Both the position numbers and the translations under genes were made by a program. A DNA stretch of 64,000 nucleotides from IMG/VR virus record IMGVR_UViG_3300038361_000164, positions 124,001 to 188,000 of that record. One strand, written 5' to 3'. Below the pieces are notes generated by a model. That model was not told where the DNA came from, made no database searches, and saw only the letters and a program-made list of their open reading frames with translations. Below are positions 1 to 64,000 of this stretch, in pieces. Position 1 is the stretch's first letter; every line of letters starts with the position of its first letter.

Positions 1-799
1 TAACTTTGTTTGTTTGGTAGTCATTTGTTCTAGAAAAACCGGTGTGGTAAATGTGTCAGGTAAAGCTATTCCTAGATTGCCATCATATACTTTTACCCAA
101 TTTTCAAGTCCGAAATGATTTGCCATATTGTAGCCGTATATTGCTGCGTTAAGCATATACCATTTATGTGCTTGCGTGCCAATAGGTTTGATTCCATTTT
201 TCATGGCTAAGTAAGCATTGCTGGTACCAACTAAAGATTTTTTCATAGTTTCAACCACGTTGGCATGTATTTCTGGAGATAACGCTCTGCGTGCTCCAAA
301 ATCAGCAACTTTCAACCCTTCCATTTTAATTCGACTCGCTTTTTCCTGCGATTCTTTTCGAACTGTTTCTTGGGAAGGCATTTGCTGTGTTTCATCATAT
401 TTTAAGCCTAACCAAGTGATTAGTGCCAAAATAGGTGTCTCCCAAAGCATAGTGCTATAAGTATATCCTTCTGAATAGATATCTAAGTAGCCGTCTATAT
501 TTTGAATTACCAATTCAGTTGGATCGTATTGATATCCATTTAAGTATTCTAAGTAAGTATGTGGAAAAATACCTTGCGCATGCATAAACACACATTCATG
601 CGCACGTAAGCGTAATTCTGACATGTTTCTAATGTGCCTTTTTAATTCGCCTACCATTAACTCATCATATTTAATTTTATGACCACGAGTGATGAGTCGA
701 TCTCTGCTTATTACGTTAGGAAATAGTTGAAATACAGCATTCTGCATTGTGAACTGATAAAAATCATTCCATAAGATGCTAGGTATTGTTTTAAACATG
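1..799 (-). CDS. pncB: Nicotinate phosphoribosyltransferase, partial (runs off window start; absent from ORF track)
   Basis: Manual translation from ATG at 799: MFKTIPSILWNDFYQFTMQNAV..., ETPILAL, ADFGARR, GTSN, PIGTQAHKW, GIALPDT, all typical NAPRTase motifs. Confidence 0.9.
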
Positions 800-822
800 T
801 AATTCCTTTCTAAAAGTTTATG

Positions 823-1092
823 TTAAGGTTTTTCTTTCTTTTTCTTTAGCTTTTCGATTTCTTCTTGAAGAGCCTTTTGCTCTTTTCTAAGCTTTTTGTT
901 TTCCTTTTCTACTGCCTTACCTTGTCTTCGGTAAGTATCCAAATCATTCTTATCCTCGATAGCGGCTTCCATGCGGTTTCCCATTGATTGTGCCTCTTCG
1001 ATAAGCCCTGGTAAATATGTAAAATTTCTAGTTTTATGGCAGGCCCTCATTTCATCGAGAACCGAACATAATGTTCTACTTAAATAAGGCAT
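823..1092 (-). CDS. Hypothetical coiled-coil protein
   Basis: ORF track; co-oriented; Lys/Glu-rich C-terminus. Confidence 0.55.
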   Translation of the reverse strand: MPYLSRTLCSVLDEMRACHKTRNFTYLPGLIEEAQSMGNRMEAAIEDKNDLDTYRRQGKAVEKENKKLRKEQKALQEEIEKLKKKKEKP

Positions 1093-1105
1093 TTTGTATC
1101 CTATA

Positions 1106-1462
1106 TTATTTCTTTTTTAGGTTTGGTAATTGACGTTGTATATATTCCTTTGGACGTTCCTGGAAGCTTTCCTCGAAAAATACTTCTGATTCAGCTTCTG
1201 CCTCCGATATTTCTGTGGGAATATTATCAATTCTATTATGAAGGTTTGCTAGCTCTTCTTCTATTAGTTCAACTGCTTCGACTGTATATGTGGTATTACT
1301 GGTTAACTCCTCTACAGCCTTTTTTATTTCGTCAGTTGCTAGGCTTATAGAAGTGTCTATGGTTGAATATCCGCGCCACATCATTCCGAAAGCGCTTATA
1401 AGAACTAGGGTTACTAACGCTGATAAAGCATTAGTTATTACTTGATTAAAATCAATTTTCAT
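1106..1462 (-). CDS. Hypothetical membrane-anchored coiled-coil protein
   Basis: N-terminal hydrophobic helix then acidic coiled coil. Confidence 0.55.
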   Translation of the reverse strand: MKIDFNQVITNALSALVTLVLISAFGMMWRGYSTIDTSISLATDEIKKAVEELTSNTTYTVEAVELIEEELANLHNRIDNIPTEISEAEAESEVFFEESFQERPKEYIQRQLPNLKKK

Positions 1463-1478
1463 GTTTGTTTTTGGTTAT

Positions 1479-1554
1479 TGGTGCTCTGAGGTAGACTTGA
1501 ACTACCAACCTATCGGTTATCAGCCGATTGCTCTAACATTGGAGCTACCAGAGC
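1479..1554 (-). tRNA. tRNA-Ile(GAT)
   Basis: Cloverleaf; anticodon arm TCGGCT-GAT-AACCGA; TTCAAGT T-loop; encoded CCA. Confidence 0.95.
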
Positions 1555-1558
1555 GAAA

Positions 1559-1646
1559 TGGTGAATCTGGAGGGAATTGAACCCACTCGACCCCTAAGGG
1601 ACCAGTTTTACAGACTGGGGTACCTGCCTTAATACTTTACAGATCC
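1559..1646 (-). tRNA. tRNA-Tyr(GTA)
   Basis: CCAGT-CT-GTA-AA-ACTGG; long variable arm; encoded CCA. Confidence 0.9.
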
Positions 1647-1653
1647 ATTTAAA

Positions 1654-2016
1654 TTAATATTTTTTGTTTTCTATTAGTTTCCAATTTTCATCTTTGATAT
1701 ACATTATCTGAATTATATTTCCTTTTCTTTTGTCAGAAAGAGTTAGTTTATGTTTCTCTACTAACGCATGTCCAGCAATGAACGTTTCTCTATGTGTTTC
1801 GTTCCATTGCTCATCATAAATAACGACAGTAAATTCTGACTGCAGTGTGGAAGATACTTCGGTAGGATACTCATCCTCTATATACTCTGTATATGTCGAT
1901 GATTCTTGATTGTGTTTATCTTTTGAGAATTTTTGGTATCCAACTGTAACCATAATACCTACTATTGTTATTACGAGTATTAATTCAATTACTGTAAACG
2001 CTTTACTTGTTTTCAT
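1654..2016 (-). CDS. Prepilin-type N-terminal cleavage/methylation domain protein
   Basis: KAFTVIELILVITIVGIMVTVG (F+1, E+5, hydrophobic helix). Confidence 0.75.
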   Translation of the reverse strand: MKTSKAFTVIELILVITIVGIMVTVGYQKFSKDKHNQESSTYTEYIEDEYPTEVSSTLQSEFTVVIYDEQWNETHRETFIAGHALVEKHKLTLSDKRKGNIIQIMYIKDENWKLIENKKY

Positions 2017-2458
2017 TTAGTTCCTTTCTTACTTGCATTAATGCTTTTCCTAAAAGGTTTTTGCCTTTTCCGTCTTTTCCAATTCCCCACTCAGTGTCAT
2101 TCCACTGGGCAGCGTCTTCTATGATTTCAACATCTTGTGTACAGAGTAATATTTTTTTGTAAAGTTCTATCTTGAACTTTTCTCTTAGGCAAACGACCAT
2201 TACGTCATATTTTACTTCTTCCCAATCTGGGCGAAGGCTTACTCTGCGACCCGCACGTTTAGCTTTTCCTGGTGTTGGCATTTGTGCCATTTCAACACGC
2301 AATGTTGGGCTGATGGTTTTGTGTGCCTGAAATGCATGTTCTACTGTTGGGTATTTAATATCATCAATTGTAATAGGAGAATCTGCGAAATTAGAAAAGT
2401 ATTCATCATAACCCGAGGGCTTTTTTGCGTTGAAGATTATTTTGTTTAATGTTTTCAT
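2003..2458 (-). CDS. NADAR (YbiA-like) family protein
   Basis: FSNF, YPTVEHAFQAHK, RPDWEEVK, WGIG...GKNLLGKALMQVR. Confidence 0.9.
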   Translation of the reverse strand: MKTLNKIIFNAKKPSGYDEYFSNFADSPITIDDIKYPTVEHAFQAHKTISPTLRVEMAQMPTPGKAKRAGRRVSLRPDWEEVKYDVMVVCLREKFKIELYKKILLCTQDVEIIEDAAQWNDTEWGIGKDGKGKNLLGKALMQVRKELNENK

Positions 2459-2479
2459 TTTTGTTCCTTTTATTTGTTG

Positions 2480-2563
2480 GGCTGATAGCAGGATTCGAAC
2501 CTGCGAAGACTTTCGTCATCTGATTACAAATCAGAACCTTTTGACCTCTCAGGAAATATCAGC
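2480..2563 (-). tRNA. tRNA-Thr(TGT) with atypical long variable arm
   Basis: Acceptor GCTGATA/TATCAGC (Thr-type); TCTGA-TT-TGT-AA-TCAGA; variable stem GAC-GAAA-GTC. Confidence 0.75.
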
Positions 2564-2564
2564 A

Positions 2565-3353
2565 CTACTTTTTCTTTATTTCATTTTCATAAAAGAATCT
2601 TAGATTTTCTTTCATCTCTTCTTCTTTCATTCTTTTTTTGCGTTTTGCAACTCGTACAACATGTTCTTCAGGATAGAGTTCTTCGACCTTGTCTGATTGC
2701 CAAAACTCGAAAGTTTCAACATCCATAACGGTTAATTTTCCGAACCATCCAGCGCCTGTATCAGTCATAACCAGGTTTGAAAAGAATGTTGGTTCGTCGC
2801 CGCCTGTTATTCCTGTAGTTGCTGTGTGTCCAACAAAAATAATTCTGTAGTTTTCAAACTTATGTCCTTGTTTTTCGTATATACGAGCAACATTGAGAAG
2901 AGTTCTATCCCACATTAAATTATATGTTGATTCTTTGGATATGGGGTATTTATGATGAAAACCGCCGTGCACATAAACATTATTAAGTTCGTCTATGTGG
3001 TATAGTTTAGTTTTATTCTCAAGAAAGTATCTATGTTTGTCTCTCCACTTGACTGGAGCCATTACATAGCTGGCTATTGTTTCATCTCCGCCTTGTTCTA
3101 GCCATAGCTCTGGAGCTTGTCCATATTGTAGCCAACCGAGCAGCCATGCGTCGTGATTACCCATAATGAATACTAAGTTTTTAATTTTTAGAAGTTCATT
3201 TATGCCCTCTGCTACATCGGACCAGCCATCGGCCGCGTCTCCTATAAATATAAGAGTATCGTTTTCATAGTCGAATTCACAGCGCTCCATGCATTGTTTA
3301 AATGCTTTGAGAGCTCCATGTAAATCGCCCATGACTAATGTTCTAGGTTTCAT
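2565..3353 (-). CDS. Calcineurin-like metallophosphoesterase (lambda NinI/PrpA-like)
   Basis: GDLHG, GDAAD, GNHD, HGG, GHT, DTGAG motifs. Confidence 0.9.
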   Translation of the reverse strand: MKPRTLVMGDLHGALKAFKQCMERCEFDYENDTLIFIGDAADGWSDVAEGINELLKIKNLVFIMGNHDAWLLGWLQYGQAPELWLEQGGDETIASYVMAPVKWRDKHRYFLENKTKLYHIDELNNVYVHGGFHHKYPISKESTYNLMWDRTLLNVARIYEKQGHKFENYRIIFVGHTATTGITGGDEPTFFSNLVMTDTGAGWFGKLTVMDVETFEFWQSDKVEELYPEEHVVRVAKRKKRMKEEEMKENLRFFYENEIKKK

Positions 3354-3667
3354 TATATTTTATTTCTCATTAAACAGTCTTTGATACCTTCCTCAATATC
3401 CTGTTCAATGCTTTTATAGCAAACAAAGTTATATTTCTTTTTAAACTTAGCTTCGCCAAGCCTTTTTACGGAAGGGCCAAACATTGCTATAAAGAATGAA
3501 GGATTAATTGCTATTGTATCTGTAGGTAGTTCAATTACTATTTCTTTGAAGAAAAATTCGATAGCTGGAAGGTAACAAGCTTTGCGTGCAAATGCACCGA
3601 GATCTCGTCCACTAAATACTCGCGAACCGTCTTTTCTAAATCTGTATAGATCTATTGTTTTTCTCAT
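3353..3667 (-). CDS. STAS-like (DUF4325-like) protein
   Basis: FSGRDLG...INPSFFIAMFG pattern. Confidence 0.5.
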   Translation of the reverse strand: MRKTIDLYRFRKDGSRVFSGRDLGAFARKACYLPAIEFFFKEIVIELPTDTIAINPSFFIAMFGPSVKRLGEAKFKKKYNFVCYKSIEQDIEEGIKDCLMRNKI

Positions 3668-3691
3668 GTTATGCCTTTCTGATTTTATTTG

Positions 3692-3764
3692 TAGCGTGAA
3701 TGGGCGTCGAACCCATCTATCCAGGTTTCCAAAACCCAGATGCCTAGCCCCCGGTCATCACACT
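3692..3764 (-). tRNA. tRNA-Pro(TGG)
   Basis: Acceptor AGTGTGA/TCACGCT; TT-TGG-AA loop with two G-U pairs in stem; T-arm ATGGG-TTCGACG-CCCAT. Confidence 0.75.
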
Positions 3765-3790
3765 AGAATGGGCGGAATTCCGCCCGGAAT

Positions 3791-3955
3791 TTATTTTTCA
3801 AATTGTTGTACAAATCCAAGTAAGTGTCCTGCTAGAGAACTTGCGCCTACTATAATTAATAATGTGGCTTGTATTTCTAATCCGTACAACAATACACATG
3901 TGCCGACTATTGCATTAAAACATAGTCGAGCAACTGTTAAAATATTGTTTTCCAT
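3791..3955 (-). CDS. Small (54 aa) hydrophobic protein
   Basis: Manual translation MENNILTVARL...; AGGA upstream; below ORF-track cutoff. Confidence 0.45.
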   Translation of the reverse strand: MENNILTVARLCFNAIVGTCVLLYGLEIQATLLIIVGASSLAGHLLGFVQQFEK

Positions 3956-3965
3956 TATTTTCCTT

Positions 3966-4166
3966 TTATTTATTATGCTTTTTCAAGCAATCTTTTGATA
4001 TACAAGTGCCTGTGTGGTCTACTTGAATTGGTCCGCATCCTTCACAAATTGTGAGGGCGTATTTTTTGTTTTCAGTGTCATCCTTTGTAGATAGGTTTGT
4101 TAAATCGTTTCTGTAGCCTTTTACACCAAACATATCTATAGTGCATTGCCAGCAGTAATCTGCCAT
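3966..4166 (-). CDS. Small Cys-rich (CxxC...CxxC) protein
   Basis: CWQC, CEGC motifs; overlaps upstream gene stop. Confidence 0.55.
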   Translation of the reverse strand: MADYCWQCTIDMFGVKGYRNDLTNLSTKDDTENKKYALTICEGCGPIQVDHTGTCISKDCLKKHNK

Positions 4167-4822
4167 TATATATCTCCTTTTGGAATTATCATGTGAGTAC
4201 CGCCCTTAGCCATCATTTCGTTTAAAATTAGGTCTATGTCCCCATTTACTTGTGCGTTGTCACTTTCCTCAGATATTAATGTGTCAACCCTAAACCCGCG
4301 AAGTTCCCAAGCGTGCGTTATTGCGCGAAATTGGCGAGCATCCGTTATATGTTTAAAAAGATGTGTCCATGAATTTGTTATGGTTGGGTATTGTTTTTGT
4401 ATCATGTACTTCGCAGTATTTTTGTCGGGAGCTATCCCTACTATTATTTTTGGGTTATTTGGATCGCCTGCAAATTTTTTATGTAGCTTTTTATAAAGTT
4501 CAAGTTCAGCTTCTTCTTTCTTTTTAGCTTTAACCTTGGCAGCTTTTTTTGCCGCTATGCTTTTCTTTTCATTTGTTTTGGTACGCTTTTCTAATTCTTC
4601 ATCAGTTTCCCAGCGTATACCGTGTATATTTACGTCATAACCACCGTCATAGTCAGTTTTTAAACAAATACTAGCTGTTTCGTAGCCTTGATCTGCTACT
4701 TCTTTCTCAATTCTATCTAAGTTAGTTTTAATTTCACTAGTAAGACCTTCAAACGTAGTGTTAAGGTCAATATAAAAGGGCAAAATAATTTGCTTATTAA
4801 TACGTTTTCTTGTTGTTTTCAT
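4166..4822 (-). CDS. Hypothetical protein (start moved to 4822 to avoid tRNA-Glu overlap)
   Basis: ORF track; AGGA upstream of MKTTRK. Confidence 0.55.
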   Translation of the reverse strand: MKTTRKRINKQIILPFYIDLNTTFEGLTSEIKTNLDRIEKEVADQGYETASICLKTDYDGGYDVNIHGIRWETDEELEKRTKTNEKKSIAAKKAAKVKAKKKEEAELELYKKLHKKFAGDPNNPKIIVGIAPDKNTAKYMIQKQYPTITNSWTHLFKHITDARQFRAITHAWELRGFRVDTLISEESDNAQVNGDIDLILNEMMAKGGTHMIIPKGDI

Positions 4823-4838
4823 ATTTGATTCCTGTAAA

Positions 4839-4913
4839 TGGTAGCGCATAGGAGAGTCGAACTCCTGTACCCAGACTGAAAACCTGGTGTCCTAGCCATT
4901 AGACGAATGCGCC
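4839..4913 (-). tRNA. tRNA-Glu(TTC)
   Basis: CCAGG-TT-TTC-AG-TCTGG; encoded CCA. Confidence 0.95.
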
Positions 4914-4918
4914 ATTAA

Positions 4919-5191
4919 TTAGATGTCTTCTAAAAATAGTTCTGTGAAACATGGAGTATTTTCCCCCACATAAGAACCTAAGGTATTAAACTCGAAAAAT
5001 TCTTGTGCTTCCTCTTCTGTCATACCGTCGCGTACCATAAGTATCTCGATGCACTTAAAAGTATTGTATAAAGCCACTGTATTCATACCACATCTAGATA
5101 CTGTTCCTATTAAGGCTTCGTCGAACCCGTCGGCAAATAGCATGTCTTCGTTATATTCAGCTGCTTTTAATTTTAGTGGATGTTCATCCAT
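4919..5191 (-). CDS. Conserved phage hypothetical protein
   Basis: ADGFDEALIG...DGMTEEEAQEFFEFN..GSYVGENTP, a pattern common in phage ORFs. Confidence 0.6.
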   Translation of the reverse strand: MDEHPLKLKAAEYNEDMLFADGFDEALIGTVSRCGMNTVALYNTFKCIEILMVRDGMTEEEAQEFFEFNTLGSYVGENTPCFTELFLEDI

Positions 5192-5574
5192 GTCAAGTCC
5201 TTTATTATTAGTGTGTTAGTGGAGGCTACGGAGAACGATTCCGTCTGTTTTTTTCCGTGCAAAAGAAATGACCACCCCATTGCAGTCCCAACCCCCGTAA
5301 GTTTATATTGTTTGTTCTGTTGTCGGCGTTTGTTCTTGTTCTTTTTCTGTTGGTGACGCGTCATACGTGGCGCCTAGCGCATATATGTAAAGGATCCAAA
5401 TAACTGCAGCCCAAGTTAAACATATGGTACCGTAGTGTTTTGCTCTTTTGCCTTTGTAGCTAGTTTTTAGTGATAATACTAAAAAACCAAACCCTGCTAT
5501 AGTTAATACAATTATTGGAATTGCGAGAATACCTATAAACATATTATTTCCTTTCTTTTTATTTTTCTTGTTTG

Positions 5575-5649
5575 CAGTACGCACGGGATTCGAACCCGTC
5601 TATATTCACTGTGACAGAGTGACGTCTACACCTAGCAGACTCGCGCACT
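5575..5649 (-). tRNA. tRNA-Asp(GTC)
   Basis: TCACT-CT-GTC-AC-AGTGA; G73. Confidence 0.92.
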
Positions 5650-5686
5650 ATTGAATCCTAAAAATGTTGCTTAAGTAACATAAGTG

Positions 5687-5715
5687 TTGACTTTCGACTC
5701 TCTGTTTTATATATT
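5687..5715 (+). promoter_or_regulatory. Sigma70-like promoter for HNH gene
   Basis: TTGACT-N17-TATATT; ATG at 5721. Confidence 0.7.
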
Positions 5716-5720
5716 AAACC

Positions 5721-6221
5721 ATGAAAGTAAAATGTAAACAATGCACCAAAGAATTTGATAAAAGACCTAGTCAAATTAAAAGGACTAAAAATAATTTTTG
5801 TACACATAGTTGTGCAGCAATTTATAATAATCGAAAACATCCAAAACGAGTAGCAATATGTCTTTGCATAGTTTGTGGGTATAAAATAAGCCGTCAAAAT
5901 GCACATTGTCATGTTTGTAGAAGAAAAAAAGCTTTATCTTCTTTTAATGATGCTACAATTCAAGAAAAATTATATCATAAAAAAGGTCCTTGGAAATATA
6001 ATCCTATACGGCGTCGTGCAAAATCTGTGTTAGAACTTGAAAACCGTCCTAAAATTTGTGAAGACTGTGGTTGGGAGTCGCACGTGGAAATAGCGCATAT
6101 TCAACCAATTTCTACTTTTCCTTTAACTACCAAAATTGCCGAAGTTAATGCACCGACTAATTTGAAGTATTTGTGTCCCAATTGCCATTGGCTTTTAGAC
6201 CATTCAACTACTAAATTATAA
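5721..6221 (+). CDS. HNH endonuclease (homing-type) inserted antisense in tRNA array
   Basis: CxxC pairs; CEDCGW...EIAHI...NL..LCPNCHWLLD. Confidence 0.9.
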   Translation: MKVKCKQCTKEFDKRPSQIKRTKNNFCTHSCAAIYNNRKHPKRVAICLCIVCGYKISRQNAHCHVCRRKKALSSFNDATIQEKLYHKKGPWKYNPIRRRAKSVLELENRPKICEDCGWESHVEIAHIQPISTFPLTTKIAEVNAPTNLKYLCPNCHWLLDHSTTKL

Positions 6222-6377
6222 TTTCATTTTTAAAAATATAAGTAGTGTGTTATTACACCAAAGGGATGCAGTTTCTTTCACCTGTCACTCAGTTTATAAA
6301 CTCTGATCCTCGAACTTTAGTTCTCTCCCCACTCTTTAAAAGATGGGTACCGCTAATCCAACTTCCTACTTATAATT

Positions 6378-6450
6378 TGGCCGCAGGTGTGGGTTACTAC
6401 ACCACATTTCCCTCCTCAATGGAGGGGTCCTAGATTTAAACGAACCTGCG
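6378..6450 (-). pseudogene. Degenerate tRNA-like element (TTG anticodon-like loop)
   Basis: Perfect acceptor CGCAGGT/ACCTGCG, G73, CCA; abnormal T-loop and position 33. Confidence 0.65.
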
Positions 6451-6455
6451 TTAAT

Positions 6456-6525
6456 TGGCGGAGGAGTACAGGATCTTGAACCTGCGCAATCTGCTTTGGA
6501 AGGCAGACCTCCGGAGAACTCCCCC
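6456..6525 (-). pseudogene. Degenerate tRNA-like element (8-nt anticodon loop CTTCCAAA, reduced D-arm)
   Basis: Acceptor GGGGGAG/CTCCTCC, G73, CCA; T-arm GCAGG-TTCAAGAT-CCTGT. Confidence 0.65.
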
Positions 6526-6531
6526 TCTAAT

Positions 6532-6585
6532 TGGTCGCTCCCCTTCCCGTGCGCTATAATCACACAGTTGACGTCAGAGGAGCAA
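6532..6585 (-). pseudogene. Mini tRNA-like element (about 54 nt)
   Basis: TTGCTCCTC/GGGGAGCGA stem followed by CCA; one internal 5-bp/7-nt hairpin. Confidence 0.5.
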
Positions 6586-6591
6586 ACGTTA

Positions 6592-6689
6592 TGGCAGTTA
6601 GGGTAGGACTTGAACCTACATTTGCTACTAATCGCCAATGGTTTGCACCACCCGTTTTCACATATCCTAGTCTATTGGACGACCTAACT
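6592..6689 (-). pseudogene. Degenerate tRNA-like element (Ser-like, expanded centre)
   Basis: Acceptor AGTTAGG/CCTAACT, G73, CCA; T-arm GTAGG-TTCAAGT-CCTAC; no regular anticodon arm. Confidence 0.65.
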
Positions 6690-6695
6690 ATTATT

Positions 6696-6941
6696 TTACG
6701 AAATATTGTGTTGAGCTAATTTACGAAGAACAAATTTTTTTAATGCTCCAGGATTTTTATTTTTATCTTCGCCGATTATATGTAGAGCAATTTTCATCTC
6801 TTTGCCGGCGTGTCCTGGTTTACCTAATATGTATCTTACAACTCTTCCTGCTTTGTTAAACTCTCGTCTTTCGCGATCTGAATAACGTTTGCATTTTACT
6901 TTGTCTCTTCCTTTTTTACTGGATTTTGCTTTTTGTGCCAT
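6696..6941 (-). CDS. Small basic hypothetical protein
   Basis: ORF track; AGGAG upstream. Confidence 0.55.
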   Translation of the reverse strand: MAQKAKSSKKGRDKVKCKRYSDRERREFNKAGRVVRYILGKPGHAGKEMKIALHIIGEDKNKNPGALKKFVLRKLAQHNIS

Positions 6942-6972
6942 TATGCACTCCTTGTTAATAAGTTATTGTTTG

Positions 6973-7047
6973 AGCGAATAGTGGAAGTCGAATCCACGAA
7001 CCTTAACTTTGGCAAAGTTACGCTCTGACCAGCTGAGCTATATTCGC
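6973..7047 (-). tRNA. tRNA-Gly(GCC)
   Basis: TAACT-TT-GCC-AA-AGTTA; U73. Confidence 0.95.
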
Positions 7048-7054
7048 ATTATTG

Positions 7055-7126
7055 AGCAACTAGAGGGAATCGAACCCTCATCGTCTGGGTGGAAGCCAGA
7101 AATCTTAGCCATTGGACCACAGTCGC
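7055..7126 (-). tRNA. tRNA-Gly(TCC)
   Basis: TCTGG-CT-TCC-AC-CCAGA; U73. Confidence 0.95.
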
Positions 7127-7160
7127 ATGTGGGCGGTCAAAGCCGCCCTATTTAAAAAAC

Positions 7161-7177
7161 TCACAATGTCAAAAAAC
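7161..7177 (-). promoter_or_regulatory. boxA-like antitermination element
   Basis: AGTTTTTTGACATTGTGA resembles rRNA/tRNA-operon boxA (AGTTCTTTGA.A) just upstream of the first tRNA. Confidence 0.45.
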
Positions 7178-7188
7178 TATAATTATAT

Positions 7189-7225
7189 AAAAAAAGCCCG
7201 GTTAGATCTCTCTTTGCCGGGCTTT
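7189..7225 (-). terminator. Intrinsic terminator (attenuator) upstream of tRNA array
   Basis: AAAGCCCGG...CCGGGCTTTTTTT hairpin plus U-tract. Confidence 0.85.
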
Positions 7226-7251
7226 AAAAAACTTATAAAATATTAAATTAT

Positions 7252-7362
7252 TTATAGCATAAAGCCCGTATTTTTAAAACGTTCTGCAGGTACACCATGC
7301 CCATTGGCCTGGGTAATACAGAGGCTTTGATAATCCGATAATCTTACTATAATATTATACAT
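7252..7362 (-). CDS. Putative attenuator leader peptide (36 aa, leaderless)
   Basis: MYNIIVRLSDYQSLCITQANGHGVPAERFKNTGFML; ATG at predicted TSS; last codons contain CGGGCTTT, complementary to the terminator 5' arm. Confidence 0.7.
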   Translation of the reverse strand: MYNIIVRLSDYQSLCITQANGHGVPAERFKNTGFML

Positions 7363-7367
7363 ATTTT

Positions 7368-7396
7368 ATAATACACCCTTATATGAGCGTTGTCAA
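7368..7396 (-). promoter_or_regulatory. Sigma70-like promoter of tRNA operon
   Basis: TTGACA-N17-(TG)TATTAT. Confidence 0.8.
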
Positions 7397-7410
7397 GTCT
7401 TTTTTCCCAA

Positions 7411-7740
7411 CTACGCTATTTCAATTTCAGTTGAGTGATATTTTTCAGCGATTGGAATAGTAATTAAAAGATAAAATCCGTTCATTTCAGCTTTGATATT
7501 CTTCGTAAGAAATCTATCATTTTTCTTAGGAGTTGCGTCTGATGAGTACAAGCGGAATTTGTTTTCAAATCCTTGCTGTATCACGTCACGTAATCCTGTC
7601 ATATCTGCTGTTTTTACGATTAAATGGGTAGGCGACATCTTAATGCTTACTTCACTTTTTACAAACTCTGGTAAATACAATTCGTAAGTAGTTTCTTTAT
7701 CTTCTGCTATTACCAAGTTTTTTGCTTCGATTCTGTTCAT
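7411..7740 (-). CDS. Small heat-shock (Hsp20-like) protein
   Basis: YELYLPEF.KSEVSIK...IKAEMNGFYLLITIP alpha-crystallin-like pattern. Confidence 0.55.
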   Translation of the reverse strand: MNRIEAKNLVIAEDKETTYELYLPEFVKSEVSIKMSPTHLIVKTADMTGLRDVIQQGFENKFRLYSSDATPKKNDRFLTKNIKAEMNGFYLLITIPIAEKYHSTEIEIA

Positions 7741-7757
7741 AATATTATGTTGGTTTC

Positions 7758-9494
7758 CTAGTTATTTTTTCTTGTTGACTTTTTTGTTGAGACCCGATAG
7801 AACTTGTGCCTTGTTAGCAACCCTACTCTATCACCCGATCTCGTCAACTTCAAATTCGTCGTTAAGTTTCTATGCTCTACAACTTTTCCTGCTGTACTGC
7901 CATCTTTTGGAAGAAGGGTTAGTTTGCCGTCTTCATGGAGATATACAAAAGGTGAGCTCTTTTTTTGCAGAGACACAAAGTTTAGTATTGATACCGTCGT
8001 AGGTTTAATTTGTACGTCCGTGGCATCATTTACATTCATATATAATACATATTCTTCAATACCGGTCTTCTTATTCATTGTTCGGAGCATACAAATACCA
8101 TTTTCGTACTTAGCATCTAATACTCGTCTATCCGTCAAATGTTCCGATATGAATGTTTTAATTATGTTATTTTTTTGGGGAAAATACAGATAATGTTTTT
8201 GTCCTATAAGTGAGTACAACATTCCATCAAACAGTTGTGTGGCTTGGGCCGCTACGTTTAAAGTTGTAGCCGACGCAACCATTGGTCCTGTTCTACCTTT
8301 GAAAAGTCGCATTAGTTGGAATTTATCATCTGTTTTTATGTATAATCGATTATCTATAATCATAATTTCGTCAGCTTTATATTTAGTATCAGAAATTGTT
8401 GACTGACCTAAGGTTCTTATATGCAAATGTGTGTTTTCAATAAACACTTCATAAGCTTTTTGATCTTGGATCGGGTCAATTAATATTCTAGAGTTCTTAT
8501 TTACTAAATCATATTCTTTTAAAGCTTTTGTGATAAAATCATATTGATATACTTTTTCTTTTGTTTGTAGATAATCATTTTCACTTGTTCCGTAGTGATG
8601 TGTAATAGTATGTGGTAGGGATACTAGCATTTGAACATAGAAGTTTTCGTTAGTAATAACCACCGGTTTGTCTTCAAACGTAAATGTGTGTTTGCCGATC
8701 ATTGGAGGTTCTAATCTTTCTCCCTTTTCAAACATTCTAATATACCATTCTTTGAGGTTGGGAGGAATAATAGCTAAATCTCTTACCGCTCCTGGTATTT
8801 TAGTGTCTTTGTTGAAAATGGATACGTTCGCTTTCATACGAGCTTCTAGTTGCTTTCTTCCAGCATACTGAGGATGTCTGCCCTTGTATGGGTGTAATCC
8901 TGTAAAAAGTTGACAGGATACTATTCCAAAAGAGAACCAATCTGTAAATTCAGAAAACTTAGAAGAATGATGATCTCTTATGTTGGGCATAATTACTGTT
9001 GCAGGATAACTTGGAGTCTGCCAAGCGTTTACATCAATAAAGTATGGTATCTGATAAGTTTTACTATCTACAAGATAATTCATCTCGTTGCCGTCAACCA
9101 TTAATACTTGTTGTGCATGTATATGCTTGATCGTGTGTTGCATTTCTTTTGTTAAAGCTACAATGTTGTCAACTGTGATATTATTCTTATCCCAAAAACT
9201 TGTAATAAATAATCGAGTCAAATACGTGAAATTCTTCACCCTATTTGTTGTGAACCCTATAGGCTTACCATGTCGATCTACTAACATATCTTTTGGAATA
9301 AATACATTTTTGTATTTTATTTTCTGTAACTCTCTGATCTTTTCTAATGAAATTACATCGGAGGGATTAATATAAATTTTGAATACTTCGTTGCCTTTAC
9401 CAAATACTCTGCCTTCGCCGCCTTCACCTAATAAATCACTGCTTTCATTTAGTTGAGTCGATTTTCCAGTCCGTTTATTTATTACTGTTGGCAT
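7758..9494 (-). CDS. Ser/Thr protein kinase (YegI/TerY-associated type)
   Basis: GEGGEGRV, FKIY, HAQQVLMVDGNEMN, IDV, TDWFSFG. Confidence 0.9.
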   Translation of the reverse strand: MPTVINKRTGKSTQLNESSDLLGEGGEGRVFGKGNEVFKIYINPSDVISLEKIRELQKIKYKNVFIPKDMLVDRHGKPIGFTTNRVKNFTYLTRLFITSFWDKNNITVDNIVALTKEMQHTIKHIHAQQVLMVDGNEMNYLVDSKTYQIPYFIDVNAWQTPSYPATVIMPNIRDHHSSKFSEFTDWFSFGIVSCQLFTGLHPYKGRHPQYAGRKQLEARMKANVSIFNKDTKIPGAVRDLAIIPPNLKEWYIRMFEKGERLEPPMIGKHTFTFEDKPVVITNENFYVQMLVSLPHTITHHYGTSENDYLQTKEKVYQYDFITKALKEYDLVNKNSRILIDPIQDQKAYEVFIENTHLHIRTLGQSTISDTKYKADEIMIIDNRLYIKTDDKFQLMRLFKGRTGPMVASATTLNVAAQATQLFDGMLYSLIGQKHYLYFPQKNNIIKTFISEHLTDRRVLDAKYENGICMLRTMNKKTGIEEYVLYMNVNDATDVQIKPTTVSILNFVSLQKKSSPFVYLHEDGKLTLLPKDGSTAGKVVEHRNLTTNLKLTRSGDRVGLLTRHKFYRVSTKKSTRKNN

Positions 9495-9807
9495 CTTTTT
9501 TAAATCTTTCTCTTAAGATTAGTAAATCATTTTCTGCCTTACTACGCTCTTCTATTAATAGTCTTTTCTGTTTAGCGACTAATTCAATTCTTGTGTCTAC
9601 ATCTATTAAATCGAGACTAATTGAGCTCAACTCGGGTCCATCTTTATCTCTTGTTAAAGCTTCTAATCCACAAATAGCACATTCATCTGAGTCCATACGT
9701 CTGTCGATAGTTTTTATACTCCATGTTATAGACTCTATAGCATTGATTAATTTATTTTGTTCTGCTACTTCTTTAATAATTTGTTTAAATTCTTTTGAAT
9801 TATGCAT
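9475..9807 (-). CDS. Hypothetical coiled-coil protein
   Basis: ORF track; overlaps both neighbours in operon. Confidence 0.55.
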   Translation of the reverse strand: MHNSKEFKQIIKEVAEQNKLINAIESITWSIKTIDRRMDSDECAICGLEALTRDKDGPELSSISLDLIDVDTRIELVAKQKRLLIEERSKAENDLLILRERFKKDANSNK

Positions 9808-10639
9808 CGCTTTTGATCTCCTTTATATTAAGGCTTACAATTGTAAAATCATCTTCAGGAAAGATGTTCTTTTTCTCAAAAAGAGTAAGCATTCGTTTCA
9901 TACGTCTTTGCATGAATGGTCCGTCATCTGATTTTAATGCGAGTATTTCGTCAGCTATCTTTGTAACATCAATTTTTTCTAAAGTAGCTTTGTTTACAAA
10001 ACTCGACATTCCATCAGTAATAAGGTGCATTCTTTTTACAGATTCGGAAGTACTGAAAATTGTATCAATTGCGCGTTTGTACCCTGTTCCTGTTCCCAAT
10101 GTTATCCATATGCCGTTTTCTTTCATGTACCACTTTTGATTTAAAGTACAAGGAGAGGAGAGTTCGTATTTCGAAGTTAAGTATATGGGATACATAGGTT
10201 TATTTTCATCATATGTCAACTCTTCCAGTATAACGGCTCCTGATGTATATTCTATCAGAATGTATCCATCACCTATATATTTTAATGCGTAGCTGGATGT
10301 TTTATTATCATAATATATGGCTAGAATTGTAGCTAATAGATCTTCCTTTTGTAGTCCAAGCGCCTCGTTATCTAACAATTCGGTCAATCCGTCCGTTAGT
10401 GCCATTTCAAATGTTCGAGGAAATCTAATAAATTCGTCTATATATTGTGCGGTTTTTAAGTACGTAGTTGCTAGCATACACATCATTCTAGATCCGATAC
10501 TAACTAGTCTTCCACTGGAGCATCCATCTGAGACAACAAGTAGTTTGGCATCTTCTAAAGATTCTACGTATGCGTAATCTTGATTGATCTTATGGGTGCT
10601 TCCTTTCGTACTAAATTTATCTATATTTGTTTGCTTCAT
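9800..10639 (-). CDS. PP2C-family phosphatase (YegK/TerY-P-like)
   Basis: G..H.INQDY, VVSDGCSS, IGDG, LITDG, EDDFT; start placed at MKQTNIDK. Confidence 0.9.
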   Translation of the reverse strand: MKQTNIDKFSTKGSTHKINQDYAYVESLEDAKLLVVSDGCSSGRLVSIGSRMMCMLATTYLKTAQYIDEFIRFPRTFEMALTDGLTELLDNEALGLQKEDLLATILAIYYDNKTSSYALKYIGDGYILIEYTSGAVILEELTYDENKPMYPIYLTSKYELSSPCTLNQKWYMKENGIWITLGTGTGYKRAIDTIFSTSESVKRMHLITDGMSSFVNKATLEKIDVTKIADEILALKSDDGPFMQRRMKRMLTLFEKKNIFPEDDFTIVSLNIKEIKSDA

Positions 10640-10655
10640 AATGTGTTTTGGAAAA

Positions 10656-10807
10656 AAGGTATTAGAATGGACAGGATTCGATACCTGCACGATGATTTTT
10701 TCGAGCTGTACATATTATTTCAATGCTATCATCGAACCACGACGTCAGCTGCCATGGATATTTGCTCTACTATTTGCGGCTATCTTTCGCCACCATTCTA
10801 ATACCTT
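10656..10807 (-). ncRNA. Candidate structured RNA closed by a 15-bp perfect stem with a T-arm-like hairpin
   Basis: AAGGTATTAGAATGG (10656-10670) / CCATTCTAATACCTT (10793-10807); CAGG-TATCGAAT-CCTG; CGATGAT/ATCATCG. Confidence 0.55.
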
Positions 10808-10823
10808 CTTCCTTAATCCTTTC

Positions 10824-11588
10824 TTATATCTCTAAGGAGATACTTACTTGTTGAGATTTTCCACCTGTGAGTAGTGCCTGACTAGAGGAACTAACACTTC
10901 TGGAAATAAACCCAATTATTTTGGCAATGCTCGATTCGTCGGCAGTTTCAATGTCGATAAATTGAACGATTCCACTTTCTTTTTGAAAGTCTTCTAGTGC
11001 TTTGCGATAGGCATTAATGTTAACTCCAATTAGAACTACATTAATTTCTTCCAAAGCTTCCTCATCTGCCATTAACGCATTTACTGCGTCCTTTACTTCT
11101 GAGGCATTTCGAATGATGTGGGAATAGTTTTCAGATCCATCTGTTATTACAAAAATAAGCCCGTTGACGGTAAATTCTTTTTTCCATAATTTAGAACCGA
11201 AAGCATGCATTGATTTAACAGATTGAAATGTAGCATCATAAAGAGGAGTTCCTCCGCCGCAGCGTGGAACTGGATACTGGCTTTCATCAATATCTGCCAA
11301 TAAGTCATATCCATGGTCTTCGACAATACCATTGCTGTTGAAAGATGTATTTCGAATTAATAGATTATCGACTCTTGGAGACTTTTTCAGAGCTTTTATA
11401 ACTTCCTGTTGTATTCGTTGAAGCTCAGTAGCATATCCATATACAGATCCGGAAATGTCTTTTACTATTTCCACAATAGTATACTGATCCGTTCCTGTCA
11501 GCTTTTCCAATTCCACGTGTGAAAACTTAAGGTTTCCAGGTCCTGGTATTTTAAAGCTCTTGTTGTTGTGTGGTGTGTAACGTGGCAT
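10824..11588 (-). CDS. vWA-domain protein (TerY/YegL-like)
   Basis: DISGS MIDAS, GGGTPLYDA, FVITDG. Confidence 0.88.
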   Translation of the reverse strand: MPRYTPHNNKSFKIPGPGNLKFSHVELEKLTGTDQYTIVEIVKDISGSVYGYATELQRIQQEVIKALKKSPRVDNLLIRNTSFNSNGIVEDHGYDLLADIDESQYPVPRCGGGTPLYDATFQSVKSMHAFGSKLWKKEFTVNGLIFVITDGSENYSHIIRNASEVKDAVNALMADEEALEEINVVLIGVNINAYRKALEDFQKESGIVQFIDIETADESSIAKIIGFISRSVSSSSQALLTGGKSQQVSISLEI

Positions 11589-11600
11589 ATTATATCCTTT

Positions 11601-12431
11601 CTAAAATAAATCGGGAATGTTTGCAGCGGGAATGACTTGCATACCCTTAGCTTTCATGTTTTTGATAGCTTCGACACCTGCATCTTCAAAGCCGCCTACT
11701 GGAGAGGAAGTTCCCTCAACCAAGTACAGTTTCTTGATGTCCTCTTTAGAGAAGTAGTCGGCTACATCTCCAAGAGTAAACGCCCAGCAATGACTTAACG
11801 CCTCACCTGATGAAAGAATTATATCTACCTCAGGATTAGAGAGCATGTCCAGGAATTTGTTATTAAGATTAGTCGTTTCGTCATCATCTCGAATAACTTC
11901 AGCTTTTACAGCGGAATAATGCTCTGTGAAAGGATTGTGACCTTTCTGTACGTAATTGACACGTGCATTGTTTTTGACTTCCCACTCTTGAAGAGTATCC
12001 CAAAGTGGTTTATACACATTGTGACCCCATGATCCGAATAGACAATGGTAAGGCCATATAAATAAACTGAATTTTCCTTGCTCTTCCAGTTTTTGTGTAT
12101 ACTCTTCTAACCAATCTTGATGTACTGGATGAAACGCTTTCCAAGTTCCATTCATAACCTCGTCATGTGAAATTGCAGTAAATACCGGAGGCATGTTACC
12201 TTTTTTATCTCTTATAAACATTGGATGAAAAATAGCCAATCTTTGGTGTGTATCCATTGTTACGTGAATATCCTCAAACTCGTGTCCCCATTTTTGTACT
12301 ATAGAGGCCACCGTATCCATGTCTTTTGTGGCTCCAGGCACAGGCAAGGCTGAGTCTGGTAAATCCATAAAATCTTGTTGTGGATCTATCATAAGATAGT
12401 GGATGTTTTTATTTGTTATCTGTTTGTTCAT
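11601..12431 (-). CDS. pncA: Nicotinamidase / isochorismatase-family hydrolase
   Basis: IDPQQDF, DTH, WPYHC...GH, KG...EHYSA, GEALSHC. Confidence 0.85.
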   Translation of the reverse strand: MNKQITNKNIHYLMIDPQQDFMDLPDSALPVPGATKDMDTVASIVQKWGHEFEDIHVTMDTHQRLAIFHPMFIRDKKGNMPPVFTAISHDEVMNGTWKAFHPVHQDWLEEYTQKLEEQGKFSLFIWPYHCLFGSWGHNVYKPLWDTLQEWEVKNNARVNYVQKGHNPFTEHYSAVKAEVIRDDDETTNLNNKFLDMLSNPEVDIILSSGEALSHCWAFTLGDVADYFSKEDIKKLYLVEGTSSPVGGFEDAGVEAIKNMKAKGMQVIPAANIPDLF

Positions 12432-12432
12432 T

Positions 12433-12990
12433 TTATTCCTTTTCTTGTTTTCTTAAGTCACCCGGATTGGGTTGATGTACTTGAATGCCTACTTCGTTTC
12501 TCCACATGTCGACAACCTCATTGTCATCTTCATATACTAAAAAGGCATCATATTTTCCTTTTACATGTTGTTCATATAATTCTTTTTTAATTACAGCACT
12601 ACTTCTGTGATCATTAGTTGCTCGCATAATTAAATTTCCAGTCCATAAATTATATTTATCTATATAATCTTGTGTAAGTTCATAGAACTCACATCCACGC
12701 ATAGTCATGTAAATAATATCTTTACCTGCCTGTTTCCAAAGAGATAATAGTACCATTAGTTGTATATTTGGTAAATCCAAATCACATTCTGACGGGTCAA
12801 ATGGATCCCTATTACCTGGGTGAAATAAGGTTCCATCCAAATCGCAGATGATTGCTATAGGAAGTTTATGATTTCTTTTCCATTGGGGCCATATCTCTGG
12901 ATATGTGTGTAAGAATTCATTTGGGGGTGTTATTGTAATATAGGGCTTGGGTTTTTGCACCCAGTCTATTATAGCTTTAAAGTTGAACAT
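12433..12990 (-). CDS. HAD-family phosphatase (Pnkp phosphatase-like)
   Basis: CDLDGTL, MR...DHRSSAVIKKE, EDD..VVDMWR. Confidence 0.8.
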   Translation of the reverse strand: MFNFKAIIDWVQKPKPYITITPPNEFLHTYPEIWPQWKRNHKLPIAIICDLDGTLFHPGNRDPFDPSECDLDLPNIQLMVLLSLWKQAGKDIIYMTMRGCEFYELTQDYIDKYNLWTGNLIMRATNDHRSSAVIKKELYEQHVKGKYDAFLVYEDDNEVVDMWRNEVGIQVHQPNPGDLRKQEKE

Positions 12991-13489
12991 AAATTTTTAG
13001 TACCTTGATTTTAGCTCTAATAGCTGTTAAGTATTTCTGTGCTTGTGGGCCGTTCCAACTGTATCCCGCATTGTATGATCTAACGATCTTTGACCAATTA
13101 TTGTTATGCACTCGTTGCCAATCTAACAATTCGTCTAACGCTTCTCTACAGCTTAAGGTGTGGCTATCTATCAGCATCTGAGCCACCCGGTTTCTATTGA
13201 AAGGAGTATTAGTTATTTCATCCTTGTGTCTGCTCATATAAGTCATAATGCTTATACCATGCGCTCCAGCTGAGGGATCCTGTAAGTTGATTTTATACTT
13301 ACCTGCTACAGATTCTTGCCATTCGATTGCTGCCAAGGTATACCCCAAATCAGCGGGATATCCAAATTCATACGAAGCTCGCAATGATTCTTTTTGTTCG
13401 TCTGTAAAACTTCGATATTCTTTAATTAAAGACTCATATGTTCCAGCTGTTAGGTTAGCAAATAATATAGCTATTATTAATAATCGCAT
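12977..13489 (-). CDS. Lytic transglycosylase (SLT-like) with signal peptide
   Basis: LAAIEWQES catalytic Glu, GAHGI, SYNAG. Confidence 0.7.
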   Translation of the reverse strand: MRLLIIAILFANLTAGTYESLIKEYRSFTDEQKESLRASYEFGYPADLGYTLAAIEWQESVAGKYKINLQDPSAGAHGISIMTYMSRHKDEITNTPFNRNRVAQMLIDSHTLSCREALDELLDWQRVHNNNWSKIVRSYNAGYSWNGPQAQKYLTAIRAKIKVLKIYVQL

Positions 13490-13517
13490 TAATACTCCTG
13501 ATTTGTTTATTGAAAAG

Positions 13518-13549
13518 AAAAAGGCACTCTTTTCACGGAGTGCCTTTTT
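13518..13549. terminator. Bidirectional intrinsic terminator
   Basis: AAAAAGGCACTC-TTTTCACG-GAGTGCCTTTTT. Confidence 0.8.
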
Positions 13550-13573
13550 GCCTATTTATTCTATTTTTGTAGC

Positions 13574-14428
13574 TTAATAAGTATTTATATATCTAGTTCC
13601 ACAAGTAGGACAATGTTTCCATGTGGCCACTTTCTTTCTTGTTCCACATCCTGTGCAGTTCTGTGGTGGGTTTTTAACATACTTATGAATTTCACTTTTT
13701 GGAAGTATTTTAAAGTTGAATGTTTGATAAATGATCCAGTTAGTATTATCGTTTACACTTTGGAATCGTTGATCGGAGTTGCCTCCGGCTTCTATTCTGC
13801 CTGTTTTAACTGATAAGTCTTGTAAGTCTTCCATTGCGTCGTTAGTATATTCAATATCTCCTTCAACATTTAAGTGAGCCTCAGGACTTGTTGTACCGAG
13901 TCCTACATTACCCGCGCTGTTTATAGATATATTATCACCATCATATGAGCAGTTAGAAGTATAACACATCATATCACCATAGGATGGTTTCGGTGGTGTG
14001 AAAGATCTAAGATTCATATCTCGATTGTGCATACTACCTGTGAAATTCCATGGTATATCTTTTATTAATTGAACTGTAGAAGATTCTGGTTCATACACTG
14101 TAATTTTAATGTTTCCGTTTTCTTGGATAGCTCTCTGTGTATGTATATCTCCATCTACTCGATAAGTATCGAATACAAATAGTTTTCCCGATTGAGGGTC
14201 GTTGCCATAGAAAGACTCTAAAAAGAGTTTTTCACCTGGACGAAATAATAGTTTTGTACCATACCCAATCTTTTCTCCATTTAAGGATACTGTAGCAGCC
14301 ATTTTTCTTTTGGAATTGTTTTTTAGGAAAATTTCAAAATTTGAGCCATCATCTAAAAAGACTCGGTCTGTGTTGTTTTGTTTGTAAATAGGTAGTTCTT
14401 GTTTGGCGTGTGTGATTTTTGCAATCAT
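13574..14428 (-). CDS. Hypothetical protein with C-terminal zinc ribbon
   Basis: CTGCG...CPTCG; internal GNVGLGTTSP segment. Confidence 0.65.
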   Translation of the reverse strand: MIAKITHAKQELPIYKQNNTDRVFLDDGSNFEIFLKNNSKRKMAATVSLNGEKIGYGTKLLFRPGEKLFLESFYGNDPQSGKLFVFDTYRVDGDIHTQRAIQENGNIKITVYEPESSTVQLIKDIPWNFTGSMHNRDMNLRSFTPPKPSYGDMMCYTSNCSYDGDNISINSAGNVGLGTTSPEAHLNVEGDIEYTNDAMEDLQDLSVKTGRIEAGGNSDQRFQSVNDNTNWIIYQTFNFKILPKSEIHKYVKNPPQNCTGCGTRKKVATWKHCPTCGTRYINTY

Positions 14429-14530
14429 GATTAAACTCCGTTTGTTATTATTGCCTTACTAATTCGTATGCCTTAACAGACACGTACTCAAATGTTCTTT
14501 AACACTTAGCATGACAATGAGCTTATTTTT

Positions 14531-14559
14531 AATATATAAATATATGTATCAAAAGTCAA
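14531..14559 (-). promoter_or_regulatory. Sigma70-like promoter
   Basis: TTGACT-N17-TATATT. Confidence 0.7.
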
Positions 14560-14608
14560 TAGGCACCTTGCGCAATGCAAGGTACCTATAATTCTTTCGT
14601 ACTTTTCG

Positions 14609-15559
14609 TTAGTTATCTAAATATCGCAGAAACGAATGTTTCGTTGATAAAATAAATTCCTGTCCAGAAAGCGTGTTTTCATAAAGCTCTAATGACTTTA
14701 AGAAAGCATAAAAATCTGGATTTTGTTCGTAGGATTCGGCATAGATTTTTGTTGCACTTGCGTTTGCCGCTCCTGTGATGTCTTTTGCGTTTTTGTATGC
14801 TTCAGACAATATTTCTTTCTCATCTCTGTCAATAAGACTTCGAATAGCGGTATTTTGTCCCTGGCCTTCAGCACGATATTTCTCAGCAATTCGATTCTGT
14901 TCAGAAATCATCCTTTTGAAAACACTAGGCTGCAGTGACGCTACATACGAGGTTCTTTTAATTTCCAGATTGACAAGTTCTATACCAAGATCAAGAGTTG
15001 TTAACATCGTGTTGACTTTTTCAAATATCTCGTCACGAATTACACCACGTGCTCCTTTAGCTTGAACCGTTCCTTTGGAATCCATCATAGTTGCGTCTTC
15101 GGTTTCCTCTGAATTCAACAGCATCTGTCTGTCGGAGTTTCTCACCACTTCTCCCAATGATCTGGAAGATACCACATTAATATTCGCTCCTTTGATAACT
15201 TCACTTAGTTTTGCCAATGTTCGTTGCTCGGTTCTAAGTGCTTTGTAGTATCTTTTTGGATTTGTGATCTTATATCTTGCAAAGGTATCTACTAATATCA
15301 CTTTATTGTCTGCAGTTGGGATTTGTGTTGGTGGTCCGTCCCACTCAAGCTTTCTTTTTTCCATTACTTCAAAGCTTTGTATGAAAGGCAATTTCCAATG
15401 AAATCCTGCAGTATCTACTTGTCTGATAACCTTACCAAACTGTAATATAACACCTTGTTCCGTTTCCAGCACTGTGAATGCTCCGGTATACGCGACAGTA
15501 AGGGCAAGAAATCCGATAATTGTAATAATGATTTTCTTTAACATTTTATCTTCCTCCAT
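14609..15559 (-). CDS. hflC: HflC (SPFH) FtsH modulator
   Basis: TM anchor, VILQFGK, GFHWKLPF, T.DNKVILVD, RM.SEQ.RIAEKYRAEG, FYAFLKSLE.Y. Confidence 0.9.
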   Translation of the reverse strand: MEEDKMLKKIIITIIGFLALTVAYTGAFTVLETEQGVILQFGKVIRQVDTAGFHWKLPFIQSFEVMEKRKLEWDGPPTQIPTADNKVILVDTFARYKITNPKRYYKALRTEQRTLAKLSEVIKGANINVVSSRSLGEVVRNSDRQMLLNSEETEDATMMDSKGTVQAKGARGVIRDEIFEKVNTMLTTLDLGIELVNLEIKRTSYVASLQPSVFKRMISEQNRIAEKYRAEGQGQNTAIRSLIDRDEKEILSEAYKNAKDITGAANASATKIYAESYEQNPDFYAFLKSLELYENTLSGQEFILSTKHSFLRYLDN

Positions 15560-16505
15560 CTAAACTTAGGTGTGGTAAAATACTTTGAAGATCTTCATCA
15601 ACAACCTTTATTACAGCGCCAGCGAGTATATTATCCATGGCCTCTAAGTATAGTCGTTGCTTTGTTATTTCTGGAGCTTTTAAATACTCCGCTTCTAGTT
15701 TCATAAATGCAGCTACGTCACCCTTTGCATTGTTTACCCTTTGAGCAGCATAACCTTTTGCATCATTTATCTTAGCCTTTGCTTGTCCCTTTACTTCTAG
15801 GATAATTTTATTATACTGCTGTCTGGCTTCGTTGATAAGTGTCTCTTGCTCTTGTTTGGCAACATTTACATCATTGTAGGAGGCCATAACAGGTTGAGGA
15901 GGTAAGGATTCATGTATTTGTACATTGTTTACTTCCAATCCCATATTGTACTTAGTCATGTACTTATACATGTTGTTAGTAGCTTCAACACTCATTGCAG
16001 CTCGATCTCTCTGAGTTGCCTCGTGGAAGGATCTATCTCCCACCAAAGTTCTCATATCCATTTCTGAAAGATCCCGCATAAACTCTTCTGGTCGCCTAAA
16101 ATTAAACAAATAGGCAGCTGGATCAGTGATTCGGTATTGAATAACCCATCTTACTTCAGCTATACTTAAATCACCTGTAAGCATCCATGATTCTTTTGGA
16201 ATATTGTTTTTAGGACCTTCACTGCGTCGGAGATTGTTTTTACGAAATCCAAACTCTTGTGTGTACTGCTTTTCTACCTTTATCAGATATGTATCATCTA
16301 CAAACGGTATTTTGAAATGCAGCCCTGGGTCGGTAGTAGTGAGATACTTACCAAATCTGGTAACTACGGCTTGTTCTTGCGTATCGACAGTATACGTACC
16401 ATCTAACACTACCGTTAGTGCAAATAATGCGAATATAACAATTAGAATTGTCTTCTTATACTGTATTAAAAACTGTAACGGTGTTTCTGGTTGATTGCTA
16501 TACAT
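15546..16505 (-). CDS. hflK: HflK (SPFH) FtsH modulator
   Basis: VVTRFGK, GLHFKIPF, MLTGD, PP..V...YNDVN.A.QE, Y.KAPEITKQRLYLEAM. Confidence 0.9.
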   Translation of the reverse strand: MYSNQPETPLQFLIQYKKTILIVIFALFALTVVLDGTYTVDTQEQAVVTRFGKYLTTTDPGLHFKIPFVDDTYLIKVEKQYTQEFGFRKNNLRRSEGPKNNIPKESWMLTGDLSIAEVRWVIQYRITDPAAYLFNFRRPEEFMRDLSEMDMRTLVGDRSFHEATQRDRAAMSVEATNNMYKYMTKYNMGLEVNNVQIHESLPPQPVMASYNDVNVAKQEQETLINEARQQYNKIILEVKGQAKAKINDAKGYAAQRVNNAKGDVAAFMKLEAEYLKAPEITKQRLYLEAMDNILAGAVIKVVDEDLQSILPHLSLDGGR

Positions 16506-16515
16506 TTAGCATCCT

Positions 16516-16926
16516 TTATCTTTTTATTGTTGTTTTCTTGATTGACTCTAGTTTACTTTCTAGTTCTGAAATAACTTCCAGGCTAAATTTCTTTCGTCTA
16601 GCCGTACGAAGTTCTTTTTCAAGTTTTCGTGCTTCTTTTTCCTCTTTGGTGCGTTTTGGTTTTAGTACTAACCATGCACAAAATAGGAAAATAAGAATAC
16701 CTAATATTCTTATAAACCATATTCCCATTTATGTTTTGACTCCTTTTCCTGTTTCTGTAATGCTTATATTTATATAAACACTAGCTTTTTGTCCATTTGG
16801 CAATGTTACATCCCCTACTAACTCTTCAGCTTCGTTGAATTTTTTATTTTGCATATCTTTTAGTACAGCCTTGCAAGTAGGTCCGCAAGCTTTTACTATC
16901 TGAGATACGTTTTCCGTCTTAATCAT
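16516..16926 (-). CDS. Two small hypothetical proteins (16516-16728 membrane; 16729-16926)
   Basis: ORF track; abutting co-oriented ORFs. Confidence 0.5.
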
Positions 16927-16985
16927 ATTGAGCCTCTCTTTTTTTGCCTTGTTTATTCATTTAGAGATTGTTCTTTAATCTCTCT

Positions 16986-16996
16986 ATTCTTATACC
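16986..16996 (-). promoter_or_regulatory. GGTATAAGAAT promoter-like motif (copy 1 of 12)
   Basis: Exact intergenic motif upstream of minus-strand genes. Confidence 0.7.
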
Positions 16997-17002
16997 AAAA
17001 TT

Positions 17003-17509
17003 TTAAAGTTCTACATCGTGTTCCCACGGATGCTGTGTAGCCATTGCGTGGCGTAGTTGTTGTTCCGGAGAATGCGGGGATTGTAGTTGCTTTACAGTTA
17101 CATAGCAATTATCTGTTAATATACACCCTGCTATATTGTTTCTCAAGTTTTGTTCCAAAAATCTGCTGGGTTTTATATCAGAAAAATATATAGCAAGGTT
17201 TTCTACTCCTCTATACCTTGACTCTGATTCTGTATAAGCTATAATATTAGATTTTAGTACGTTTTGAGGAATTGATGAATATTCGCTGTGTATTAGTCTT
17301 TGTTGGACCGCCGTCATGTCACTGTTTAAACACACTATAAAAATCTCGTTCCAGGGTCCTCGTGCAAAGATTTTCCTCAATGCACGAGATTTCCCAATAC
17401 CTCTGTTCGTATAAAACGTTCCGCCTGGATGTGAGTCGAGCCATTTAATTATAATGTCTGCGTTCAGCTCAACTTGTTCTTCCCAACTAATAGGTTTCTT
17501 ATTCTTCAT
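17003..17509 (-). CDS. Degenerate P-loop NTPase-like protein
   Basis: RGIGKS Walker-A-like motif; no clear Walker B. Confidence 0.4.
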   Translation of the reverse strand: MKNKKPISWEEQVELNADIIIKWLDSHPGGTFYTNRGIGKSRALRKIFARGPWNEIFIVCLNSDMTAVQQRLIHSEYSSIPQNVLKSNIIAYTESESRYRGVENLAIYFSDIKPSRFLEQNLRNNIAGCILTDNCYVTVKQLQSPHSPEQQLRHAMATQHPWEHDVEL

Positions 17510-17512
17510 TAA

Positions 17513-17923
17513 TTAACTAGATACTAATAAAGAATGTTTTGGACTTGCAGAACCGATTCCAACATTGCCGTTTGCTGCCATATAATAAGCATTATTGCTC
17601 ATATTAAATTGATCGGACCAAGCCCATTTATTTTGCACATATTGTTTGAATTCACTGCGTGTAAGTTCAAATTCAGTTTCTTCACTCATTTCCAACATTT
17701 CAATTGCTGTGTCATATTGTGCTAAGTATGCTTGAGGACAGTTTAAATTAAAACGTTCTGTAACTTTTCCCTTTTTCTCTAACTTTCTTAATGCTTTTTC
17801 ATACTTCTTTTTTGCTTCTATTTTATAACCTTTTAAAGAAATAGTATAATCGCTTTTATGTTCTTTTCTATTCTCTTTTAACTTTTCTAAAAGGGCTGTC
17901 TTTTTTATTGTAACTTGTTGCAT
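17513..17923 (-). CDS. Hypothetical protein
   Basis: ORF track; C-terminal GNVGIGSASP. Confidence 0.55.
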   Translation of the reverse strand: MQQVTIKKTALLEKLKENRKEHKSDYTISLKGYKIEAKKKYEKALRKLEKKGKVTERFNLNCPQAYLAQYDTAIEMLEMSEETEFELTRSEFKQYVQNKWAWSDQFNMSNNAYYMAANGNVGIGSASPKHSLLVSS

Positions 17924-18607
17924 ATATCTGGTTGGTTAAGCTTAACTTGCGGAACAGTTGCTCTGCGACGCAATTCTTTTTGTATACTGTGAATTTGAGT
18001 ATCTAAAAAGAGTTCATCTTCATACTCATTAACATGTACCTTTTCTACTTTTGCGGAGGCCATAAGTTCCGCTAATTCCAGTACTGTATATTGTCGTAAT
18101 TCTTCATTATTCGTCATCGTCCATATCTGGTTTATCTGGTGTTATTAGTTTTAATAAAGCCACATCATTAACTGTGCCGTCTTTATTAATAAGTCCTTTG
18201 TCTTTTAACATTAGGAAAAATCTAGTTTGTATTTCAGTACAAAGACCTACAGAACGTGCGAAATCCCTGGGACTGTTTAATAAAGCATATGTATTTGCCA
18301 ACAGAAGCCATAGTTCATTATAACTTTGTAAAAGCTGTGTAGGCAGTCTTAAGATGTCCAGCAAAAATCCTTGTGCCACTCTATCTTCTTTTAAAACTAG
18401 TGCCAGGGATTCTACTGCCTGTGCGTAGTCTTTTATAAGTTCCTTCGTGTCGGGTACCTGAATATCTTTTTTTACAATGGGAAGTTCAGGCATATGTTTA
18501 AATCTTTGGCACATAGTCGTTTCTTTACAAACGTCACAAGTCGAAAAGAAGGTTTCTTTTTTTGTTGTAAATGCTATATCTGTGCATTCTTCACATAAAT
18601 GTTTCAT
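17905..18607 (-). CDS. Two hypothetical proteins (17905-18117; 18107-18607 with N-terminal CxxC pairs)
   Basis: ORF track; overlapping co-oriented ORFs. Confidence 0.5.
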
Positions 18608-18620
18608 AATTAGTACTTTC

Positions 18621-19145
18621 TTAGTTTTTGAAGTTGATATTCAATCCCATATCTTGTAGTTTAATCACTACCTCTGCGTTGCCCATCGCGTCATCAACTG
18701 GATGATGTGTGTGATGGGTGTCTCTTAGATGTTTCCAAGGTGCGTGCGCATCCTGTACTAATCCACAATATAAATCTCCTATTCTCCTCGCTGAGAATCC
18801 AAATATATTACTTCCTGTATATTTATGTAAATAATAATTAATCCACTGCCAATCAAAGGCGGGATTATCTGTTATAAAAGTTGGTCTTCTTTTTGGTGAG
18901 ACCTTGGCCACCCAATCTGCAAAACTTTTCATAGTTTTTTCCGGCTCTGGAAATGCCAAATGTTCTTCTCTTGAATATCCGCTTATGGCCAGAGCTTCTG
19001 GTATAAAGTTGTCTGTAATTGGAGCTGTTCGTCCAAAGAAAGTTTTCTTTTTTTCTTTCGGTTGTATCACAACAGCACCAAAACATACCATGGAGTAATC
19101 ACCTACATATTTTCCATCCGCTTCTACGTCAACTGAGATATACAT
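18621..19145 (-). CDS. DEDDh 3'-5' exonuclease family protein
   Basis: SVDVEADG, DNPAFDW, HHPVDDA; start placed at MYISVD. Confidence 0.8.
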   Translation of the reverse strand: MYISVDVEADGKYVGDYSMVCFGAVVIQPKEKKKTFFGRTAPITDNFIPEALAISGYSREEHLAFPEPEKTMKSFADWVAKVSPKRRPTFITDNPAFDWQWINYYLHKYTGSNIFGFSARRIGDLYCGLVQDAHAPWKHLRDTHHTHHPVDDAMGNAEVVIKLQDMGLNINFKN

Positions 19146-19729
19146 TATGTTGTTTCCCCCAAGTACTCTGTGCCTTCTGGAAATATTCTTTGCCAAGCAG
19201 CTGATACTCCCGCAACGGCCCATTTGCAATCATACATTCCTGTATGCTTGATTCCATTTACTTTTGGCTTAGGACAATCAAGGCGTCGTGCTAGATCAAT
19301 CATAGTTCTAGCGTCTCTATACATTCGATGGTTCCAAGGTAGTTTCCAGTCGTATGCATTGTATAGGTTTTTAATACAACCTAAATCGGTCAAAGGTGCT
19401 GTACACCATATGTATTTTGCCGAACCTTCTATTTTTACAAATTCATTTAATTCTGCACCTATCCATTTAATAGGTGTTGTAATTCTATTTACTAGGGGGG
19501 CACCAGCACTCTTATTTTGAATAAGCCACCAGGCAATTGTTTCACGTTCTATTGTTCCATAGCCATTTGTTTGCCAATCAAGTACATGATCGAAGCATTT
19601 TCCTATTTTTCCTGTTTCAGGATCAAAGTAGCATGCTGCTATTTGTAAGATTGGAGCGGTAGGTAAAATTCCTAGTGTCTCCAAGTCTATCATTATGTGT
19701 TCCATGGGTTTCTGTTTTATAGTTGCCAT
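19145..19729 (-). CDS. 3'-5' exoribonuclease (DUF5051/Rv2179c-like)
   Basis: MIDLETLG, ILQIAACYFD, W..RMYRDART, H...DC. Confidence 0.8.
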   Translation of the reverse strand: MATIKQKPMEHIMIDLETLGILPTAPILQIAACYFDPETGKIGKCFDHVLDWQTNGYGTIERETIAWWLIQNKSAGAPLVNRITTPIKWIGAELNEFVKIEGSAKYIWCTAPLTDLGCIKNLYNAYDWKLPWNHRMYRDARTMIDLARRLDCPKPKVNGIKHTGMYDCKWAVAGVSAAWQRIFPEGTEYLGETT

Positions 19730-20454
19730 GTTCCTCCTTTAAATTTATGACCTAGTGAGCCTCTCTGCTCTCTATATCGTGTTTCTTGTGCGGCTTTCAT
19801 TATCTCACGTAGTTGGTAATAGTCGGTAGCGAACATAATACCTAATCTTTCGGTTTTGTATATATACTGTTCCGCCGCAGACGCATCTCTTTGCCTATTT
19901 GATGACATAACCGCTTGTCGTCTACGATCTCCTAATTCATTTAAATTAAAAGGCAATCTGCCCAAAAGTTCATCACTGATATTTTTAATAGGTAATAACC
20001 TCGTGAGCTGGGGGTCTACATATATTCCCGGTAGTATTGGAAAGTGGGATTCATTAATAAACCCCAACATAACACTTGTTAATGAAATCCATTCTCTAGC
20101 TTGCGTCCAAGTCCAAATATCAAGGACATACTGACATTCTGGCATACTTGTCGGAGTTTTAACTAAAAAAAGTCCATATTCTTTGGCATTATTTTCATAA
20201 TACTTCAGAGGTTGCCAGGATGGAATGAAATGTTTCCAAAAGGATAATGCAAGTCTTTTGTTAGCTGCTATTGGTCCTCTCATTTTACATTTAGAACATT
20301 CAACCTGAAAGTGTCCTGCAGTTTCCTCCGCTTCTACTGTATCTACTAATGTGTTTGTTGTACAATGCGGACACCGGGTTAGATCGTTCCCAAGGTCTGA
20401 GTCGTTGTCTTCCCCGATATCCGCCAATGTCCAATGTTCGTTCTTTTGTCTCAT
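19717..20454 (-). CDS. Hypothetical protein with Lar-like N-terminal zinc finger
   Basis: CPHC...VECSKCKMRGP...ALSFW. Confidence 0.5.
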   Translation of the reverse strand: MRQKNEHWTLADIGEDNDSDLGNDLTRCPHCTTNTLVDTVEAEETAGHFQVECSKCKMRGPIAANKRLALSFWKHFIPSWQPLKYYENNAKEYGLFLVKTPTSMPECQYVLDIWTWTQAREWISLTSVMLGFINESHFPILPGIYVDPQLTRLLPIKNISDELLGRLPFNLNELGDRRRQAVMSSNRQRDASAAEQYIYKTERLGIMFATDYYQLREIMKAAQETRYREQRGSLGHKFKGGTWQL

Positions 20455-20471
20455 TCTGTTGTTTTTGGTTA

Positions 20472-21266
20472 TTAGTCCGTCCTAATAAAAGACGGAGTAT
20501 TGTGTTTATGCTGAGTACTCGCAATTTGCGCTTCGACTTTTCGTTTTACATCTGGATGGTTGTACACCTGCCCAGCCAATTCCGGCACGTCGAGTAGTAG
20601 CTGTTTGTGTCGTAGATAAGCATCAATTTCCTCATAAGTAAGTCCAAGTTCGGTTTCATCTGTTTGTCCTTCCCAAAGATCTGCTGAAGGAGCTCTGCGG
20701 TAGATTTCATCTAAAAGTTGACCACTATCAAGATAATGTTGAGCCAATTGATAAATTTCTGTTTTTAAGAAATTAATGACTGGTTCAAAATCAGAAGCCT
20801 GATCTCCCCATTTGGTGCAATAACCTAATAGGTGTTCTGTCAAGTTTTCTGTACCGATTACTAAACAATTGCCGTGTGCGGCATAATCATACAAAGTAAT
20901 CATTCTTAAACGCGCTTTTATATTTCCCACACGAAGATTGTCCTGTGAATTATTGAAAGTTTCACATAATACATTTAATGCCTCATCAAGCTCTGCGTTC
21001 CAAATATGCATTTCTAAAAGGTTAGCTTGTTTTATAGCAAGTTCATGTGTTTGATACCTACCCATAGGCATAGATATTGCAAATACGTTATTCGTTCCTA
21101 AGGCTTCTGCACTTAAACAAGCTACCAAAGCAGAATCTATTCCGCCTGACAGTCCAAGCACAACTCCAGTTTTACCTGCATTTTTTACAGTCTCTTCGAT
21201 GAACCTTATTATTTTGTTTCGTTCATTCTTTTTTATCATTTGATTCCTTTCTTTAAAAGTCTCCAT
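20472..21266 (-). CDS. nadE: NH3-dependent NAD+ synthetase
   Basis: VLGLSGGIDS, NIKARLRM..LY, GTEN.TE..LGY.TKWGD, PSADLWEGQTDE.ELG. Confidence 0.95.
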   Translation of the reverse strand: METFKERNQMIKKNERNKIIRFIEETVKNAGKTGVVLGLSGGIDSALVACLSAEALGTNNVFAISMPMGRYQTHELAIKQANLLEMHIWNAELDEALNVLCETFNNSQDNLRVGNIKARLRMITLYDYAAHGNCLVIGTENLTEHLLGYCTKWGDQASDFEPVINFLKTEIYQLAQHYLDSGQLLDEIYRRAPSADLWEGQTDETELGLTYEEIDAYLRHKQLLLDVPELAGQVYNHPDVKRKVEAQIASTQHKHNTPSFIRTD

Positions 21267-22116
21267 AATTTACTTGTATACATGTAAGGCCTAGTTCTTT
21301 GCGCCACATGTCTACAACTTGTTGTCGGTCATCTACTACAAAGTCCACATAGTATTTACCACGAATGTTTTCTTCAAACATACGTTTCTTAACTATGGAA
21401 TCTTTTTCGTTGTTTACCGTTTCACGTATAAACATGTCTATGAACGGCACTTTTTGTCCATGTAACCAATCTTTTGTATCTATTTCACAAATATCATCTC
21501 TGCCTGTAAATATTATGATTGGCACTGTCAGTGCTTGTGCTATTTGTATGACTGGTTTATTTGGAAGATCGTCTTTGACTTTCGAGAAATCAAAAGAACC
21601 TCTGTCGCCTCTAAGGGCTAATGTTCCGTCTACGTCAAATATCACACAATGGGGTAATGATGGGTCCTCGTCATATATTACAGGTAGAGGTGCTAAGTAT
21701 CTGTTATAGAAACTCCATATTACTTTTTCTCCTGCAGAGTTTTTCCGAAGAAGATCGCGTCTAACACATTCTTCTGGAGATATATCAAGGAATTTTTTAT
21801 AACTAACTTTAAGTTCTTCTGTAATACCTTTAGCGATTAAAGCTTCTCTATAAAGAGCTATTTTTGCTTTGTTTACATTAACATCTAAATTAGTTGCATC
21901 AAGTATAACACTGAATCCTTGTGAGAAAGCGCTAAGTACACAAGTATTTTCCCATTCAGTAATAAGATCTTCTTGTTTAGGTATCCAATATACTCCTCGC
22001 ATATTTCTAAGTGCATCCCTGCTTACGCGAATGTAGTTTTTGTTTTTCTTACAGAACTCCTCTGCCCAAGTAGATTTACCACTAGCCGGAAGTCCCTGTA
22101 GTATTGTTAATTTCAT
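21253..22116 (-). CDS. pseT: Polynucleotide 5'-kinase/3'-phosphatase (T4 PseT-like)
   Basis: GLPASGKST, RD..R, DATN, FDVDGTL, TGR, DDRQQVVDMWR. Confidence 0.93.
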   Translation of the reverse strand: MKLTILQGLPASGKSTWAEEFCKKNKNYIRVSRDALRNMRGVYWIPKQEDLITEWENTCVLSAFSQGFSVILDATNLDVNVNKAKIALYREALIAKGITEELKVSYKKFLDISPEECVRRDLLRKNSAGEKVIWSFYNRYLAPLPVIYDEDPSLPHCVIFDVDGTLALRGDRGSFDFSKVKDDLPNKPVIQIAQALTVPIIIFTGRDDICEIDTKDWLHGQKVPFIDMFIRETVNNEKDSIVKKRMFEENIRGKYYVDFVVDDRQQVVDMWRKELGLTCIQVNYGDF

Positions 22117-23152
22117 GTTCCTCCATGAATGGTGTTTCGTGTTTTGGTTTTAAGTTTTTCCATATTAAAGGATCTAGACTTTCTAAATCCAACAGTTTAA
22201 ATAAATAAAATGTATATCCTTTCTTAGTCTTGGCCCACTCTGCAATTTCTTTTCTAGTGGCATATATTGGAGCCTCATCAAATATTTCATATACCTTTCC
22301 TTTAATTTCTTTAAACCTATCGGTAAGGCCTTTTTTAGTAAGTTTAACCCAATCATAGAATTCATCTGGTACGTTATTTAGGATTTCATTGAACTCAGTG
22401 CCATCTCGTAAATATTCCCAAATGAGCCTACTAGTAACTCCAGTTAATATTCTGTGCAATCTAACATATTCCTCAAATTTGATCTTCATCATGAAGTTGT
22501 TAGAAAATCGTATAACATATCCTTCTTTGTTACTAAAGTTTTGATTCTTTAAAGTTTGGAAGTCTGTATATTTATACTCTTTAGCGTGGTCAAATCCTTG
22601 TCCCCAAATACTTTTAAAGTCCCCAGTTTCGTTGTGTACCTTAGCTAACAACACTATATCGTCTTTACCTTCGTACGTTATGACAATTCTATTTTCTGGA
22701 TAAATTATTTCAAAAAGATATGTTGTTTCTCTGTTGAAGGTTTTCCATAGATGTCGGTGTCTTGTATGTAGAAGTCTAGTTGCATGCATAGCTTGTTCAG
22801 AATTAAAACTACCCCTTGTGGCTATAAATGGGGTATTTCCGATCCAGTACATGATGCCTAGAGAGCCATCTAACTTTTCTAATATGGTGTAGGACAAATT
22901 CGGTATTTCTTCTGCCGTATGCTCTTCCATATTAAAAAATTTAGGGAAAGGTCTAGATACGGTATTATAATCTTTATCTAATATCAATCCTCTGGCTATT
23001 CTAGTACATTCATTCCAGATACCTTCATACTGTGCTGATTTACTATAATTATATAGCCACAAATCCGCTGTTGGATGTTTTTGTACATTTATATATTTCT
23101 TATGTACCATGTCCAACAATAATACTACATTAATCTTCGTAGTCATCATCAT
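22082..23152 (-). CDS. RNA ligase 1 family (Rnl1/RnlA-like)
   Basis: EKLDGSLG, ATRGSF, FEIIYPENRIV, EGYVIRF, KIKFEEY..LHR. Confidence 0.9.
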   Translation of the reverse strand: MMMTTKINVVLLLDMVHKKYINVQKHPTADLWLYNYSKSAQYEGIWNECTRIARGLILDKDYNTVSRPFPKFFNMEEHTAEEIPNLSYTILEKLDGSLGIMYWIGNTPFIATRGSFNSEQAMHATRLLHTRHRHLWKTFNRETTYLFEIIYPENRIVITYEGKDDIVLLAKVHNETGDFKSIWGQGFDHAKEYKYTDFQTLKNQNFSNKEGYVIRFSNNFMMKIKFEEYVRLHRILTGVTSRLIWEYLRDGTEFNEILNNVPDEFYDWVKLTKKGLTDRFKEIKGKVYEIFDEAPIYATRKEIAEWAKTKKGYTFYLFKLLDLESLDPLIWKNLKPKHETPFMEEHEINNTTGTSG

Positions 23153-24443
23153 ATGTTCTCTTAAAACACAGGTACCAAAAGTATCCTGGGTATAAGTAGC
23201 ATTTAACAAATTCTTCTTTTGTGTTTACAATGTCGTTAAGAGAATCTGAATACGAATCATTTGTAAATGTTTTAGCTAAAATAATGATATAATATGCTAA
23301 TAAAAACATGATTCCTACTATGATTAAAAATATGAAAAAGCCGTGCATAGTGCTCCTTTCTTAAAGTTTTCCTTTTTTTACGCCCTCTTTTACTTGTGCT
23401 TCAGTTATGAAAAAGAAGGGCATTTTTTTAGAATTCATAACTGTCTCATAATTTGGTTTCATACCAAACTGTCGTTCAAGTTGAGACTCTATTTGTCTGT
23501 ACATAAAAGCTGCGCTTGGGCTATACATAAGATCTATATCTAACATAATGTCCCAAGTTTTGTACTTATCGCGTCCCTCGTATCGAACCATTTTTGTCAT
23601 AGTGGTAAGTTGGTTATGATTTTAAGAGTTTCTGTAGTTACTTTTCCGAAGTATGCTTTCACTGTTAAGCTTCCATCTGTGAGGTCATACCAAGACTCTG
23701 GAATCCCCCTAAGAGTATGAGTCAAATCGTATACTGTATTCTTTCCTGCTTTGCAGTATAGAAAAGACTCTCTTCGATCTCCTGGTGTTTCGATTTTAAA
23801 AGCCGTTCCAGGAGCTAAACTGTCGATCAACTCAAACCCTGTTAATTCTGATTGTGCCATCTATTCGTCTCCTATTAAGTCAGCCCAATCGCTTTCAAAT
23901 ATATCATCATTTTCTTTGTAATCCTTCTCAATACGATCCACTACTTCACCACGGATACTACCCTCGTCCATATGATCATAAGCCTTTTGTGCTAAACGCT
24001 CTCTGTTTTCTTCAGTATTTTTAGTATGTTCGGGTTCAGGTCCCGTAATAAACAGTTTTAAGGTGCGGCCGTCATCTTGAATGTCTGTAGTTATTACAAA
24101 CTTCTTCTTTGTCCAAAGAACATACTCTCTGCCAGGCGGATCGCCAGTACAGTGATTGATTACTTCCAACCTGTTAAAGTCTGTCATTGTTTTTGGAATC
24201 TGTTCTGTGTTGCTCATTTTAGTTTCCTGGTTATATGCCGTGTGTGAATTCCGATTCAAGTTCTTCGAAATCCATTTCTTCCAGCTCTGTGATTTTTTTT
24301 GCTCTTAAATAGTCTAAAGCTATTTCTATAATGTCTTCTTTCTTTACAAGTAATTCGCCGTGATCATTTACAATGTTGATTAGATCTGGGCTTTTCTTCA
24401 TAACTATGAAAGAAGTATTTCCCGATTTCGAAGTATAGGACAT
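23130..24443 (-). CDS. Cluster of five small hypothetical proteins (23130-23348, 23361-23600, 23597-23860, 23861-24259, 24231-24443)
   Basis: ORF track; tight overlaps including ATGA at 23597-23600. Confidence 0.55.
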
Positions 24444-25027
24444 TATAGCATCTCAAGTTTGCCTATGGCATAGTTTAATACACGAGAAGATATATCATCT
24501 CCCTGTGCACGTTGTGAATGTAAAAACTCCATCAACTCATTTTCTTCTACCATAAACGATGTAATATCTTCCAAGGCTCCTAACTTTTGAGTGCCCTTTG
24601 CGAGAGGATTTAAAGTTCCCACTGCTGTGTATACTTTTTCCGCAGACATACCAGCACTACTTAGGGCTTCTCCATACATAAAAAGACGTTTCTTGATTAT
24701 ATATCCTGTTTCCTCTTCCACTTCTCTGGCAATAGCCTGTGCTGGTGTCTCGCCTTTGTCAACCATGCCGGCAGGAAATTCTATTACATAATTTTCTACT
24801 GAAGGTCTCCATTGACGAATTAATAACAGTTTATCATATTCACATCCGTTGGTATTGACCATTTTAAATATACCAACTACACCTTCTTGCTGCTTGGCTC
24901 GCTCTACAATTTCCCAATCAGATATTTTTTTTTGTCCCATAATTACTAACTGCTTAGACACAACTTTTAAATATAGTCCCTCATACAGTGTTATTCGGTC
25001 CTGCACCTGTATCCTTTTATTGCTCAT
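24443..25027 (-). CDS. Nudix hydrolase (ADP-ribose pyrophosphatase-like)
   Basis: IRQWRP...EFPAGMVDKGETPAQAIAREVEEETG. Confidence 0.9.
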   Translation of the reverse strand: MSNKRIQVQDRITLYEGLYLKVVSKQLVIMGQKKISDWEIVERAKQQEGVVGIFKMVNTNGCEYDKLLLIRQWRPSVENYVIEFPAGMVDKGETPAQAIAREVEEETGYIIKKRLFMYGEALSSAGMSAEKVYTAVGTLNPLAKGTQKLGALEDITSFMVEENELMEFLHSQRAQGDDISSRVLNYAIGKLEML

Positions 25028-25036
25028 TTCGTTCCT

Positions 25037-25624
25037 TTATGGTATATATAGGTTAATTGGATTGTTTTTGTGTATGTCCACATCCCATCCAAACTCATTA
25101 AATTGTTGTATATCAAAGGGATGTGTAATAATATGAAATCCGTTCTTTGTTGGAAGCGTCATTATTATTTTATCACCATCTGGTCTACACTCATTGATTG
25201 AAGCTCTCATTGTGTCAAGTAAATCTTGACCTATTGTTGGGTTATCGACATCTATAATCCATGTTTTTAGTTTGGCATTGTGGGTTTGTCCACATGCTTT
25301 ACTATATGAATTTGATATGGCCTGGCAATTACCGCTGTCCATTGTATTTGCTATATTCTGCAAGGTTTTTAAGGCCACTCTTCTATAGCTACGTTTGTTT
25401 AGACAGATCATTGCCCTTGCATTAAAAATGTCAGATAATTGTTTAATTTCTTCCCACTTTTTGTCAAGGTATTCAAGACTTCGAATGTAGTATATTTTAA
25501 TTACCCTACTGTTGGAGCTTAGGTTTTCATTTTCTTTGCTTCTTTGTATGATTTGCAAAAAATAGAAATCATCGTCCGATTCGAAAGTAAGTAAAGGTCT
25601 GATTTGTTCTAATACATTAATCAT
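25037..25624 (-). CDS. Conserved phage hypothetical protein
   Basis: WIIDVD...TKNGFHIITHPF...IHKNNP. Confidence 0.6.
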   Translation of the reverse strand: MINVLEQIRPLLTFESDDDFYFLQIIQRSKENENLSSNSRVIKIYYIRSLEYLDKKWEEIKQLSDIFNARAMICLNKRSYRRVALKTLQNIANTMDSGNCQAISNSYSKACGQTHNAKLKTWIIDVDNPTIGQDLLDTMRASINECRPDGDKIIMTLPTKNGFHIITHPFDIQQFNEFGWDVDIHKNNPINLYIP

Positions 25625-26239
25625 CTTCGCTCTCCGTCTCTTTCCAAGTTATGGTCCCTATGTCGGCGCGCAGTCTCCCTTCGTAAGCTCCTTCAACCAT
25701 TACTAGATCTTGTATTTTATCTAATAACTGAAAGGCAAGGTCTGCTTTGTCGTGGGGATCCTCACTGTATATGTTAATTTGTAAGTTCATAATGGTATCA
25801 CTCTTGATATGTCTTGAGCTGTTCTTGTAATTGAGATAACATCGTGTATATCCATACATTTAGCGAGCATACCCATTTGTATAAGAGCTTTTCCCATTTC
25901 TGTTAATAACTCCTCGTAAATCATTGTGATGTCGAAAAGGAATCTTTGGCCGTTTAGTCCGTCGAAAACCACAGTTCCTTCCTCTAACATATGCTCATAG
26001 TTGGTTTGTCTGTTAAATTTAAGTCCCAACAGGTGTCCTGTTTCTATAATTGATTCTACTGTCAGTGGTTCTCTAGTCATAATACTCCTCAAATCGTTTT
26101 TTCTGTTCCTCTGTGAGATCGTCGCCAATCCAATCTAAGATGCCTAAATTCTTATCAATATCCCACTGTTCTTGGGCACTTAGTTTGAAATAATTTTTAG
26201 GTCTCTTGAAGGACTCTTCATACATTTGTTGTTCTGTCA
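25617..26239 (-). CDS. Three small hypothetical proteins (25617-25859, about 25787-26080, 26072-26239)
   Basis: ORF track plus manual 55-aa ORF MTEQQMYEES... Confidence 0.45.
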
Positions 26240-26252
26240 TTATTTCTTTCCT

Positions 26253-26807
26253 TTAATTTTTCTGATATAATTTAACTACCTCAGAAGGTACCAGTTTATC
26301 TAACTGTTTCCAAGCTAGTATTAATGTAGGATTCGTTTCCTCTTTACGCAGATTAGTATAGAACTCTGAAGATTCTTTTTGATACATTTTATATTTGTGA
26401 ATACTATGATGTATGCTGAAATTTATGTTAGCTATTCGATCGCAAATCTTAACAAGTAAAGATATGTCATGATATTTACTTGTCTGGATTTTCTTATACA
26501 TAACATCTTTTCGCTCTTTTCGAGTTTTACCAACACCGTCAGTCACATCAAATACAATACATGCTACTGTTTCTCCAAATTCGTTTTCTAGTTGAGAATA
26601 CTTCAAATCAGTATCTTCAAGAATATCGTGTAATATACAGCCCATAATAAAGCGTTGTTCATTCTTAGGGTGCATTTCCGCTTTTCTAATCATAAACGAA
26701 GCTGTAGTAACTACAAGCTTTAAATGATAAGTATAGGGAAATATGTCATATCTCTGTCCATGATGTGCTGCTTCTGCAACTAACCATGCTTTTTCTATTT
26801 GTCCCAT
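26253..26807 (-). CDS. HD-domain hydrolase, RelA/SpoT hydrolase (Mesh1/SAH)-like
   Basis: AHHGQ...PY..HL, LHDILEDT, VTD, LVKICDR.AN. Confidence 0.85.
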   Translation of the reverse strand: MGQIEKAWLVAEAAHHGQRYDIFPYTYHLKLVVTTASFMIRKAEMHPKNEQRFIMGCILHDILEDTDLKYSQLENEFGETVACIVFDVTDGVGKTRKERKDVMYKKIQTSKYHDISLLVKICDRIANINFSIHHSIHKYKMYQKESSEFYTNLRKEETNPTLILAWKQLDKLVPSEVVKLYQKN

Positions 26808-27259
26808 TATATTGTCTCCGCTATGTCATATATCATATGAGCGTAGTTTGCGATGTCTGTACATTCCTTTCTTATCTGTTCAAGTTTGTTTTTAGTCTTT
26901 CCCGCTTCAAGAATTTCGCGAAGCTCGCCAAGTTCACCTTCAAGCTGCTCAAACAAATACCAATGACTACATTCTTCCCATCCACCTTTACGGTCGTTTT
27001 CTTTTAAGATTTCCTCCATCGCATATGCAAATTTAAATACTGATGGTCGGACTCCGCTGGCAAGAATGTCTGCAGTTCTTATTTCTGGCGCCGTTTGTGT
27101 TTGTGTTTGTGAGGGCTTGTTTAGTGTTTGAATATAATGTCTGTTCGGAGTATCATAATACCCTTTATCCCATTTTATAATATAGAATTCTCCTTTTTCC
27201 GTATCATAATATACTCCGTTATCATGATCCGCCATCATTCCTTCTGGTAAGTTTTTCAT
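26807..27259 (-). CDS. Protein with MazG-like (all-alpha NTP pyrophosphatase) C-terminal domain
   Basis: ENDRKGGWE...LEGELGEL...ECTDIANYAHM. Confidence 0.6.
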   Translation of the reverse strand: MKNLPEGMMADHDNGVYYDTEKGEFYIIKWDKGYYDTPNRHYIQTLNKPSQTQTQTAPEIRTADILASGVRPSVFKFAYAMEEILKENDRKGGWEECSHWYLFEQLEGELGELREILEAGKTKNKLEQIRKECTDIANYAHMIYDIAETI

Positions 27260-27432
27260 TGTTTCTTTTGGTTAAATGTCGTACATATCCTGAGGTGGAT
27301 ACTTTTGTTCTTCTATTATTTGATTGATCTTCTTATTAAGAAGCTTTTTTGTTTCTGTTGGATTATCACTAACTATTCCTTCCTTAACTATAGTAACAAT
27401 TTCCATTAGATGTGAATCGTCTAGTTTTATTT

Positions 27433-28798
27433 TCATTTGGTTTTCCTTGTGAATTTGAAGTAGCTCCAGAAGGTACTTTTCGGTTTGTCGTTTCCCGCTT
27501 TCAGTGGTTTGTCAAGATCTAGATTGACATTAACTGTTTTCGGCACATACCTACCTATTGTAGCTATTGGAAGTATCGTCCTTCCGTCTAGCTGTTCATC
27601 TATTTGTAAACAATTTGCGGGTTCTGATATAAAATGTGCTACTCCGTGTGAATCGTATCCTAAGATTATTTTTTTACCCTCTTTGTTATTACAAATAAGA
27701 GCTCCTATCGTTAGGTTGCGTTTTTCTAGGTCCGCTGCGATAGCATCGTGGGTTTCTCTATACTTTTGAATATTCTTTTCGTCTATAAGCTTCTGATTTG
27801 CTTTTTTAAGAATCTGATTGTCGAAGTATAAAGATTCCAGTAGAGGTTTTATAGTACGCTCAAGCTCATACCCTAATAAATTGTGTTTTGCTGGACGCGT
27901 CAGCTGTGGACGCGCGTCGAAGTACTCATCGATGAATTTTGTTAAGTCATTATCTGTCATGATGTTTTTCCTTTCTGTTTGTTTGGCCATTTACTTAAAA
28001 AGAATGGTTTCCTCGATCGTACTCCTTTTATTGGTCTTTTATGTGCATCAATAAAAACTTTCGCATCATTTACTGTTACACCATGAAAGGTGTAACTTTC
28101 AAGATCATCTTCTATTTTTCGTATATATGCCAATTGTTTGGCTGTGGCTAAGTTTTCTTGTCTCATGGTGTTCTCCTTTCTTCTGTTATATCGATTGATT
28201 CTTTTCTTCGATCTGAGTATTCAACAAATCGTGAGGTTAAAGAAACGGTATTGTTATGTGTATTATTTACATAAATGTAGTTCCAACCATTGGGAACTCT
28301 GTGTACAGTGACACGTAAAATTGCAATATCTTCTACAATAGGTGCCAATGTAGTACTTTCATGTAATTCTAAGGCCCATATGTCTTTCATAGTTCAGTCT
28401 CCTTTGTAATTATAGAAAATAATCCAAAACTAATGGCTATAAGGCTGCACAACAGCCCTAAACCGCTTATATCCCAAACAAATAAATACCACCACGATGC
28501 AGCTATAAATGTCCAGGCAGATAATATATATCTTTTCTTTTTAGTTAACACAGCTACACTCCTGCGGCGGGAATACGCACTCTGTAAGTATCCAACGGTC
28601 GTCTAGTACTGGTATTCCACCAAGCCCGACACAAGCATCAATGGCTTGTTGTGGTCTACTGGCTAAGGGTTCTCCTGTTAGTGGATCTGTCTCTGCACAT
28701 CGTGTGCTAAGTCCTACGAGAAGGAGGCATATTGTTATTGTCCATATTAATCTAGTTTGTTGGCTATAGTTCATATTAAGGTTCCTTATGTTGTACAA
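27433..28798 (-). CDS. Cluster of hypothetical proteins (27433-27990, 27957-28166, 28163-28390, 28541-28798)
   Basis: ORF track; ATGA overlap at 28163-28166. Confidence 0.5.
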
Positions 28799-29171
28799 CA
28801 GTTCTTAAACGGTTGAGTGATTCTTGTGGTGTATGTCCGTCATATTCAAATGCTACTTTATCCAGCTCAGGTATGTTAAACAAATACCAATGTTTCATTT
28901 CATAGTGATTAGAAATTTGTCCTTCTGGCAGTAGTGCCACTACAACAAACCAGTTTGAGCTTCCAAAACATTTTTCGCCATCGTGATGTCTTTTAGACTT
29001 GTGAACATGATACTTCTTTTGTGTGGCCCATTCATTAAACAATGCTGCGTTATACATCATCCGATATTCATATAACTCGTTAAAAGTATGTAGTCCGTCT
29101 GAAACATCTCCCGGCATAGTATCGACGGGTAACACAATATCATATCCTAATACCACATTTGTTTTACTCAT
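28776..29171 (-). CDS. WDGH-like conserved phage protein
   Basis: SDGLHTFNELY...KSKRHHDG...GQISNHY...YDGHT. Confidence 0.65.
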   Translation of the reverse strand: MSKTNVVLGYDIVLPVDTMPGDVSDGLHTFNELYEYRMMYNAALFNEWATQKKYHVHKSKRHHDGEKCFGSSNWFVVVALLPEGQISNHYEMKHWYLFNIPELDKVAFEYDGHTPQESLNRLRTVVQHKEP

Positions 29172-29193
29172 TATTTTGTTTTCTTTCTTTTTT

Positions 29194-31244
29194 TTAGTGT
29201 ATTTGATTACAAAGTCTTCTGTCTTTTAAGCTTAGTAGTTTTCTCACTACGGGGCACATGAATTCTAAACATACCCAGCTTCTCAATCTATATGGTAATG
29301 AGCATCCACCTTTTCTCCAAAACCCTACTTCTTGCTTAAATAACTTTTTATATATCTGTTTATCGTAGTAAGTAGGTTTATGGCTGATGTATCCTTTATG
29401 TGCATAACATAGCTGACAACATCCTTTTTCCAAGTTCTCAGGATTCTTTGTTGTGGCGACTTTAATGTATGGAAAAGCATCTTGAAACTTATCAGATCGA
29501 GAATATGCACATCCTGTTTGATCTACGTTGCAAGGAAAATTTATAGTTTTAACATCCTTAGCTGTTTGATTATGTTCTTTGGTAAGTACTTTGCTACGTG
29601 TCTCGTGTTTCTTAAAATGCTCTGTTAACATTTCTTCAGGTGTCATGTGTCTTGCGTTTGATATTTGCATTTGTTAGAAGATTTCTATTACATAGTCTTT
29701 GGGAAGTATTATCAAGGGTGTCCCTACAGGAAGTCCTTCATAGTGGTATTGTTGGATTAAGATAGGGACTGTGGCTTCTTCCAAGTGTACAACGTGGACG
29801 TCCCAAGAATTAGCGAGATCGTTTAGATTAAAAGCCTCTCCTTTATCAGAAACACTAGTTAAGTGATATTCTCCATCATTATCGATTTTAATATCGTTGA
29901 TGGTGTATACTACTTCGTAGAGGGGAGGTTGTTCAAATGTAGCTCCTAAATACCCTATCCAACACAGTTCTGCAGCTACAAGAAGGAGAATAGTGCTGTA
30001 AAAAATATTACTGATAATATGTCTTTTTCTTTCTTTTTTCATTATTTAGTTTCTTTCTAGTTTTTTGTTAAAGTCAGTGGAATAATATGTACCTCTTTCC
30101 TCTGCGCCGAACTGGGGTTTTATATTGAAAGAGTATAAATTACCTCCAAACCTTTGTACTACTTTATAGTGCTTCTGTAGGCTCTTCATACTTCTTGTGC
30201 GTGAATCTCTTCTCGGGTTTTTTTGATATTAGCAAGGAGTCTTTCTTGTAGAGTTTGAAGAAGTGAGTCCTTTTCTTTGCCAATAACAGTTACTGGCGGT
30301 ATATTACTACCATCGTGTTTGTCTATGATCTCCAAATAGTCTCGTGTTTTGAGTTTGCTAATTGTGTTAAGATCCTGTAGATCCTTGGCTAAGCTTTCAG
30401 CTAAGATCTGTAAGTTCTTTAGTGTATTTGTTTCGGTCATTAGAATATTCCTCTTTCTATTAGTTTTGTTAAAAGTTCGTCACCGGCAAGTACTTGCTCT
30501 TTCAGCATTACTTCATGTGCCGAATAAGTACCTGGAGGTGTTGGAACAGAATCTGCAAAGTGTTGTCCATTACGCCAGTATTGATTCAGGTCAGGTGTCT
30601 CATACCACAAAGTATCTGCTTCTTGCATACTAGGTTGTGCTGATACAAATTTTGTGTCACATGTCCAAATTTCTAGATTAGGGTAACAAGATTTATCTCC
30701 CACGGCATTCTTCAGCATTTTTAGACAGTTTTCCACACTGTCCATAATAAATAACTTTGAATACTTTATTTTTGGCTGTATCCACTCATCTTTAATGTAT
30801 TCTAGAGATGTGCCATATTTAATATTACGTCTAGTTGTGAACATGTTCATGGAGAATAGTCTATCTTTATAGATGTCTCGATTGGATCTTTTCACTACCT
30901 TATAATAAGGAGGTGGATCGGGAGTACGTGGTTTGGCAGATGCAAATATTGGAGTTCCAGTATTACGTTTCATATTATAATTCCTTAATCTCTTTCAGTG
31001 TTTTGTCCACCTTATTCTCATAAAATATACGTAGGTAGTTAAGAAGGCCGGCTTGTACATCTTTGTCTGTAATTGTTAAATGGTGATTTTCATCTGCATT
31101 TGATAAATGTAGTTTGCCTGTTTCGAATTGTTCTAGTTTTATCACAGATTGCAGTTTCCAAATACTCTTTTCCAGAGTTGAGGTATGCTTTATTAAGTTG
31201 TCAAGCTTATTAGCTTGCTCTTTGTTTGTTTGAGATTCGCTCAT
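29194..31244 (-). CDS. Cluster of hypothetical proteins (29194-29670 Cys-rich, 29674-30042 membrane, 30186-30440, 30440-30973, 30975-31244)
   Basis: ORF track; co-oriented. Confidence 0.5.
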
Positions 31245-31549
31245 AATTTTTCTTTCCTTAATAGTAAGACTACTTTTTACGAACTATCACTTGTTTATCG
31301 ACAAGGTTCAGCTCTGCTGTGTATTCTTTAGGTGAATACTGTTTTTTTAACTCTGCTACCTTAATTGGATCCGCCATCCATTTATACATAGAGGTTTCGG
31401 ATTCAAACTGCTTAGCTATTATTGGTTTTGGCATGATTTGTTGGGTCCTTGTATTGTTAGTATTTGTTTAAAAGTGGCGATTATCTACATAGGTGTTTTC
31501 TCTATTACTGACAAAATGTCTGTAGAAGTCTGCCACGAAATACGGGGTT

Positions 31550-32160
31550 TGGTGTTGGTTTTTGGCTGTTTTTTGTCGATTCTGCAAATTTTCGGTTCGA
31601 TTTTGATCAATTTTTGACGATTTTGATCCAAAATTTTGGGGACTTTATAAGATTTGGGAAACATTAAAGGCCAGAGTTTGGAGATTTGGGTCTATTTCAT
31701 ATATGAATGCGGTCTATGTATGGGCTAAAAAACGAGAAAAAAAGTGCGTTTTTTGCTCAAAATGAAGTTGGTTTTGAACAGAATTGCTCAAAAAGGGCCA
31801 AAAACGGAAGGCAAAGTGCCGATTTCTCGAAAATTATTTGTTTAAAGTACCAGTGATGAAATAATATGTACGTGGTAGGAACGTTGTTTTTGCTTACAAG
31901 GTTTACAAGGGCTTGTAAAGTAATAAATACTATTAATATTAAGTACTTACTTAGGTAGTTTACAAACTTACAAGAAATTTAGCCAGGCGTCTAGCTTGAG
32001 CGTTTTAGCTTTTTATGTTTTTCGTTTTCTGAGTTGGCTCAGAAGTAGTTGCATGTGTTGTTTTCTTGTAAATTTGTAAACTGTTTGGATAAGTGCTTGT
32101 TATTAATGCGGGATATCGGTTTACAAAGGCTTGTAAACTTAGAGGTAGCTTGTAAACCTA
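31550..32160. repeat. Non-coding region with A/T tracts and ten TTACAA/TTGTAA repeats in inverted/direct arrangement; candidate replication origin
   Basis: 31958-31977 vs 32062-32081 inverted (19/20); 31900-31920 vs 32118-32138 direct, each palindromic. Confidence 0.55.
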
Positions 32161-32215
32161 TATATTTTTTTATGCTATGATTAATATAATTGCAATTTAC
32201 TGGCACTACACTGCA

Positions 32216-33614
32216 CTACGCTGTGTTGCTTTGGAGTACTGCTTTGCGTATACTGTGCATTGATATTACTATTCCACACATTTGTCTGATATCTTTTTGC
32301 ACTATCTCTGTATCTGACGAGCCTGGATAGATATTAAGAGGATCGCCAAGAAGTGCTATTGTATTGTTGCATGACTCTGTGCAAGCTTCTATTATATCTT
32401 CATGGTCCTCTTCACTGTGCACATTTACTGCTAATTTTGTTAGAGTATCGTATGTTTCCCGTAAATAGGTTATTGTTTCGTCTTTGTTATTAGCTTCAAA
32501 GCTAAGAACGTTTTCTCCTATTTCTTTAATTTGAGCTACTTGTTCGTCTATTAAATTCGGCATATGTGTTTCTTTCTTGATTAGTTTGATGTGGTCAAAG
32601 ACTCTTACTTCGAATCCCATTTCTGAGGGGTCTGTGTTTTTCATCAGATACTCCTTATTTCGTTATTACAACCGTCTCCAATATTGGTGAGGTATTGATC
32701 TAGAGTATGTAAGAATTCTGGAAATCGTTTCTTATTTATGTGAATGGTTTTATCTAAATAATCATGACCACTGTTTCCAGGCTGGTCAGCTTTAATATAG
32801 ATCTTAATAGAGACTGTGGATTTATCCTTTAGTAGCTTGGCTATTTTTCTTTTTTGTACTCTAGTCTCTTCTTGTTCTTCCACAAGATTAAATACTGTGA
32901 GAGCATCTTTCATTTCCATTTGGTTATTCCTTTTTAAGTATGTCTTGTGTTAATAGTTTTGATAGGAGCTCAATTTGTTCATCTAAATACTCCTTTGTCT
33001 GATTTTCAAAGAAGGTTAACAGCTGCTCGGCAGCTCCGGTGGCCATAATCTCTAACTGGTTTGTTTCACTGAAGATTATTAGTCCCTTAATTCCTTCATC
33101 TTTGACTCTTTTACATTGTTTTATTGTGCCGGCGGCGTGAGCCATACGGTCAGTGATCTTTTCTCGTTGTTCGTAAGTAGGGTCAGCCATTACTCAGCTA
33201 TCTTTAATGAGATTTCTAACTCAATAGGGATATGAGAGGCCAGTTCACGGTTGGCAATCTGTTTTTCGTCTTGATTTACTAGAAATTGTGTGTCAGAGAC
33301 GTGTTCATGAAATTCTTCCAGTATATTGGACATTATTTCTTCTACATCAGCTATTTCAGGTATTAAAATACTTATATTCTTCGAGTCAGGCATATTATAT
33401 CCTTTTTAAGTTAAAATTAATTAAATGCGCCTTCCACCAAGGCGTTAGAGAGTTCCGCAGTAGTAATGTCATGTTCTTCTAATTGCTTTCTGAATCTAGA
33501 GAGATATATCTTTAGGGCCATCTTGGCTGTATCAGGCTTTTTCGCGTTCATGAGTATCTTTTTTACGTTCCTTTCTTGCTCTGGTGTTAATAGTGAGCTA
33601 TTTTCAGTTTGCAT
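32216..33614 (-). CDS. Five hypothetical proteins (32216-32644, 32644-32919, 32924-33190, 33190-33393, 33417-33614)
   Basis: ORF track; TGATG coupling at 32642-32646. Confidence 0.55.
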
Positions 33615-33639
33615 TTGTTTGTTGGTTGTTTGTTATTGA

Positions 33640-34490
33640 AATACGGCTTAGATGACTGGGGTCACCAGTCACCTAAGGAGCGATGAAACGGGGTAGGAAT
33701 TGCGCCGCGATAAACAGTTGAGTTAATTAAATTCATCTGGTAGCTACATTTACCTCTAGTTTTGCCCATCTCAATTCTAAAAATCTGTCCTGGTAGTTAA
33801 TTCTACTGATTTATTCACCCAATTTCAGGGATGGTCAAGACGATAACGCCTTGGCTGGTGGTTCAGCTAATCTATACGCCCTTTAGGACGGTCAGGAAGT
33901 GTGCTTACAGTCTTCAAGCGCTGTAAGTTTATTTTTATGTGATCGTCGGGGTGTTCTTGAAGAGAACAACACTTGCCTCCCACATAATTAGTTGCCCGTC
34001 TCTGGAAAGCGGGCTAGTTATATCTCCAAGATTAGTCCAGAACCATCTTGGCGCATTGTAATGCTACTGAACCAATTGTTGCATTTGTATTGTGTTTGCG
34101 TTTCTTCGGAATTTTGTTACTCTCGCCCTGAACCTGCCATTCATCTAATTGATGACTTAACAGGGGAGCGCATAACGATGTTCCAAACTCCTGGCCTAGA
34201 GTACCTCATTTTCAGCTTATGATATAAGACTCGTCAATTGTGCACAAAAGACAAGGGTTAACCTTATAACGTTGCTTTATAGAGTTTTTGTATGATTCGC
34301 AGCATACTACGAAGCGTGAGCTGCATATTAATGAATTTCTTGGGAAAGAAACACTTACACAAATTTGGGCTCCAAGTAGGGACGAACCTACACATATCTA
34401 GAGTACGCAGCTCGACGTGTCTAACACGTCGGAAGCATTGGAGCATTGAAATGTTGGGGTATATTTATGAAATACACGCTAAGGTGTTAT
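33640..34490 (-). ncRNA. Candidate large structured ncRNA (about 850 nt)
   Basis: No credible ORF; at least 8 hairpins; begins just downstream of promoter motif at 34496-34506; strand inferred from the motif. Confidence 0.5.
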
Positions 34491-34495
34491 TCACT

Positions 34496-34506
34496 ATTCT
34501 TATACC
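34496..34506 (-). promoter_or_regulatory. GGTATAAGAAT motif (copy 2)
   Basis: Exact motif. Confidence 0.7.
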
Positions 34507-34633
34507 CAATTTCCTGAGTATTACAGGGTTCCATCTGATTTGCAACGTATCCTGCGGTAATAGATAATATAATTACTAGGATCATGTGACCTATAAATCT
34601 ACACGTAGCATCTTTCATATCAATCCTTTCTAA

Positions 34634-34906
34634 TTAATTACCTTTACCATACAGCCACAATTGTACAGTAGACAGTGTCACTATAATACAGGTAGCAAGT
34701 GTATGATTTGCAGCTAGCCATTCCACTACTATAGGGTACCACCATATAGACACTTGAATTGACCACCAAGCAAATGTTATATTTATCACTACAAAGAATA
34801 GAAGAACGATTCGACGTACCCATTCGTTAGGAGGCGGAGATAAGTAGTATATAGCAACAGCTATGACAGCGATCATATTTACTACCAAAAATAAATAAAA
34901 TAACAT
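34634..34906 (-). CDS. Small multi-TM membrane protein
   Basis: Three hydrophobic segments; directly downstream of promoter motif. Confidence 0.55.
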   Translation of the reverse strand: MLFYLFLVVNMIAVIAVAIYYLSPPPNEWVRRIVLLFFVVINITFAWWSIQVSIWWYPIVVEWLAANHTLATCIIVTLSTVQLWLYGKGN

Positions 34907-34940
34907 ATTAATCCTTTCAAATTAAGTTGTTTGTTACACC

Positions 34941-34951
34941 ATTCTTATACC
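34941..34951 (-). promoter_or_regulatory. GGTATAAGAAT motif (copy 3)
   Basis: Exact motif. Confidence 0.7.
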
Positions 34952-34957
34952 CAAATA

Positions 34958-35371
34958 CTAGTTATTTTCATAGGTAAAGCTGAATTGATGTTTCTTATCG
35001 CCTACCAAGTCCCAGATGTCTGTATTATCGGAGGCGGCGTTAACGTAGGCGACCATTTTTGCATCTCTTAAGAAATAGACTTCTGTCTCTCTGACATCTA
35101 ATTCATCGAAAAGGATTGTTAGTATATCTAAGGGCTGAGCATAATGAGAGAACTTCCATACATCTATTGAGTAGGTTAGGTAGTCTACAATTATGACATA
35201 ACTAGCCACATAGGTTTGAGTCGGTATAGGTAATGCGTTTGAATGTTCTAGCAAAGTAGCGGACACATCGGTGACTACAAGCTGGTCGTAAACTAATACA
35301 GATTGTTCAGTATCAGTGGTGTAAGCAAATGAGCACAGTAAAATTAGTATACTGTATAGGTATTTATTCAT
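34958..35371 (-). CDS. Exported hypothetical protein
   Basis: Signal-peptide-like MNKYLYSILILLCSFA. Confidence 0.55.
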   Translation of the reverse strand: MNKYLYSILILLCSFAYTTDTEQSVLVYDQLVVTDVSATLLEHSNALPIPTQTYVASYVIIVDYLTYSIDVWKFSHYAQPLDILTILFDELDVRETEVYFLRDAKMVAYVNAASDNTDIWDLVGDKKHQFSFTYENN

Positions 35372-35412
35372 GAGTTGAGTTTGGTTATTTAAGAGTAAGT
35401 ATTGATTACATA

Positions 35413-35423
35413 ATTCTTATACC
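35413..35423 (-). promoter_or_regulatory. GGTATAAGAAT motif (copy 4), divergent from plus-strand block
   Basis: Exact motif. Confidence 0.7.
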
Positions 35424-35432
35424 ACAAACCTG

Positions 35433-35461
35433 TTGATTTTCTTGGAGATTGTTCCAATATT
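35433..35461 (+). promoter_or_regulatory. Sigma70-like promoter of structural block
   Basis: TTGATT-N17-AATATT; ATG at 35467. Confidence 0.5.
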
Positions 35462-35466
35462 AAGGT

Positions 35467-36843
35467 ATGTCATTTAAAGTATATAGAGCAGTTGTGGTAG
35501 ATGTTGAGGAGTTACAGGATAACCCCAACATATTTAATATATTTGTACAAAAGATGTATGATTATAATGCTACTAAAAGAAAAGCGTTACCACCATCACC
35601 TATTGGAACAAGCAGTGTTGGTAGCGGATTTTTAAGTCGTCCAGAAATTAAGCAGGAATGTATGGTAGCTGAAGATGAGAATGAACCTATAGTTCAGATC
35701 CTAACATATACTACTACAAGATTTACAAACCCATTTGGTGGATTAACTGGTGGTGAAAAGATAGCACCAGGTGGATTTGCCATGAAGATTGGTGGAGCCA
35801 ATAAATCCGTACTCTCGATGGAGCCGGGTGGAGTATTTGGATTGTTTTCAAATGCGTGGGCACATATGGGACTATATGGGGAAAAAGGAGAATATAACTT
35901 AGTTGCTAAAACATTAGATCAGAGAACAAAGGTTGGAACTATTCTCGAAACATATAATCCTAGTGATAATAGATCCTCCTATGTATGACATCGAACACAG
36001 TTTATCGAACGCCCAATATTGGCAGACCATAAGAATAGCAGTGAGGCGTTACCAATATTTCCAAGCGTAGATCCTTTTGTAGGCCAGACCATTATTAGAT
36101 CTGGTACAATTAAGAATTTAGCCTTTCCAAATGATGAACCTTTAGAACATGTGTATGAATTGGAAACAAGGCAATCTAAAGTAAATAATACTAGGAAGGA
36201 TGTGTTCACTAAATTAAAACTGGGAATACAGAATAAACACAGACCTTTCACTAATACAGAGGAATATCCAGGTGGGACTATTTTTGAGTGGACACAGAAA
36301 CGCAGTGATCAAGGAGCTCGACTTGAACGATATGGGCTACTAGGTCCGAGTCGTGTAGAGTCTGGAGAATTATATAGACATAATGTTGTACACGGATTTG
36401 ATCATGTACTAAGAGAAGGGGAAGGATATGAGTATAACTTTCCAGATGAGAGAGCTACACATCAACTTATGGAGAGTTTTGGAACAATAAACGATGGATC
36501 TGTGTATAGAAAGAGAATACACGGACCAAATACTAGTGTGACGAAGGTTTTAGCTGATGATCAGTATAAAATAGATGTCAAAATAGGCGAAGCTGAGTAT
36601 AATTTAAAATTTACAGAGAATGGATTGACCATATCCACAAATGGTACTGATAAATATATAAAACTAGGCGGATCAGGGAATGAACTGGAGTTAGCTACAA
36701 AAGAATTTGTTGAAGATGTATATGATGCACATACACACGGTACCGGAGTAGGACCCAGTAGTCCTCCTTTATTAAACGCACAAGCACAAGCAATAGCAGG
36801 AGGGGCCAGTAACTATTTAACAACAGTAACTAAGTCAGACTAA
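35467..36843 (+). CDS. Baseplate hub/spike protein (gpV/gp5-like), 458 aa with TGA(35986)=Trp
   Basis: Track ORFs 35467-35988 and 36019-36843 are in one frame, split only by TGA; N-terminal OB-like strand (RAVVVDV), C-terminal HTH(G) spike-tip motif. Confidence 0.75.
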
Positions 36844-37361
36844 TGGATATTAATAATATTATAGCAGATGTGATGAATATCTTGGTAAGTCCAGACATAA
36901 ACCAAGATAATATAGCAGATGTATGGTGGAATATCATAGATAACGCTATAAATGACCTAACTTTCGTGTCTCCAACCACCGAACACGCCTTTTCTCCTAA
37001 TATTTTAACATATACAACAGCATTTCAAGCCTTTCCTGGTTATTTCCCAACATATAGTAATGTAGATATCGGATTGGTAGTGTTATCTCGTTTTTTCAGT
37101 GAGAAGCTATTTCCCTTAAATGCTGTAACAGTAACAGGTCTTCCAACACTATTTCACAGTACCGCAGTTGGGTTAGTCAGTATCATTAGTACCTCAGCTG
37201 TTCCTTGAGGAGTGCTTGACTTGAGTAATGAAAGCAGTTATGAAACAGCAGCAACTGTTTTGGGAAATGCCATATATACAATTATAACATCAGTAACAGT
37301 GGTTGCAACGGTCCTAGATTCGTCAGGAGCGTCATTTCTAGTTACATTGTCAGCAAATTAA
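36843..37361 (+). CDS. Putative virion structural protein, TGA(37206)=Trp
   Basis: Frame stays open 50 codons past TGA to TAA at 37359-37361, ending just before the next promoter. Confidence 0.7.
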
Positions 37362-37363
37362 GC

Positions 37364-37392
37364 TTGACCGTTTCTAGTGAACTTGTTATATT
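37364..37392 (+). promoter_or_regulatory. Sigma70-like promoter
   Basis: TTGACC-N17-TATATT. Confidence 0.7.
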
Positions 37393-37448
37393 AAACTAAA
37401 GCTAAAAATAATAGCAAACGCAGATTAAAAGCAGAATTGGAGTTTAAC

Positions 37449-39512
37449 ATGAATAAATTATTTAAAGATACACCGACAATAGAAAAACAAGGTTCCGGAA
37501 TCTATATGGACAAGGACAGCACGAAATGGGTACGTCAAGTGATTACTCACTTTGTTCAAATGTTCCCACAAGCAGAATCCTTACCTATTGCCGTATCTTG
37601 GACCAAAAAAGAAGACACTAAAGGATACGCAGTAGGCTCATTAAAAGCTGGGAATGCGTCAGTGCCTCTTATTATACGAGAATGGCGATTAGCTCCTATG
37701 GACACAATGATTGTGAATGATAAGCCATTACCTCTTACAACCGAAATGCTAAGTATGTTGATGATTAAGGCACAACCATTTAAAGGATTAGTGAATCATA
37801 ATAGAACTGGTATCGAAATGATGTTTGGTGGGATGCAAATGTCTCCTACAGGATATCCAACTCAAGACACATCAGAAGGTTTTAACAGACCAGCAAAGGT
37901 AGCTTCTTTTATTGAGAATCTATCATCTATAGATAAGAGAGTGGTTAAAGATCTTTTAGAAAAAGTAGCCGCAGATCAAAGCATTACATATGGATTTGTA
38001 CAGAATGAAACAACAGAGGTTCTTGATCGACTAGTGAAGAGTGCAACGAGTGTTGAATCTTCTCAAGAGGCATTTCTAAGGGATTTAGATGTAGACAGAC
38101 AATTAGTAGTGCAAGATCGCGAGGGTAACCATCATGTTAAGCAGGCATGTGCTGGGTTTGATCACACTTGGAGTAAGCAGATTCCATCTTCAGATGTAGA
38201 CAAGTTTCCTACATTATCCGCCAAGCTTCCAGAGATTGTGAAAGTAGGTGATGTTAAAGAGGAAAAAGTAATAGCACACAATAGTTCACCAGAGGCGGGC
38301 AAGATAGGCTGTTGGTATACTGAAGACGGCACTACAGAGCATTTTGAGATTACCGGCGTGACAAAAGTAGCTAATGAAGACAAATATAATATATATCAAA
38401 ATAATTCTAGATTCCTTTGTGTTGATGAAGACCAAAATTGGTTTGAACATGACTCAAGCGAGGTAAAGACTGCTGAAAACTTCAAAATAAACGGTGATTT
38501 CCCCAATATCGGCTCAAAAGGTGTGTTTGTACTTAGAAATCAAACTACACCTCAGTATGAATTGCGAAATATGACAAAAGAAGCTGGAAAATTCACAAAA
38601 ATCTCAGCATGGACTGGAACAGGTGTCCATTATTTGCATTTAACAGATAATGATAGTGATGAGTTTATAGTTGATGGCGTGGATGTATATTTACCAAAAA
38701 CAGCTAAGTTTATAGCTTTGAAGGATGAATTGAAGACTATTGCCATTGAAAAACAGGCAGAATTGGCTGAAAATGCCCATCGAACAGATAAAATAGCCTT
38801 TTTAACTGTGAATGGATTTAAACAGACAAAATATGTAGTTGGTGGCGATAAGTTAGAGAAAATAGCTGAAGATGTATATAGAATTCCAGAGGGAACACAG
38901 TTTCTAGAGGTTAGTCCTGAGAAAATAGCGGAAGTATTGCCTACTTACACAGACATTGCAACACATAGAATAGATAAAGACTCATACGGCTATTATTCGC
39001 TGAATGGGCCTGAGTTCTCTAAATATGCGGCACAAGGACACAAGATAAGAGATTTAAGTCATGCAGATGCTAAATGGGCTCTTATTTCATGTGATAGTAC
39101 TTTAGATGTGTTAGATAAAATAGCTGACGCTAAGTTTACAACATTAGACGTCAATAACGTTAAAGCTCCAGTACCTGTACAAGCTTACTTAGATAAGATT
39201 GCAGAGAAATATGAAAATGGATTAGAAGAGATATTTAATGTAGAAAAGACACATTTATTAAAGTGTGCAGCCTCATTGACAGATAAATCCACTGTTGATG
39301 CCATATTGTCACTAGGAGTGATTAATAAAAAGAATGCTGGCGAATTTATGGCCATGTTACCTTCATATGAGGCAGTTATGTCAGATTTGGCATCTTTGCT
39401 TATTATGTCTAGAGTAGGTATGAAGCAGGTTTCTGAATTAGCAATTAAAGAAGCAATGGAAGCCATAACAACAGTAGTATTAATGCTACAAAGATTGAAT
39501 GCAACAAACTAA
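37449..39512 (+). CDS. Large putative virion protein with repeated K-x-A motifs
   Basis: ORF track; GGAG upstream of ATG 37449; about 14 KxA motifs (EKIA, DKIA, EKVA, KTA). Confidence 0.75.
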   Translation: MNKLFKDTPTIEKQGSGIYMDKDSTKWVRQVITHFVQMFPQAESLPIAVSWTKKEDTKGYAVGSLKAGNASVPLIIREWRLAPMDTMIVNDKPLPLTTEMLSMLMIKAQPFKGLVNHNRTGIEMMFGGMQMSPTGYPTQDTSEGFNRPAKVASFIENLSSIDKRVVKDLLEKVAADQSITYGFVQNETTEVLDRLVKSATSVESSQEAFLRDLDVDRQLVVQDREGNHHVKQACAGFDHTWSKQIPSSDVDKFPTLSAKLPEIVKVGDVKEEKVIAHNSSPEAGKIGCWYTEDGTTEHFEITGVTKVANEDKYNIYQNNSRFLCVDEDQNWFEHDSSEVKTAENFKINGDFPNIGSKGVFVLRNQTTPQYELRNMTKEAGKFTKISAWTGTGVHYLHLTDNDSDEFIVDGVDVYLPKTAKFIALKDELKTIAIEKQAELAENAHRTDKIAFLTVNGFKQTKYVVGGDKLEKIAEDVYRIPEGTQFLEVSPEKIAEVLPTYTDIATHRIDKDSYGYYSLNGPEFSKYAAQGHKIRDLSHADAKWALISCDSTLDVLDKIADAKFTTLDVNNVKAPVPVQAYLDKIAEKYENGLEEIFNVEKTHLLKCAASLTDKSTVDAILSLGVINKKNAGEFMAMLPSYEAVMSDLASLLIMSRVGMKQVSELAIKEAMEAITTVVLMLQRLNATN

Positions 39513-39521
39513 GAGGGTATA

Positions 39522-39983
39522 ATGAAGATAATTAGACCACTAAGTGACAGAATTAGAGAAGCTAAAGCTAAGCAAGCTAGAAATGCTAAGCGAAAGATGA
39601 AAAAGAATATTACACCAAAGGCAGTAGAGCCTGATGAGGTAAATTCCAGTTTCATTGTAAATAAACATGATTATGAATATAACCATTCCCTTATAGCCGA
39701 GTTGGATGGTGTAACTGTAGGTCTTAGTGATAAGATATCGGCTGTAGTAGATGGAGTGTGTCGTGGCGTAGGTACTTGAATGATTTTTCCACCAACAGGT
39801 GAAAAGCTATTTCTTATCACATTATACTCCAATGATGAGTTCGGAGAGATTGATTATTCGTTTCTTTATCGTAACTCTGAAGAAGACACAATATATGAAT
39901 TGGACGAAACATTACCTTTGGATAAAGCCAATATGATTGTAGGTCATCCATATAGACCGTTTCAATTAACAATTAAAGACTAG
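39522..39983 (+). CDS. Hypothetical protein, TGA(39777)=Trp fuses two track ORFs
   Basis: TGA immediately followed by in-frame ATG; no SD before 39780. Confidence 0.6.
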
Positions 39984-40027
39984 ATTTGAATTCGGAAGAA
40001 TAACAAACAAGGGAGGATGGGATTAGA

Positions 40028-40363
40028 ATGGTAGCAAACAGAGCTGGCAAGAATAAACAAGAATATCACTGGTGAACTCATGGGATTCAGGTGACAGCAG
40101 TAATAGTTTCGATAGTAATAGGATTAGTGGGATTTGCGAACAGTGCGTATGCGGTAAGTTATGGTGTAAAAGGAAACGCAGTAGCAATTGAGAAATTAAC
40201 AGAAAGAATAGAAACGAATGCGGAAGATATCGAACAGCTGAAGGAAGAAGATAACAAGATGAAGCTTGAGACATTGAAACAATTAAATCTTATTAGACTA
40301 TCTTTGACCGAAATAAAAGTTAAGATGGATATACCTATTTTACCCGAAACAGGAACAAATTAG
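40028..40363 (+). CDS. Holin/XhlA-like single-TM coiled-coil protein, TGA(40073)=Trp
   Basis: GGAGG upstream of ATG 40028; MVANRAGKNKQEYHW*THGIQVTAVIVSIVIGLVGFA then coiled coil. Confidence 0.55.
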
Positions 40364-40515
40364 AGTCTTTAAAGTATAAGATATATGATTAAACTCACAT
40401 TGGCTATGATTAAACTTCAAATATATAGAAATAACAGCTATTTAATATTATTAAACCATAGTTTGATCCTGGGTCACCGCAGTTAACAAATTTTAAACAA
40501 TCAATTATTTCTTAA

Positions 40516-40851
40516 ATGATGAAAAATTCACCTCCACTTTTAATAACTAAGAAAGCAGTAGCGGAGTGTAAAGCGCTCAAAATCCAAAACAAAATCAATA
40601 AATCACTAGTTTTGAACGTAAAAGCGACCGAAAATGAGCCTGGAGTAGTAGAATTCAACATATTCTTCGCTAAGAAAGATAAACACGATCATCGCTACAC
40701 AACTCACGGCTTACCTTTCGTACTCGACATGAACACAGCGCTTCAGTTGTGCGGTAGTAAGCTAGATTACACAGAATCAGAATTCGTCTTCACACATCAA
40801 GAGTATGCTGGTCACACACCACCAAATGTTGATGAAGTGATATGGAACTAA
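40516..40851 (+). CDS. HesB/IscA-like fold protein lacking Cys ligands
   Basis: ITKKAV...D..Y...GLPFVLD..TA..L.GSKLDY....FVF pattern. Confidence 0.5.
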   Translation: MMKNSPPLLITKKAVAECKALKIQNKINKSLVLNVKATENEPGVVEFNIFFAKKDKHDHRYTTHGLPFVLDMNTALQLCGSKLDYTESEFVFTHQEYAGHTPPNVDEVIWN

Positions 40852-40868
40852 TAACCAAATAAAAAAAA

Positions 40869-41129
40869 ATGGACACACAAATAAGCGCCATTGAGAGCAT
40901 TCCAACACTAATACCAACAATACCAGAAGAAAAGATTATCATCTATCTCCAAAATAAGGAAAATGCTGTAATAGGCGAGTTCTTTGAAGATGAGTATGGA
41001 ACACTTGACTTTAACGGAAAAGTAACAGATGCTGGCGGAGAGCTAGTGGAGTTCATACTAGAAAGCTTTCAAAATCGCATTAAAGAATTAGTGGAATCCG
41101 GGATTACCCGATTAACGAAGGATCCTTAA
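40869..41129 (+). CDS. Acidic hypothetical protein
   Basis: ORF track. Confidence 0.5.
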   Translation: MDTQISAIESIPTLIPTIPEEKIIIYLQNKENAVIGEFFEDEYGTLDFNGKVTDAGGELVEFILESFQNRIKELVESGITRLTKDP

Positions 41130-41195
41130 GGTAAAAAAAATAAATAGCAATTAAGTGCTAGTTAAGCACTATATCAGTACTCAACTAGCACTTAC

Positions 41196-41552
41196 TTACC
41201 GATTTAATCTCCAGTTCTGGAATTTCTCCCACAACCATTGTGCTCCCAATACTATAGAAGCTGCCAACATCACTGTTAGCATGAACCCAACTACCGTTGT
41301 TTCCATAATGATCTCCAATTAAGTATAGGAAGCGCTATTACAGCGCTCCCTATTAGTGACTGAGTGTTAGTCAGATGTGTTTGCTGCTTTCTTAGCCTTA
41401 CGAGCTTCATTCATCTCAACACCTTTATTCCAGGTGTATGTGCCAACTCTTTTAAGACCTTTACCAACCCAATAACCACCAGCAAGAATTCCTGCGGTTA
41501 GTAGATTGCTTCCAACTGCTTTACCATCGACTGAACCAAAAATATTCTTCAT
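41196..41552 (-). CDS. Two small membrane peptides (41196-41306, 36 aa; 41367-41552, 61 aa)
   Basis: GGAG SD sequences; downstream of promoter motif copy 5. Confidence 0.55.
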
Positions 41553-41619
41553 GTGTATCTCCTATTAAGGTTATGTGTATCAGTGCACGGCACGCCTTTG
41601 TGCTATACTACTGTACATC

Positions 41620-41630
41620 ATTCTTATACC
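41620..41630 (-). promoter_or_regulatory. GGTATAAGAAT motif (copy 5)
   Basis: Exact motif. Confidence 0.7.
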
Positions 41631-42016
41631 CTAAAATAGACGTAAAATAGTGGTAATGTCAGGTTAAAGCTGACCTTGGCACTATGAAAGGTACTTGTTT
41701 TAAACACGATCTTAAGTCATTGGGTCCTACTTCGACCCCCCACGGCGACCCTACCTCTCCGGCTGGTGTTTTGTATATATTATATTTTTTTTATTATTTT
41801 TTTTGAGCCCTATAGGGAACTTTTCTAGTATCGGTACGTTATAGAAGTATAGTTAAATAAATTTTATCATTATTTATTTGGTTAGTTGTTATTAAAAAAA
41901 TCCTCTTATTTTTCTAGGCACTTTCACTGGTGCCTAGTTTTTTTTAACCTAAAAAAATAATTAACCTAGAGAAAAGCGGTCGACCACCGCAATTCTCCTT
42001 TCTCACCGATTCAAAT

Positions 42017-42187
42017 CTAGTCTTCCCAAACTCCGTCCATATCGATGTCTAAAACGTTTTCACATTCACATCCATCTTCCGGGCAATCACATTCTTCATA
42101 ATTGTCATCACAAGTAGGACAGTCACATCCTTCACATTCACAATTTTCTTCACTTTCATAACATTCAAAACATTCCTTGTAACTCAT
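42017..42187 (-). CDS. Acidic Cys-rich 56-aa peptide (metallothionein-like)
   Basis: MSYKECFECYESEENCECEGCDCPTCDDNYEECDCPEDGCECENVLDIDMDGVWED; GAAAGGAAG upstream. Confidence 0.65.
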   Translation of the reverse strand: MSYKECFECYESEENCECEGCDCPTCDDNYEECDCPEDGCECENVLDIDMDGVWED

Positions 42188-42210
42188 ACTTCTTCCTTTC
42201 TTTCTTTCTT

Positions 42211-45200
42211 TTATTTTCCTAAAATCATGTCCAGTGTAGTCAGTAATATAGTATCGATGTTTGATAATTTATCCATAGATTTTCCCACTGATAAGGGTTC
42301 TTTTCTATATCTGTATAAATATGTTTTTACAGCAGTCGGACAATCTTCTGGAAGTATATCCGCACCGTGACAAAATACCCAATTGACATCTGAACGGCCC
42401 ATTTCACCCACCTCTACAAGATGGTGTCCACTATCATTGCTAGCAGCTGCTAAATGCTCTATAGGCATATATTCATCTTCACCCCAATGTTGTGTTTTAA
42501 AATCCAATAAGAATAGCTGAAACGGCCCAGGAAATCCATATCCAGTACATTCATAATCTTTGAATTTCGGCGGTCTTCCTATCATAAGCATTATCTCCTT
42601 TTATTTAAGAAAGCCGAGCTAGATCTCCAATAGAAACCCGTGCCCGACTCCCAAATCATCAGCTTTTATTTTATATTATATCTTTTATTTGATATGTAAT
42701 AGTTGTGTTTATTGGCATTTAACAACGCATAAAAACCTCCGTAGTTAATTATTTGTTCGCGTTATCGCAATTACTGTAGATAACTCTATACTATTCTTAT
42801 ACCATTTTTAACGTAAAAAAAGAGTTGGTACTAGGTGTAATACCCGCTCTTTTTTATTTTAATATGTCGGTTCTAACCTTTGCTTACTGCATAGGCTGGA
42901 CCTCCTTCCACCGCTATAACGGATTTTAAAAAGGATTTCATCATGAAGACTAAGTCATGTTTAATTTTTCTTTAAAACTATGTCAACTTTTTTACGTAGC
43001 CAATCCACCTGTTCGTCTATATTATCTAATCTTTCCAATAGCGAATCTTTCCATAATTTAGTCAAAGTAGAGTTGTTAGCACAGCTATCAGCAAAATGCG
43101 GCTTAACTATATCACATATATCAGCAATGTGGCCAAGACCAAAGTCTAACTCAACTGCTACTTCTTTTGAGACAGTTCCCGTATTCAATAATTCTGCTAT
43201 ATCTTTTTTTAGACCCATATAAGTGATTTCCAAAATAATTGTGTAGGCCTCTACTAAATTCATTTTTTGACGTTCAGTAAGTTCAGTAAGTTTCATACTT
43301 TTTCCTTTTCTTTCATTAATTGTAAAATTTTTGTACTAATTCGTCAAGTTCACTACGAGTTAAACTAAATGTAAGAATCACGTCCTTACAAGGTTCATAA
43401 CTACTAGTGCTATTTTTCTTTAATTTCATAGTCTGTGTTAATTGAATTTGTATACTTAGGTCTCTTAGATAATATGCTTGAAGATTTCCGGAGACTATAG
43501 TATCACCAAAACCTCTAGACATTAGCCAGAATCTCAAGTCAGGATCAAAGTGCACATGGACAACGTGAGTATGGTCAGGATTACCTGTTAAAATCTTTAA
43601 CACTACTTCTTTAAAAGCTCTAGTGCTTATATCAATGTATGGACGTGTGTCCATCCTCAAGAATTGACCATTATCTATCCAAGCGATAAAGTGTTTTATC
43701 ATATGTTTCCTTTCTAATTATTTATAAATGTTTTTCATCTCTACTGTTCTTATACCATTTTTAACTTAAAAAAAGGGATACGAATACCCCTTTTAATATC
43801 TAAAACAATAGGTTATTTTTTCTCTCAACTAACTTTATCGCTAGTCACATATTCCGGAGGCAAGCCCATAGCAAGTTCCATATCATCTTGCACTTTCTCT
43901 CCCTCTTTTATCGTTTTCTTCAATTTAATGAGTCTAGGTTCCGGCGGATATATTCCAGCATGATCAGGATGTATTTGTGCACATCTTCTCACTTCCATAG
44001 TGACAGGATTTAGCAAAGGTTTGAAATCTACGTGTAGTGTCCCCATTCTATCCCACTGAGCTATCTTACCTAACAACTTAGCACAACCTAAACAAAACAT
44101 AATATTTTGCCCACGGTTTCTCGTTGAGTAAGTATAAATGAGAGCATCTACATCTTTTTTCAACTTCGTGTCACAGCCTCTACAGAAGCAATCCCTTTTC
44201 GCAAGTCTTTTCGTAAACTCCCCACTCATGGGTTACCTTCCTCAACATAATTACAACCAGCCTCAACACATCTTCTTGGATGTGGTTGATCCATACTTTT
44301 ACTGAAACAATGCACATGATCTTCAAGTATGCGTATAAACCCTCCGTCAAGCTCATGTGGAGGATCTTTGATAGGTTCGTCAGCTAGAAGCGCACCAACA
44401 TCTCCATTAGTAACTGCGTAACTCAGCATATCAAAGCGCGTCCGTATTTTGACTAACGCAGCTCTTAACTGCATTATATGATTGTATGCCGCATCATCTA
44501 TTGTATGTTCATTTCCATTTATTTTAATCTTCTTCATTATTTCTCCTCTTGCATAATAAAATGAGTTTCCACTGCTATACTTAGATAACCCTTGTCCACT
44601 TTCACATCCATTTTGTCAACACTGTCATTTAAAGCGGCAATTATATCTTCATGGAGTTTCTTATGCAGTTGTTCTGGATCATACTTTCCAAATCTAATGT
44701 CACACTCATTGCGTAACACTACGCTTTTTATTGTTTTCTTCATTTGATTTCCTCCATAACTTCTCCGTCTCTTAAAGCTTTAACCTTATCAATAGTCTCA
44801 ATAAGATCCTGTTTCCATTTCTTATAGGCTTTCACCAAACCAATTACCGCTCCTTCCATGTCAAAGTCTCCAAACATCCAACTAGCGAGTATTACAGCCA
44901 AAGTAAATCCACCCAGTATACCACCCATTACTAAAGGAAATAATAAAACGAATAAACCATGTTTTATTCCAAATATTAAACTTACCAGTGTAAAAAGCAC
45001 AGACAAAACAGCTATTAACTTTGTTACCTAAGAACTATCTACTATAGTCCATATTATTTTTAATGTATTATTCATAACACTCCTTTTTTTACTTTTGTCT
45101 AATATCGTTTTGAATTGTTCTTTGTTCGACTTTGTTACAAATATCACAAGCTCTTTGTTGTGTTACCCACGTTCCAATCTCTTTATCTTCCACGTTTTCA

Positions 45201-46240
45201 TATTTATAATTACCTTTCATAACTTCACCTTCTCCAATAATTTCCCACCGGCTCAGAGAGTGAAGTCCAACGCTACATAAAAAATTTGTTAAATCAAACA
45301 TCTATCTATACTCAACAATAATTCTATCAACACTTTTAGGTATCTTCCCAACCTGAATTACTTCACGATCTTCATGATCTGTAACCATACAGTCATCCAG
45401 GGATATCTCAACCCCGTCCTTGATATAACCCAATATGCAATCCTCCGAAATATCTTCTAGATCATCTCCTGCAACCTTACCTTTGAAAAACTCGCTGGTC
45501 TCTTTTGGGTACGATAATCCATTCTCGATACAGAACTTTACAGCTCCATAATGTTTCTTAAACTCTTCACTGTCTTTACTAGCAAACGCTGTTACGCTAA
45601 TACTACATGACATATTAATTCTCCTACGTTAGTGTTTTCATTACATTGTTATTAATTAAGTTTTTTAATTCCCAAGATCTTAACATTTTCCCTTGAGATA
45701 TTCCTTGTTCATATGCTTTTTGATACATTATTTCCAAAATATTTTTTATTTTGGCATTTCTTGGAATTGTCAGTAGGGTATCTGTGACATTATACCAATA
45801 ATCATCTGGGTTTGTTATAGTTTTGTATGCAACTAGCCCTAACTTAAGTAATTGCTTATCAGTCATGGTAGCACCACCAGTATTGAATTACCATCATCCT
45901 CAGCCACTAGTGGTTTTTCAAAATACTCAGGATATTCTTTTACAAATACATCAAACCCTTTTTCTTCATATCCAATTAAATCACTGGTTATTGCAATCCA
46001 TTTAAGCCCTTTGATCTTGCACCACTCTGCTATTGTTTTCACTTCCGAGTCTTTTATTCCACAATCCCCTACAATCAGCTCATCTATTAAGACCGACTCA
46101 TCTACACTTTCAGTTACATACATTCCTTTGTCAGAAGCATCCTGTTCGAGAATAGGTAATAGTTTATTGTATAACTCTTCACCATCAATAATTGCTACTA
46201 GTTCAGCATGATTCATACTTTCGTAAAAAACCTTAATCAT
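42211..46240 (-). CDS. Cluster of small hypothetical proteins (42211-42591, 42961-43296, 43316-43702, 43825-44229, 44226-44537, 44537-44743, 44740-45006, 45089-45301, 45302-45613, 45624-45866, 45863-46240)
   Basis: ORF track; SD sequences; several ATGA overlaps. Confidence 0.55.
42793..42803 (-). promoter_or_regulatory. GGTATAAGAAT motif (copy 6)
   Basis: Exact motif, immediately after a terminator hairpin (about 42815-42856). Confidence 0.7.
43746..43756 (-). promoter_or_regulatory. GGTATAAGAAC motif (copy 7, variant)
   Basis: One mismatch; follows terminator hairpin at about 43768-43795. Confidence 0.65.
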
Positions 46241-46259
46241 AATACTTTTTCCTTTTTAT

Positions 46260-46790
46260 TTATATTTGTTCACTCGTATTACTTTTTACCCGTCTTCGAC
46301 GAGCACTAATTTCTGCAAGACTTAATCTTCTACGATTAGGATTTTTCCATTCTTCGTCCGGCTCATCACAGACACTTAAAAAAGCAACAATTTCCATCCA
46401 TTCGTCTGGGACGAATCCAGCTTTATCATCCAAGTATATGTCGAAATAAGGCTTGGACTCATAATAGCCAAAGTCCTCATATGAACGTATTTCCGGATTC
46501 TCATTTAGATAATCAAAGAAGATCTCATCTTCTTCTAATATTTTAATATATTCCATTATTTGATCTGGATAGGAGGAGGTATGTAATATAAGCCTAATGT
46601 CGTCTCGCTGACTCAGCATTTGTAAAGCAGTGCGTGCAAAAGTATTAACAAACTTCAATTCCAATTTATCTAAATCATAATTAGGATGACAAATCACCCC
46701 ATGAATGTCAATCATCCAATAACTTTCATACCAATGATTCTTCATCTGCTTGGCATACTGTTTAGTAATTACATCAATTATTTGTCCCAT
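46260..46790 (-). CDS. HAD-superfamily hydrolase-like protein
   Basis: IDIHGVI, LILHTS, NENP, KPYFDIYLDDKAGF. Confidence 0.7.
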   Translation of the reverse strand: MGQIIDVITKQYAKQMKNHWYESYWMIDIHGVICHPNYDLDKLELKFVNTFARTALQMLSQRDDIRLILHTSSYPDQIMEYIKILEEDEIFFDYLNENPEIRSYEDFGYYESKPYFDIYLDDKAGFVPDEWMEIVAFLSVCDEPDEEWKNPNRRRLSLAEISARRRRVKSNTSEQI

Positions 46791-46792
46791 TA

Positions 46793-49700
46793 TTACTCCT
46801 TTCTTTTACCGTAAAATTCTTCTTCCATGTCGGTACCAACTTCTGACCAAGCCCCAAAAGTTTCATACCATTCTGGGTAACTGGCTTTCCTGTTACCTAA
46901 CATATTCATGTTAACAACAAAGTGCCCTAAATCATCCAATATTTTTTCGAAAAAGGATTCAACGCTTAATAAAGTTTGTTCTTCATCAATTGCTTGATCG
47001 GTTAATACTGGTTTTTTACTCATTTCCCTGTTCTCCTTTGTAGACTCAATACTTTTAGTTTTTTTAATACACTTATCACAATAGTAACGAATTCCGGCAG
47101 AAGTCTCAGCACGGTTCAAGTACTTATGTTCATTGGGTTTACCCCAGTTCTTGTCCTCACCAGCCACACCATAACAACTATCACACAGAACTTCAAATGT
47201 TTTTATCTCTCTATATGTCATCTAGCCTCTCCTTTGCTTCTTGCTCTGTACTACATAAAGTTTCATAACAACTTTGCAAAGCACGAATTACGTGAGGTAT
47301 CTCAACTTTGTCGATCATGACTAGGTGAATTTCTTTATCCTCATCCAATTCTTCTATCTCTACCGCCTCGTCTATGGTTCTGATAGTTATGTTTGCACCT
47401 AGTTCACCATACCAGAAGGTAAACTTCTCATCTCTATGATATTTTTCCATTATCTACCTCGAAACTCAGGTGTGTGAACCATACGAGTATCTGATGGGAA
47501 GACTTTATAATAATCTCCATCAACATAAGCAGACTGACATGTGCCACCTAGGGTTTTTTTATTCCACATAGCGTCGGCGTCTTCTTTTGTTAAACCATCC
47601 TCAATATCTATCCAACCGTCGAACATATCATATAATCTCAGTACAAAGGTCTCACCTTTATTCACTTCATTTACTCCATCCACTTCGTCCGCTTCATTTA
47701 TTTTTTCATAGTTGTGAGAGACTATTATATTAGCAATTTCATCGAGTAAAGCAGCTTTTTCCGCATCGCTTACCTTTTTCGGCCGGTATAGTGTACCGCC
47801 CGTCCTCAAGTCATTTTTTAATGAAAAGTTCTTACACATCGTCTGTATTTAACTTCGCAACTTTATCAGTAAAATCATCGACTGCGGTATCTGCTACTTG
47901 TTTTGCGTAATTATTTAAACGTGCCGGCGGTTCCAGCGGTCCAGTATCTTGTGGATTTGAAAGAATCACTGCTTGATACGTCTCTCTCCAAACTTCTAAT
48001 AAGTCTCGTTCTTGTATTTCCATTTTATTCCTTTTAATTTACTAATTTTTTTCGATGCTTTCTTACTAACAAAGTCTTTTTCCATATCTCATTTCCTTTT
48101 TATGAAGTTAAAAAAAAGCCCCCCACAATGAAGGGGAGCTTTTCTAATTTACCATAAATTGTCTCTGCTTCGAAACCATCTACAACTGCTAATACAATTA
48201 ACAGATTGCAAACAGCGTTTCAGTTCACATTGATACCAGTAGCATTTTTTACATGGCTTTTCGGCATATCCAGCCCATAAAATACCACCAGCAACAAGAC
48301 AGCATCCAACTACAAAAGTAACAACTATCATGTTTTTTTACTCCTTCTCGTTCTCCATTTGTGAAACCATATCCACCCGTGATAGGCGAAGAAAACTATC
48401 CATACAATGTATACAACGGTTGCTATCATTTTATTTCTTCCACCAGATCTGAACAGCAGTTTCCCACTCTTCCATGACATCTTCCATGTCCTTACCATGC
48501 CAGATCCATATGCCGAGACCGACTAATGCCAGTACAACTGTGCCAAGACCTATTACTACTAGAATAAGCCATAGTATTGAATAGGCTATCTTGACAACAA
48601 AGAGTACAAACCAGCCAATCAACAAGAGTAACAATCCAATAACTATTCTTCCCGCCAAAGGCGCTTCATATAATGTATTAAACATTTTCATTCCTTTCTT
48701 TTTAATTAAGTGTTATCTACTATTCTTATACCAAATTACAGAGATTTGAACTTGTTTATACTATCGAAGATCCCGTTACCAAATTTTTCGAAGCCATCGC
48801 TTCTAACAAAACTTGGTCTGTGTTTTCTAAAACATTTCCAAATATTTTTACCGGTTTTTTCGGCATCAGCTAGATCGATACATAGTTTAAATTCTTTTAG
48901 TTCCTGCAATGAAAACGGCCAAACACCGCCACCCCACTTTATGTTATTCTGAAGTGCGTAGTTGAGTGCTAATAAGTTTGTCATTTCGCTATCCTTCATT
49001 ACTTCTCCTTACTTATAGTCAGTACCATTGACTCGATTGATTTCCGCCAACAACTCTTTGCGAGTCGGGTGCGTCACATTGAACCAGTGATTTTCCGGGT
49101 TCTGTATCAAGGTACTCAAAGCATCGTTAAAATATCTAAAGGATTCAACTACTATCATTGTCTTTTTGTTATACACTATGTAGTAATGCCTAAGATCATC
49201 TGCCTCATACTGTTTCTTCCGTATAGCAGCTCGTATCTTTTTCAACTTCGCTTCAACATGTTCGAACGCCCTGTGAAAAGCATAAGGATCGCTGCGCCCA
49301 TGACGCACTTTAAAAATACTTTCACCAGAGTGCATTGCAGCATCAATTGCCGCTTCGTCATCCACATTATCTTCGGTTATCCCAAAAATACGTTCTAACG
49401 TATTACGCTGCCAATCCAATTCCTCAAAATACTTTTCAAAAGCATCTTTAGAAGGACTCAGCACCGCTCCAACCCTTCCAGCCGCATAAGCTTTTTGGAC
49501 TTCCTCTTTCATACTCTTAAGTATCAAAGTGGTCATCTCATGTAACTCATCAACTGGAAAAGCGTTTGCAAGCATAGTTACAAAGCGTGTTCTTTCTTCT
49601 TGATTCATGATTATTCTCTCATTTCTTCATCGCTAAATACTAGATTAGCGTGAATTTCACGTCCATCAGATAAAACAAATACTTCTTTAACCAAAGAGAA

Positions 49701-50609
49701 ATCTACAATTGTAAGAGTCTCGTTATCAATTACATAAGTAGTTCCTAGCTTTGTTTCAAATTTAACTGTGTAATCTTCAAATGCTTCAACGCTTGTATGT
49801 ATGTTATTTGTTAGTAGAGACAGACACGCAAGCATCAGTACTGCCACAAGTATTATTGTTGTTTTTGTCTTCATTTTTATTCCTTTATGTTTATGTTTAT
49901 GTTTATGTTTACCTAAACCAAATCACAAGTGTAACATGTGTCATGGACACCTCTAAATTCGAAAGTGGGTCCTCCACATTTCTCACAGGTATATAACTAC
50001 GAGTGTCTCTGACATATTTTCTCCTTTATTAAGGTGTTGTATCAATAAGGTTTTCCATTTCTCCTAAATAGGAAACGAAGTTTGCACCAATCATTTTACA
50101 GCTCTTGGCTTTACACCAAATGTTAAAGTTATCCATAAGCTCTATACAGGTGTCCTCCTCATAACAAGTCAACACCTCTATTAATTCTATTAACTGCCCA
50201 TTCATTTGTTTTCTTCCTTTTCTTTTTTATTTTCTTTTATTCTAAATTTTAATGGTGTTATGAAATCAGCACCAAGATCATCAGGTTTTAGGTATCTTAA
50301 TTTTCTACTAAGAATATCTACAACCTTACGAGCAGTGATTTTCTCATCACGTTCCAAGGGAGTATAATAATATGGGTTTATAACCTCACCAAGCATATTA
50401 GCAAGAGTGGGTTTAACATATTGTTCACAAAGCCTAGACAACACATTTACAAGATGTCTATTGCCTACCTCATCAAAAGGTAGGGCGCAATAACGACTAT
50501 AAACACGTTTAAGCAAGTTATAGGAGTTATCCTTTTTTGTTGCTCGTATAAAGAGCATATCTGTTTTAGTCATTTCAATCCTTTCTAATTTATAAAAATC
50601 ATCCGCCAA
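46793..50609 (-). CDS. Cluster of hypothetical proteins (46793-47221, 47211-47450, 47450-47839, 47832-48023, 48149-48331, 48431-48691, 48736-48999, 49009-49608, 49611-49874, 50202-50609)
   Basis: ORF track; co-oriented. Confidence 0.5.
48722..48732 (-). promoter_or_regulatory. GGTATAAGAAT motif (copy 8)
   Basis: Exact motif. Confidence 0.7.
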
Positions 50610-50648
50610 TACCTCGCCAAAATGGCGAGATACTGACGGGAAAATGCT

Positions 50649-50924
50649 CTAGTCCAGTTCCTCTGGAATGGTAATTACCATATCGTTTTCCTCTCCAATA
50701 GTCATCCAGCCTGTTACCATACCTACAGGAGGAACAAGACCAACTATTCTAATAACTTCAGTTTTATATGGAGGCTCAAAATCGAGATTTGATAATTTAA
50801 CAATGTTCCTTACCCATCCAAAGCCTATACCTAATACAAGTATAGCACCTACTACGAGGATTATTAATAATTCAAGTAAGGTGAATCCCTTTGTATTTTT
50901 CATTTTGTTTATTCCTTTACTCAT
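50649..50924 (-). CDS. Prepilin-type N-terminal cleavage/methylation domain protein
   Basis: KGFTLLELLIILVVGAILVLG. Confidence 0.8.
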   Translation of the reverse strand: MSKGINKMKNTKGFTLLELLIILVVGAILVLGIGFGWVRNIVKLSNLDFEPPYKTEVIRIVGLVPPVGMVTGWMTIGEENDMVITIPEELD

Positions 50925-50968
50925 TTGTGAAAATATAACGCGCTCCGCGCATTGTTTATTTTTTTAGT

Positions 50969-52557
50969 TTACAACACTATAACTCTATATGATTTGACAT
51001 AAAAAGCCAAGGTTCGGCTATTATACATCTCCCCACGGGTTAAAGTATATGCCGGGTTTCGGTCTGTTGATTTGTAAGCCCGTAGATAATATACCTCTTG
51101 CTCTGCAACAGGAGATTTTATCATTAACCTCTCTCCTTTCAACCACAAGTTTTCAGCGGTTGGAGGAAGCGTTGTTTGGTAAGATACTGTATCCGTCTCA
51201 CCAAATCGATCATGTATTTCAACAAATACAATTTGTGACGGCATTTCCATTACCAACATTTCTTCTACTGACATAGGCACTGGAAACGCGAGTTCTATTA
51301 CAATAAATGCCGCCCATAAGCCGGCACATATCATAAGTGTTTTTTTCCACGAAATGGGTTTATCCATTTTATTCCTTTCTGTTAATAAGCTCTTTTTATT
51401 TGATTGCTGTTAATTACAAAGTGTAATTTAGTAATTTCATCATAAAGCATCATATCTCTTTTTACAAGAAAAATTCCTCCAAACTCACCAACACCTTCAA
51501 AGCTGTGAAAGCGTCCAATTTCTGCAATTAAGTATTTTACTCTAACAGGCATTTCATCAAACTTTTGTTTAACTTCGCCTTTTCGTGATTTATTTATCTC
51601 AAAATACCCGTCCCACCCAATAACATTAATCCAATCACCAACCTTAAGAGGGGGCTCATCACCTATAATAGTATATATGTTGAAATCTACTTGTATTTCT
51701 GCTGGAAGATGTCTAAAAAGTAATCCACGTACCTTTACAGTATCTACAATAGGGGCACCCTCTTCAAGCATGTGTAAAGTAAAATCTCGCGCTCCCTCTT
51801 CCCAACTATCAAATTGACAGATCGGAAGTGAAGAGTACGTGTGACTAATACTTATTCCAGTTGGACTGTGAGTTGCTGTAACTTTAAACATAGTAATTGC
51901 CTCCTGTATTTAACCAGTCCATACTCAAATCCCTCTTTACCCAGATAAAAGCACCTGTGAGTACAGCAGCACTACTAGCTGCCCAAATCAGTACTAATAT
52001 CGCGTCTACTGTAGAATTAATGACTATTAAACCAAACACTAACCAAAAGACTAACCATGTCAGAGCAACATACAATCCCGTAAAGAATATGATTCCATAA
52101 ATCTTACTTATCCCTAATACTTTAACCAATCCTACCCAACTACTACTTACATTGAGCACACTTATGCCCACAATAAGAATAGTGAATACAACAGGACATA
52201 TTGCTAGTGTCAAAAACCAAGGACCAGAATATCCAAGCAAGTAGCAAAGAATTGGAGCGAAAATGCTACTCACATACAGAACAGTTTTTGTTACTAAAGA
52301 TGAGAACTGTAATACAGTCATATTCATTAGTTATTTCCTTTCTGATGATTTCTCTTTTTATTTTTTTTATCACCTTCTTTAGGACCAGTTTTCGGGGTCT
52401 GCACATTAGCAGCCGCAGGTGGAGTAAATGATGTTTTAGTAATTTTTCCACCTTCTTCTCTAGTTACAAAGTAACCACGTCTTCGTGCTTTACTAACTTG
52501 ACGTCCAGTTATTCCAAACTTCTCACCAAGTTCTTTATTAGTTTCTCTTGCGCTCAT
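50969..52557 (-). CDS. Four hypothetical proteins (50969-51367, 51382-51891, 51884-52327 multi-TM, 52327-52557)
   Basis: ORF track. Confidence 0.5.
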
Positions 52558-52613
52558 ACTCTATCTCCTTTTTTGTGAATTAAATTGAAGGAGTCGAACC
52601 TTCATATACCAGT

Positions 52614-52624
52614 ATTCTTATACC
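52614..52624 (-). promoter_or_regulatory. GGTATAAGAAT motif (copy 9)
   Basis: Exact motif. Confidence 0.7.
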
Positions 52625-52727
52625 AAATTACAGGAGATTCTTAAGGTAAAAAGAAGAACCAAAGTCCTTCCTTTTTTAGACATAACCCACCCAATGGACG
52701 GGGATCGACTTCAATCAAACTGTCTAT

Positions 52728-53486
52728 CTAGTTTACGTCAGAAGGTCCATTCTCATCTTCATAATCAAGGATCATTTCCATGACTAGTTTACCGTAGTAA
52801 GGATATCCTCCCTCTCCAGTATGCATAAAACCTTCACTATTTCTAGCATCAATAGCATATGAAAGAGTGCAGGCGTTATTGTGTTCTTGTGACAGAATTC
52901 CAATAATTTTGGATTTAGGAAACTCTGTTTGAAGTTCAAGAATATGTTCCTCTTTTATAGGACCTTGGCTTCCTATATGTTCTCCGATAATAACATAATC
53001 CGGTTCAAAAGGTCTATCTGGATTATTTATATAGTTATTGTAATGCCATTCCATTACTGTGTTTTTTAACTTCTCAGGACGTAGAACATCTTTTCGAGGC
53101 ATATCTGTTTTTGGAGACATGTGTTTTAGGACTGTTTCTTTTTTAAAGAATAACAGCACCGGTCGCAGCTCATCGGCTTTACTAAGCCACTCTTCGTTGC
53201 TGCGTCCGTGTCTATATGCTTTGTTTATCACATATGCAAATTTTAAACATCTTGCCAACCACCTATTTACATATAGACCTTTGCCATCACACTGTATTAA
53301 CTTGTCACCCATAGTTATCATTAACTCCCTAATGACTTCATCAGTAAGCATTCCGACAACATGAGCAAACCCGTAATACGGAAACATCTTTTCGAGTTGT
53401 TCGTATTTTTCGATATTAGCATTGCTTAAGCGTCCTCGTCTGGTTCCTGTATGTGCTTCTTGTAAGTATGTAATATTTGTATTCAT
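52728..53486 (-). CDS. Hypothetical protein in its own promoter-terminator cassette
   Basis: ORF track; SD; motif copy 10 upstream. Confidence 0.65.
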   Translation of the reverse strand: MNTNITYLQEAHTGTRRGRLSNANIEKYEQLEKMFPYYGFAHVVGMLTDEVIRELMITMGDKLIQCDGKGLYVNRWLARCLKFAYVINKAYRHGRSNEEWLSKADELRPVLLFFKKETVLKHMSPKTDMPRKDVLRPEKLKNTVMEWHYNNYINNPDRPFEPDYVIIGEHIGSQGPIKEEHILELQTEFPKSKIIGILSQEHNNACTLSYAIDARNSEGFMHTGEGGYPYYGKLVMEMILDYEDENGPSDVN

Positions 53487-53536
53487 TCTTTATCTTCCTT
53501 TCTTTTTTTTTGATAATTAAGATTTGATTACATACT

Positions 53537-53547
53537 ATTCTTATACC
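53537..53547 (-). promoter_or_regulatory. GGTATAAGAAT motif (copy 10)
   Basis: Exact motif after terminator-like hairpin at about 53558-53590. Confidence 0.7.
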
Positions 53548-53599
53548 AATTTTAAGCTAAAAAAAGAGAAGGGGGTCCGTCTCTTTTTCCTTACTACTA

Positions 53600-54745
53600 A
53601 AAATAGAAAAGAATTTACATTTAGTTGAGGTTTACACGAAAGATAGACTCGGCACTTCGTAGAAGGGCTGAACAATCTTTCTTGTTTACGTCAAGTATAT
53701 GCAAATTCAATTGCCATTCTGTGAATTCTCTATACCTAGAGAGTTCTTGTTTCGTTCAGATATTCCCATACCTGCGTATGCGTAGCACATGCGTTTAAAC
53801 GAATCTAGTAAAATTAAATGTTTGGGCTTTTTACTACAAAGCGGCAAGAGATGTTTAAACCTTGGTTTACTCATCTTGATTTGCCAAGTAATTAGTTGGA
53901 ACCCAGGCACGTAACGTACCTGTAGACATAGTCTAGTAAAAAGTTTGGATAGTTATTTATCACTAAAGAAGTACGGTTTCGAATAGTATACCCTACGTAT
54001 TATGGTTTGGCTGGATACTTGCGGGTTAAGACGAGCTTATTGTGGGACCGCAGTCCCATTCAAGCGCTGTCTTATCCGGCGCTAAGTAGTCGGTCGAAAC
54101 ATAATACACTTGGTATACTAAGTGGAACCTGGTTCTCTCGAACATACTCTATGTTCTTTGTTTAAGTCTGTTAGTTTACAGACTTCCATATGCGAAACGC
54201 ATCTGTTAAACGGTCTAATAAATAAGTTGGTTTTCCTTCACTACTAAAGGTCGAAGAAGCTTCTCTTATTCGCGGCTATTTACATTTCATCCTTCTGAGA
54301 GTACTTCACCGTAGAGACACTTCGTAAAAGTTAATCCTTGAATAACTTTGCGGAGGGTTTCCTGAAGTAGGATCAGAAGGGTACAATGAAACGGAAATAG
54401 GGGTGAATTCGTTGGGACCAGAGGAGATTCGAGATCTTTGGATGGAGACCATATCGAATAAAGGAATAATCGTTCGGACATGCTGTTCGACCGTTTACCG
54501 ATGTTGGAGTTCCGGCATTAAGATTTAAGGCTGGAACGACCTAACCCGGTAAATGGTTCGGGACAGTGTCTGAATGTTATACCATATTTTGATATGCGGA
54601 AATAAGTAAACAGTAGCCTTACGCGGTTGTTTACGGTTTCCTTGTCTGGAGTTATTAACGAAAAAGAAATAAGTCAATAACGATCAAATGCGAAACGCAT
54701 CTGTGAGAATTCTAGTAAAGGTGAGTCCGTAGGTGAAACGGACTC
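53600..54745. ncRNA. Candidate large structured ncRNA (about 1.1 kb)
   Basis: No credible ORF; many hairpins; 17-bp direct repeat at 54190-54206 and 54688-54704; strand ambiguous. Confidence 0.5.
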
Positions 54746-54782
54746 TAAAAGAAAGGAATATAACATGAGGTCATATTACATA

Positions 54783-54793
54783 ATTCTTATACC
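54783..54793 (-). promoter_or_regulatory. GGTATAAGAAT motif (copy 11)
   Basis: Exact motif. Confidence 0.7.
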
Positions 54794-54809
54794 CTATAAT
54801 ATTTTTTTA

Positions 54810-55340
54810 GTTGGTAAGCTCGAAGGTGAATCGAGCTATTTGTTACCAAACCCATTATAAGGAGAGCTGTAAACTAAGCAATACCCAAATTCTCGATATT
54901 ACTTCTCTGTTACAGGGATGAATGAAAGGTTGTCTGTCACGATCCGCTAAGATCATAACTATAGGATTCCATTAACTGGAGCCTGCCCATTATCCCGGGC
55001 CAGTTACTTTATTTGTGGAAAGTATAAACCTGTGGGTTGAATCTCACCTATGAGCAGTTAATTGACAAATACTCGATTCAGAACGACAAGCGTTCAAAGC
55101 AGAAGCGTAGAGCAGGAAGATAGAGAGATGGACTCTACGCCATGGATATTCGTCCGAAGACAAATATCGTAAATCAATCTCGGAGGGCTAAGTATGTGTG
55201 GCCACACAATATAAGCAATCTCCGAGTATTAAAGACACTGTCGTACCGAGACTCGAACTCGGGAAGGACTCAAAGTCCCACTGTCCGCTTAATTTGTACT
55301 CCAGGGCGATCAGGACCTGGCCACGCAGTTCTTTAATAAG
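54810..55340 (-). ncRNA. Candidate structured ncRNA (about 530 nt) with 5' tRNA-like domain
   Basis: CCGAG-TTCGAGT-CTCGG T-arm; C(UUCG)G tetraloop on minus strand; many 7-8 bp stems; promoter motif copy 12 upstream. Confidence 0.55.
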
Positions 55341-55369
55341 TTTAAATCTTTAGTAATCTCTTACTCATC

Positions 55370-55380
55370 ATTCTTATACC
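55370..55380 (-). promoter_or_regulatory. GGTATAAGAAT motif (copy 12), divergent from plus-strand block
   Basis: Exact motif. Confidence 0.7.
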
Positions 55381-55400
55381 AATTTTTGATAAAATAATCC

Positions 55401-55429
55401 TTTACACTTACACGGGAGTATTATATATT
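55401..55429 (+). promoter_or_regulatory. Sigma70-like promoter
   Basis: TTTACA-N17-TATATT; ATG at 55436. Confidence 0.65.
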
Positions 55430-55435
55430 AACAAT

Positions 55436-55735
55436 ATGGACAAATCTACATATGTTTTCGAAAAGCTGGCGAATAAACTAAACAATAAACCACAATGAGT
55501 TAAGGACCTTGTTCCTGGAGCTGCATCTGGAGTGGTCACTAGTTTAATGTTTCACCCATTAGATACGTTACAAGTGTTGAGACAAACAGAGAAAAAAATG
55601 CCTAACGTAACTTTAAAAAGATTGTATAAAGGGGTAGGATTAAAATTGTTAAAGCAAGTACCTACTATGGCAGTAGGCTACGGTGTGTACGGTGCTACAA
55701 AACGATATGTGGAAAATAAGTCTTCGGTTACTTAA
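55436..55735 (+). CDS. Single-repeat mitochondrial-carrier (Solcar)-like protein with DK..Y.FEKLA leader, TGA(55496)=Trp
   Basis: W.KDLVPGAASGVVTSLMFHPLDTLQVLRQ...LYKGVGLKLLKQVPTMAVGYGVYGATKRYV. Confidence 0.7.
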
Positions 55736-55783
55736 TATATAATACAACAAAAAAGTTTTAAAAAAACATTATCAATAAAACTC

Positions 55784-55812
55784 TTTGCGTGTATACATAG
55801 ATTGTGTATATT
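55784..55812 (+). promoter_or_regulatory. Sigma70-like promoter
   Basis: TTTGCG-N17-TATATT. Confidence 0.5.
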
Positions 55813-55895
55813 AAAGAACACAAGTAGAAAAATTATACCTGAGCTGCTTCAGGGGTTTTAAGCAGTAATTAAACTAAATAATGGAGATCATTATA

Positions 55896-56369
55896 ATGGA
55901 CAAAGCAGAATTAATAATGGAAAAGATCGCCGCAGGTGGACATTTTAGAGCAGCTGGCAGCTCAATATACAAAGGCGTAAGAAGTGCAGCAGGCACAGCT
56001 AGAGGTCAAGTATCCAAAGGTTGGGCAGGCATCAAAGGTGGAGCTACTGTAGGTAAAGCCAAAGCAATGGAATACGCTGGATCAGCAAAAGCAAAAGCAG
56101 GAAAAGCTTACAGCAAAGGCAAAGATAAAGCAACAGCGGCTTATGAAAAAGCTAAAACTAAAGTTAAGGGAACAAAAGCTGCAAAGGATATTGGTGTAAT
56201 GAAAGCACATAATAAAACAAGTAAATCCTATAAAGGTGCAAGAAAACGTACTGCAATTCGTGCAGGAGTTGTTGGAGCGGGAGCTATTGCGTCCGGTGGA
56301 GCTGCATATGCATTATCTAAGAAAGCAGAACTTGCATTAGAAAAATTAGCTGAAGCATATCTTTCATAA
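55896..56369 (+). CDS. Lys/Ala-rich (histone H1-like) basic protein with leader and C-terminal copy of leader motif
   Basis: MDKAELIMEKIA...KKAELALEKLA; GGAG upstream of ATG 55896. Confidence 0.75.
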   Translation: MDKAELIMEKIAAGGHFRAAGSSIYKGVRSAAGTARGQVSKGWAGIKGGATVGKAKAMEYAGSAKAKAGKAYSKGKDKATAAYEKAKTKVKGTKAAKDIGVMKAHNKTSKSYKGARKRTAIRAGVVGAGAIASGGAAYALSKKAELALEKLAEAYLS

Positions 56370-56386
56370 ATAAATAAATCAATAGT

Positions 56387-57706
56387 ATGGCAATCGGAAT
56401 TCCGGATATCAAAATGTTTCGGGCTTTTCCGACTGTAAACAGTCCTCAAAAGGGAACTTTTAATATACAACTACATGAAGCGGATCGTGCAGGAAGACAT
56501 TACGACATTCGTATTGTTCTTCCTGGATCTTCTCATGCGTATTCCTGAGCTGCCAGAAAACTCCCAACATCTGGACAGAAGGTAATGGCCATCGAACAAC
56601 CAACTCACACGGAAAGCTATGTGGGTTGGTCTGGTACTATATCAAAAGGATATGGGAAAGGGACAGTGCGCTCAATTGTTAAAGAGCCAATCGAAGTCCT
56701 AGAAGCTACAGTAAATAAAGTTGTTTTTAACATATACACAGGAAACTCGGCAACTCGCTATCTACTAAAAAGAACTGGTGCGAAAGAATGGTTATGATAT
56801 AACTATACTCTTACCACAGATAATACCGCAATACCTACCAAAAAACCTTCCTATAAAGAAATAGAGTTCTCAGCCCTTACAACTCTAAATAAAGAAGAAG
56901 TACATTCTCCTAAATTAGACGGAGCACATAATATAATTCGATTGCGACCAGAAAAACGGATAGATATTTATTCTTATAGAAAAAGTAAAAAAGGAAAAGA
57001 GAGAATAGATCATACATATAAAACAGATTTGTATAAAATAAGATCGCCAAAAGAATTTGGTGACTCGGTTATTAGAGGTGAATTATATGTTCCCGGAAAA
57101 ACTTCTACGGAAACTGGATCTATTTTAAACTCGAACGTATGAAAAGCTAGAAAGAAACAACAAGAATCAAACAACTCTTTAGATATTAGGATTTATAATA
57201 TTGACACTTACAAAGGAAAAGATGTAAGCAAGAAACCTTATAGAGAAAAACTTTTAATGTTACAAGAGATTAGTCGTCGAATTCCTCAACTTAAAATGAT
57301 GGAATTAGCGCGTACACAAGGCGAAAAGTTAAAACTAATAGACCAGATCAAACACAAAAAACATAAGGAAACGGAGGAGGGAATTGTTGTATTTAATCTC
57401 AATAACCCTACACCTGTCAAAGCTAAAATAGCATCAGACTATGATGTGCTTATTACAGGAACATTTCCAGCAAAGCCTGGAACTAAATATCACGGAAACG
57501 CTATCGGCGGTTTTTTGGGACGACCAGAGAACAGTAACATTATTATTAGAATAGGTAGCGGCTTAACAGATCAGATTAGAAGAAGTGCTTATACTAATCC
57601 TGAAAAATACGCAGGACAGTGAGCAAAAGTAAAAGCTAACTCTAAATTAAAGAGTGGCAAATACCGTCATCCAAGATTTATTGAATGACGTTATGAAAAA
57701 TTTTAA
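56387..57706 (+). CDS. LigD-type 3'-phosphoesterase fused to ATP-dependent DNA ligase (439 aa; five TGA=Trp)
   Basis: H.....HYDIR, S*A (SWA), H...Y, GYGKG; ligase KLDG, RGELY, EEGIVV, GSG, RHPRFIE*R. Confidence 0.88.
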
Positions 57707-57719
57707 AGGAGAAAATACA

Positions 57720-58301
57720 ATGGACAAAGCAGAATTTATATTTGAAAAGATTGCAGTAAGTGGCAAACTCTTTGGCAAAGCATTAAAAAGTAGAGTAAAA
57801 GATGTTCGTAAAGCCTATAAAACTGATTACAGTAAGGGATCTAAATTACACGAAAAAACCTTAAATCAAACACAAGGACGTACTATACGAAAAGGATTGA
57901 AAAAAATTCATAAAAAATCAGGTGGAAAAGGAAAAAACTATTATGGATCTAAAACCGAAAGAGCTATGACAGAAGTACATAGCAGAGTTTTAACTACTCC
58001 TAAAATGAAATATTTTTCACCCACTAAATCTCAAAATATGTACAATAAATCTATGAGTAAGAAAGCAGCTGTAAGTACTAAATTCCGAAATATGAGTAAG
58101 CTAGCCGTTTTAGGGCTTGCCGCAAAAGCTTTTGCAAAGGTTACTAGACGTGTTAGTGCTTTAAAAAATTTAAAAAAACCAGCAGTTAGAGCAAGGGTGT
58201 ATAAACACATAAAAACTAAAAACCCTTTATCTTCGACAGCAAAGTTTAAAAGTATGAAAAAAATACAACGACTTGGAGATGCCCCAAAGTTTGATATTTA
58301 A
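57720..58301 (+). CDS. Highly basic protein with leader
   Basis: MDKAEFIFEKIA; AGGAG upstream. Confidence 0.75.
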   Translation: MDKAEFIFEKIAVSGKLFGKALKSRVKDVRKAYKTDYSKGSKLHEKTLNQTQGRTIRKGLKKIHKKSGGKGKNYYGSKTERAMTEVHSRVLTTPKMKYFSPTKSQNMYNKSMSKKAAVSTKFRNMSKLAVLGLAAKAFAKVTRRVSALKNLKKPAVRARVYKHIKTKNPLSSTAKFKSMKKIQRLGDAPKFDI

Positions 58302-58928
58302 ATGGAATATAAACACCACGCATTAAAAACTTCAGTAGTAGGATTATCTGGCGCAGCCGATATTTTAATACCAGGACCTGTAGAAACTATACTTGCTGGG
58401 GCCTTGGCTCCAAAGGGTAAAAAGGTTAGAGCAAGCACTCTAGCCACAGCGGATTCAACTATAGGTTCTGTTCCTGGCTATACTGCGTTGGCTATTGCTA
58501 GTAAAGCTCCATTAAAAAAATGATTCAAGAAACAAGAAGGATTTAAAAGTGGAGTGAAAAATGCTTTTAGCTCTTTACGAAAACTTAAAGCGAAACAACT
58601 TTATAAAACATATAAAGGACCTCTTGCTTTATTAGGAATAGGAAGTGCTTTAGGAAGTGCGTATGGATATAATCGTGCTATAAAACAAGCAGAGTATGAC
58701 CCAACTTTAGAACGACAACTTCCTGGCTGAGATAATCATCTTCTCCAAGGAAGAAAAAGACTTCTCAATACTTCTAAGAAGCTATCAAGTGAATCTATTC
58801 GCGCGTTAGGTGACGAATGAATTTTTAGAAAACCACCTAAGGGCGTGCGTAAATTTGGATACACAGGACATATCTCTAAAAAAGCAGAAACAGTGTTCAA
58901 TAAAGTAAAGGAATGGCATAATGAATAA
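58302..58928 (+). CDS. Basic protein with Gly-rich hydrophobic segments (208 aa; three TGA=Trp)
   Basis: Frame open through TGA 58521, 58728, 58818 to TAA 58926-58928. Confidence 0.7.
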
Positions 58929-59988
58929 ATCAGAATATATTTTCACTAAAATTGCAAAAGAAAAATTAATGGATCTTTGAGCCAAACAAAATGTGCCAAT
59001 AGGCATGACAACCAAACAATGAAATGATGATTATAATTCTCAATGATATGATTATAGTGCAAAAAAGAAATCTACAGGTAGTAAATCTTTAATGGCTTTT
59101 GATAAAGAATATCGTTCTATGCATAAATATAACTTCACTGCAGCAGATCAAAAAAAATATGTAAGTCAATCGAGAAAACGAGCATTACTTACTGTAGGCA
59201 CTTTAGGTGCTGTAGGTGCTTTAGGAGGCTATTTGGTGACTAAAAAATTTAAAAAATTTGCCACAATAGGATCCACAAGAGGTGCAGCAATAGGAGCGGC
59301 AACCCTTGGAGGATTATCTGCCCTTTCGCAAGGAGCGCATGTACGCGGATCTTTTAAAGATTGACAAAAAAGTAATAAAAATAAATCTTTTAAAGCATAT
59401 ACAAAATCAGAACGTGGAAAAGGAACTATAAATCCTGCTTTAAAAGAAGTGGGGAGTAATTTTATGTGAGGAGGCTTATCTGGGGCTTACTTAGGTACTG
59501 GGTTTAGAAGAGCAACAAGTTATAAAGGCTATAAAGGCTATAAAGGCTATAAAGCTTCTACACATTCAGTAGATAGCTTATTAAAAACTTTTGGAGGAAC
59601 TAAAGGACAGTTCAAGACTAAAAAAGATGTAAACATGGCTTGAAGAAGTGCGGCTAAAAAATATCATCCAGATAGAAATCCAGGCAATATAAAAGCCGAA
59701 GCTAAAATGAAAAATATAAACAATGCGTATACAGAAGTAAAAACAACTGACTGGTTTAGCAAGCTTGCCGCGTTATATAAAGTAAGTGGGTCCATGGGTC
59801 AGAAAAGGTTAAATAGATTAGGAGGGCACACAGTTAAACAACTTCAGGCGCTAACCAAAGCAATGAAGGCCGGAAAATTGACTCCTAAGGAAGGAGGAGC
59901 TTTACATGCGAAGATAATGAGAAAACTTCATCCGACACTTCAAAAAATAAATTATAAACTTCAAAAAGGAATAGATAAACTTCCATAA
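58921..59988 (+). CDS. Leader + glycine-zipper + J-domain protein (355 aa; six TGA=Trp)
   Basis: MNKSEYIFTKIA; A*RSAAKKYHPDRNPGN..AEAKMKNINNAY (HPD motif). Confidence 0.82.
59521..59556 (+). repeat. (TATAAAGGC)3 tandem repeat encoding YKGYKGYKGYKA
   Basis: Directly visible, in frame, upstream of the J-domain. Confidence 0.9.
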
Positions 59989-59993
59989 TAACA

Positions 59994-61394
59994 ATGGATA
60001 AGGCCCTTTTCATATTTGAAAAATTAGCAGCTGACCAGTCGCATCAAGCTAGAGTTCTAAAAAAGCTTGAAAAGACTAATAGGCTTTTGCTATACCATGG
60101 ATTGGGTTCAGGAAAAACGTACACAGCGCTTCGAGCAGGTGAGAAATTTAAACAACATATCACAGCAGTAGGTCCAGCAGCGCTTAAAGGCAACTTTCCT
60201 AAAGAGAAGCAGAAACATAACATAAAAGGCACCTTAAAATATTTTTCATATAATAAGCCTCCTACAAAGGACGTGTCTAAAAATATAGTAGTATTTGACG
60301 AAGCACACAGAATGGGTAGAGTGGAATCACAGCGTTCACATTATCCAGATAAAATAAAAGGTAGCAAAACATTGTTCTTAACAGGAACACCAATTAGAAA
60401 TGAACCAGCGGAATTAATACCTATTTTAAGAGGATTAGATATTCCAGTTGGAAGAGATAAAAAAAGATTTAATCAGGCATTTGTTCAAGAAATAAGACAA
60501 AAACCTGGATTCTTTGCTAGAGTATTTAAAGGGGTAAAACCAGGAACAATTAAGCGAGGCAAAAATTTAGGCATACTATCAAGAGCACTAAAAGGCAAGG
60601 TGGATTATCATGCTCCACAGACAAATAAAGATTATCCCTCAGTTAAAACTCAGCGAATCGAAACTGTTATGTCAGAGCGACAACAATCTACCTATAACAT
60701 GGTAATGAAAGAACATGCCGATTTGCGCTATAAAATTAGACACGGTATTGCGCCGTCTAAAACAGAGTCATCTCGTATGAATGCGTTTTTAACAGCAGCC
60801 AGACAGGTATCCAATCGTCCGGGCAAATATAATTTAAGCGCTACAGAAGCTGACGCGCCCAAGATAAACGCCGCATTCGACGAAATAAAGAGACGCCACA
60901 AAAAGAACAAAAGATATAGAGGTGTAACATACTCCACATATCTTGGGCACGGTATCGACCCAATGGCTAAAAGATTGAGTAGAACTAAGATCCCATTTGC
61001 ATCTTTCACAGGTAGACTTAATGATAAGGAAAAATCTAATATTATTAAAAAGTATAATACTGGAAAAATTAAACACCTACTTATTTCTGGCGCAGGCGCA
61101 GAAGGTTTAGATTTAAAAGGCACAAGATTATTACAGATAATGGAACCTCACTGGAACGAGCCGATGTTAAAACAAATTAAGGGTAGAGTGAAACGATTTA
61201 AATCTCATACACATTTACCGAAAAAAGAGCGCAATATAACAATTCAGACGTATATTAATAAACCACGTAAAACACGTTGGTTGAAAAAACAGCATAGCGG
61301 TACAGATGAATATCTAGAACTACTATCTAAAAACAAACAAAATCTTGTAAGCGATTTTACTAACGTATTAAAGAGGGTTGGAAGTGCAAAGTAA
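59994..61394 (+). CDS. SNF2-like superfamily 2 helicase with leader
   Basis: MDKALFIFEKLA; GLGSGKT, DEAH, TGTP, GAEGLDL, QIKGRVKR. Confidence 0.88.
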   Translation: MDKALFIFEKLAADQSHQARVLKKLEKTNRLLLYHGLGSGKTYTALRAGEKFKQHITAVGPAALKGNFPKEKQKHNIKGTLKYFSYNKPPTKDVSKNIVVFDEAHRMGRVESQRSHYPDKIKGSKTLFLTGTPIRNEPAELIPILRGLDIPVGRDKKRFNQAFVQEIRQKPGFFARVFKGVKPGTIKRGKNLGILSRALKGKVDYHAPQTNKDYPSVKTQRIETVMSERQQSTYNMVMKEHADLRYKIRHGIAPSKTESSRMNAFLTAARQVSNRPGKYNLSATEADAPKINAAFDEIKRRHKKNKRYRGVTYSTYLGHGIDPMAKRLSRTKIPFASFTGRLNDKEKSNIIKKYNTGKIKHLLISGAGAEGLDLKGTRLLQIMEPHWNEPMLKQIKGRVKRFKSHTHLPKKERNITIQTYINKPRKTRWLKKQHSGTDEYLELLSKNKQNLVSDFTNVLKRVGSAK

Positions 61395-61905
61395 AGCAGA
61401 AATATTATTTGAGAAATTAGCCACTAAATTGGGTTTTATGAGGAAGGGGTTTTTTTCCCACACAACAAGTAGAAGCGCTTTATCGAATATTCTATCTTCA
61501 GGTAAAATAAAAACAGGCAGATCATTAGGAAAAGCAGGACAAGGTTTTAGAAACATGGATGATATGGTTCCTGACAGTTTTAATGAGTATGTAAGTACTG
61601 GAAAAAATACTATCTATACCTCTGGAAAAAGATTTAGAGCTATATTAATGAAATCTCCGAAAAATGAAGTAAGTAATTTAGGAAAAGAATCTTTACTTAA
61701 AGGAGATGTCGCATTAAGTTTAAAAAATACACGAGTCGCAGTACCAGCTAACAGACTTTCAGGTTACCAAAAAAAGTATCCTAAGTATAAATTTATAGCA
61801 TCTGAAGATATAAAAACTAAAAGAATAACAAAGTACCAACCAAATAAAGAAGTACAGGAAGGTATCAACTGGGGTGAATTAAACCAAGCATTTGGTAATT
61901 ATTAA
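61384..61905 (+). CDS. Basic protein with leader; possible ADP-ribosyltransferase fold
   Basis: (V)QSKAEILFEKLA; FSHTTS..AL..ILSSGKI resembles the HxT/IL..G strand of DarT/Tpt1-like ARTs. Confidence 0.6.
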   Translation: MQSKAEILFEKLATKLGFMRKGFFSHTTSRSALSNILSSGKIKTGRSLGKAGQGFRNMDDMVPDSFNEYVSTGKNTIYTSGKRFRAILMKSPKNEVSNLGKESLLKGDVALSLKNTRVAVPANRLSGYQKKYPKYKFIASEDIKTKRITKYQPNKEVQEGINWGELNQAFGNY

Positions 61906-61912
61906 AATAGAT

Positions 61913-62851
61913 ATGGCAGATAACCCTTCAATAGTAGATCATTTTAGATACGGTAAGCGTCTTGTTAGACACAAGTATTTCATGCTTGGCCCAGGAAGAC
62001 AGTTAGGGGTGCCATACAGCACACTTCTTGCCCACGACCTGTCAAAGTTTAGACCAAGTGAATGGGGCTCTTATGTGAAGTATTGGCACGGTCCAAAAGG
62101 TATAACTGGGACAAGAGATCCAGAAGTATATAGAAAATTTAGAGAAGCGGCATCGCTTCACTACAAACGAAATCCACATCACGGTCATAAGATCAACGTG
62201 GAACAAAAGCGTAAGCATCAATTAGAAGCAGTAACAGATTGGTATGCAACAACGAAAGCGAATCAGCCTAGTGCTAAAAACTTTCCTAGCTTTGGCACAT
62301 GGGTCAGAAAACATAATTCGACTGCTAGAAAGAAATTAATGGAACTAGGAGTAGACACGGAGAAATTAGCAATGCAAGATAAAGCAACATACGTATTTGA
62401 GAAGCTAGCAGGAGCCAAATGATCGCCCCTTTCACCATATAAATTTAATAAGTTTATACGTAATCGTTTTGGAGAGAAGCTTCTGCTAAAGTCATTTGAA
62501 ACTTCTAACAAACTTTGACCTCAGGATGTTAATACTTTACATGCCTATAAAACTTTTAAACGTATGGTAGCAGATGTTAATAATGTTAGAACGATTAAAG
62601 ATGCTAGAAAAGTAAATAAAACTTGATCAGACAATGTATGAAGGAAAAATCAAGACTTGGTAGCCCCAGGAAGAAGAAACAGCATAGAAGAGGTATTAAT
62701 GGAAAGAACATTAATTACTCCTCTCGGGAAGAAAGAAGGCTTACCTATTAATAGGAATGTATTAACAACGAAGTTAGAGAAAAACATACCCTCTAAACTT
62801 CAGAAACAATCTTTAAGACTTATATTTAATAATAAATATAGTAAAAATTAA
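61913..62851 (+). CDS. DUF5662-like HD domain fused to a second leader-bearing domain (four TGA=Trp)
   Basis: HK...HDLSK...E...H..RNPHH...DW; internal EKLAMQDKATYVFEKLA; open through TGA 62420, 62516, 62624, 62639. Confidence 0.7.
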
Positions 62852-62867
62852 ATAAAGGACTATAACA

Positions 62868-63365
62868 ATGAAAGATAAAGCACAAATAATATTTGAAAAG
62901 ATAGCGAAGAAGGATATAATATCCTATTTACCGTTTACTAAAAAAAGACGTCAGAAAAACAGGGAAGCTTGGGTAAGAGAAACTCCTAAAGGTAAGAATT
63001 TTTCACGTAAAGTATTAGTGGCATATGTAGCAAAACACATGCGAAAAGGGGGGAGAAAAGTAGCAATTCACCCTAAAAACCGCCTAACTGTGCAACAAGT
63101 ACGAGCTGCAAAACGTTCAGGCTCTCATTATAGCCAAGGAAGTTATAAACATGCAAGTAAAAAACAAGCAGCATACAGTAGTTTGAAAAAAGTAAAAGGA
63201 ATAGGATTGCCCGAATTAGACAAGTTAGTTAGCAAGATTAATATAACAAGTAAAAAATATTCCAAGGAAGGCAAAAAACTAATACCATTGCTAAATCGTA
63301 AAAACAAGGCCTCAGTTAATAGAATTAGAATGCGTAAGAATTTAGAAAAACGTTACCAAAAATAA
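62868..63365 (+). CDS. Highly basic protein with leader
   Basis: MKDKAQIIFEKIA; AAGGA upstream. Confidence 0.75.
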   Translation: MKDKAQIIFEKIAKKDIISYLPFTKKRRQKNREAWVRETPKGKNFSRKVLVAYVAKHMRKGGRKVAIHPKNRLTVQQVRAAKRSGSHYSQGSYKHASKKQAAYSSLKKVKGIGLPELDKLVSKINITSKKYSKEGKKLIPLLNRKNKASVNRIRMRKNLEKRYQK

Positions 63366-63366
63366 A

Positions 63367-63606
63367 ATGTATTTAGCAATAGAACACTCAGGAACAAACA
63401 CCGGCTTAGATGCCGCAGAAAAGATACAACAATTTGCAGAAAACGAATTTGGCGCGAGTTGTGACCAAGTTGTTGGAAGTACAGAAAAAAGCGAAGTTAT
63501 TGTATATAACGAAGATCAAGAAATAGTAGGAATTTTTGGGGAGAACCCGACAGAAGATACCATGCGTTTTACATTAGCCATGGCATATGACGAGGAGGAC
63601 AATTAA
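63367..63606 (+). CDS. Small acidic hypothetical protein
   Basis: ORF track. Confidence 0.6.
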   Translation: MYLAIEHSGTNTGLDAAEKIQQFAENEFGASCDQVVGSTEKSEVIVYNEDQEIVGIFGENPTEDTMRFTLAMAYDEEDN

Positions 63607-63912
63607 ATGGGAAACCAAATCACATACGGATCATTAGAACCTGGAGCACAAGAACGTGCTTATGAGTTTTTAGTGAACGAAGAAATCAATCAAGACTCTA
63701 TGAATAAACTTGCACTTGACACAGACGTAGGAGCTGAAAAAACTTTTATAAAACTAGCTGAAGAGTGAAAACCAAAAACTTTTACTGAGTTTGCTGAAAA
63801 GGTTGACGAAACATTTGAAGGTAAATTAAATGAAAAGCTTGCCAGATGGGAAAAGAAACTAGTACTCGATCGCAGCCTAATTAAAGAGTTATTTATAAAT
63901 GACACTGCCTAA
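63607..63912 (+). CDS. Acidic protein with KLA motifs (101 aa; TGA(63766)=Trp); absent from ORF track
   Basis: GAGGA upstream; MGNQITYG...NKLA...IKLAEE*KPK...EKLARW. Confidence 0.65.
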
Positions 63913-64000
63913 GTGGGCGACTAAGTCCCGAAAATTTATTAAATGCTCTGTTTGTAAACAGAATAAAGCCAGAGTTACAATTATAGTAACACCCAACGGA

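What the first reader, a model, noticed from the sequence alone, without database searches (positions are those of the whole stretch)
7131..7396. Attenuator with a 19-amino-acid leader peptide controlling the phage tRNA array
Seen: on the minus strand, a TTGACA-N17-TATTAT promoter places the TSS at the ATG (7362) of a leaderless 36-codon ORF, MYNIIVRLSDYQSLCITQANGHGVPAERFKNTGFML. Its first 30 codons contain 19 of the 20 amino acids and 26 different codons. The only missing residue is Trp, the residue involved in this phage's recoding. Its last codons contain CGGGCTTT (7268-7261), complementary to the 5' arm (AAAGCCCG) of an intrinsic terminator (7225-7189). A boxA-like element, a hairpin and the first tRNA follow. 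Established: trp/his-type attenuation uses this geometry but with runs of one amino acid. Inference: a ribosome reaching the stop masks the antiterminator and transcription terminates. Stalling on almost any depleted or cleaved tRNA frees it and switches on phage tRNA synthesis, making this a general tRNA-starvation sensor against anticodon-nuclease defences.
Basis: partly seen in the sequence, partly recalled or inferred. Interest (0 to 1): 0.92.

Follow-up and report, generated by a model that had tools for sequence, protein, structure and literature searches.

The report
Possible translation-sensing attenuator before phage tRNAs
A near-consensus promoter, a 36-codon mini-gene that starts at the first transcribed base and a strong terminator sit at the entrance of a large phage's roughly 24-kb tRNA region, laid out like a classic ribosome-read attenuator; the phage has no known relatives, so a switch that turns tRNA genes on when translation falters is plausible but untested.

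Summary
The sequence features are real. There is a TTGACA-N17-TATTAT promoter, the best match in 64 kb. An ATG lies 5 nt after it and opens a 36-codon ORF. A 9-nt stretch in the ORF's last codons can pair with the 5' arm of a strong terminator (-16 kcal/mol, 7 U). A hairpin and tRNA-Gly follow. The boxA claim fails.

Folding supports a three-state attenuator. The antiterminator forms (P about 0.93-0.96) in the nascent RNA unless a ribosome sits on codons 30 to stop. Only 5 of 1500 shuffles, and none of nine other terminator-like hairpins in the window, reproduce this geometry.

The "19 amino acids = universal tRNA sensor" reading is not supported. One such ORF is expected among the window's 177 small ORFs. 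Only 17 residue types lie where a stall could act (P=0.07), and Lys lies outside that stretch. The codons are not tuned to the phage's tRNAs, and codon usage looks non-coding.

The region controlled is at least 29 tRNAs plus many genes over about 24 kb.

No relative exists in any collection searched, so conservation and covariation cannot be tested.

Best reading, at about 0.4: a leaderless leader-peptide attenuator that senses overall translation. Rivals are a stand-alone small RNA, a factor-dependent antitermination gate, and an ordinary operon-end terminator.

The parts
7391..7396 (-). -35 hexamer TTGACA
   Evidence: Together with the -10 it scores 11/12, the best promoter match in the window.
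7368..7373 (-). -10 hexamer TATTAT, 17 nt after the -35
7360..7362 (-). ATG 5 nt after the -10; the presumed transcription start is at A7362 (leaderless). G7360 is an equally plausible start, and a transcript starting there would lack the AUG.
   Evidence: The sequence is shown. The choice of start site is inference from the usual spacing between the -10 and the start and the usual preference for a purine; it was not measured.
7354..7359 (-). Perfect TATAAT at +4 to +9 of the predicted transcript; possibly a sigma70-dependent promoter-proximal pause element
   Evidence: The chance of a perfect TATAAT within 15 start positions is about 0.012. The function is inferred.
7252..7362 (-). 36-codon ORF plus TAA (MYNIIVRLSDYQSLCITQANGHGVPAERFKNTGFML). 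It has no Shine-Dalgarno sequence on a transcript that starts at the ATG.
   Evidence: Some gene callers call it in other assemblies. Its codon-usage score of 0.32 is at the 1.2th percentile of real-gene windows. It has no homologue among 1.84 billion representatives.
7252..7352 (-). Long imperfect hairpin (transcript nt 11-111) that partly sequesters the antiterminator strand; it would act as an anti-antiterminator
   Evidence: -27.6 kcal/mol, z = -1.8, 9 of 200 shuffles as stable. The barrier from this hairpin to the antiterminator state is about 13.7 kcal/mol.
7260..7268 (-). Antiterminator 5' strand CGGGCTTTA (nt 95-103), within codons 32-35 of the ORF
   Evidence: a 9-nt perfect complement to 7226-7218. 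A complement of at least 9 nt appears in 1/600 shuffles.
7227..7259 (-). A/U-rich spacer that forms the loop of the antiterminator and contains the stop codon
   Evidence: the antiterminator region including an inner A/U hairpin folds at -13.3 kcal/mol.
7189..7226 (-). Intrinsic terminator. 5' arm 7225-7217, GAGA-capped inner stem, 3' arm 7201-7193, run of 7 T at 7195-7189. T7226 plus 7225-7218 form the antiterminator 3' strand.
   Evidence: -15.9/-16.1 kcal/mol. It is one of only two strong minus-strand terminators in window 1-34 kb.
7130..7147 (-). GC hairpin GGGCGG-CTTTGA-CCGCCC, 4 nt before the tRNA 5' end
   Evidence: The same hairpin type precedes tRNA-Pro at 3786-3771.
7054..7126 (-). 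tRNA-Gly(UCC), the first gene of the tRNA region
6972..7047 (-). tRNA-Gly(GCC). The region continues downstream past window position 1, with at least 29 tRNAs over about 24 kb.

Best explanation
This is a ribosome-read transcription attenuator at the entrance of the phage's tRNA/ORF region.

Shown:
- A near-consensus sigma70-type promoter is followed about 170 nt later by a strong intrinsic terminator.
- The terminator's 5' arm has a perfect 9-nt alternative partner 35 nt upstream, inside the last codons of a 36-codon ORF whose ATG lies at the predicted transcription start.

Inferred mechanism:
- The 5'-terminal AUG recruits a 70S ribosome.
- If the ribosome runs to codons 30-36 or the stop, it covers nt 95-103. 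The terminator then forms and a roughly 170-nt RNA is released.
- If the ribosome is held anywhere in about codons 2-29, it opens the long hairpin and leaves nt 95-103 free to pair with nt 137-145. This delays terminator formation, and RNA polymerase reads on into the tRNA genes.
- With no ribosome at all, the pre-formed long hairpin probably persists and termination follows, as with trp superattenuation.

The device would therefore report overall translation speed or capacity. It would give feedback between translation and phage tRNA supply. It would not be a sensor designed for 19 separate tRNAs.
For: - Promoter quality and uniqueness. Over the roughly 45 kb checked downstream, this is the only strong promoter and the only strong terminator at the head of the tRNA region.
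- Masked folds: in the nascent 160-nt RNA the antiterminator is present for A-site codons 2-29 and absent for codons 30-37.
- Pairing probabilities: P(antiterminator) is 0.93-0.96 at 146-165 nt, and P(terminator) is 0.94-0.96 at 170 nt or more.
- Barriers: 13.7 kcal/mol from hairpin to antiterminator and 9.6 kcal/mol from antiterminator to terminator.
- The 9-nt complement is rare in shuffles.
- An ATG-ORF of at least 30 codons that starts at nt 1-3 and ends near the terminator occurs in 0.5% of shuffles.
- The composite geometry occurs in 5/1500 shuffles.
- Nine other terminator-like hairpins in the window have ddG of 0 to -4.2 kcal/mol against -7.3 here, and none has the stop-codon overlap.
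- Leaderless leader-peptide attenuators are documented (PMC6614838, PMC11857589, PMC4007540).
- Attenuators that sense general ribosome stalling exist, for example bmrB-bmrCD (PMC4191407).
Against: - This is a single sequence. Nine other assemblies of the same phage are 100% identical over 861 nt, and no relative exists, so there is no conservation or covariation evidence.
- The transcription start is unmeasured. G7360, 8 nt after the -10 and preceded by T, is at least as likely as A7362 on general start-site rules (my knowledge), and a transcript starting there would remove the AUG.
- The phage's genes normally use an AAGGA-type Shine-Dalgarno sequence.
- Codon usage of the ORF is like that of spurious ORFs.
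- On an energy measure alone, 16% of shuffles engage the terminator's 5' arm as strongly.
- The thresholds of the composite test were set after seeing the real values.
- A single head-end gate for 24 kb is questionable, because at least one further TTGACA-type promoter sits just before tRNA-Leu(UAG).
- The terminator also has an ordinary job, ending the upstream 6-kb operon.
Confidence: 0.42

Rival explanations
1. Stand-alone small RNA gene. The promoter and terminator delimit a structured, non-coding RNA of about 170 nt: a long hairpin, an A/U-rich single strand, a terminator hairpin and a U tail. It shares its terminator with the upstream operon, like sRNAs of the 3'-UTR type. The ORF and the 9-nt repeat are incidental. 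The tRNAs are made by leak-through or from unrecognised promoters.
For: A promoter plus a terminator 50-400 nt apart is the classic sRNA gene signature. The fold z-score is -2.6 to -3.2. Codon usage is non-coding-like. The peptide has no homologue. There is no Shine-Dalgarno sequence. The terminator is also the first strong one after the operon that begins near 13.5 kb.
Against: It must write off the ORF-plus-antiterminator geometry as chance (5/1500 shuffles; 0/9 control terminators). No Rfam family matches even at E<=10 beyond terminator-driven noise. It leaves the 24-kb tRNA region without a recognisable strong promoter.
Confidence: 0.2
2. Factor-dependent antitermination gate of the lambda PR'-tR' kind. 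RNA polymerase starts at a strong promoter and pauses at the -10-like TATAAT at +4 to +9. It terminates about 170 nt downstream unless a phage protein makes it terminator-resistant. This would time expression of the long downstream region.
For: A perfect TATAAT lies in the initial transcribed region (P about 0.012). A strong promoter is followed by a terminator at about +170 and then a co-directional region of more than 24 kb. In T4, extension of early transcripts into later genes is a known control layer (PMC2988021).
Against: No Q-like or N-like protein was recognised among the roughly 28 window proteins and fragments scanned; the gene just upstream has no family hit at all. No boxA or nut-like element is present. 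There are no further strong terminators downstream that would call for processive antitermination. It does not explain the 9-nt alternative pairing.
Confidence: 0.12
3. The leader was selected to contain nearly every amino acid, so that depletion or cleavage of almost any tRNA by anticodon nucleases stalls the ribosome and switches on phage tRNA synthesis.
For: It inherits all the evidence for the attenuator geometry. A count of 19/30 residue types is nominally a 0.3-0.7% event. The genome carries the tRNA-repair pair Rnl1 plus Pnkp and a near-complete tRNA set, which fits pressure from tRNA-targeting defences.
Against: One such ORF is expected among the window's 177 small ORFs. Only 17 residue types lie in the stall-effective codons 2-29 (P=0.068). 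The only Lys codon is codon 30, where a stall masks the antiterminator, yet tRNA-Lys is the classic anticodon-nuclease target (my knowledge). Ala and Arg codons in the leader have no phage tRNA among those found, and codon coverage by phage tRNAs is 79% against 86% genome-wide. Any random 30-codon leader already holds about 15 residue types.
Confidence: 0.12
4. Ordinary arrangement with coincidences. The terminator simply ends the upstream kinase/phosphatase operon, the promoter is an unrelated early promoter, and the ORF, the repeat and the diversity are chance. Alternatively, the ORF is a genuine 36-residue protein gene.
For: The terminator is one of only two strong minus-strand terminators, and the two bracket a 6-kb operon. 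The energy-based antiterminator test is not significant (p=0.16). The finding was selected after the fact from 64 kb.
Against: A consensus promoter placed 170 nt upstream of, and firing into, the operon-end terminator is an odd layout. The joint geometry is rare. For the small-protein reading, codon usage is at the 1.2th percentile of real genes and there are no homologues.
Confidence: 0.14

Closest known systems
Leader-peptide transcription attenuators of amino-acid operons (E. coli trp, his, leu, thr, ilv, pheA)
   Same: A promoter-proximal intrinsic terminator, a short upstream ORF, mutually exclusive anti-antiterminator, antiterminator and terminator helices, and a stop codon next to the antiterminator strand. 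The stop-to-U-tract distance here is about 60 nt, which by my knowledge of trp is of the same order (not checked with a tool here).
   Different: There is no run of regulatory codons (no residue occurs more than three times). There is no Shine-Dalgarno sequence, so translation would have to be leaderless. It controls tRNA genes and assorted phage genes rather than a biosynthetic operon, and it lies in a phage.
Leaderless leader-peptide attenuators (S. meliloti trpL/rnTrpL, PMC6614838; C. glutamicum ilvBNC, PMC11857589; predicted ones in Deinococcus deserti, PMC4007540)
   Same: The transcription start coincides with the AUG of the leader peptide, and a first hairpin acts as an anti-antiterminator.
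   Different: Those leaders carry codons for the cognate amino acids and regulate biosynthesis or synthetase genes. Here the start site is only predicted.
Attenuators that sense ribosome stalling (B. subtilis bmrB-bmrCD, PMC4191407; vmlR, msrD leaders)
   Same: They read out general slowing of a ribosome on an upstream ORF rather than shortage of one amino acid, and a stall favours the antiterminator.
   Different: Those respond to ribosome-targeting antibiotics, have Shine-Dalgarno-led upstream ORFs and control resistance genes.
Lambda PR'-qut-tR' (the 6S RNA unit) with Q antitermination
   Same: A strong promoter, a -10-like element in the first transcribed bases, a terminator less than 200 nt downstream and a long co-directional operon beyond it.
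   Different: No Q-like gene was recognised, and the upstream neighbour is an orphan protein. Lambda has no competing antiterminator helix or upstream ORF.
T4 tRNA gene cluster (PMC2330249, citing Broida and Abelson 1985)
   Same: A phage tRNA cluster transcribed from a promoter just upstream, as a polycistronic precursor that also carries a homing-endonuclease gene (segB there; an HNH gene at 5721-6221 here).
   Different: That source describes no promoter-proximal terminator or leader ORF for T4. The region here is more than ten times longer.
T-box riboswitch
   Same: It is the same concept: an antiterminator/terminator switch that reports tRNA status.
   Different: There is no Rfam T-box hit even at E<=10 and no antiterminator bulge to pair with a tRNA 3' end. 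Sensing here would be through the ribosome.

Membership tests
Leader-peptide (ribosome-mediated) transcription attenuator | Intrinsic terminator between the promoter and the first regulated gene | tested here: met
   The hairpin is -15.9/-16.1 kcal/mol with 7 U, about 170 nt after the promoter and 63 nt before tRNA-Gly.
Leader-peptide (ribosome-mediated) transcription attenuator | Short ORF in the leader with a working translation start | tested here: inconclusive
   The 36-codon ORF is present. It has no Shine-Dalgarno sequence on the promoter's own transcript, and an AUG is present only if the start is A7362, which was not measured. Its codon usage is non-coding-like.
Leader-peptide (ribosome-mediated) transcription attenuator | Mutually exclusive antiterminator and terminator helices, chosen by ribosome position | tested here: met
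   This is an in-silico result only. The antiterminator has P 0.93-0.96 in nascent RNA and is abolished by a footprint at codons 30 to stop; the terminator has P 0.95 at full length. The geometry is rare in shuffles and in control terminators.
Leader-peptide (ribosome-mediated) transcription attenuator | Cluster of regulatory codons for the sensed amino acid(s) | tested here: not met
   There is no run. There are 19 residue types in 30 codons, and no residue occurs more than three times in the ORF.
Leader-peptide (ribosome-mediated) transcription attenuator | Conservation of the ORF and covariation of the helices in relatives | not testable with these tools
   No relatives were found. Neighbouring proteins match only themselves and so does the peptide. 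Nine other assemblies are identical.
Lambda-type Q antitermination unit (PR'-qut-tR') | -10-like pause element in the initial transcribed region plus a promoter-proximal terminator | tested here: met
   TATAAT lies at +4 to +9 and the terminator at about +138 to +174. Pausing itself was not tested.
Lambda-type Q antitermination unit (PR'-qut-tR') | Q-family antiterminator gene, usually just upstream | tested here: not met
   The upstream 109-aa protein has no Pfam, PHROG or PDB hit. No Q family appeared among the roughly 28 window proteins and fragments scanned. The rest of the 210-kb genome was not examined.
N/nut or rrn-type boxA antitermination | boxA sequence next to a hairpin on the transcript | tested here: not met
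   There is no match to TGCTCTTTAACAA with up to 3 mismatches in 7127-7190.
T-box riboswitch or other Rfam leader/riboswitch | Match to the family covariance model | tested here: not met
   No family reaches its gathering score. The best hits in 7130-7400 score no more than 21 bits and are driven by the terminator.
Independent sRNA gene | Own promoter and intrinsic terminator 50-400 nt apart, with a stable fold | tested here: met
   These features do not tell an sRNA gene from a cis-acting leader.

The most novel reading that the evidence does not exclude
A leaderless 36-codon upstream ORF works as a general translation-stress sensor. It opens a roughly 24-kb phage region encoding at least 29 tRNAs, including an amber-suppressor tRNA, whenever ribosomes stall. 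That would couple phage tRNA supply, and possibly the onset of translation of the phage's recoded (TGA-sense) genes, to the state of the host's tRNA pool, including attack by tRNA-cleaving defences.
Probability: 0.12. Interest if true: 0.85.

Novelty: new variant of a known kind. Interest (0 to 1): 0.6.

Why it matters
How phages regulate their own tRNA genes is largely unknown, and interest in phage tRNAs has grown since they were shown to counter tRNA-targeting defences (for example PMC11555353). A leader-peptide attenuator in front of tRNA genes would be a direct feedback loop from translation speed to tRNA supply. It would extend a textbook mechanism from amino-acid operons to the translation machinery itself, and to a virus. 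In my two literature searches on this point I found no report of such a device. The element is small, about 270 bp, and can be tested in reporters or cell-free systems even though the phage is uncultured. If it instead proves to be a small RNA or a factor-dependent gate, it still marks the main control point of an unusually large tRNA region.

Tried and rejected
- Relatives. The search for related loci in IMG/VR with the kinase, the 109-aa, 227-aa, 262-aa and 329-aa proteins returned only the source contig, plus one 34%-identical kinase locus (L002) with no tRNAs nearby.
- The 5.8-billion-protein search found no homologue of the 109-aa or 81-aa neighbours, and the best kinase match is 37% identical.
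- An exhaustive HMMER search with the 36-aa peptide found only itself; the two other hits are long repetitive proteins.
- Nine other assemblies of the same phage are identical over 861 nt.
- tblastn against isolate phages: the best Pnkp match is 38% identical, and the 691-aa protein has no match.
- blastn hits were to tRNA genes only. The 735-kb phage LR756501 shares similarity in its Gly tRNA genes but has no similar leader.
- The pattern CGGGCTTT...AAAGCCCG...CGGGCTTT in IMG/VR gave 21 loci; apart from the source contig, none carries a tRNA gene (one has a tmRNA).
- A metagenome scan with the 5' 24-mer of tRNA-Gly gave 0 hits. The second metagenome scan and the genome-contig scan were not used, because no pattern promised more than chance hits.
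- Rfam gave nothing for the leader.
- boxA was rejected.
- An 8-mer enrichment search for a phage-specific promoter motif in intergenic DNA found only tRNA T-loop words.
- My impression by eye that the 109-aa protein is Hsp20-like was not borne out by Pfam or PDB searches and is dropped.
- A second promoter downstream of the terminator was considered: TATAAT at 7187-7182 has no -35, and TTGACA at 7172-7167 has no -10. It was rejected as unsupported.
Full report
**Source and context**

The window is part of a 210-kb IMG/VR contig (IMGVR_UViG_3300038361_000164; window position = contig position minus 124,000). It has 36% G+C, and positions 1-34 kb are almost all minus-strand genes. The finding lies between an orphan 109-aa gene (7740-7411) and tRNA-Gly(UCC) (7126-7054).

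Nearby on the same strand are:
- a Ser/Thr-kinase-like gene and a PP2C phosphatase;
- the tRNA-repair pair Rnl1 and Pnkp, and an NAD synthetase;
- a NinI-like phosphatase;
- a NADAR-domain protein.

**The observation**

- TTGACA (7396-7391), a 17-nt spacer and TATTAT (7373-7368);
- ATG at 7362;
- a 36-codon ORF ending at TAA 7254-7252, with 19 residue types and 26 different codons in its first 30 codons;
- CGGGCTTT at 7268-7261;
- a terminator at 7225-7189;
- a GC hairpin at 7147-7130, then the tRNA.

The promoter is one of three 11/12 matches on both strands of the window. It is the only intergenic one with a perfect -35 and 17-nt spacing. The terminator (-16 kcal/mol, 7 U) is one of only two strong minus-strand terminators in 1-34 kb. 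The boxA-like element is not there.

**What "the tRNA array" really is**

Two further loci from the same contig reach downstream of window position 1. They show at least 29 tRNA genes spread over about 24 kb and interspersed with many ORFs, including an HNH endonuclease gene. The tRNAs cover 18 amino acids plus a tRNA(CUA).

Over the roughly 45 kb examined in the direction of transcription, the promoter at 7396 is the only 11/12 promoter. The terminator right behind it is the only strong canonical one. A weaker TTGACA-16-TAGCAT site sits just before tRNA-Leu(UAG). Whatever this element is, it sits at the main entrance of that region. All transcription arriving from upstream must pass the terminator.

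**Is the amino-acid diversity meaningful?**

- A count of 19 types in 30 residues occurs in 0.3% of 30-residue stretches of the phage's long ORFs, in 0.3% of random draws, and (for 19 or more) in 0.66% of shuffles of the ORF.
- The window contains 177 ATG-ORFs of 30-60 codons. About 0.5-1 such case is therefore expected, and exactly one is seen. Four of the 177 contain a 19-type stretch somewhere.
- In the codons where a stall could matter (2-29, see below) there are 17 types, P=0.068.
- The only Lys codon is codon 30.
- Phage tRNAs can read 22 of 28 leader codons (79%) against 86% of codons in long ORFs.
- The codon-usage score of the ORF (0.32) is at the 1.2th percentile of real-gene stretches, and 31% of the window's small ORFs score at least as high.

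The diversity argument, the distinctive part of the interpretation, therefore has no statistical or functional support.

**Does the RNA behave like an attenuator?**

Numbering the transcript from A7362:
- The full transcript folds into a long imperfect hairpin (nt 11-111) plus the terminator (nt 138-170).
- The segment nt 95-103 (CGGGCUUUA) is a perfect 9-nt complement of nt 137-145, and the antiterminator region folds at -13.3 kcal/mol against -15.9 for the terminator.
- At transcript lengths of 146-165 nt the antiterminator helix has probability 0.92-0.96. From 170 nt the terminator has 0.94-0.96.
- With a ribosome footprint imposed, the antiterminator is in the minimum-energy fold of the nascent RNA for A-site codons 2-29. 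It is absent for codons 30-37.
- Direct-path barrier estimates are 13.7 kcal/mol from the long hairpin to the antiterminator state and 9.6 kcal/mol from the antiterminator to the terminator.

My inference from those rough figures is as follows. An untranslated transcript stays in the hairpin and terminates. A formed antiterminator could hold for about the time RNA polymerase needs to clear the U tract. This is the three-state logic of trp-type attenuators.

**Is that geometry more than chance?**

- Contiguous complement to the terminator arm: at least 9 nt in 1/600 and at least 8 nt in 8/600 dinucleotide-preserving shuffles. On an energy measure (ddG -7.3 kcal/mol), however, 16% of shuffles do as well.
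- An ATG-ORF of at least 20 codons ending near the terminator occurs in 14% of shuffles. One of at least 30 codons starting at nt 1-3 occurs in 0.5%.
- Composite test: an ORF of at least 20 codons, plus at least 6 partner bases of the terminator arm under the footprint of a ribosome at that ORF's stop, plus ddG of -7 or lower. This occurs in 5/1500 shuffles, and in 1/1500 with the ORF starting at nt 1-3. The thresholds were chosen after seeing the real values, so the true figure is somewhat higher.
- Nine other terminator-like hairpins in the window give ddG of 0 to -4.2 kcal/mol, and none reproduces the overlap.
- The long hairpin alone is marginal (z = -1.8).

**Weak points of the ribosome model**

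- The transcription start is only predicted. The A of the ATG is the 6th base after the -10, and G7360 is the 8th. Both follow a T. General start-site preferences (my knowledge) do not favour A7362, and a start at G7360 removes the AUG.
- The phage's genes generally carry an AAGGA-type Shine-Dalgarno sequence, and the ORF has none on its own transcript.
- Leaderless leader peptides are nevertheless documented in S. meliloti, C. glutamicum and D. deserti (PMC6614838, PMC11857589, PMC4007540). The layout therefore has precedent.

**Comparative evidence is unobtainable**

- The 109-aa, 81-aa, 227-aa, 262-aa and 329-aa neighbours and the 36-aa peptide match only themselves.
- The best kinase match is 37% identical, and its closest phage locus has no tRNAs nearby.
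- Nine other assemblies are identical over 861 nt.
- Isolate phages are no closer than 38% identity in Pnkp.
- A metagenome scan found nothing.
- Rfam has no family for the leader.

**Rivals**

- A stand-alone small RNA that shares the upstream operon's terminator fits the promoter, the terminator, the fold and the non-coding codon usage. It must treat the ORF-plus-antiterminator geometry as coincidence.
- A lambda PR'-tR'-like gate is suggested by a perfect TATAAT at +4 to +9 (P about 0.012). No Q-like or N-like factor or boxA was found.
- The terminator may simply close the 6-kb upstream operon, with the remaining features being chance.

**Verdict**

The features are real and the attenuator layout is unlikely to be accidental. 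The best single explanation is a leaderless leader-peptide attenuator that senses overall translation, at about 0.42. The stand-alone small RNA is at about 0.2, an ordinary terminator with coincidences at about 0.14, and the antitermination gate at about 0.12.

If the best explanation is true, this is a new variant of a known mechanism. It is new in that it controls tRNA genes, lies in a phage, and has no regulatory codon run.

Noticed in passing
window 56798-57619 (+); also 58302-59988 and 61883-62851 (+): TGA is read as a sense codon in some plus-strand genes. Two ORF pieces split by a single in-frame TGA (57140-57142) hit consecutive parts (241-316 and 318-475) of the ATP-dependent DNA ligase PHROG. 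Neighbouring ORFs carry 3-6 in-frame TGAs and almost no TGG. The minus-strand genes around the leader use the standard code. Which amino acid TGA encodes was not determined.
   Followed up: partly
L036 12325-12399 (same contig, downstream of window position 1): The tRNA region encodes a tRNA with anticodon CUA, an amber suppressor that ARAGORN labels Pyl. No tRNA(UCA) was found in the 81 kb examined, although the recoded codon seen is TGA. This mismatch is unexplained. A tRNA-Trp(CCA) lies at L036 18393-18468.
   Followed up: no
window 6380-6690 (-): A roughly 300-nt non-coding stretch holds two tRNA-like elements that default ARAGORN does not call. One is at 6524-6460 (Rfam tRNA 25.3 bits, below threshold; a D arm without a loop; an 8-nt anticodon loop CUUCCAAA). 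The other is a 98-nt element at 6689-6592 with a good acceptor and T arm ending in CCA but an odd anticodon region.
   Followed up: partly
window 7130-7147 and 3771-3786 (-): The same GGGCGG-loop-CCGCCC hairpin sits 4-5 nt before the mature 5' ends of tRNA-Gly(UCC) and tRNA-Pro, and nowhere else in about 45 kb. It may be a processing or stabilising signal.
   Followed up: partly
window 7354-7359 (-): A perfect TATAAT lies at +4 to +9 of the predicted transcript (chance about 1.2%). It is a candidate sigma70-dependent promoter-proximal pause element, and it also supplies codons 2-3 of the ORF.
   Followed up: partly
window 1-23209 (-) and L035/L036: The tRNA region is far larger than the window shows: at least 29 tRNAs over about 24 kb, interleaved with ORFs. 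On the same strand in and around it are Rnl1 (22082-23209), Pnkp (21253-22116), NAD synthetase (20472-21266), a NADAR protein (2003-2458), a NinI-like phosphatase (2565-3353), and a kinase (7758-9494) with a PP2C phosphatase (9800-10690). Together these look like a translation-maintenance and counter-defence block.
   Followed up: partly
L035 18025-18062: A second TTGACA-type promoter (TTGACA-16-TAGCAT) lies directly in front of tRNA-Leu(UAG). This suggests internal promoters within the tRNA region.
   Followed up: no
window 5721-6221 (+): An HNH endonuclease gene lies on the opposite strand inside the tRNA region. This recalls the homing endonucleases in the T4 and T5 tRNA clusters (PMC2330249).
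   Followed up: no
window 7758-9494 (-): The closest homologues of the kinase-like protein (30-37% identity) include proteins from Beggiatoa, Candidatus Venteria and Desulfonema. This is a weak hint about the host or habitat.
   Followed up: no

What the first reader, a model, noticed from the sequence alone, without database searches (positions are those of the whole stretch)
35467..63912. Strand-partitioned genetic code: TGA=Trp in plus-strand (late) genes, TGA=stop in minus-strand genes
Seen: 24 in-frame TGA codons in 10 plus-strand genes (35986, 37206, 39777, 40073, 55496, 56546, 56795, 57140, 57620, 57686, 58521, 58728, 58818, 58978, 59020, 59044, 59362, 59467, 59641, 62420, 62516, 62624, 62639, 63766). 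These genes have no other interruptions and end in TAA/TAG. TGA falls where family motifs expect Trp or an aromatic: LigD-PE S*A=SWA, ligase RFIE*R, J-domain A*R. Minus-strand genes use TGA as a true stop in ATGA overlaps (23597, 28163, 44226, 44740, 45863) and TGATG (32644). Established: stop-codon recoding concentrated in late/lysis genes is reported in phages of standard-code hosts, mostly TAG, with some TGA. Inference: the code switch times late gene expression. No TCA suppressor tRNA lies in this window.
Basis: partly seen in the sequence, partly recalled or inferred. Interest (0 to 1): 0.85.

Follow-up and report, generated by a model that had tools for sequence, protein, structure and literature searches.

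The report
Phage reads TGA as tryptophan late
This window comes from an uncultured 210-kb phage that reads the stop codon TGA as tryptophan in many virion, packaging and lysis genes but keeps TGA as a stop in its early-type genes. The pattern is real, but this kind of recoding is already known from other phages.

Summary
All 24 in-frame TGAs lie at the stated coordinates in 10 plus-strand genes, and two independent assemblies reproduce the 20 TGAs at 55.4-63.9 kb that they cover. Orthologues run colinearly across them. In 149 aligned cells at TGA columns (window genes, right-flank genes and the endolysin), relatives show Trp(TGG) 57 times, TGA 15, Phe or Leu 32 and Gly once. Relatives' TGAs fall on this phage's TGG. 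So TGA codes for Trp. The 102 minus-strand genes of the window have 209 TGG, no internal TGA and 16 terminal TGAs, 10 of them in ATGA overlaps.

The "strand-partitioned" reading holds only inside the window. I walked 89% of the source contig (IMGVR_UViG_3300038361_000164). Six consecutive minus-strand sugar-modification genes elsewhere carry 33 in-frame TGAs. Several plus-strand genes (major head protein, protease, a 1506-aa glycosyltransferase with 32 TGG) carry none. Recoding therefore follows gene sets, not strand.

No canonical tRNA(UCA), RF1 or TrpRS was found. The 26-tRNA array holds tRNA-Trp(CCA) and, oddly, an amber suppressor (CUA). A weak non-canonical tRNA-like element with a UCA anticodon lies just upstream of the endolysin.

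This is a new member of a known kind (TGA-to-Trp recoded phages). The timing role is plausible but untested.

The parts
35467..36843 (+). Gene gA, 458 aa, function unknown, one sense TGA at 35986
   Evidence: About 30 homologues of 400-650 aa align in single HSPs that run across the TGA (E down to 1e-43). Both halves therefore belong to one protein. The column is variable. There is no Shine-Dalgarno motif before the next possible start at 36019.
36843..37361 (+). Gene gB, 172 aa, one sense TGA at 37206
   Evidence: The orthologue in L016 aligns over residues 10-172 and has TGA at the same column. The window's TGG in 'VWWN' aligns with a TGA in L016.
37437..39512 (+). Gene gC, 691 aa, TGA-free plus-strand gene (8 TGG, 0 TGA)
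   Evidence: Its only relative is P0122 at 51% identity.
39522..39983 (+). Gene gD, 153 aa, one sense TGA at 39777, immediately followed by ATG
   Evidence: The orthologue in L019 aligns over residues 7-152 at 62% identity and has TGG (Trp) at the TGA column. This is one gene, not two.
40028..40363 (+). Gene gE, 111 aa, membrane protein with weak holin/spanin-like matches, TGA at 40073 (codon 16)
   Evidence: A strong AAGGGAGGA Shine-Dalgarno motif precedes the ATG at 40028. None precedes the alternative GTG at 40091. PHROG matches are weak. No orthologue was found, so this TGA is the least secure of the 24.
55436..55735 (+). Small protein with a mitochondrial-carrier-like repeat and the N-terminal MDK..FEK.A tag, TGA at 55496
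   Evidence: Orthologues in L011 and L019 align across the TGA, which falls on Ile or Leu. The L011 orthologue carries PF00153 Mito_carr.
56387..57706 (+). LigD-type phosphoesterase plus ATP-dependent DNA ligase fusion, 439 aa, five sense TGAs (56546, 56795, 57140, 57620, 57686)
   Evidence: The L011 orthologue is 71% identical and colinear over all 439 residues. At 56546, relatives show Trp in 13 of 16, TGA in 2 and Phe in 1. At 57620, Trp in 5 and TGA in 5. At 56795, Trp or Phe. At 57686, mostly Phe, Leu or Ile. There is a weak Pfam DNA_ligase_A_M match.
58302..58928 (+). Gene of 208 aa with three sense TGAs (58521, 58728, 58818)
   Evidence: Against the L011 orthologue (51% identity) the three columns read TGA, Trp and TGA. 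In L019 they read Asn, TGA and Val.
58921..59988 (+). J-domain protein, 355 aa, six sense TGAs (58978, 59020, 59044, 59362, 59467, 59641), N-terminal tag
   Evidence: The Pfam DnaJ match starts at profile position 22 on the first residue after TGA 59641. The TGA therefore sits at profile position 21, which I recall to be the conserved Tyr (position; residue identity from my knowledge of PF00226). TGA 59020 aligns with Trp in L019.
59994..61394 (+). SNF2-family helicase, 466 aa, TGA-free, N-terminal tag
   Evidence: Pfam SNF2-rel_dom and Helicase_C. There are 793 relatives, the closest at 80% identity. It served as the anchor for fetching related loci.
61892..62851 (+). DUF5662-type protein, 319 aa, four sense TGAs (62420, 62516, 62624, 62639), with an internal copy of the tag motif
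   Evidence: Orthologues in L017 and L019 are 69% identical and in L011 56%. Two of the window's TGG codons align with TGA in L011.
63607..63912 (+). Gene of 101 aa, one sense TGA at 63766
   Evidence: The L019 orthologue (56% identity) has Trp at the TGA column.
823..35371 (-). Minus-strand block of early-type genes. No internal TGA. TGA is used as a stop.
   Evidence: Functions found: RNA ligase, PNKP, NAD synthase, PP2C phosphatase, kinase-like protein, two SPFH proteins and a metallophosphatase. The TGA stops at 23597 and 28163 lie in ATGA overlaps and the one at 32644 in a TGATG.
41367..54481 (-). Second minus-strand block of small genes. No internal TGA. TGA is used as a stop.
   Evidence: ATGA overlaps at 44226, 44740 and 45863. 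Read-through extensions would be 3-25 codons long.
1479..7126 (-). Eight tRNA genes, the right-hand end of a 26-tRNA array that continues left of the window
   Evidence: ARAGORN finds Ile, Tyr, Thr, Pro, Glu, Asp and two Gly. The rest of the array is in L002 and L008. It includes Trp(CCA) and a CUA suppressor but no UCA.

Best explanation
The window is bases 124,001-188,000 of a 210,263-bp contig from an uncultured tailed phage. The phage uses two readings of TGA.

Shown:
- In a subset of genes TGA is a sense codon for tryptophan. It makes up about 40% of Trp codons in plus-strand genes across the covered genome.
- This subset includes the large terminase, tail-size structural genes, the endolysin, the tagged proteins at 55-64 kb and a sugar-modification cluster.
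- In the early-type genes (tRNA array, NAD salvage, RNA repair, kinase and phosphatase, primase and exonuclease) TGA never occurs internally and serves as a stop.
- Inside the window this split coincides with strand. Genome-wide it follows gene sets.

Inferred:
- The host uses the standard code. Early genes are translated with TGA as stop.
- Later a TGA decoder accumulates and outcompetes release factor 2. Only then can the TGA-bearing genes be translated in full.
- TGG and TGA then interchange freely in genes needed only at that stage.
- Genes needed early, needed in very large amounts (head protein, scaffold, protease) or recently acquired stay TGA-free.

The decoder is not identified. The best candidate is a non-canonical tRNA-like element with a UCA anticodon, 122 bases upstream of... 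more exactly, inside the 122-base gap upstream of the endolysin gene. Alternatives are a canonical tRNA(UCA) in the unread 11% of the contig, or the phage's own tRNA-Trp(CCA), whose anticodon stem is unusually weak.
For: - Positions and statistics.
- Independent assemblies are identical, including the 20 TGAs they cover.
- Orthologues are colinear across TGAs, and TGG and TGA interchange in both directions.
- Pooled cells at TGA columns (+ 58 + 97; window genes, right-flank genes and the endolysin): Trp 57, TGA 15, Phe 16, Leu 16, Met 8, Tyr 6, Gly 1, out of 149.
- gA is one protein in about 30 homologues.
- Trp frequency in plus-strand genes is 0.61% counting TGG alone and 1.14% counting TGA too, against 1.54% in minus-strand genes.
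- Late functions on the TGA-bearing strand: terminase with 14 TGAs, protease and major head protein; holin and endolysin; structural genes of 557-1803 aa with 6-14 TGAs each.
- TGA as stop in early-type genes.
- Candidate decoder: an Rfam tRNA match of 30.5 bits (gathering score 29) at L136:18261-18317, with anticodon arm CAGGA-CUUCAAA-UCCUG. It is the only perfect arm of this type in 187 kb and it is intergenic. The standard-code relative L204 has the endolysin orthologue but no such element.
- Published precedent: bioRxiv 10.1101/2021.08.26.457843.
Against: - No canonical tRNA(UCA), RF1 or TrpRS was found in the 89% of the contig read. Pfam listings covered only part of the ORFs.
- The UCA element has a poor acceptor stem (4-5 of 7 pairs) and no GG in its D loop. 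Its fold z-score is only -1.75. No homologue was found in other loci.
- One perfect anticodon-type arm per anticodon is about what chance gives in this sequence.
- The only suppressor tRNA seen reads TAG, not TGA.
- Timing is an inference from gene function alone. TGA-free and TGA-rich genes are interleaved within single same-strand arrays. A pure transcription-unit or timing model does not predict that.
- The host and its genetic code are unknown.
Confidence: 0.85

Rival explanations
1. Neutral drift rather than regulation. Once an efficient TGA decoder is present during the later part of infection, TGG and TGA interchange freely in any gene translated only then. The pattern would be a by-product of when genes are translated and not a device that times them.
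For: TGG and TGA swap in both directions between close relatives. TGA-rich and TGA-free genes are interleaved on the same strand. A relative with 67% identical Volactin shows no internal TGA over the 13 kb read. There is no codon-context difference between sense TGA and TGG.
Against: It does not explain why the decoder is kept at all, nor why the endolysin and terminase carry TGAs. It is not exclusive of a timing role.
Confidence: 0.35
2. The code is truly set by strand: plus-strand genes use code 4 and minus-strand genes use code 11.
For: The correlation is perfect within the 64-kb window. It also holds for the tRNA, tmRNA and thymidylate-synthase region to the left.
Against: Six consecutive minus-strand genes at contig 19,663-26,771 carry 33 in-frame TGAs. 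Four consecutive pieces of the DegT aminotransferase, separated by TGAs, map colinearly onto the Pfam profile. Plus-strand genes with 32, 8 and 7 TGG carry no TGA.
Confidence: 0.04
3. The host itself uses code 4 (for example a mollicute), so TGA means Trp throughout and the early genes merely happen to lack it.
For: TGA aligns with Trp. No UCA tRNA is needed if the host supplies one.
Against: Over the 89% of the contig read, minus-strand genes outside the 6-gene sugar cluster use roughly 380 TGG codons and no internal TGA (my subtraction; in the window alone, 209 TGG and 0 internal TGA). All of their TGAs sit at gene ends, and 10 of 16 in the window lie in ATGA start-stop overlaps. A 210-kb phage with 26 tRNAs and Shine-Dalgarno-led genes is an unlikely mollicute phage.
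Confidence: 0.03
4. TGA codes for glycine (code 25, phages of Absconditabacteria or Gracilibacteria) or for selenocysteine.
For: Both are known alternative meanings of TGA.
Against: Gly appears in 1 of 149 aligned cells, against Trp in 57. Cys does not appear in those columns at all. Fourteen TGAs in one terminase gene is not a selenoprotein pattern.
Confidence: 0.01
5. The TGAs are artefacts: assembly errors, pseudogenes or adjacent short genes.
For: Standard gene callers split these genes into pieces.
Against: Independent assemblies give identical sequence for the 20 TGAs they cover. All 24 interruptions are TGA and none is TAA or TAG. Orthologues continue in frame. The amidase domain starts before the first possible start codon that follows a TGA.
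Confidence: 0.01

Closest known systems
TGA-to-Trp recoded gut phages: Agate (about 127 kb) and Jade (Borges et al., bioRxiv 10.1101/2021.08.26.457843, read)
   Same: In-frame TGA aligns with Trp. Recoded codons sit in structural and lysis genes and not in the replication machinery. The early genes are readable in the standard code. Close relatives differ in code. A suppressor tRNA is detected in only about 35% of such genomes.
   Different: This phage is a 210-kb environmental lineage with no GenBank relative at the DNA level. Relatives were recovered from many JGI and ENA metagenome projects; their habitats were not looked up. No RF1/TrpRS/tRNA(UCA) operon like that of Jade was found. The only clear suppressor tRNA reads TAG. 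A non-structural sugar-modification cluster is also recoded. The most abundant head proteins avoid TGA.
crAss-like phages with block-wise TAG or TGA reassignment, and dual-code gene callers such as MgCod (from my own knowledge; crAss TAG recoding is validated in PMC9523058, listed)
   Same: One genome holds blocks that must be read in different codes, with late blocks recoded.
   Different: Those cases are mostly TAG to Gln with a matching CUA suppressor. Here the recoded codon is TGA, while the suppressor seen is CUA.
Jumbo phages with alternative codes (PMC13037316)
   Same: In that survey 3.6% of jumbo phages use alternative codes. Recoding is absent from most of the genome and concentrated in hallmark genes. 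Not all of these phages have a suppressor tRNA.
   Different: That survey assigned TGA to Gly by gene-caller score. Here homologue columns show Trp.
Phages of code-4 hosts (Mycoplasma and Spiroplasma phages)
   Same: TGA means Trp.
   Different: In those phages all genes use TGA as a sense codon and none uses it as a stop. Here about two thirds of genes avoid it internally and use it as a stop.

Membership tests
Alternatively coded phage, TGA to Trp, with standard-code early genes | In-frame TGA in otherwise intact, conserved genes, with no in-frame TAA or TAG | tested here: met
   24 TGAs in 10 genes of the window and 140 in 44 of 80 plus-strand genes over 187 kb.
Alternatively coded phage, TGA to Trp, with standard-code early genes | TGA columns align with Trp in homologues | tested here: met
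   Trp in 57 of 149 cells, TGA in 15, Gly in 1. Relatives' TGAs fall on this phage's TGG 9 times.
Alternatively coded phage, TGA to Trp, with standard-code early genes | Recoded codon concentrated in structural, packaging and lysis genes and absent from early and replication genes | tested here: met
   Terminase has 14 TGAs, the endolysin at least 1 and the large structural genes 6-14 each. Primase, exonuclease, the tRNA-array genes, NAD genes and RNA-repair genes have none. Exceptions: a recoded sugar-modification cluster, and TGA-free head genes.
Alternatively coded phage, TGA to Trp, with standard-code early genes | Phage-encoded suppressor tRNA with anticodon UCA | tested here: inconclusive
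   ARAGORN finds none in 89% of the contig. There is one weak Rfam tRNA match with a UCA loop at L136:18261-18317, which has a defective acceptor stem. The remaining 11% of the contig was not read.
Alternatively coded phage, TGA to Trp, with standard-code early genes | Accessory code-change genes (RF1, TrpRS). These are optional and reported in only two Jade genomes. | tested here: inconclusive
   None appears in the Pfam listings, nor in my scans. Many ORFs were not scanned.
Alternatively coded phage, TGA to Trp, with standard-code early genes | The host uses the standard code | not testable with these tools
   The host is unknown. Indirect evidence: the early genes use TGA as a stop and TGG as their only Trp codon.
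Alternatively coded phage, TGA to Trp, with standard-code early genes | Trp found at TGA positions in peptides | not testable with these tools
   This needs metaproteomics of the source samples.
Phage of a code-4 host | TGA is a sense codon in all gene classes and is never used as a stop | tested here: not met
   There are 16 TGA stops among the 102 minus-strand genes of the window, 10 of them in ATGA overlaps, and no internal TGA in 13,576 codons.
Code 25 phage (TGA = Gly) | TGA columns dominated by Gly | tested here: not met
   Gly in 1 of 149 cells.
Canonical tRNA (for the UCA element) | A 7-bp acceptor stem, a D loop with GG, a T loop of TTCRANY type, a 5-bp anticodon stem and a 7-nt loop with U33 and a purine at 37 | tested here: inconclusive
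   The anticodon arm is perfect and D and T stems are present. The acceptor stem has only 4-5 of 7 pairs, the D loop lacks GG and the T loop has C at position 57.

The most novel reading that the evidence does not exclude
TGA is decoded here without a canonical suppressor tRNA. One possibility is the odd tRNA-like UCA element embedded in the lysis cassette, which would be made together with the late transcripts and so switch the code by itself. Another is the phage's tRNA-Trp(CCA), whose weakened anticodon stem (G27-U43 and an A31-C39 mismatch) might allow C-A wobble. Meanwhile the phage also carries an amber suppressor for a codon it does not recode.
Probability: 0.25. Interest if true: 0.65.

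Novelty: new member of a known kind. Interest (0 to 1): 0.4.

Why it matters
The window shows clearly that one phage genome has to be read in two codes. A standard gene caller splits the ligase, terminase, endolysin and tail genes into fragments. The wider walk shows that strand is only a local proxy for the code, so dual-code annotation should work gene by gene. The case also highlights an open question for recoded phages, namely what actually decodes the stop codon. Here a 26-tRNA array holds a suppressor for the wrong stop codon, and the only UCA candidate is non-canonical. If that element or the unusual tRNA-Trp proves to be the decoder, it would explain why suppressor tRNAs go undetected in most TGA-recoded phages.

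Tried and rejected
- Megablast of 48 kb of the window against GenBank phages found nothing.
- IMG/VR scans with gC and with the ligase returned only the source contig.
- I looked for orthologues of the 16 TGA-terminated minus-strand genes in related loci, to compare their ends. None was present.
- I first read the elements at L008:16260-16920 as circularly permuted tRNA genes that might supply a UCA anticodon. Rfam matches them to Y RNA-like YrlA tRNA mimics and none gives a UCA loop. I dropped the idea as a decoder.
- The base after sense TGAs does not differ from the base after TGG (p = 0.07) or after terminal TGAs (p = 0.29).
- The distance from a TGA stop to the next in-frame TAA or TAG (mean about 9 codons) is not shorter than chance (my estimate), so there is no sign of selected back-up stops.
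- TAG is not a sense codon. There is no in-frame TAG in the window's plus-strand genes. ORFs bounded by TAA and TAG already cover 89% of 187 kb. The terminase's TAG is followed by a second stop 16 codons later.
- No RF1 or TrpRS appeared in the ORFs scanned. No Ro60/TROVE protein lies next to the YrlA-like array.
- nhmmer, blastn and Rfam found no copy of the UCA element in 2.5 Mb of related loci. Those loci rarely include a lysis cassette.
Full report
**What the window is.** A scan of IMG/VR with the 691-aa product of 37437-39512 returned only IMGVR_UViG_3300038361_000164, a 210,263-bp contig. The coordinates of that hit and of a second one place the window at contig bases 124,001-188,000. 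The same sequence occurs in at least six other assemblies from JGI, ENA and Logan. Megablast against GenBank phages finds nothing. The nearest cultured phages match at 34-41% protein identity for the head protease: Vibrio phages D69, D181 and D148, and Salmonella phage Arash. G+C is about 36%, and the base skews follow the coding strand.

**Check of the observation.** With only TAA and TAG as stops, the plus strand at 35.4-41.1 kb and 55.4-63.9 kb is tiled by ORFs.
- None contains an in-frame TAA or TAG. Among out-of-frame triplets of the same genes, TAA (442) and TAG (261) outnumber TGA (209).
- The 19 plus-strand genes have 28 TGG and 24 TGA and end in TAA (17) or TAG (2), never in TGA.
- The 102 minus-strand genes have 209 TGG, no internal TGA and 16 TGA stops.
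- Counting TGA as Trp raises the Trp content of plus-strand genes from 0.61% to 1.14%. Minus-strand genes have 1.54%.
- Loci L014 and L015, from two other samples, are identical to the window over 11,133 bases, including all 20 TGAs of the right-hand block. The four TGAs at 35.4-40.4 kb are not covered by those assemblies.

**TGA is a sense codon and means Trp.**
- The closest relative, L011, has a helicase 73% identical to the window's. Its ligase orthologue is 71% identical and colinear over all 439 residues. The window's five TGAs face TGA, Trp, Trp, Trp and Phe.
- In 58302-58928 the three TGAs face TGA, Trp and TGA. In 61892-62851 two of the window's TGG codons face TGA in L011.
- The orthologue of 36843-37361 in L016 has TGA at the same column and a second TGA where the window has TGG.
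- One metagenome scan with a helicase alignment returned 80 related loci. Against them, the cells aligned to window TGAs are Trp 27, TGA 12, Phe 13, Leu 13, Met 8 and Gly 1, out of 97.
- The S-TGA-A column of the phosphoesterase domain is Trp in 13 of 16 relatives.
- TGA 39777 is followed directly by ATG and could have been a gene boundary. It faces Trp in an orthologue that is 62% identical over 149 residues, so 39522-39983 is one gene.
- For the genes just right of the window, including a terminase with 14 TGAs, the count is Trp 29 of 51. The endolysin's TGA faces Trp in L204.
- For 35467-36843, about 30 homologues of 400-650 aa align in single stretches across the TGA. It is therefore one gene, and the column is variable.
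- The J-domain match begins at profile position 22 on the residue after TGA 59641. That puts the TGA at profile position 21, which I recall to be the conserved Tyr.
- TGA 40073 has no orthologue. A strong Shine-Dalgarno motif before the ATG at 40028, and none before the alternative start, favours it being internal.

**TGA is a stop in the minus-strand genes of the window.** Under code 4 every minus-strand TGA falls in the last 1-25 codons of its ORF or in an over-extended 5' end. If TGA made up the same share of Trp codons as on the plus strand, about 180 internal TGAs would be expected in these genes. None is seen. I could not compare gene ends with orthologues, because none was present in the related loci.

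**Beyond the window the split is by gene set, not by strand.** The overlapping pieces agree without conflict.

Right of the window (plus strand):
- the large terminase, with an intein-like insert, has 9 TGG and 14 TGA;
- the head protease, acidic scaffold-like proteins and major head protein are all TGA-free;
- a 1506-aa multi-domain glycosyltransferase, deacetylase and methyltransferase has 32 TGG and no TGA.

Left of the window:
- the tRNA array, tmRNA, UDG, thymidylate synthase and ClpP lie on the minus strand and are TGA-free;
- PhoH and a fused 2354-aa RNA polymerase lie on the plus strand, with one TGA each;
- a 42-kb plus-strand block of large structural genes has 79 TGAs against 74 TGG;
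- that block also holds a holin (0 TGA) and an Amidase_2 endolysin, whose domain begins before the first start codon that follows a TGA;
- a minus-strand replication block is TGA-free. It holds a helicase, peptide deformylase, CCA-adding enzyme, AEP primase and exonuclease;
- on that same minus strand, six consecutive sugar-modification genes at 19,663-26,771 carry 33 in-frame TGAs. TGA-free genes are interleaved among them.

Four consecutive pieces of the DegT aminotransferase, separated by TGAs, match profile positions 39-87, 93-159, 163-198 and 202-255. Among plus-strand genes with at least six Trp codons, the TGA share differs strongly between genes (chi-square p = 4e-9). A relative binned with a Bacteroidales MAG (L204, Volactin 67% identical) shows no internal TGA over the 13 kb read. 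The code therefore varies within the clade.

**What decodes TGA.** ARAGORN finds 26 tRNAs in one array plus a tmRNA.
- The array includes tRNA-Trp(CCA) and a well-formed tRNA with anticodon CUA, an amber suppressor. It has no UCA tRNA.
- No tRNA was found by ARAGORN anywhere else in the 187 kb.
- The tRNA-Trp has an unusual anticodon arm, with G27-U43 and an A31-C39 mismatch. The tRNA-Trp of relative L019 is canonical.
- Rfam adds one match at its gathering level: L136:18261-18317, 30.5 bits, model positions 8-63. It has a D hairpin, a perfect anticodon arm CAGGA-CUUCAAA-UCCUG (anticodon UCA) and a T hairpin.
- That element lies in the 122-base gap between the preceding gene and the endolysin's in-frame ATG. 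It is the only perfect arm of that type in 187 kb. However, about one such arm per anticodon is expected by chance.
- Its acceptor stem is poor and its D loop lacks GG. L204 has the endolysin orthologue directly after the preceding gene, without such an element. I rate it a candidate only.
- No RF1 or TrpRS was seen in the ORFs with Pfam information.
- A terminase with 14 TGAs needs efficient decoding. At 80% read-through per codon only about 4% of chains would finish (my arithmetic). Simple leakiness therefore cannot explain it.

**How it most likely works.** Shown: dual use of TGA, its meaning as Trp, and the gene classes involved. Inferred: the host uses the standard code, the early genes are translated with TGA as stop, and a decoder that appears later allows full-length translation of TGA-bearing genes. 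This is the model of Borges et al.. The TGA-free state of the most abundant head proteins suggests that TGA decoding is costly. The mosaic of TGA-rich and TGA-free neighbours fits drift between TGG and TGA in genes that tolerate it at least as well as it fits a designed timer. Timing was not tested.

**Comparison with what is known.**
- TGA-to-Trp recoding limited to structural and lysis genes, absence from replication genes, close relatives with different codes, and missing suppressor tRNAs in about 65% of such genomes are all published for gut phages.
- Alternative codes in jumbo phages, concentrated in hallmark genes, are also published.
- This phage is a new, distant lineage showing the same phenomenon. 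What is less usual: the suppressor tRNA does not match the recoded codon, the UCA candidate is non-canonical, a minus-strand metabolic cluster is recoded, and head genes avoid TGA.

**Side observations.** These are listed under Noticed in passing. The main ones:
- An N-terminal motif (M-D-K-A-E-F/Y-I/V-F-E-K-I/L-A) is shared by eight proteins at 55.4-63.4 kb and conserved in relatives. It resembles a capsid-targeting or propeptide signal with a T4-type L/I-x-E cleavage site. That resemblance is from my own knowledge and was not tested.
- An array of eight cassettes left of the window holds Y RNA-like tRNA mimics (family described in PMC4201824).

Noticed in passing
window 55436-63400 (+): N-termini of the genes starting at 55436, 55896, 57720, 58921, 59994, about 61390 and 62868, and internally at about 62380. 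One further copy at contig 79.2 kb.: A conserved 12-residue motif, M-D-K-A-E-(F/Y)-(I/V)-F-E-K-(I/L)-A, heads eight otherwise unrelated proteins: a carrier-like protein, a J-domain protein, the SNF2 helicase, basic proteins and others. It occurs 9 times on the plus strand of 187 kb and never in the three reverse-strand frames. It is kept in relatives L011 and L017. It resembles a capsid-targeting or propeptide tag with a T4-type L/I-x-E protease site, which would make these proteins virion-packaged and ejected. That resemblance is from memory and untested.
   Followed up: partly
L008:16160-17740 (source contig about 110.0-111.6 kb, left of the window, minus strand): A gene-free 1.7-kb gap in the tRNA array holds eight cassettes framed by GGCTAT-N7-CTTCCTTCTA and GATTTCCAAACA. 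Three payloads have a T arm and 3' acceptor strand, a UUCG loop, then a 5' acceptor strand and D arm. After re-permutation ARAGORN folds them as cloverleaves. Rfam matches them to Y RNA-like YrlA tRNA mimics at 24-43 bits (E from 9e-8 to 0.03), below the gathering score of 69. No Ro60/TROVE gene was detected beside them. Two further odd tRNA-like matches lie at 16087-16154 and 17554-17634.
   Followed up: partly
L008:12325-12399 (contig about 115.4 kb): A well-formed tRNA with anticodon CUA (amber suppressor) sits in a phage that shows no in-frame TAG in any gene examined. About 18% of its genes end in TAG.
   Followed up: partly
L136:18253-18328 (contig about 76,161-76,236, plus strand): A tRNA-like element with anticodon loop CUUCAAA (UCA) lies in the gap between a small gene and the Amidase_2 endolysin, just downstream of the holin. 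The Rfam tRNA match is 30.5 bits. The acceptor stem is defective.
   Followed up: yes
L008:18393-18468: The phage tRNA-Trp(CCA) has a G27-U43 pair and an A31-C39 mismatch in its anticodon stem. The tRNA-Trp of the related contig in L019 is canonical.
   Followed up: partly
L009:13097-13477: A phage-encoded tmRNA with tag peptide GKTQFALAA (Rfam 88.8 bits).
   Followed up: no
L014:13061-15736 (contig 189,928-192,603): The large terminase carries an insert of about 365 residues (roughly residues 150-513) that most relatives lack. It looks like an intein or homing-endonuclease insert and holds many of the gene's 14 TGAs.
   Followed up: no
L130:4895-11959 (contig 92,296-99,360): A single 2354-aa ORF joins beta-type and beta-prime-type RNA polymerase domains (Rpb2_6, Rpb1_1, Rpb1_2, Rpb1_5). 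In relatives L012 and L013 the same domains are split over 4-6 ORFs, in one case with an intein.
   Followed up: no
window 20472-23209 (-), 2003-2458 (-), and L002:12556-13719: NAD-salvage and RNA-repair genes cluster with the tRNAs: NAD synthase, NAPRTase, NADAR, T4 Rnl1-type RNA ligase and PNKP. Elsewhere on the contig are a CCA-adding enzyme and a peptide deformylase (L196).
   Followed up: no
window 7758-10690 and 14609-16505 (-): A kinase-like protein of 578 aa lies next to a PP2C phosphatase. There is also a tandem pair of SPFH/Band 7 proteins.
   Followed up: no
L131:19466-20512 (-) and L135:19592-20512 (-): The phage encodes an actin-like Volactin-family protein (Pfam E = 1.6e-65) and a 306-aa protein with a reverse-transcriptase (RVT_1) match.
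   Followed up: no
window 55436-55735 (+) and L011:911-1204: A 100-aa phage protein carries one mitochondrial-carrier-type repeat (PF00153 on the L011 orthologue).
   Followed up: no

What the first reader, a model, noticed from the sequence alone, without database searches (positions are those of the whole stretch)
55436..55735. Single-repeat mitochondrial-carrier-like protein in a bacteriophage
Seen only after TGA read-through: a 99-aa protein made of the leader plus W.KDLVPGAASGVVTSLMFHPLDTLQVLRQ...LYKGVGLKLLKQVPTMAVGYGVYGATKRYV. Established: SLC25/Solcar repeats have Gxxx(G)...PxD/ExxK/RxxxQ in the odd helix and Y/F-K/R-G before the even helix. They occur as three tandem repeats in eukaryotes and rarely elsewhere (Mimivirus, Legionella LncP). 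Inference: a one-repeat, two-helix unit that could homotrimerise into a carrier. It may be a relic of the pre-triplication ancestor, or a virion-delivered membrane transporter or pore.
Basis: partly seen in the sequence, partly recalled or inferred. Interest (0 to 1): 0.8.

Follow-up and report, generated by a model that had tools for sequence, protein, structure and literature searches.

The report
Single-repeat mitochondrial-carrier homologue in marine phages
A large marine bacteriophage encodes a 99-residue protein that is one third of a mitochondrial transporter, a stand-alone unit the papers read here do not report, so the old idea that these transporters arose by tripling one unit can now be tested at the bench.

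Summary
Window 55436-55735 (+) is a real 99-codon gene with one in-frame TGA (55496-55498). That TGA is read as Trp: in the neighbouring ligase, 3 of 4 TGAs align with W in an orthologue. Counting TGA as Trp also restores a normal Trp frequency in this strand block.

The part after the TGA hits Pfam Mito_carr (E 1.8e-9, 37.6 bits, cut-off 22.3). A family profile hits only SLC25 carriers in the PDB, on all three of their repeats.

About nine sequence clusters of 92-161 aa single-repeat proteins exist. Those whose context was fetched lie on phage-like metagenome contigs. Three diverged phages keep the gene in the same neighbourhood, and orthologues have no stop at the TGA site. No second repeat lies nearby.

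The family keeps GxxxG, P-x-D, the glutamine brace, Y-K-G and a basic contact-point residue. It has Gln or Ala (8 Q, 1 A of 9) where carriers have the salt-bridge Lys/Arg.

Its N-terminal 12-residue leader is shared by at least seven neighbouring proteins, just upstream of the terminase.

Best reading: a membrane hairpin that homo-oligomerises, probably as a trimer, into a weakly gated carrier-like assembly. The leader may be a head-targeting tag. Trimer, substrate and packaging are all untested.

The parts
55366..55380 (+). Promoter-like motif CATCATTCTTATACC, 56 nt upstream of the ATG
   Evidence: The pattern CATNNTTCTTATACC occurs 8 times in the window, all on the + strand, against 0.18 expected. 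The same motif lies upstream of the carrier gene in L006 and L008. Its function is inferred.
55414..55418 (+). Shine-Dalgarno-like GGGAG, 17 nt before the ATG
   Evidence: Read directly from the sequence. The spacing is long, so the assignment is weak.
55436..55735 (+). Gene for the 99-aa single-repeat Mito_carr protein (stop TAA at 55733-55735)
   Evidence: A metatranscriptome contig covers 55454-55631 at 100% identity.
55436..55474 (+). N-terminal leader M-D-K-S-T-Y-V-F-E-K-L-A-N (shared tag)
   Evidence: The motif [DKN]K[AGS]xx[VILF][FM]x[KG][LIYEF][AGSI] occurs 7 times in the window and 0 times in 50 shuffles. It is modelled as a separate helix, residues 3-14 of the orthologue P0002.
55496..55498 (+). 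In-frame TGA read as Trp (codon 21)
   Evidence: Ligase TGAs align with W in L008 at 3 of 4 sites. A J-domain and a ligase domain span TGAs. The block has 20 TGA and 14 TGG. A public ENA gene call (P0258) on near-identical DNA (L011) prints W at this TGA.
55517..55531 (+). GxxxG (G-A-A-S-G) of the odd helix
   Evidence: Invariant in all family members. The motif definition is from PMC6700394.
55556..55585 (+). Signature P-L-D-T-L-Q-V-L-R-Q: proline kink, acidic residue and glutamine brace, with Gln in place of the salt-bridge K/R
   Evidence: The motif Px[DE]xx[RK]xxxQ is from PMC12410006.
55625..55633 (+). Y-K-G, the [WYF][KR]G motif before the even helix
   Evidence: Present in 9 of 9 members. 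The motif is from PMC13385207.
55652..55657 (+). K-Q at the contact-point position of the even helix
   Evidence: [quoted passage not shown] K/R is present in 9 of 9 members.
55688..55702 (+). Y-G-A-T-K, a degenerate [YF][DE]xx[KR] cytoplasmic-network motif (the acidic residue is missing)
   Evidence: The motif is complete in only 2 of 9 family members.
55881..56369 (+). Next gene: a basic K/A/G-rich 162-aa protein with the same leader (at 55896) and a leader-like C-terminus
57720..58301 (+). Leader-tagged 193-aa protein
58921..59988 (+). Leader-tagged J-domain protein with 6 in-frame TGAs
59994..61394 (+). Leader-tagged SNF2-type helicase
   Evidence: Homologues in cultured phages align only from residue 15 onward.
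62868..63365 (+). Leader-tagged 165-aa protein. A further leader copy lies at 62378, inside or after the DUF5662 ORF

Best explanation
SHOWN.
- The gene is real and conserved.
- Its TGA is decoded as Trp, as in the other genes of this + strand block.
- Its product is a genuine homologue of one SLC25/mitochondrial-carrier repeat: odd helix, short loop, even helix.
- It belongs to a small family of single-repeat proteins. Those whose context was fetched lie on phage-like marine metagenome contigs.
- There is one copy per locus and no second or third repeat nearby.

INFERRED.
- The hairpin is too polar to sit alone in a membrane. Its even helix carries two Lys and a Gln.
- It keeps residues that in carriers work only between domains or during gating: the acidic residue of P-x-D, the glutamine brace, the aromatic brace, GxxxG and a basic contact-point residue.
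- The most likely mechanism is therefore homo-oligomerisation, most simply three copies around a three-fold axis. That would rebuild a six-helix carrier-like barrel in the host cytoplasmic membrane, with the strongly positive loop on the cytoplasmic side.
- Such a trimer would have a fully symmetric cavity with a ring of three Lys/Arg. This suits a small symmetric anion (phosphate-like) or a leak.
- Both salt-bridge networks are degenerate (Gln for Lys/Arg on the matrix side; the acidic residue is missing on the other side). The gates should be weak, so the protein is more likely a uniporter or channel than a strict exchanger.

MORE SPECULATIVE.
- The 12-residue N-terminal leader is shared with at least seven otherwise unrelated proteins encoded just upstream of the terminase and of a protein with a head-maturation-protease-like region.
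- It may work like the T4 capsid-targeting sequence. These proteins would then be loaded into the prohead and released into the cell with the DNA.
For: Homology:
- PF00153 at E 1.8e-9, above the cut-off.
- The family profile hits only SLC25 carriers in the PDB, on all three repeats, best E 6.5e-13.
- 689 library hits; the listed best 150 are overwhelmingly multi-repeat carrier-type proteins.

Real gene:
- Orthologues at 42-59% identity in L006 and L008 share synteny: carrier, ligase, SNF2 helicase, DnaJ, DUF5662.
- A metatranscriptome contig lies over the gene, while the ORF-free stretch upstream has none.

TGA = Trp.

Single repeat: the HMM scan of six-frame translations finds one domain per locus.

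Motifs:
- GxxxG 9/9, acidic residue 9/9, glutamine brace 9/9, Y-[KR]-G 9/9, K/R at the contact point 9/9.
- K/R at +3 of the signature is 0/9, against 529/585 repeats of three-repeat carriers.

Other features:
- Only the first half of helix 1 exceeds a hydropathy of 1.0. The loop has net charge +5.
- Secondary structure of both AF2 models of the orthologue P0002: leader helix, long helix, short helix, long helix.

Leader:
- 7 copies in the window, 10 in L008, 0 in shuffles. The upstream DNA is not conserved and codons differ at synonymous sites.
- It is absent from helicase homologues in cultured phages.
- Terminase and a protease-like protein follow the module.
- T4 IPII and IPIII share a 10-aa N-terminal tag (PMC3012670, PMC10229621).
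Against: - No oligomer could be modelled.
- Foldseek with the low-confidence model put UCP1 and the ADP/ATP carrier first, but at E of about 2. With the better model (pLDDT 82.5) no carrier was retrieved at all.
- The salt-bridge base is missing and the loop is shorter than the canonical 20-30 residues with no [DE]G. A classical alternating-access cycle is therefore not assured.
- The residue after [VIL]-F in the leader is E in most copies but N, M or T in some. A T4-like cleavage site is not conserved.
- No virion proteome exists, and no tRNA(UCA) was found in the roughly 100 kb examined.
- A two-helix membrane protein as capsid cargo has no direct precedent known to me.
Confidence: 0.5

Rival explanations
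1. A small late membrane protein that perturbs the membrane, in the manner of a holin, pinholin or depolarising factor. It would use the two helices only as a hairpin, with no carrier-type cavity or substrate.
For: It is small and has two helices with charged termini. It lies in the TGA-recoded strand block next to the head genes, and recoding is linked to late and lytic genes (10.1101/2021.08.26.457843). GxxxG-type motifs also drive holin oligomerisation (my own knowledge). Both salt-bridge networks are degenerate.
Against: The helices are only weakly hydrophobic and the second carries K, K and Q, unlike typical holin transmembrane domains. Conservation follows the carrier signature position by position: P-x-D, Q brace, Y-K-G and contact-point K/R. 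No endolysin or spanin was seen next to it.
Confidence: 0.18
2. A subunit or anchor of a hetero-oligomeric membrane complex formed with the other leader-tagged proteins of the module, several of which have glycine-zipper membrane segments. The carrier repeat would be reused as a packing module, not as a transporter.
For: Neighbouring tagged proteins carry Gly/Ala-rich hydrophobic segments (window 55881-56369; L008 3021-3980; L019 758-979). The tag is shared and partly genome-specific: L006 has H-V-F-x-K-Y-A on both carrier and helicase.
Against: The tag is also on soluble enzymes, the SNF2 helicase and the J-domain protein. In L017 the carrier sits in a different neighbourhood. The conserved cavity-type residues are not explained.
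Confidence: 0.15
3. Not a functional gene: a chance ORF, a decaying fragment of a three-repeat carrier, or an ORF that ends at the TGA and restarts inside.
For: Standard gene callers give only a 62-aa product (P0001). No tRNA(UCA) was found.
Against: There are nine diverged clusters with the same architecture and synteny. Homology is unbroken across the TGA. Orthologues have no stop there. TGA equals Trp in neighbouring genes. No repeat remnants lie in the window or flanks.
Confidence: 0.02
4. Origin rival. The family was captured from a eukaryote or giant virus and cut down to one repeat. It did not descend from the pre-triplication ancestor.
For: The family is narrow: about nine clusters among 5.8 billion, and none found in 185,579 prokaryotic genomes. 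The best three-repeat matches are about 220-aa mini-carriers with equally short (about 73-aa) repeats, from giant-virus MAGs of the same kind of habitat. The profile scores repeat 1 best, 33.5 against 25 bits.
Against: The phage clade (SH-aLRT 97) is not nested in any repeat clade. The universal Gln at the K/R position is not seen in the sampled carriers. The hits were selected by similarity to the phage protein, which biases the comparison.
Confidence: 0.6

Closest known systems
Eukaryotic SLC25 / mitochondrial carrier family (ADP/ATP carrier, UCP1/2, GTP/GDP carrier; PF00153)
   Same: Significant profile similarity to each of their three repeats. Shared features: GxxxG, proline kink with acidic residue, glutamine brace, [WYF][KR]G, a basic contact-point residue, and the helix / short helix / helix order.
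   Different: One repeat per chain instead of three. Gln or Ala (8 Q, 1 A of 9) replaces the salt-bridge Lys/Arg. The cytoplasmic network is mostly incomplete. The loop is shorter and lacks [DE]G. The protein carries an extra N-terminal leader and is encoded by a bacteriophage.
Giant-virus mini-carriers (the Mimivirus VMC1/L276 type; the GVMAG and L007 proteins found here)
   Same: Viral, with short repeats of about 73 residues. They are the best three-repeat matches to the phage protein.
   Different: Three repeats in one chain, and K/R is kept in the signature in about 90% of repeats. They come from viruses of eukaryotes. The nucleotide transport by VMC1 is from the literature as I recall it (Monne et al. 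2007, cited in PMC13385207).
Legionella LncP and Lpg1137
   Same: Carrier homologues encoded outside eukaryotes (PMC13385207, PMC5621508).
   Different: As I recall, they are full-length three-repeat proteins injected into a eukaryotic host and aimed at its mitochondria. The phage protein is a single repeat and its host is presumably a bacterium.
SemiSWEET-type half-transporters (bacterial single units of a eukaryotic internally repeated transporter)
   Same: A conceptual precedent: a prokaryote-side single unit that oligomerises into the architecture that eukaryotes encode in one chain (my own knowledge; the structure paper is listed in PMC12410006).
   Different: An unrelated fold that forms a dimer, and its oligomer has been demonstrated. 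Here oligomerisation is only inferred.
T4 capsid-targeting sequence of internal proteins IPII and IPIII
   Same: A short N-terminal peptide shared by otherwise unrelated proteins. Both are amphipathic with a hydrophobic-x-E core (T4 F-I-A-E; here I-F-E or V-F-E). The genes lie near head genes (PMC3012670, PMC10229621).
   Different: No sequence homology is shown. The E is not invariant here. Copies also occur internally and at C-termini. Packaging and cleavage are untested.

Membership tests
SLC25 / mitochondrial carrier family (PF00153, PS50920) | Profile match to the carrier repeat above the curated threshold | tested here: met
   37.6 bits against a cut-off of 22.3, E 1.8e-9. PF00153 is precomputed for all orthologues. 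In the PDB only carriers are hit.
SLC25 / mitochondrial carrier family (PF00153, PS50920) | Three tandem repeats of about 100 residues in one chain (six transmembrane helices) | tested here: not met
   One repeat of about 75 residues plus the leader. The HMM scan of all six frames finds a single domain per locus.
SLC25 / mitochondrial carrier family (PF00153, PS50920) | [quoted passage not shown] | tested here: not met
   P and D/E are present in 9/9. The K/R position is Q in 8/9 and A in 1/9, against K/R in 529/585 carrier repeats.
SLC25 / mitochondrial carrier family (PF00153, PS50920) | Glutamine brace (the Q of Px[DE]xx[RK]xxxQ) | tested here: met
   9/9.
SLC25 / mitochondrial carrier family (PF00153, PS50920) | [DE]Gxxxx[WYF][KR]G before the even helix, 20-30 residues after the first motif | tested here: inconclusive
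   Y-[KR]-G is present in 9/9. In the window protein the spacer is 14 residues and no [DE]G is present.
SLC25 / mitochondrial carrier family (PF00153, PS50920) | [YF][DE]xx[KR] cytoplasmic network on the even helix | tested here: not met
   The window has Y-G-A-T-K. The motif is complete only in P0035 and P0015, 2 of 9.
SLC25 / mitochondrial carrier family (PF00153, PS50920) | GxxxG on the odd helix | tested here: met
   Invariant G28 and G32.
SLC25 / mitochondrial carrier family (PF00153, PS50920) | Six-helix barrel with a central cavity (here it would need a homotrimer) and solute transport | not testable with these tools
   Only monomer prediction was available. The monomer models gave no significant Foldseek match.
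T4-type capsid-targeting sequence cargo | Short N-terminal peptide shared by unrelated proteins | tested here: met
   7 copies in the window, 10 in L008, 0 in shuffles.
T4-type capsid-targeting sequence cargo | Conserved protease site (hydrophobic-x-E) at the end of the tag, and a prohead protease | tested here: inconclusive
   E is present in 6 of 7 window copies, but N, M or T occurs in relatives. A 576-aa protein downstream has weak similarity to a head maturation protease (phrog_18299, 4e-6).
T4-type capsid-targeting sequence cargo | Presence in proheads or virions and removal of the tag | not testable with these tools
   No cultured phage or virion proteome exists. Searches of the phage collection with 24 kb of window DNA (megablast) and with the orthologue P0002 (tblastn) found nothing.
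Holins / pinholins | Strongly hydrophobic transmembrane domains and a lysis cassette nearby | tested here: not met
   Only residues 24-42 exceed a hydropathy of 1.0, and helix 2 carries K, K and Q. No endolysin was found among the neighbours scanned.
Stop-codon-recoded phages (TGA to Trp, code 4, in late genes) | In-frame TGA in conserved genes, aligned with Trp in relatives and confined to one gene class | tested here: met
   The terminase ORF holds 14 TGAs.
Stop-codon-recoded phages (TGA to Trp, code 4, in late genes) | Phage-encoded suppressor tRNA(UCA) | tested here: inconclusive
   About 28 tRNAs were seen, including tRNA(CUA) and tRNA-Trp(CCA), but no UCA anticodon in the roughly 100 kb examined of a 210-kb genome.

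The most novel reading that the evidence does not exclude
These phage proteins are living representatives of the single-repeat state from which the three-repeat mitochondrial carrier arose. They would work as fully symmetric homotrimeric carriers, so the SLC25 fold would have a root in prokaryotic viruses rather than being a eukaryotic invention. The tree does not exclude this: the phage clade lies outside the R1, R2 and R3 clades on an unresolved backbone.
Probability: 0.1. Interest if true: 0.95.

Novelty: new variant of a known kind. Interest (0 to 1): 0.8.

Why it matters
Mitochondrial carriers are thought to have arisen by triplication of a gene for one 100-residue repeat. [quoted passage not shown] That ancestral state has no extant example in the papers read here.

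A natural, conserved, stand-alone repeat gives a direct experimental handle on three questions:
- Does one repeat self-assemble into a three-fold barrel?
- What can a perfectly symmetric binding site carry?
- How much gating survives without the salt-bridge networks?

It would also be the first carrier-type protein reported from a bacteriophage, in the literature searched here. It comes with a second unexplained feature: a 12-residue tag shared by a whole gene module next to the head genes. That tag may mark a set of packaged, injected proteins in an uncultured clade of large marine phages that also recode TGA.

Tried and rejected
Searches that found nothing:
- Megablast of 24 kb of the window against 50,697 phage records: no match.
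- tblastn of P0002 against the same records: no match.
- PHROGs for the carrier piece: nothing.
- Word-index search with the 78-aa piece: only the window's own product.
- Scan of 185,579 prokaryotic genomes: no relative (the first attempt failed for lack of a conserved stretch).
- Metagenome and IMG/VR scans added only the two phages already known, plus giant-virus MAGs.
- Homologue search with the tagged 193-aa neighbour: only itself.
- Literature: no paper on a phage or single-repeat carrier in four full-text searches.

Structure:
- Shallow-alignment model, pLDDT 57: UCP1 and the ADP/ATP carrier came first but at E of about 2.
- Deeper alignment, pLDDT 82.5: no carrier was retrieved. I treat the fold search as uninformative for an isolated hairpin, not as evidence for or against.

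Phylogeny of single repeats: the backbone is unresolved.

Recoding:
- Hunt for a tRNA(UCA): not found. One look-up was lost to a coordinate slip.
- TAG read-through was considered because of the tRNA(CUA). Only one suggestive in-frame ORF pair turned up, and it was not pursued.

The ORF-free stretch upstream:
- Rfam on the 1.9-kb stretch: only sub-threshold chance hits.
- Repeat remnants of a decayed three-repeat gene in that stretch or downstream: none.

Full report
**1. What is in the sequence**

Window 55436-55735 (+) runs from an ATG to a TAA and holds 99 sense codons if the one in-frame TGA (55496-55498, codon 21) is read. Standard-code ORF lists show only a 20-codon ORF before the TGA and a 67-codon GTG-started ORF after it. 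Public gene callers give a 62-aa product, P0001.

The first start codon after the TGA is GTG at 55532. It would remove the G-A-A-S-G segment, which is invariant in all relatives.

**2. The replicon and its code**

The window is part of a phage genome.
- It carries T4-type RNA ligase and polynucleotide kinase, an SNF2 helicase and eight tRNAs.
- The longest contig holding the gene is 210,263 bp and is listed in IMG/VR.
- Flanks fetched from public contigs add 20 more tRNAs and, downstream, a terminase large subunit and a protein with a head-maturation-protease-like region.
- All runs that hold the DNA are seawater or marine metagenomes.

TGA is a sense codon in the + strand block that starts with this gene.
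- An ATP-dependent ligase domain and a J-domain are each split by TGAs and continue in frame.
- In the ligase, three of four TGAs align with Trp in the orthologue of contig L008, and the fourth with Phe.
- The block at 55-64 kb has 20 TGA and 14 TGG in 2,743 codons. Together these give 1.24% Trp, against 1.55% (TGG only) in the minus-strand genes, where TGA appears only at or near ORF ends.
- The terminase ORF holds 14 TGAs.

This is the pattern described for stop-codon-recoded phages with recoding in late genes (10.1101/2021.08.26.457843). No tRNA(UCA) was found in the roughly 100 kb examined. A tRNA(CUA) and a tRNA-Trp(CCA) were found.

**3. Identity of the protein**

- The 78-aa piece after the TGA matches Pfam Mito_carr at E 1.8e-9, 37.6 bits, against a cut-off of 22.3.
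- An exhaustive HMMER search gave 689 hits at E up to 1e-3. The listed best 150 are overwhelmingly multi-repeat carrier-type proteins.
- A profile of the phage family finds only SLC25 carriers in the PDB (GTP/GDP carrier, UCP2, UCP1, ADP/ATP carriers) and aligns to each of their three repeats, best E 6.5e-13.
- 97 of the 100 nearest ESM-Atlas clusters are Mito_carr.
- With table 4, the family HMM matches the window as one domain that runs from the leader through the TGA to the end, at 119 bits. No other repeat was found in the 64-kb window or in the flanks of relatives.

It is therefore neither a fragment of a three-repeat gene nor one of three adjacent single-repeat genes.

**4. The family**

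Nine sequence clusters of 92-161 aa share the architecture 'leader, one repeat': P0258/P0001, P0002, P0013, P0018, P0035, P0015, P0021, P0025 and P0040.
- P0002 (59% identity) and P0018 lie in phage contigs with the same gene order as the window: carrier, then ligase, SNF2 helicase, J-domain protein and DUF5662.
- These orthologues have L, I or A where the window has TGA.
- Nothing similar was found in 185,579 prokaryotic genomes, and no record of the annotated phage collection holds it.
- Metatranscriptome contigs cover 55454-55631 and the neighbouring genes. They do not cover the 1.75-kb ORF-free stretch upstream. This is weak evidence for transcription, because depths are low.

**5. Which carrier features are kept**

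Motif definitions are taken from PMC12410006, PMC6700394 and PMC13385207.

Kept in 9 of 9 members:
- GxxxG on the odd helix.
- The proline kink with its acidic residue.
- The glutamine brace.
- Y-[KR]-G.
[quoted passage not shown] These are the contact-point positions.

Lost:
- The Lys/Arg of Px[DE]xx[KR] is Gln in 8 members and Ala in 1. It is K/R in 529 of 585 repeats of the three-repeat carriers sampled.
- The cytoplasmic [YF][DE]xx[KR] motif is complete in only 2 of 9 members.
- The loop of the window protein is 14 residues, without [DE]G.

In carriers the acidic residue, the glutamine brace and the aromatic brace act between domains, and GxxxG matters only in the matrix-open state (PMC6700394). 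Their conservation in a one-domain protein is the main argument that copies assemble around an axis and that some gating motion is kept.

The hairpin is also poorly hydrophobic. Only residues 24-42 exceed 1.0 in a 15-residue window, and helix 2 carries K, K and Q. The loop has net charge +5. That fits a cytoplasmic loop and a buried polar face.

**6. Structure**

Only monomers could be predicted, and both models are of the orthologue P0002. Both show a leader helix (3-14), a long helix (21-52), a short helix (about 70-80) and a long helix (84-113). Mean pLDDT was 57 with nine relatives and 82.5 when single repeats of carriers were added to the alignment.

Foldseek put UCP1 and the ADP/ATP carrier first for the poor model, at E of about 2. 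It found no carrier for the better model. I count this as inconclusive. The trimer remains an inference.

**7. The leader**

The first 12 residues fit a motif that occurs seven times in the window. All copies are on the + strand between 55.4 and 62.9 kb, and none appeared in 50 shuffles.

The motif heads six genes:
- the carrier;
- a basic K/A/G-rich protein;
- a 193-aa protein;
- the J-domain protein;
- the SNF2 helicase;
- a 165-aa protein.

A seventh copy lies inside or after the DUF5662 ORF.

L008 has ten copies, some of them internal. L006 has three and L019 one more. The DNA upstream is not conserved and codons differ at synonymous sites, so the constraint is on the peptide.

Helicase homologues in cultured phages align only from residue 15 onward. 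In Pseudanabaena phage PA-SR01 that helicase sits beside the major capsid gene.

The closest analogy is the T4 capsid-targeting sequence. This 10-aa N-terminal tag is the only feature shared by diverse internal proteins, and it is removed by the prohead protease (PMC3012670, PMC10229621). The analogy rests on position, shared-tag logic, a hydrophobic-x-E core and the adjacency to the terminase and protease-like genes. Packaging is untested.

**8. Regulation**

A 15-nt motif, CAT-N-N-TTCTTATACC, occurs eight times in the window, always on the + strand, against 0.18 expected. One copy lies 56 nt upstream of the carrier ATG. The same motif precedes the carrier gene in L006 and L008. It is probably a class-specific promoter. 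That function is inferred.

**9. Origin**

In a tree of 84 single repeats from 28 carriers plus the nine phage proteins, the phage proteins form one clade (SH-aLRT 97). The clade sits on an unresolved backbone, outside the R1, R2 and R3 clades. The phage profile scores repeat 1 best, 33.5 against about 25 bits.

The best three-repeat matches are about 220-aa mini-carriers with 73-aa repeats. They lie in giant-virus MAGs and in giant-virus-like contexts.

Given the narrow distribution, capture and reduction is the more economical origin, at about 0.6. A pre-triplication relic is not excluded, at about 0.1.

**10. Verdict**

- The identification as a single SLC25-type repeat in a phage is supported.
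- The homotrimeric carrier, its substrate, virion delivery and the relic hypothesis remain untested inferences.
- By the strict family definition it is not a member, because it has one repeat and no salt-bridge base. It is a homologue of the repeat and plausibly works like a weakly gated, symmetric version of a carrier.
- No paper found in the library describes such a protein.

Noticed in passing
window 55436-63365 (+); L008 900-8600; L006 6001 and 9893; L019 758: A 12-residue N-terminal tag (consensus M-D-K-A-x-x-[IV]-F-E-K-[LI]-A) is shared by at least seven otherwise unrelated proteins of one module. They include an SNF2 helicase and a J-domain protein. Some copies are internal or C-terminal. 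The DNA upstream is not conserved.
   Followed up: partly
window 53490-55400: A 1.9-kb stretch with no ORF over 93 codons in any frame, even with TGA as sense. There is no Rfam hit and no metatranscriptome contig on it, although both flanks are covered. It holds a tRNA-like T-arm on the minus strand near 55240-55270 that ARAGORN does not call. It is absent from the related phages L006 and L008.
   Followed up: partly
L015 14315-16061: A second stretch of about 1.7 kb without called genes in the same genome. It shares one 70-nt match at 71% identity with the window's ORF-free stretch, in the opposite orientation (E 7e-5).
   Followed up: no
window 1479-7126; L014 4337-20183; L015 10615-19122: A dispersed array of about 28 tRNA genes. 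It includes a tRNA with anticodon CUA (an amber suppressor, labelled Pyl by ARAGORN) and tRNA-Trp(CCA). No tRNA(UCA) was seen, although TGA is read as Trp.
   Followed up: partly
window 13244, 34492, 34937, 35409, 41616, 52610, 54779, 55366 (+): The promoter-like motif CATNNTTCTTATACC occurs eight times, all on the + strand (0.18 expected). It is conserved upstream of the carrier gene in two related phages.
   Followed up: partly
window 10824-12452 (-): Two ORFs of 283 and 258 codons lie in one frame, separated by a single TAG. Given the tRNA(CUA), this may be a read-through fusion or simple adjacency.
   Followed up: no
L014 9005-11828 and 17005-17493: NAD-related genes (NAPRTase, NADAR, a nucleoside deoxyribosyltransferase-like gene) are interspersed with the tRNA array.
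   Followed up: no
L017 187-1574: In one diverged relative (P0025) the single-repeat carrier gene directly follows an actin-like gene (Pfam Volactin). Its leader is a variant, M-L-I-K-L-G-F-D-K.
   Followed up: no
L007; L027-L030: Marine giant-virus MAGs encode about 220-aa three-repeat mini-carriers with about 73-aa repeats. These are the closest three-repeat relatives of the phage protein.
   Followed up: partly
window 56387-57706 (+): A fusion of a region that reads like a LigD 3'-phosphoesterase domain (recognised by eye, no Pfam hit) with an ATP-dependent DNA ligase (weak Pfam hit, below cut-off). It has five in-frame TGAs, read as Trp.
   Followed up: partly
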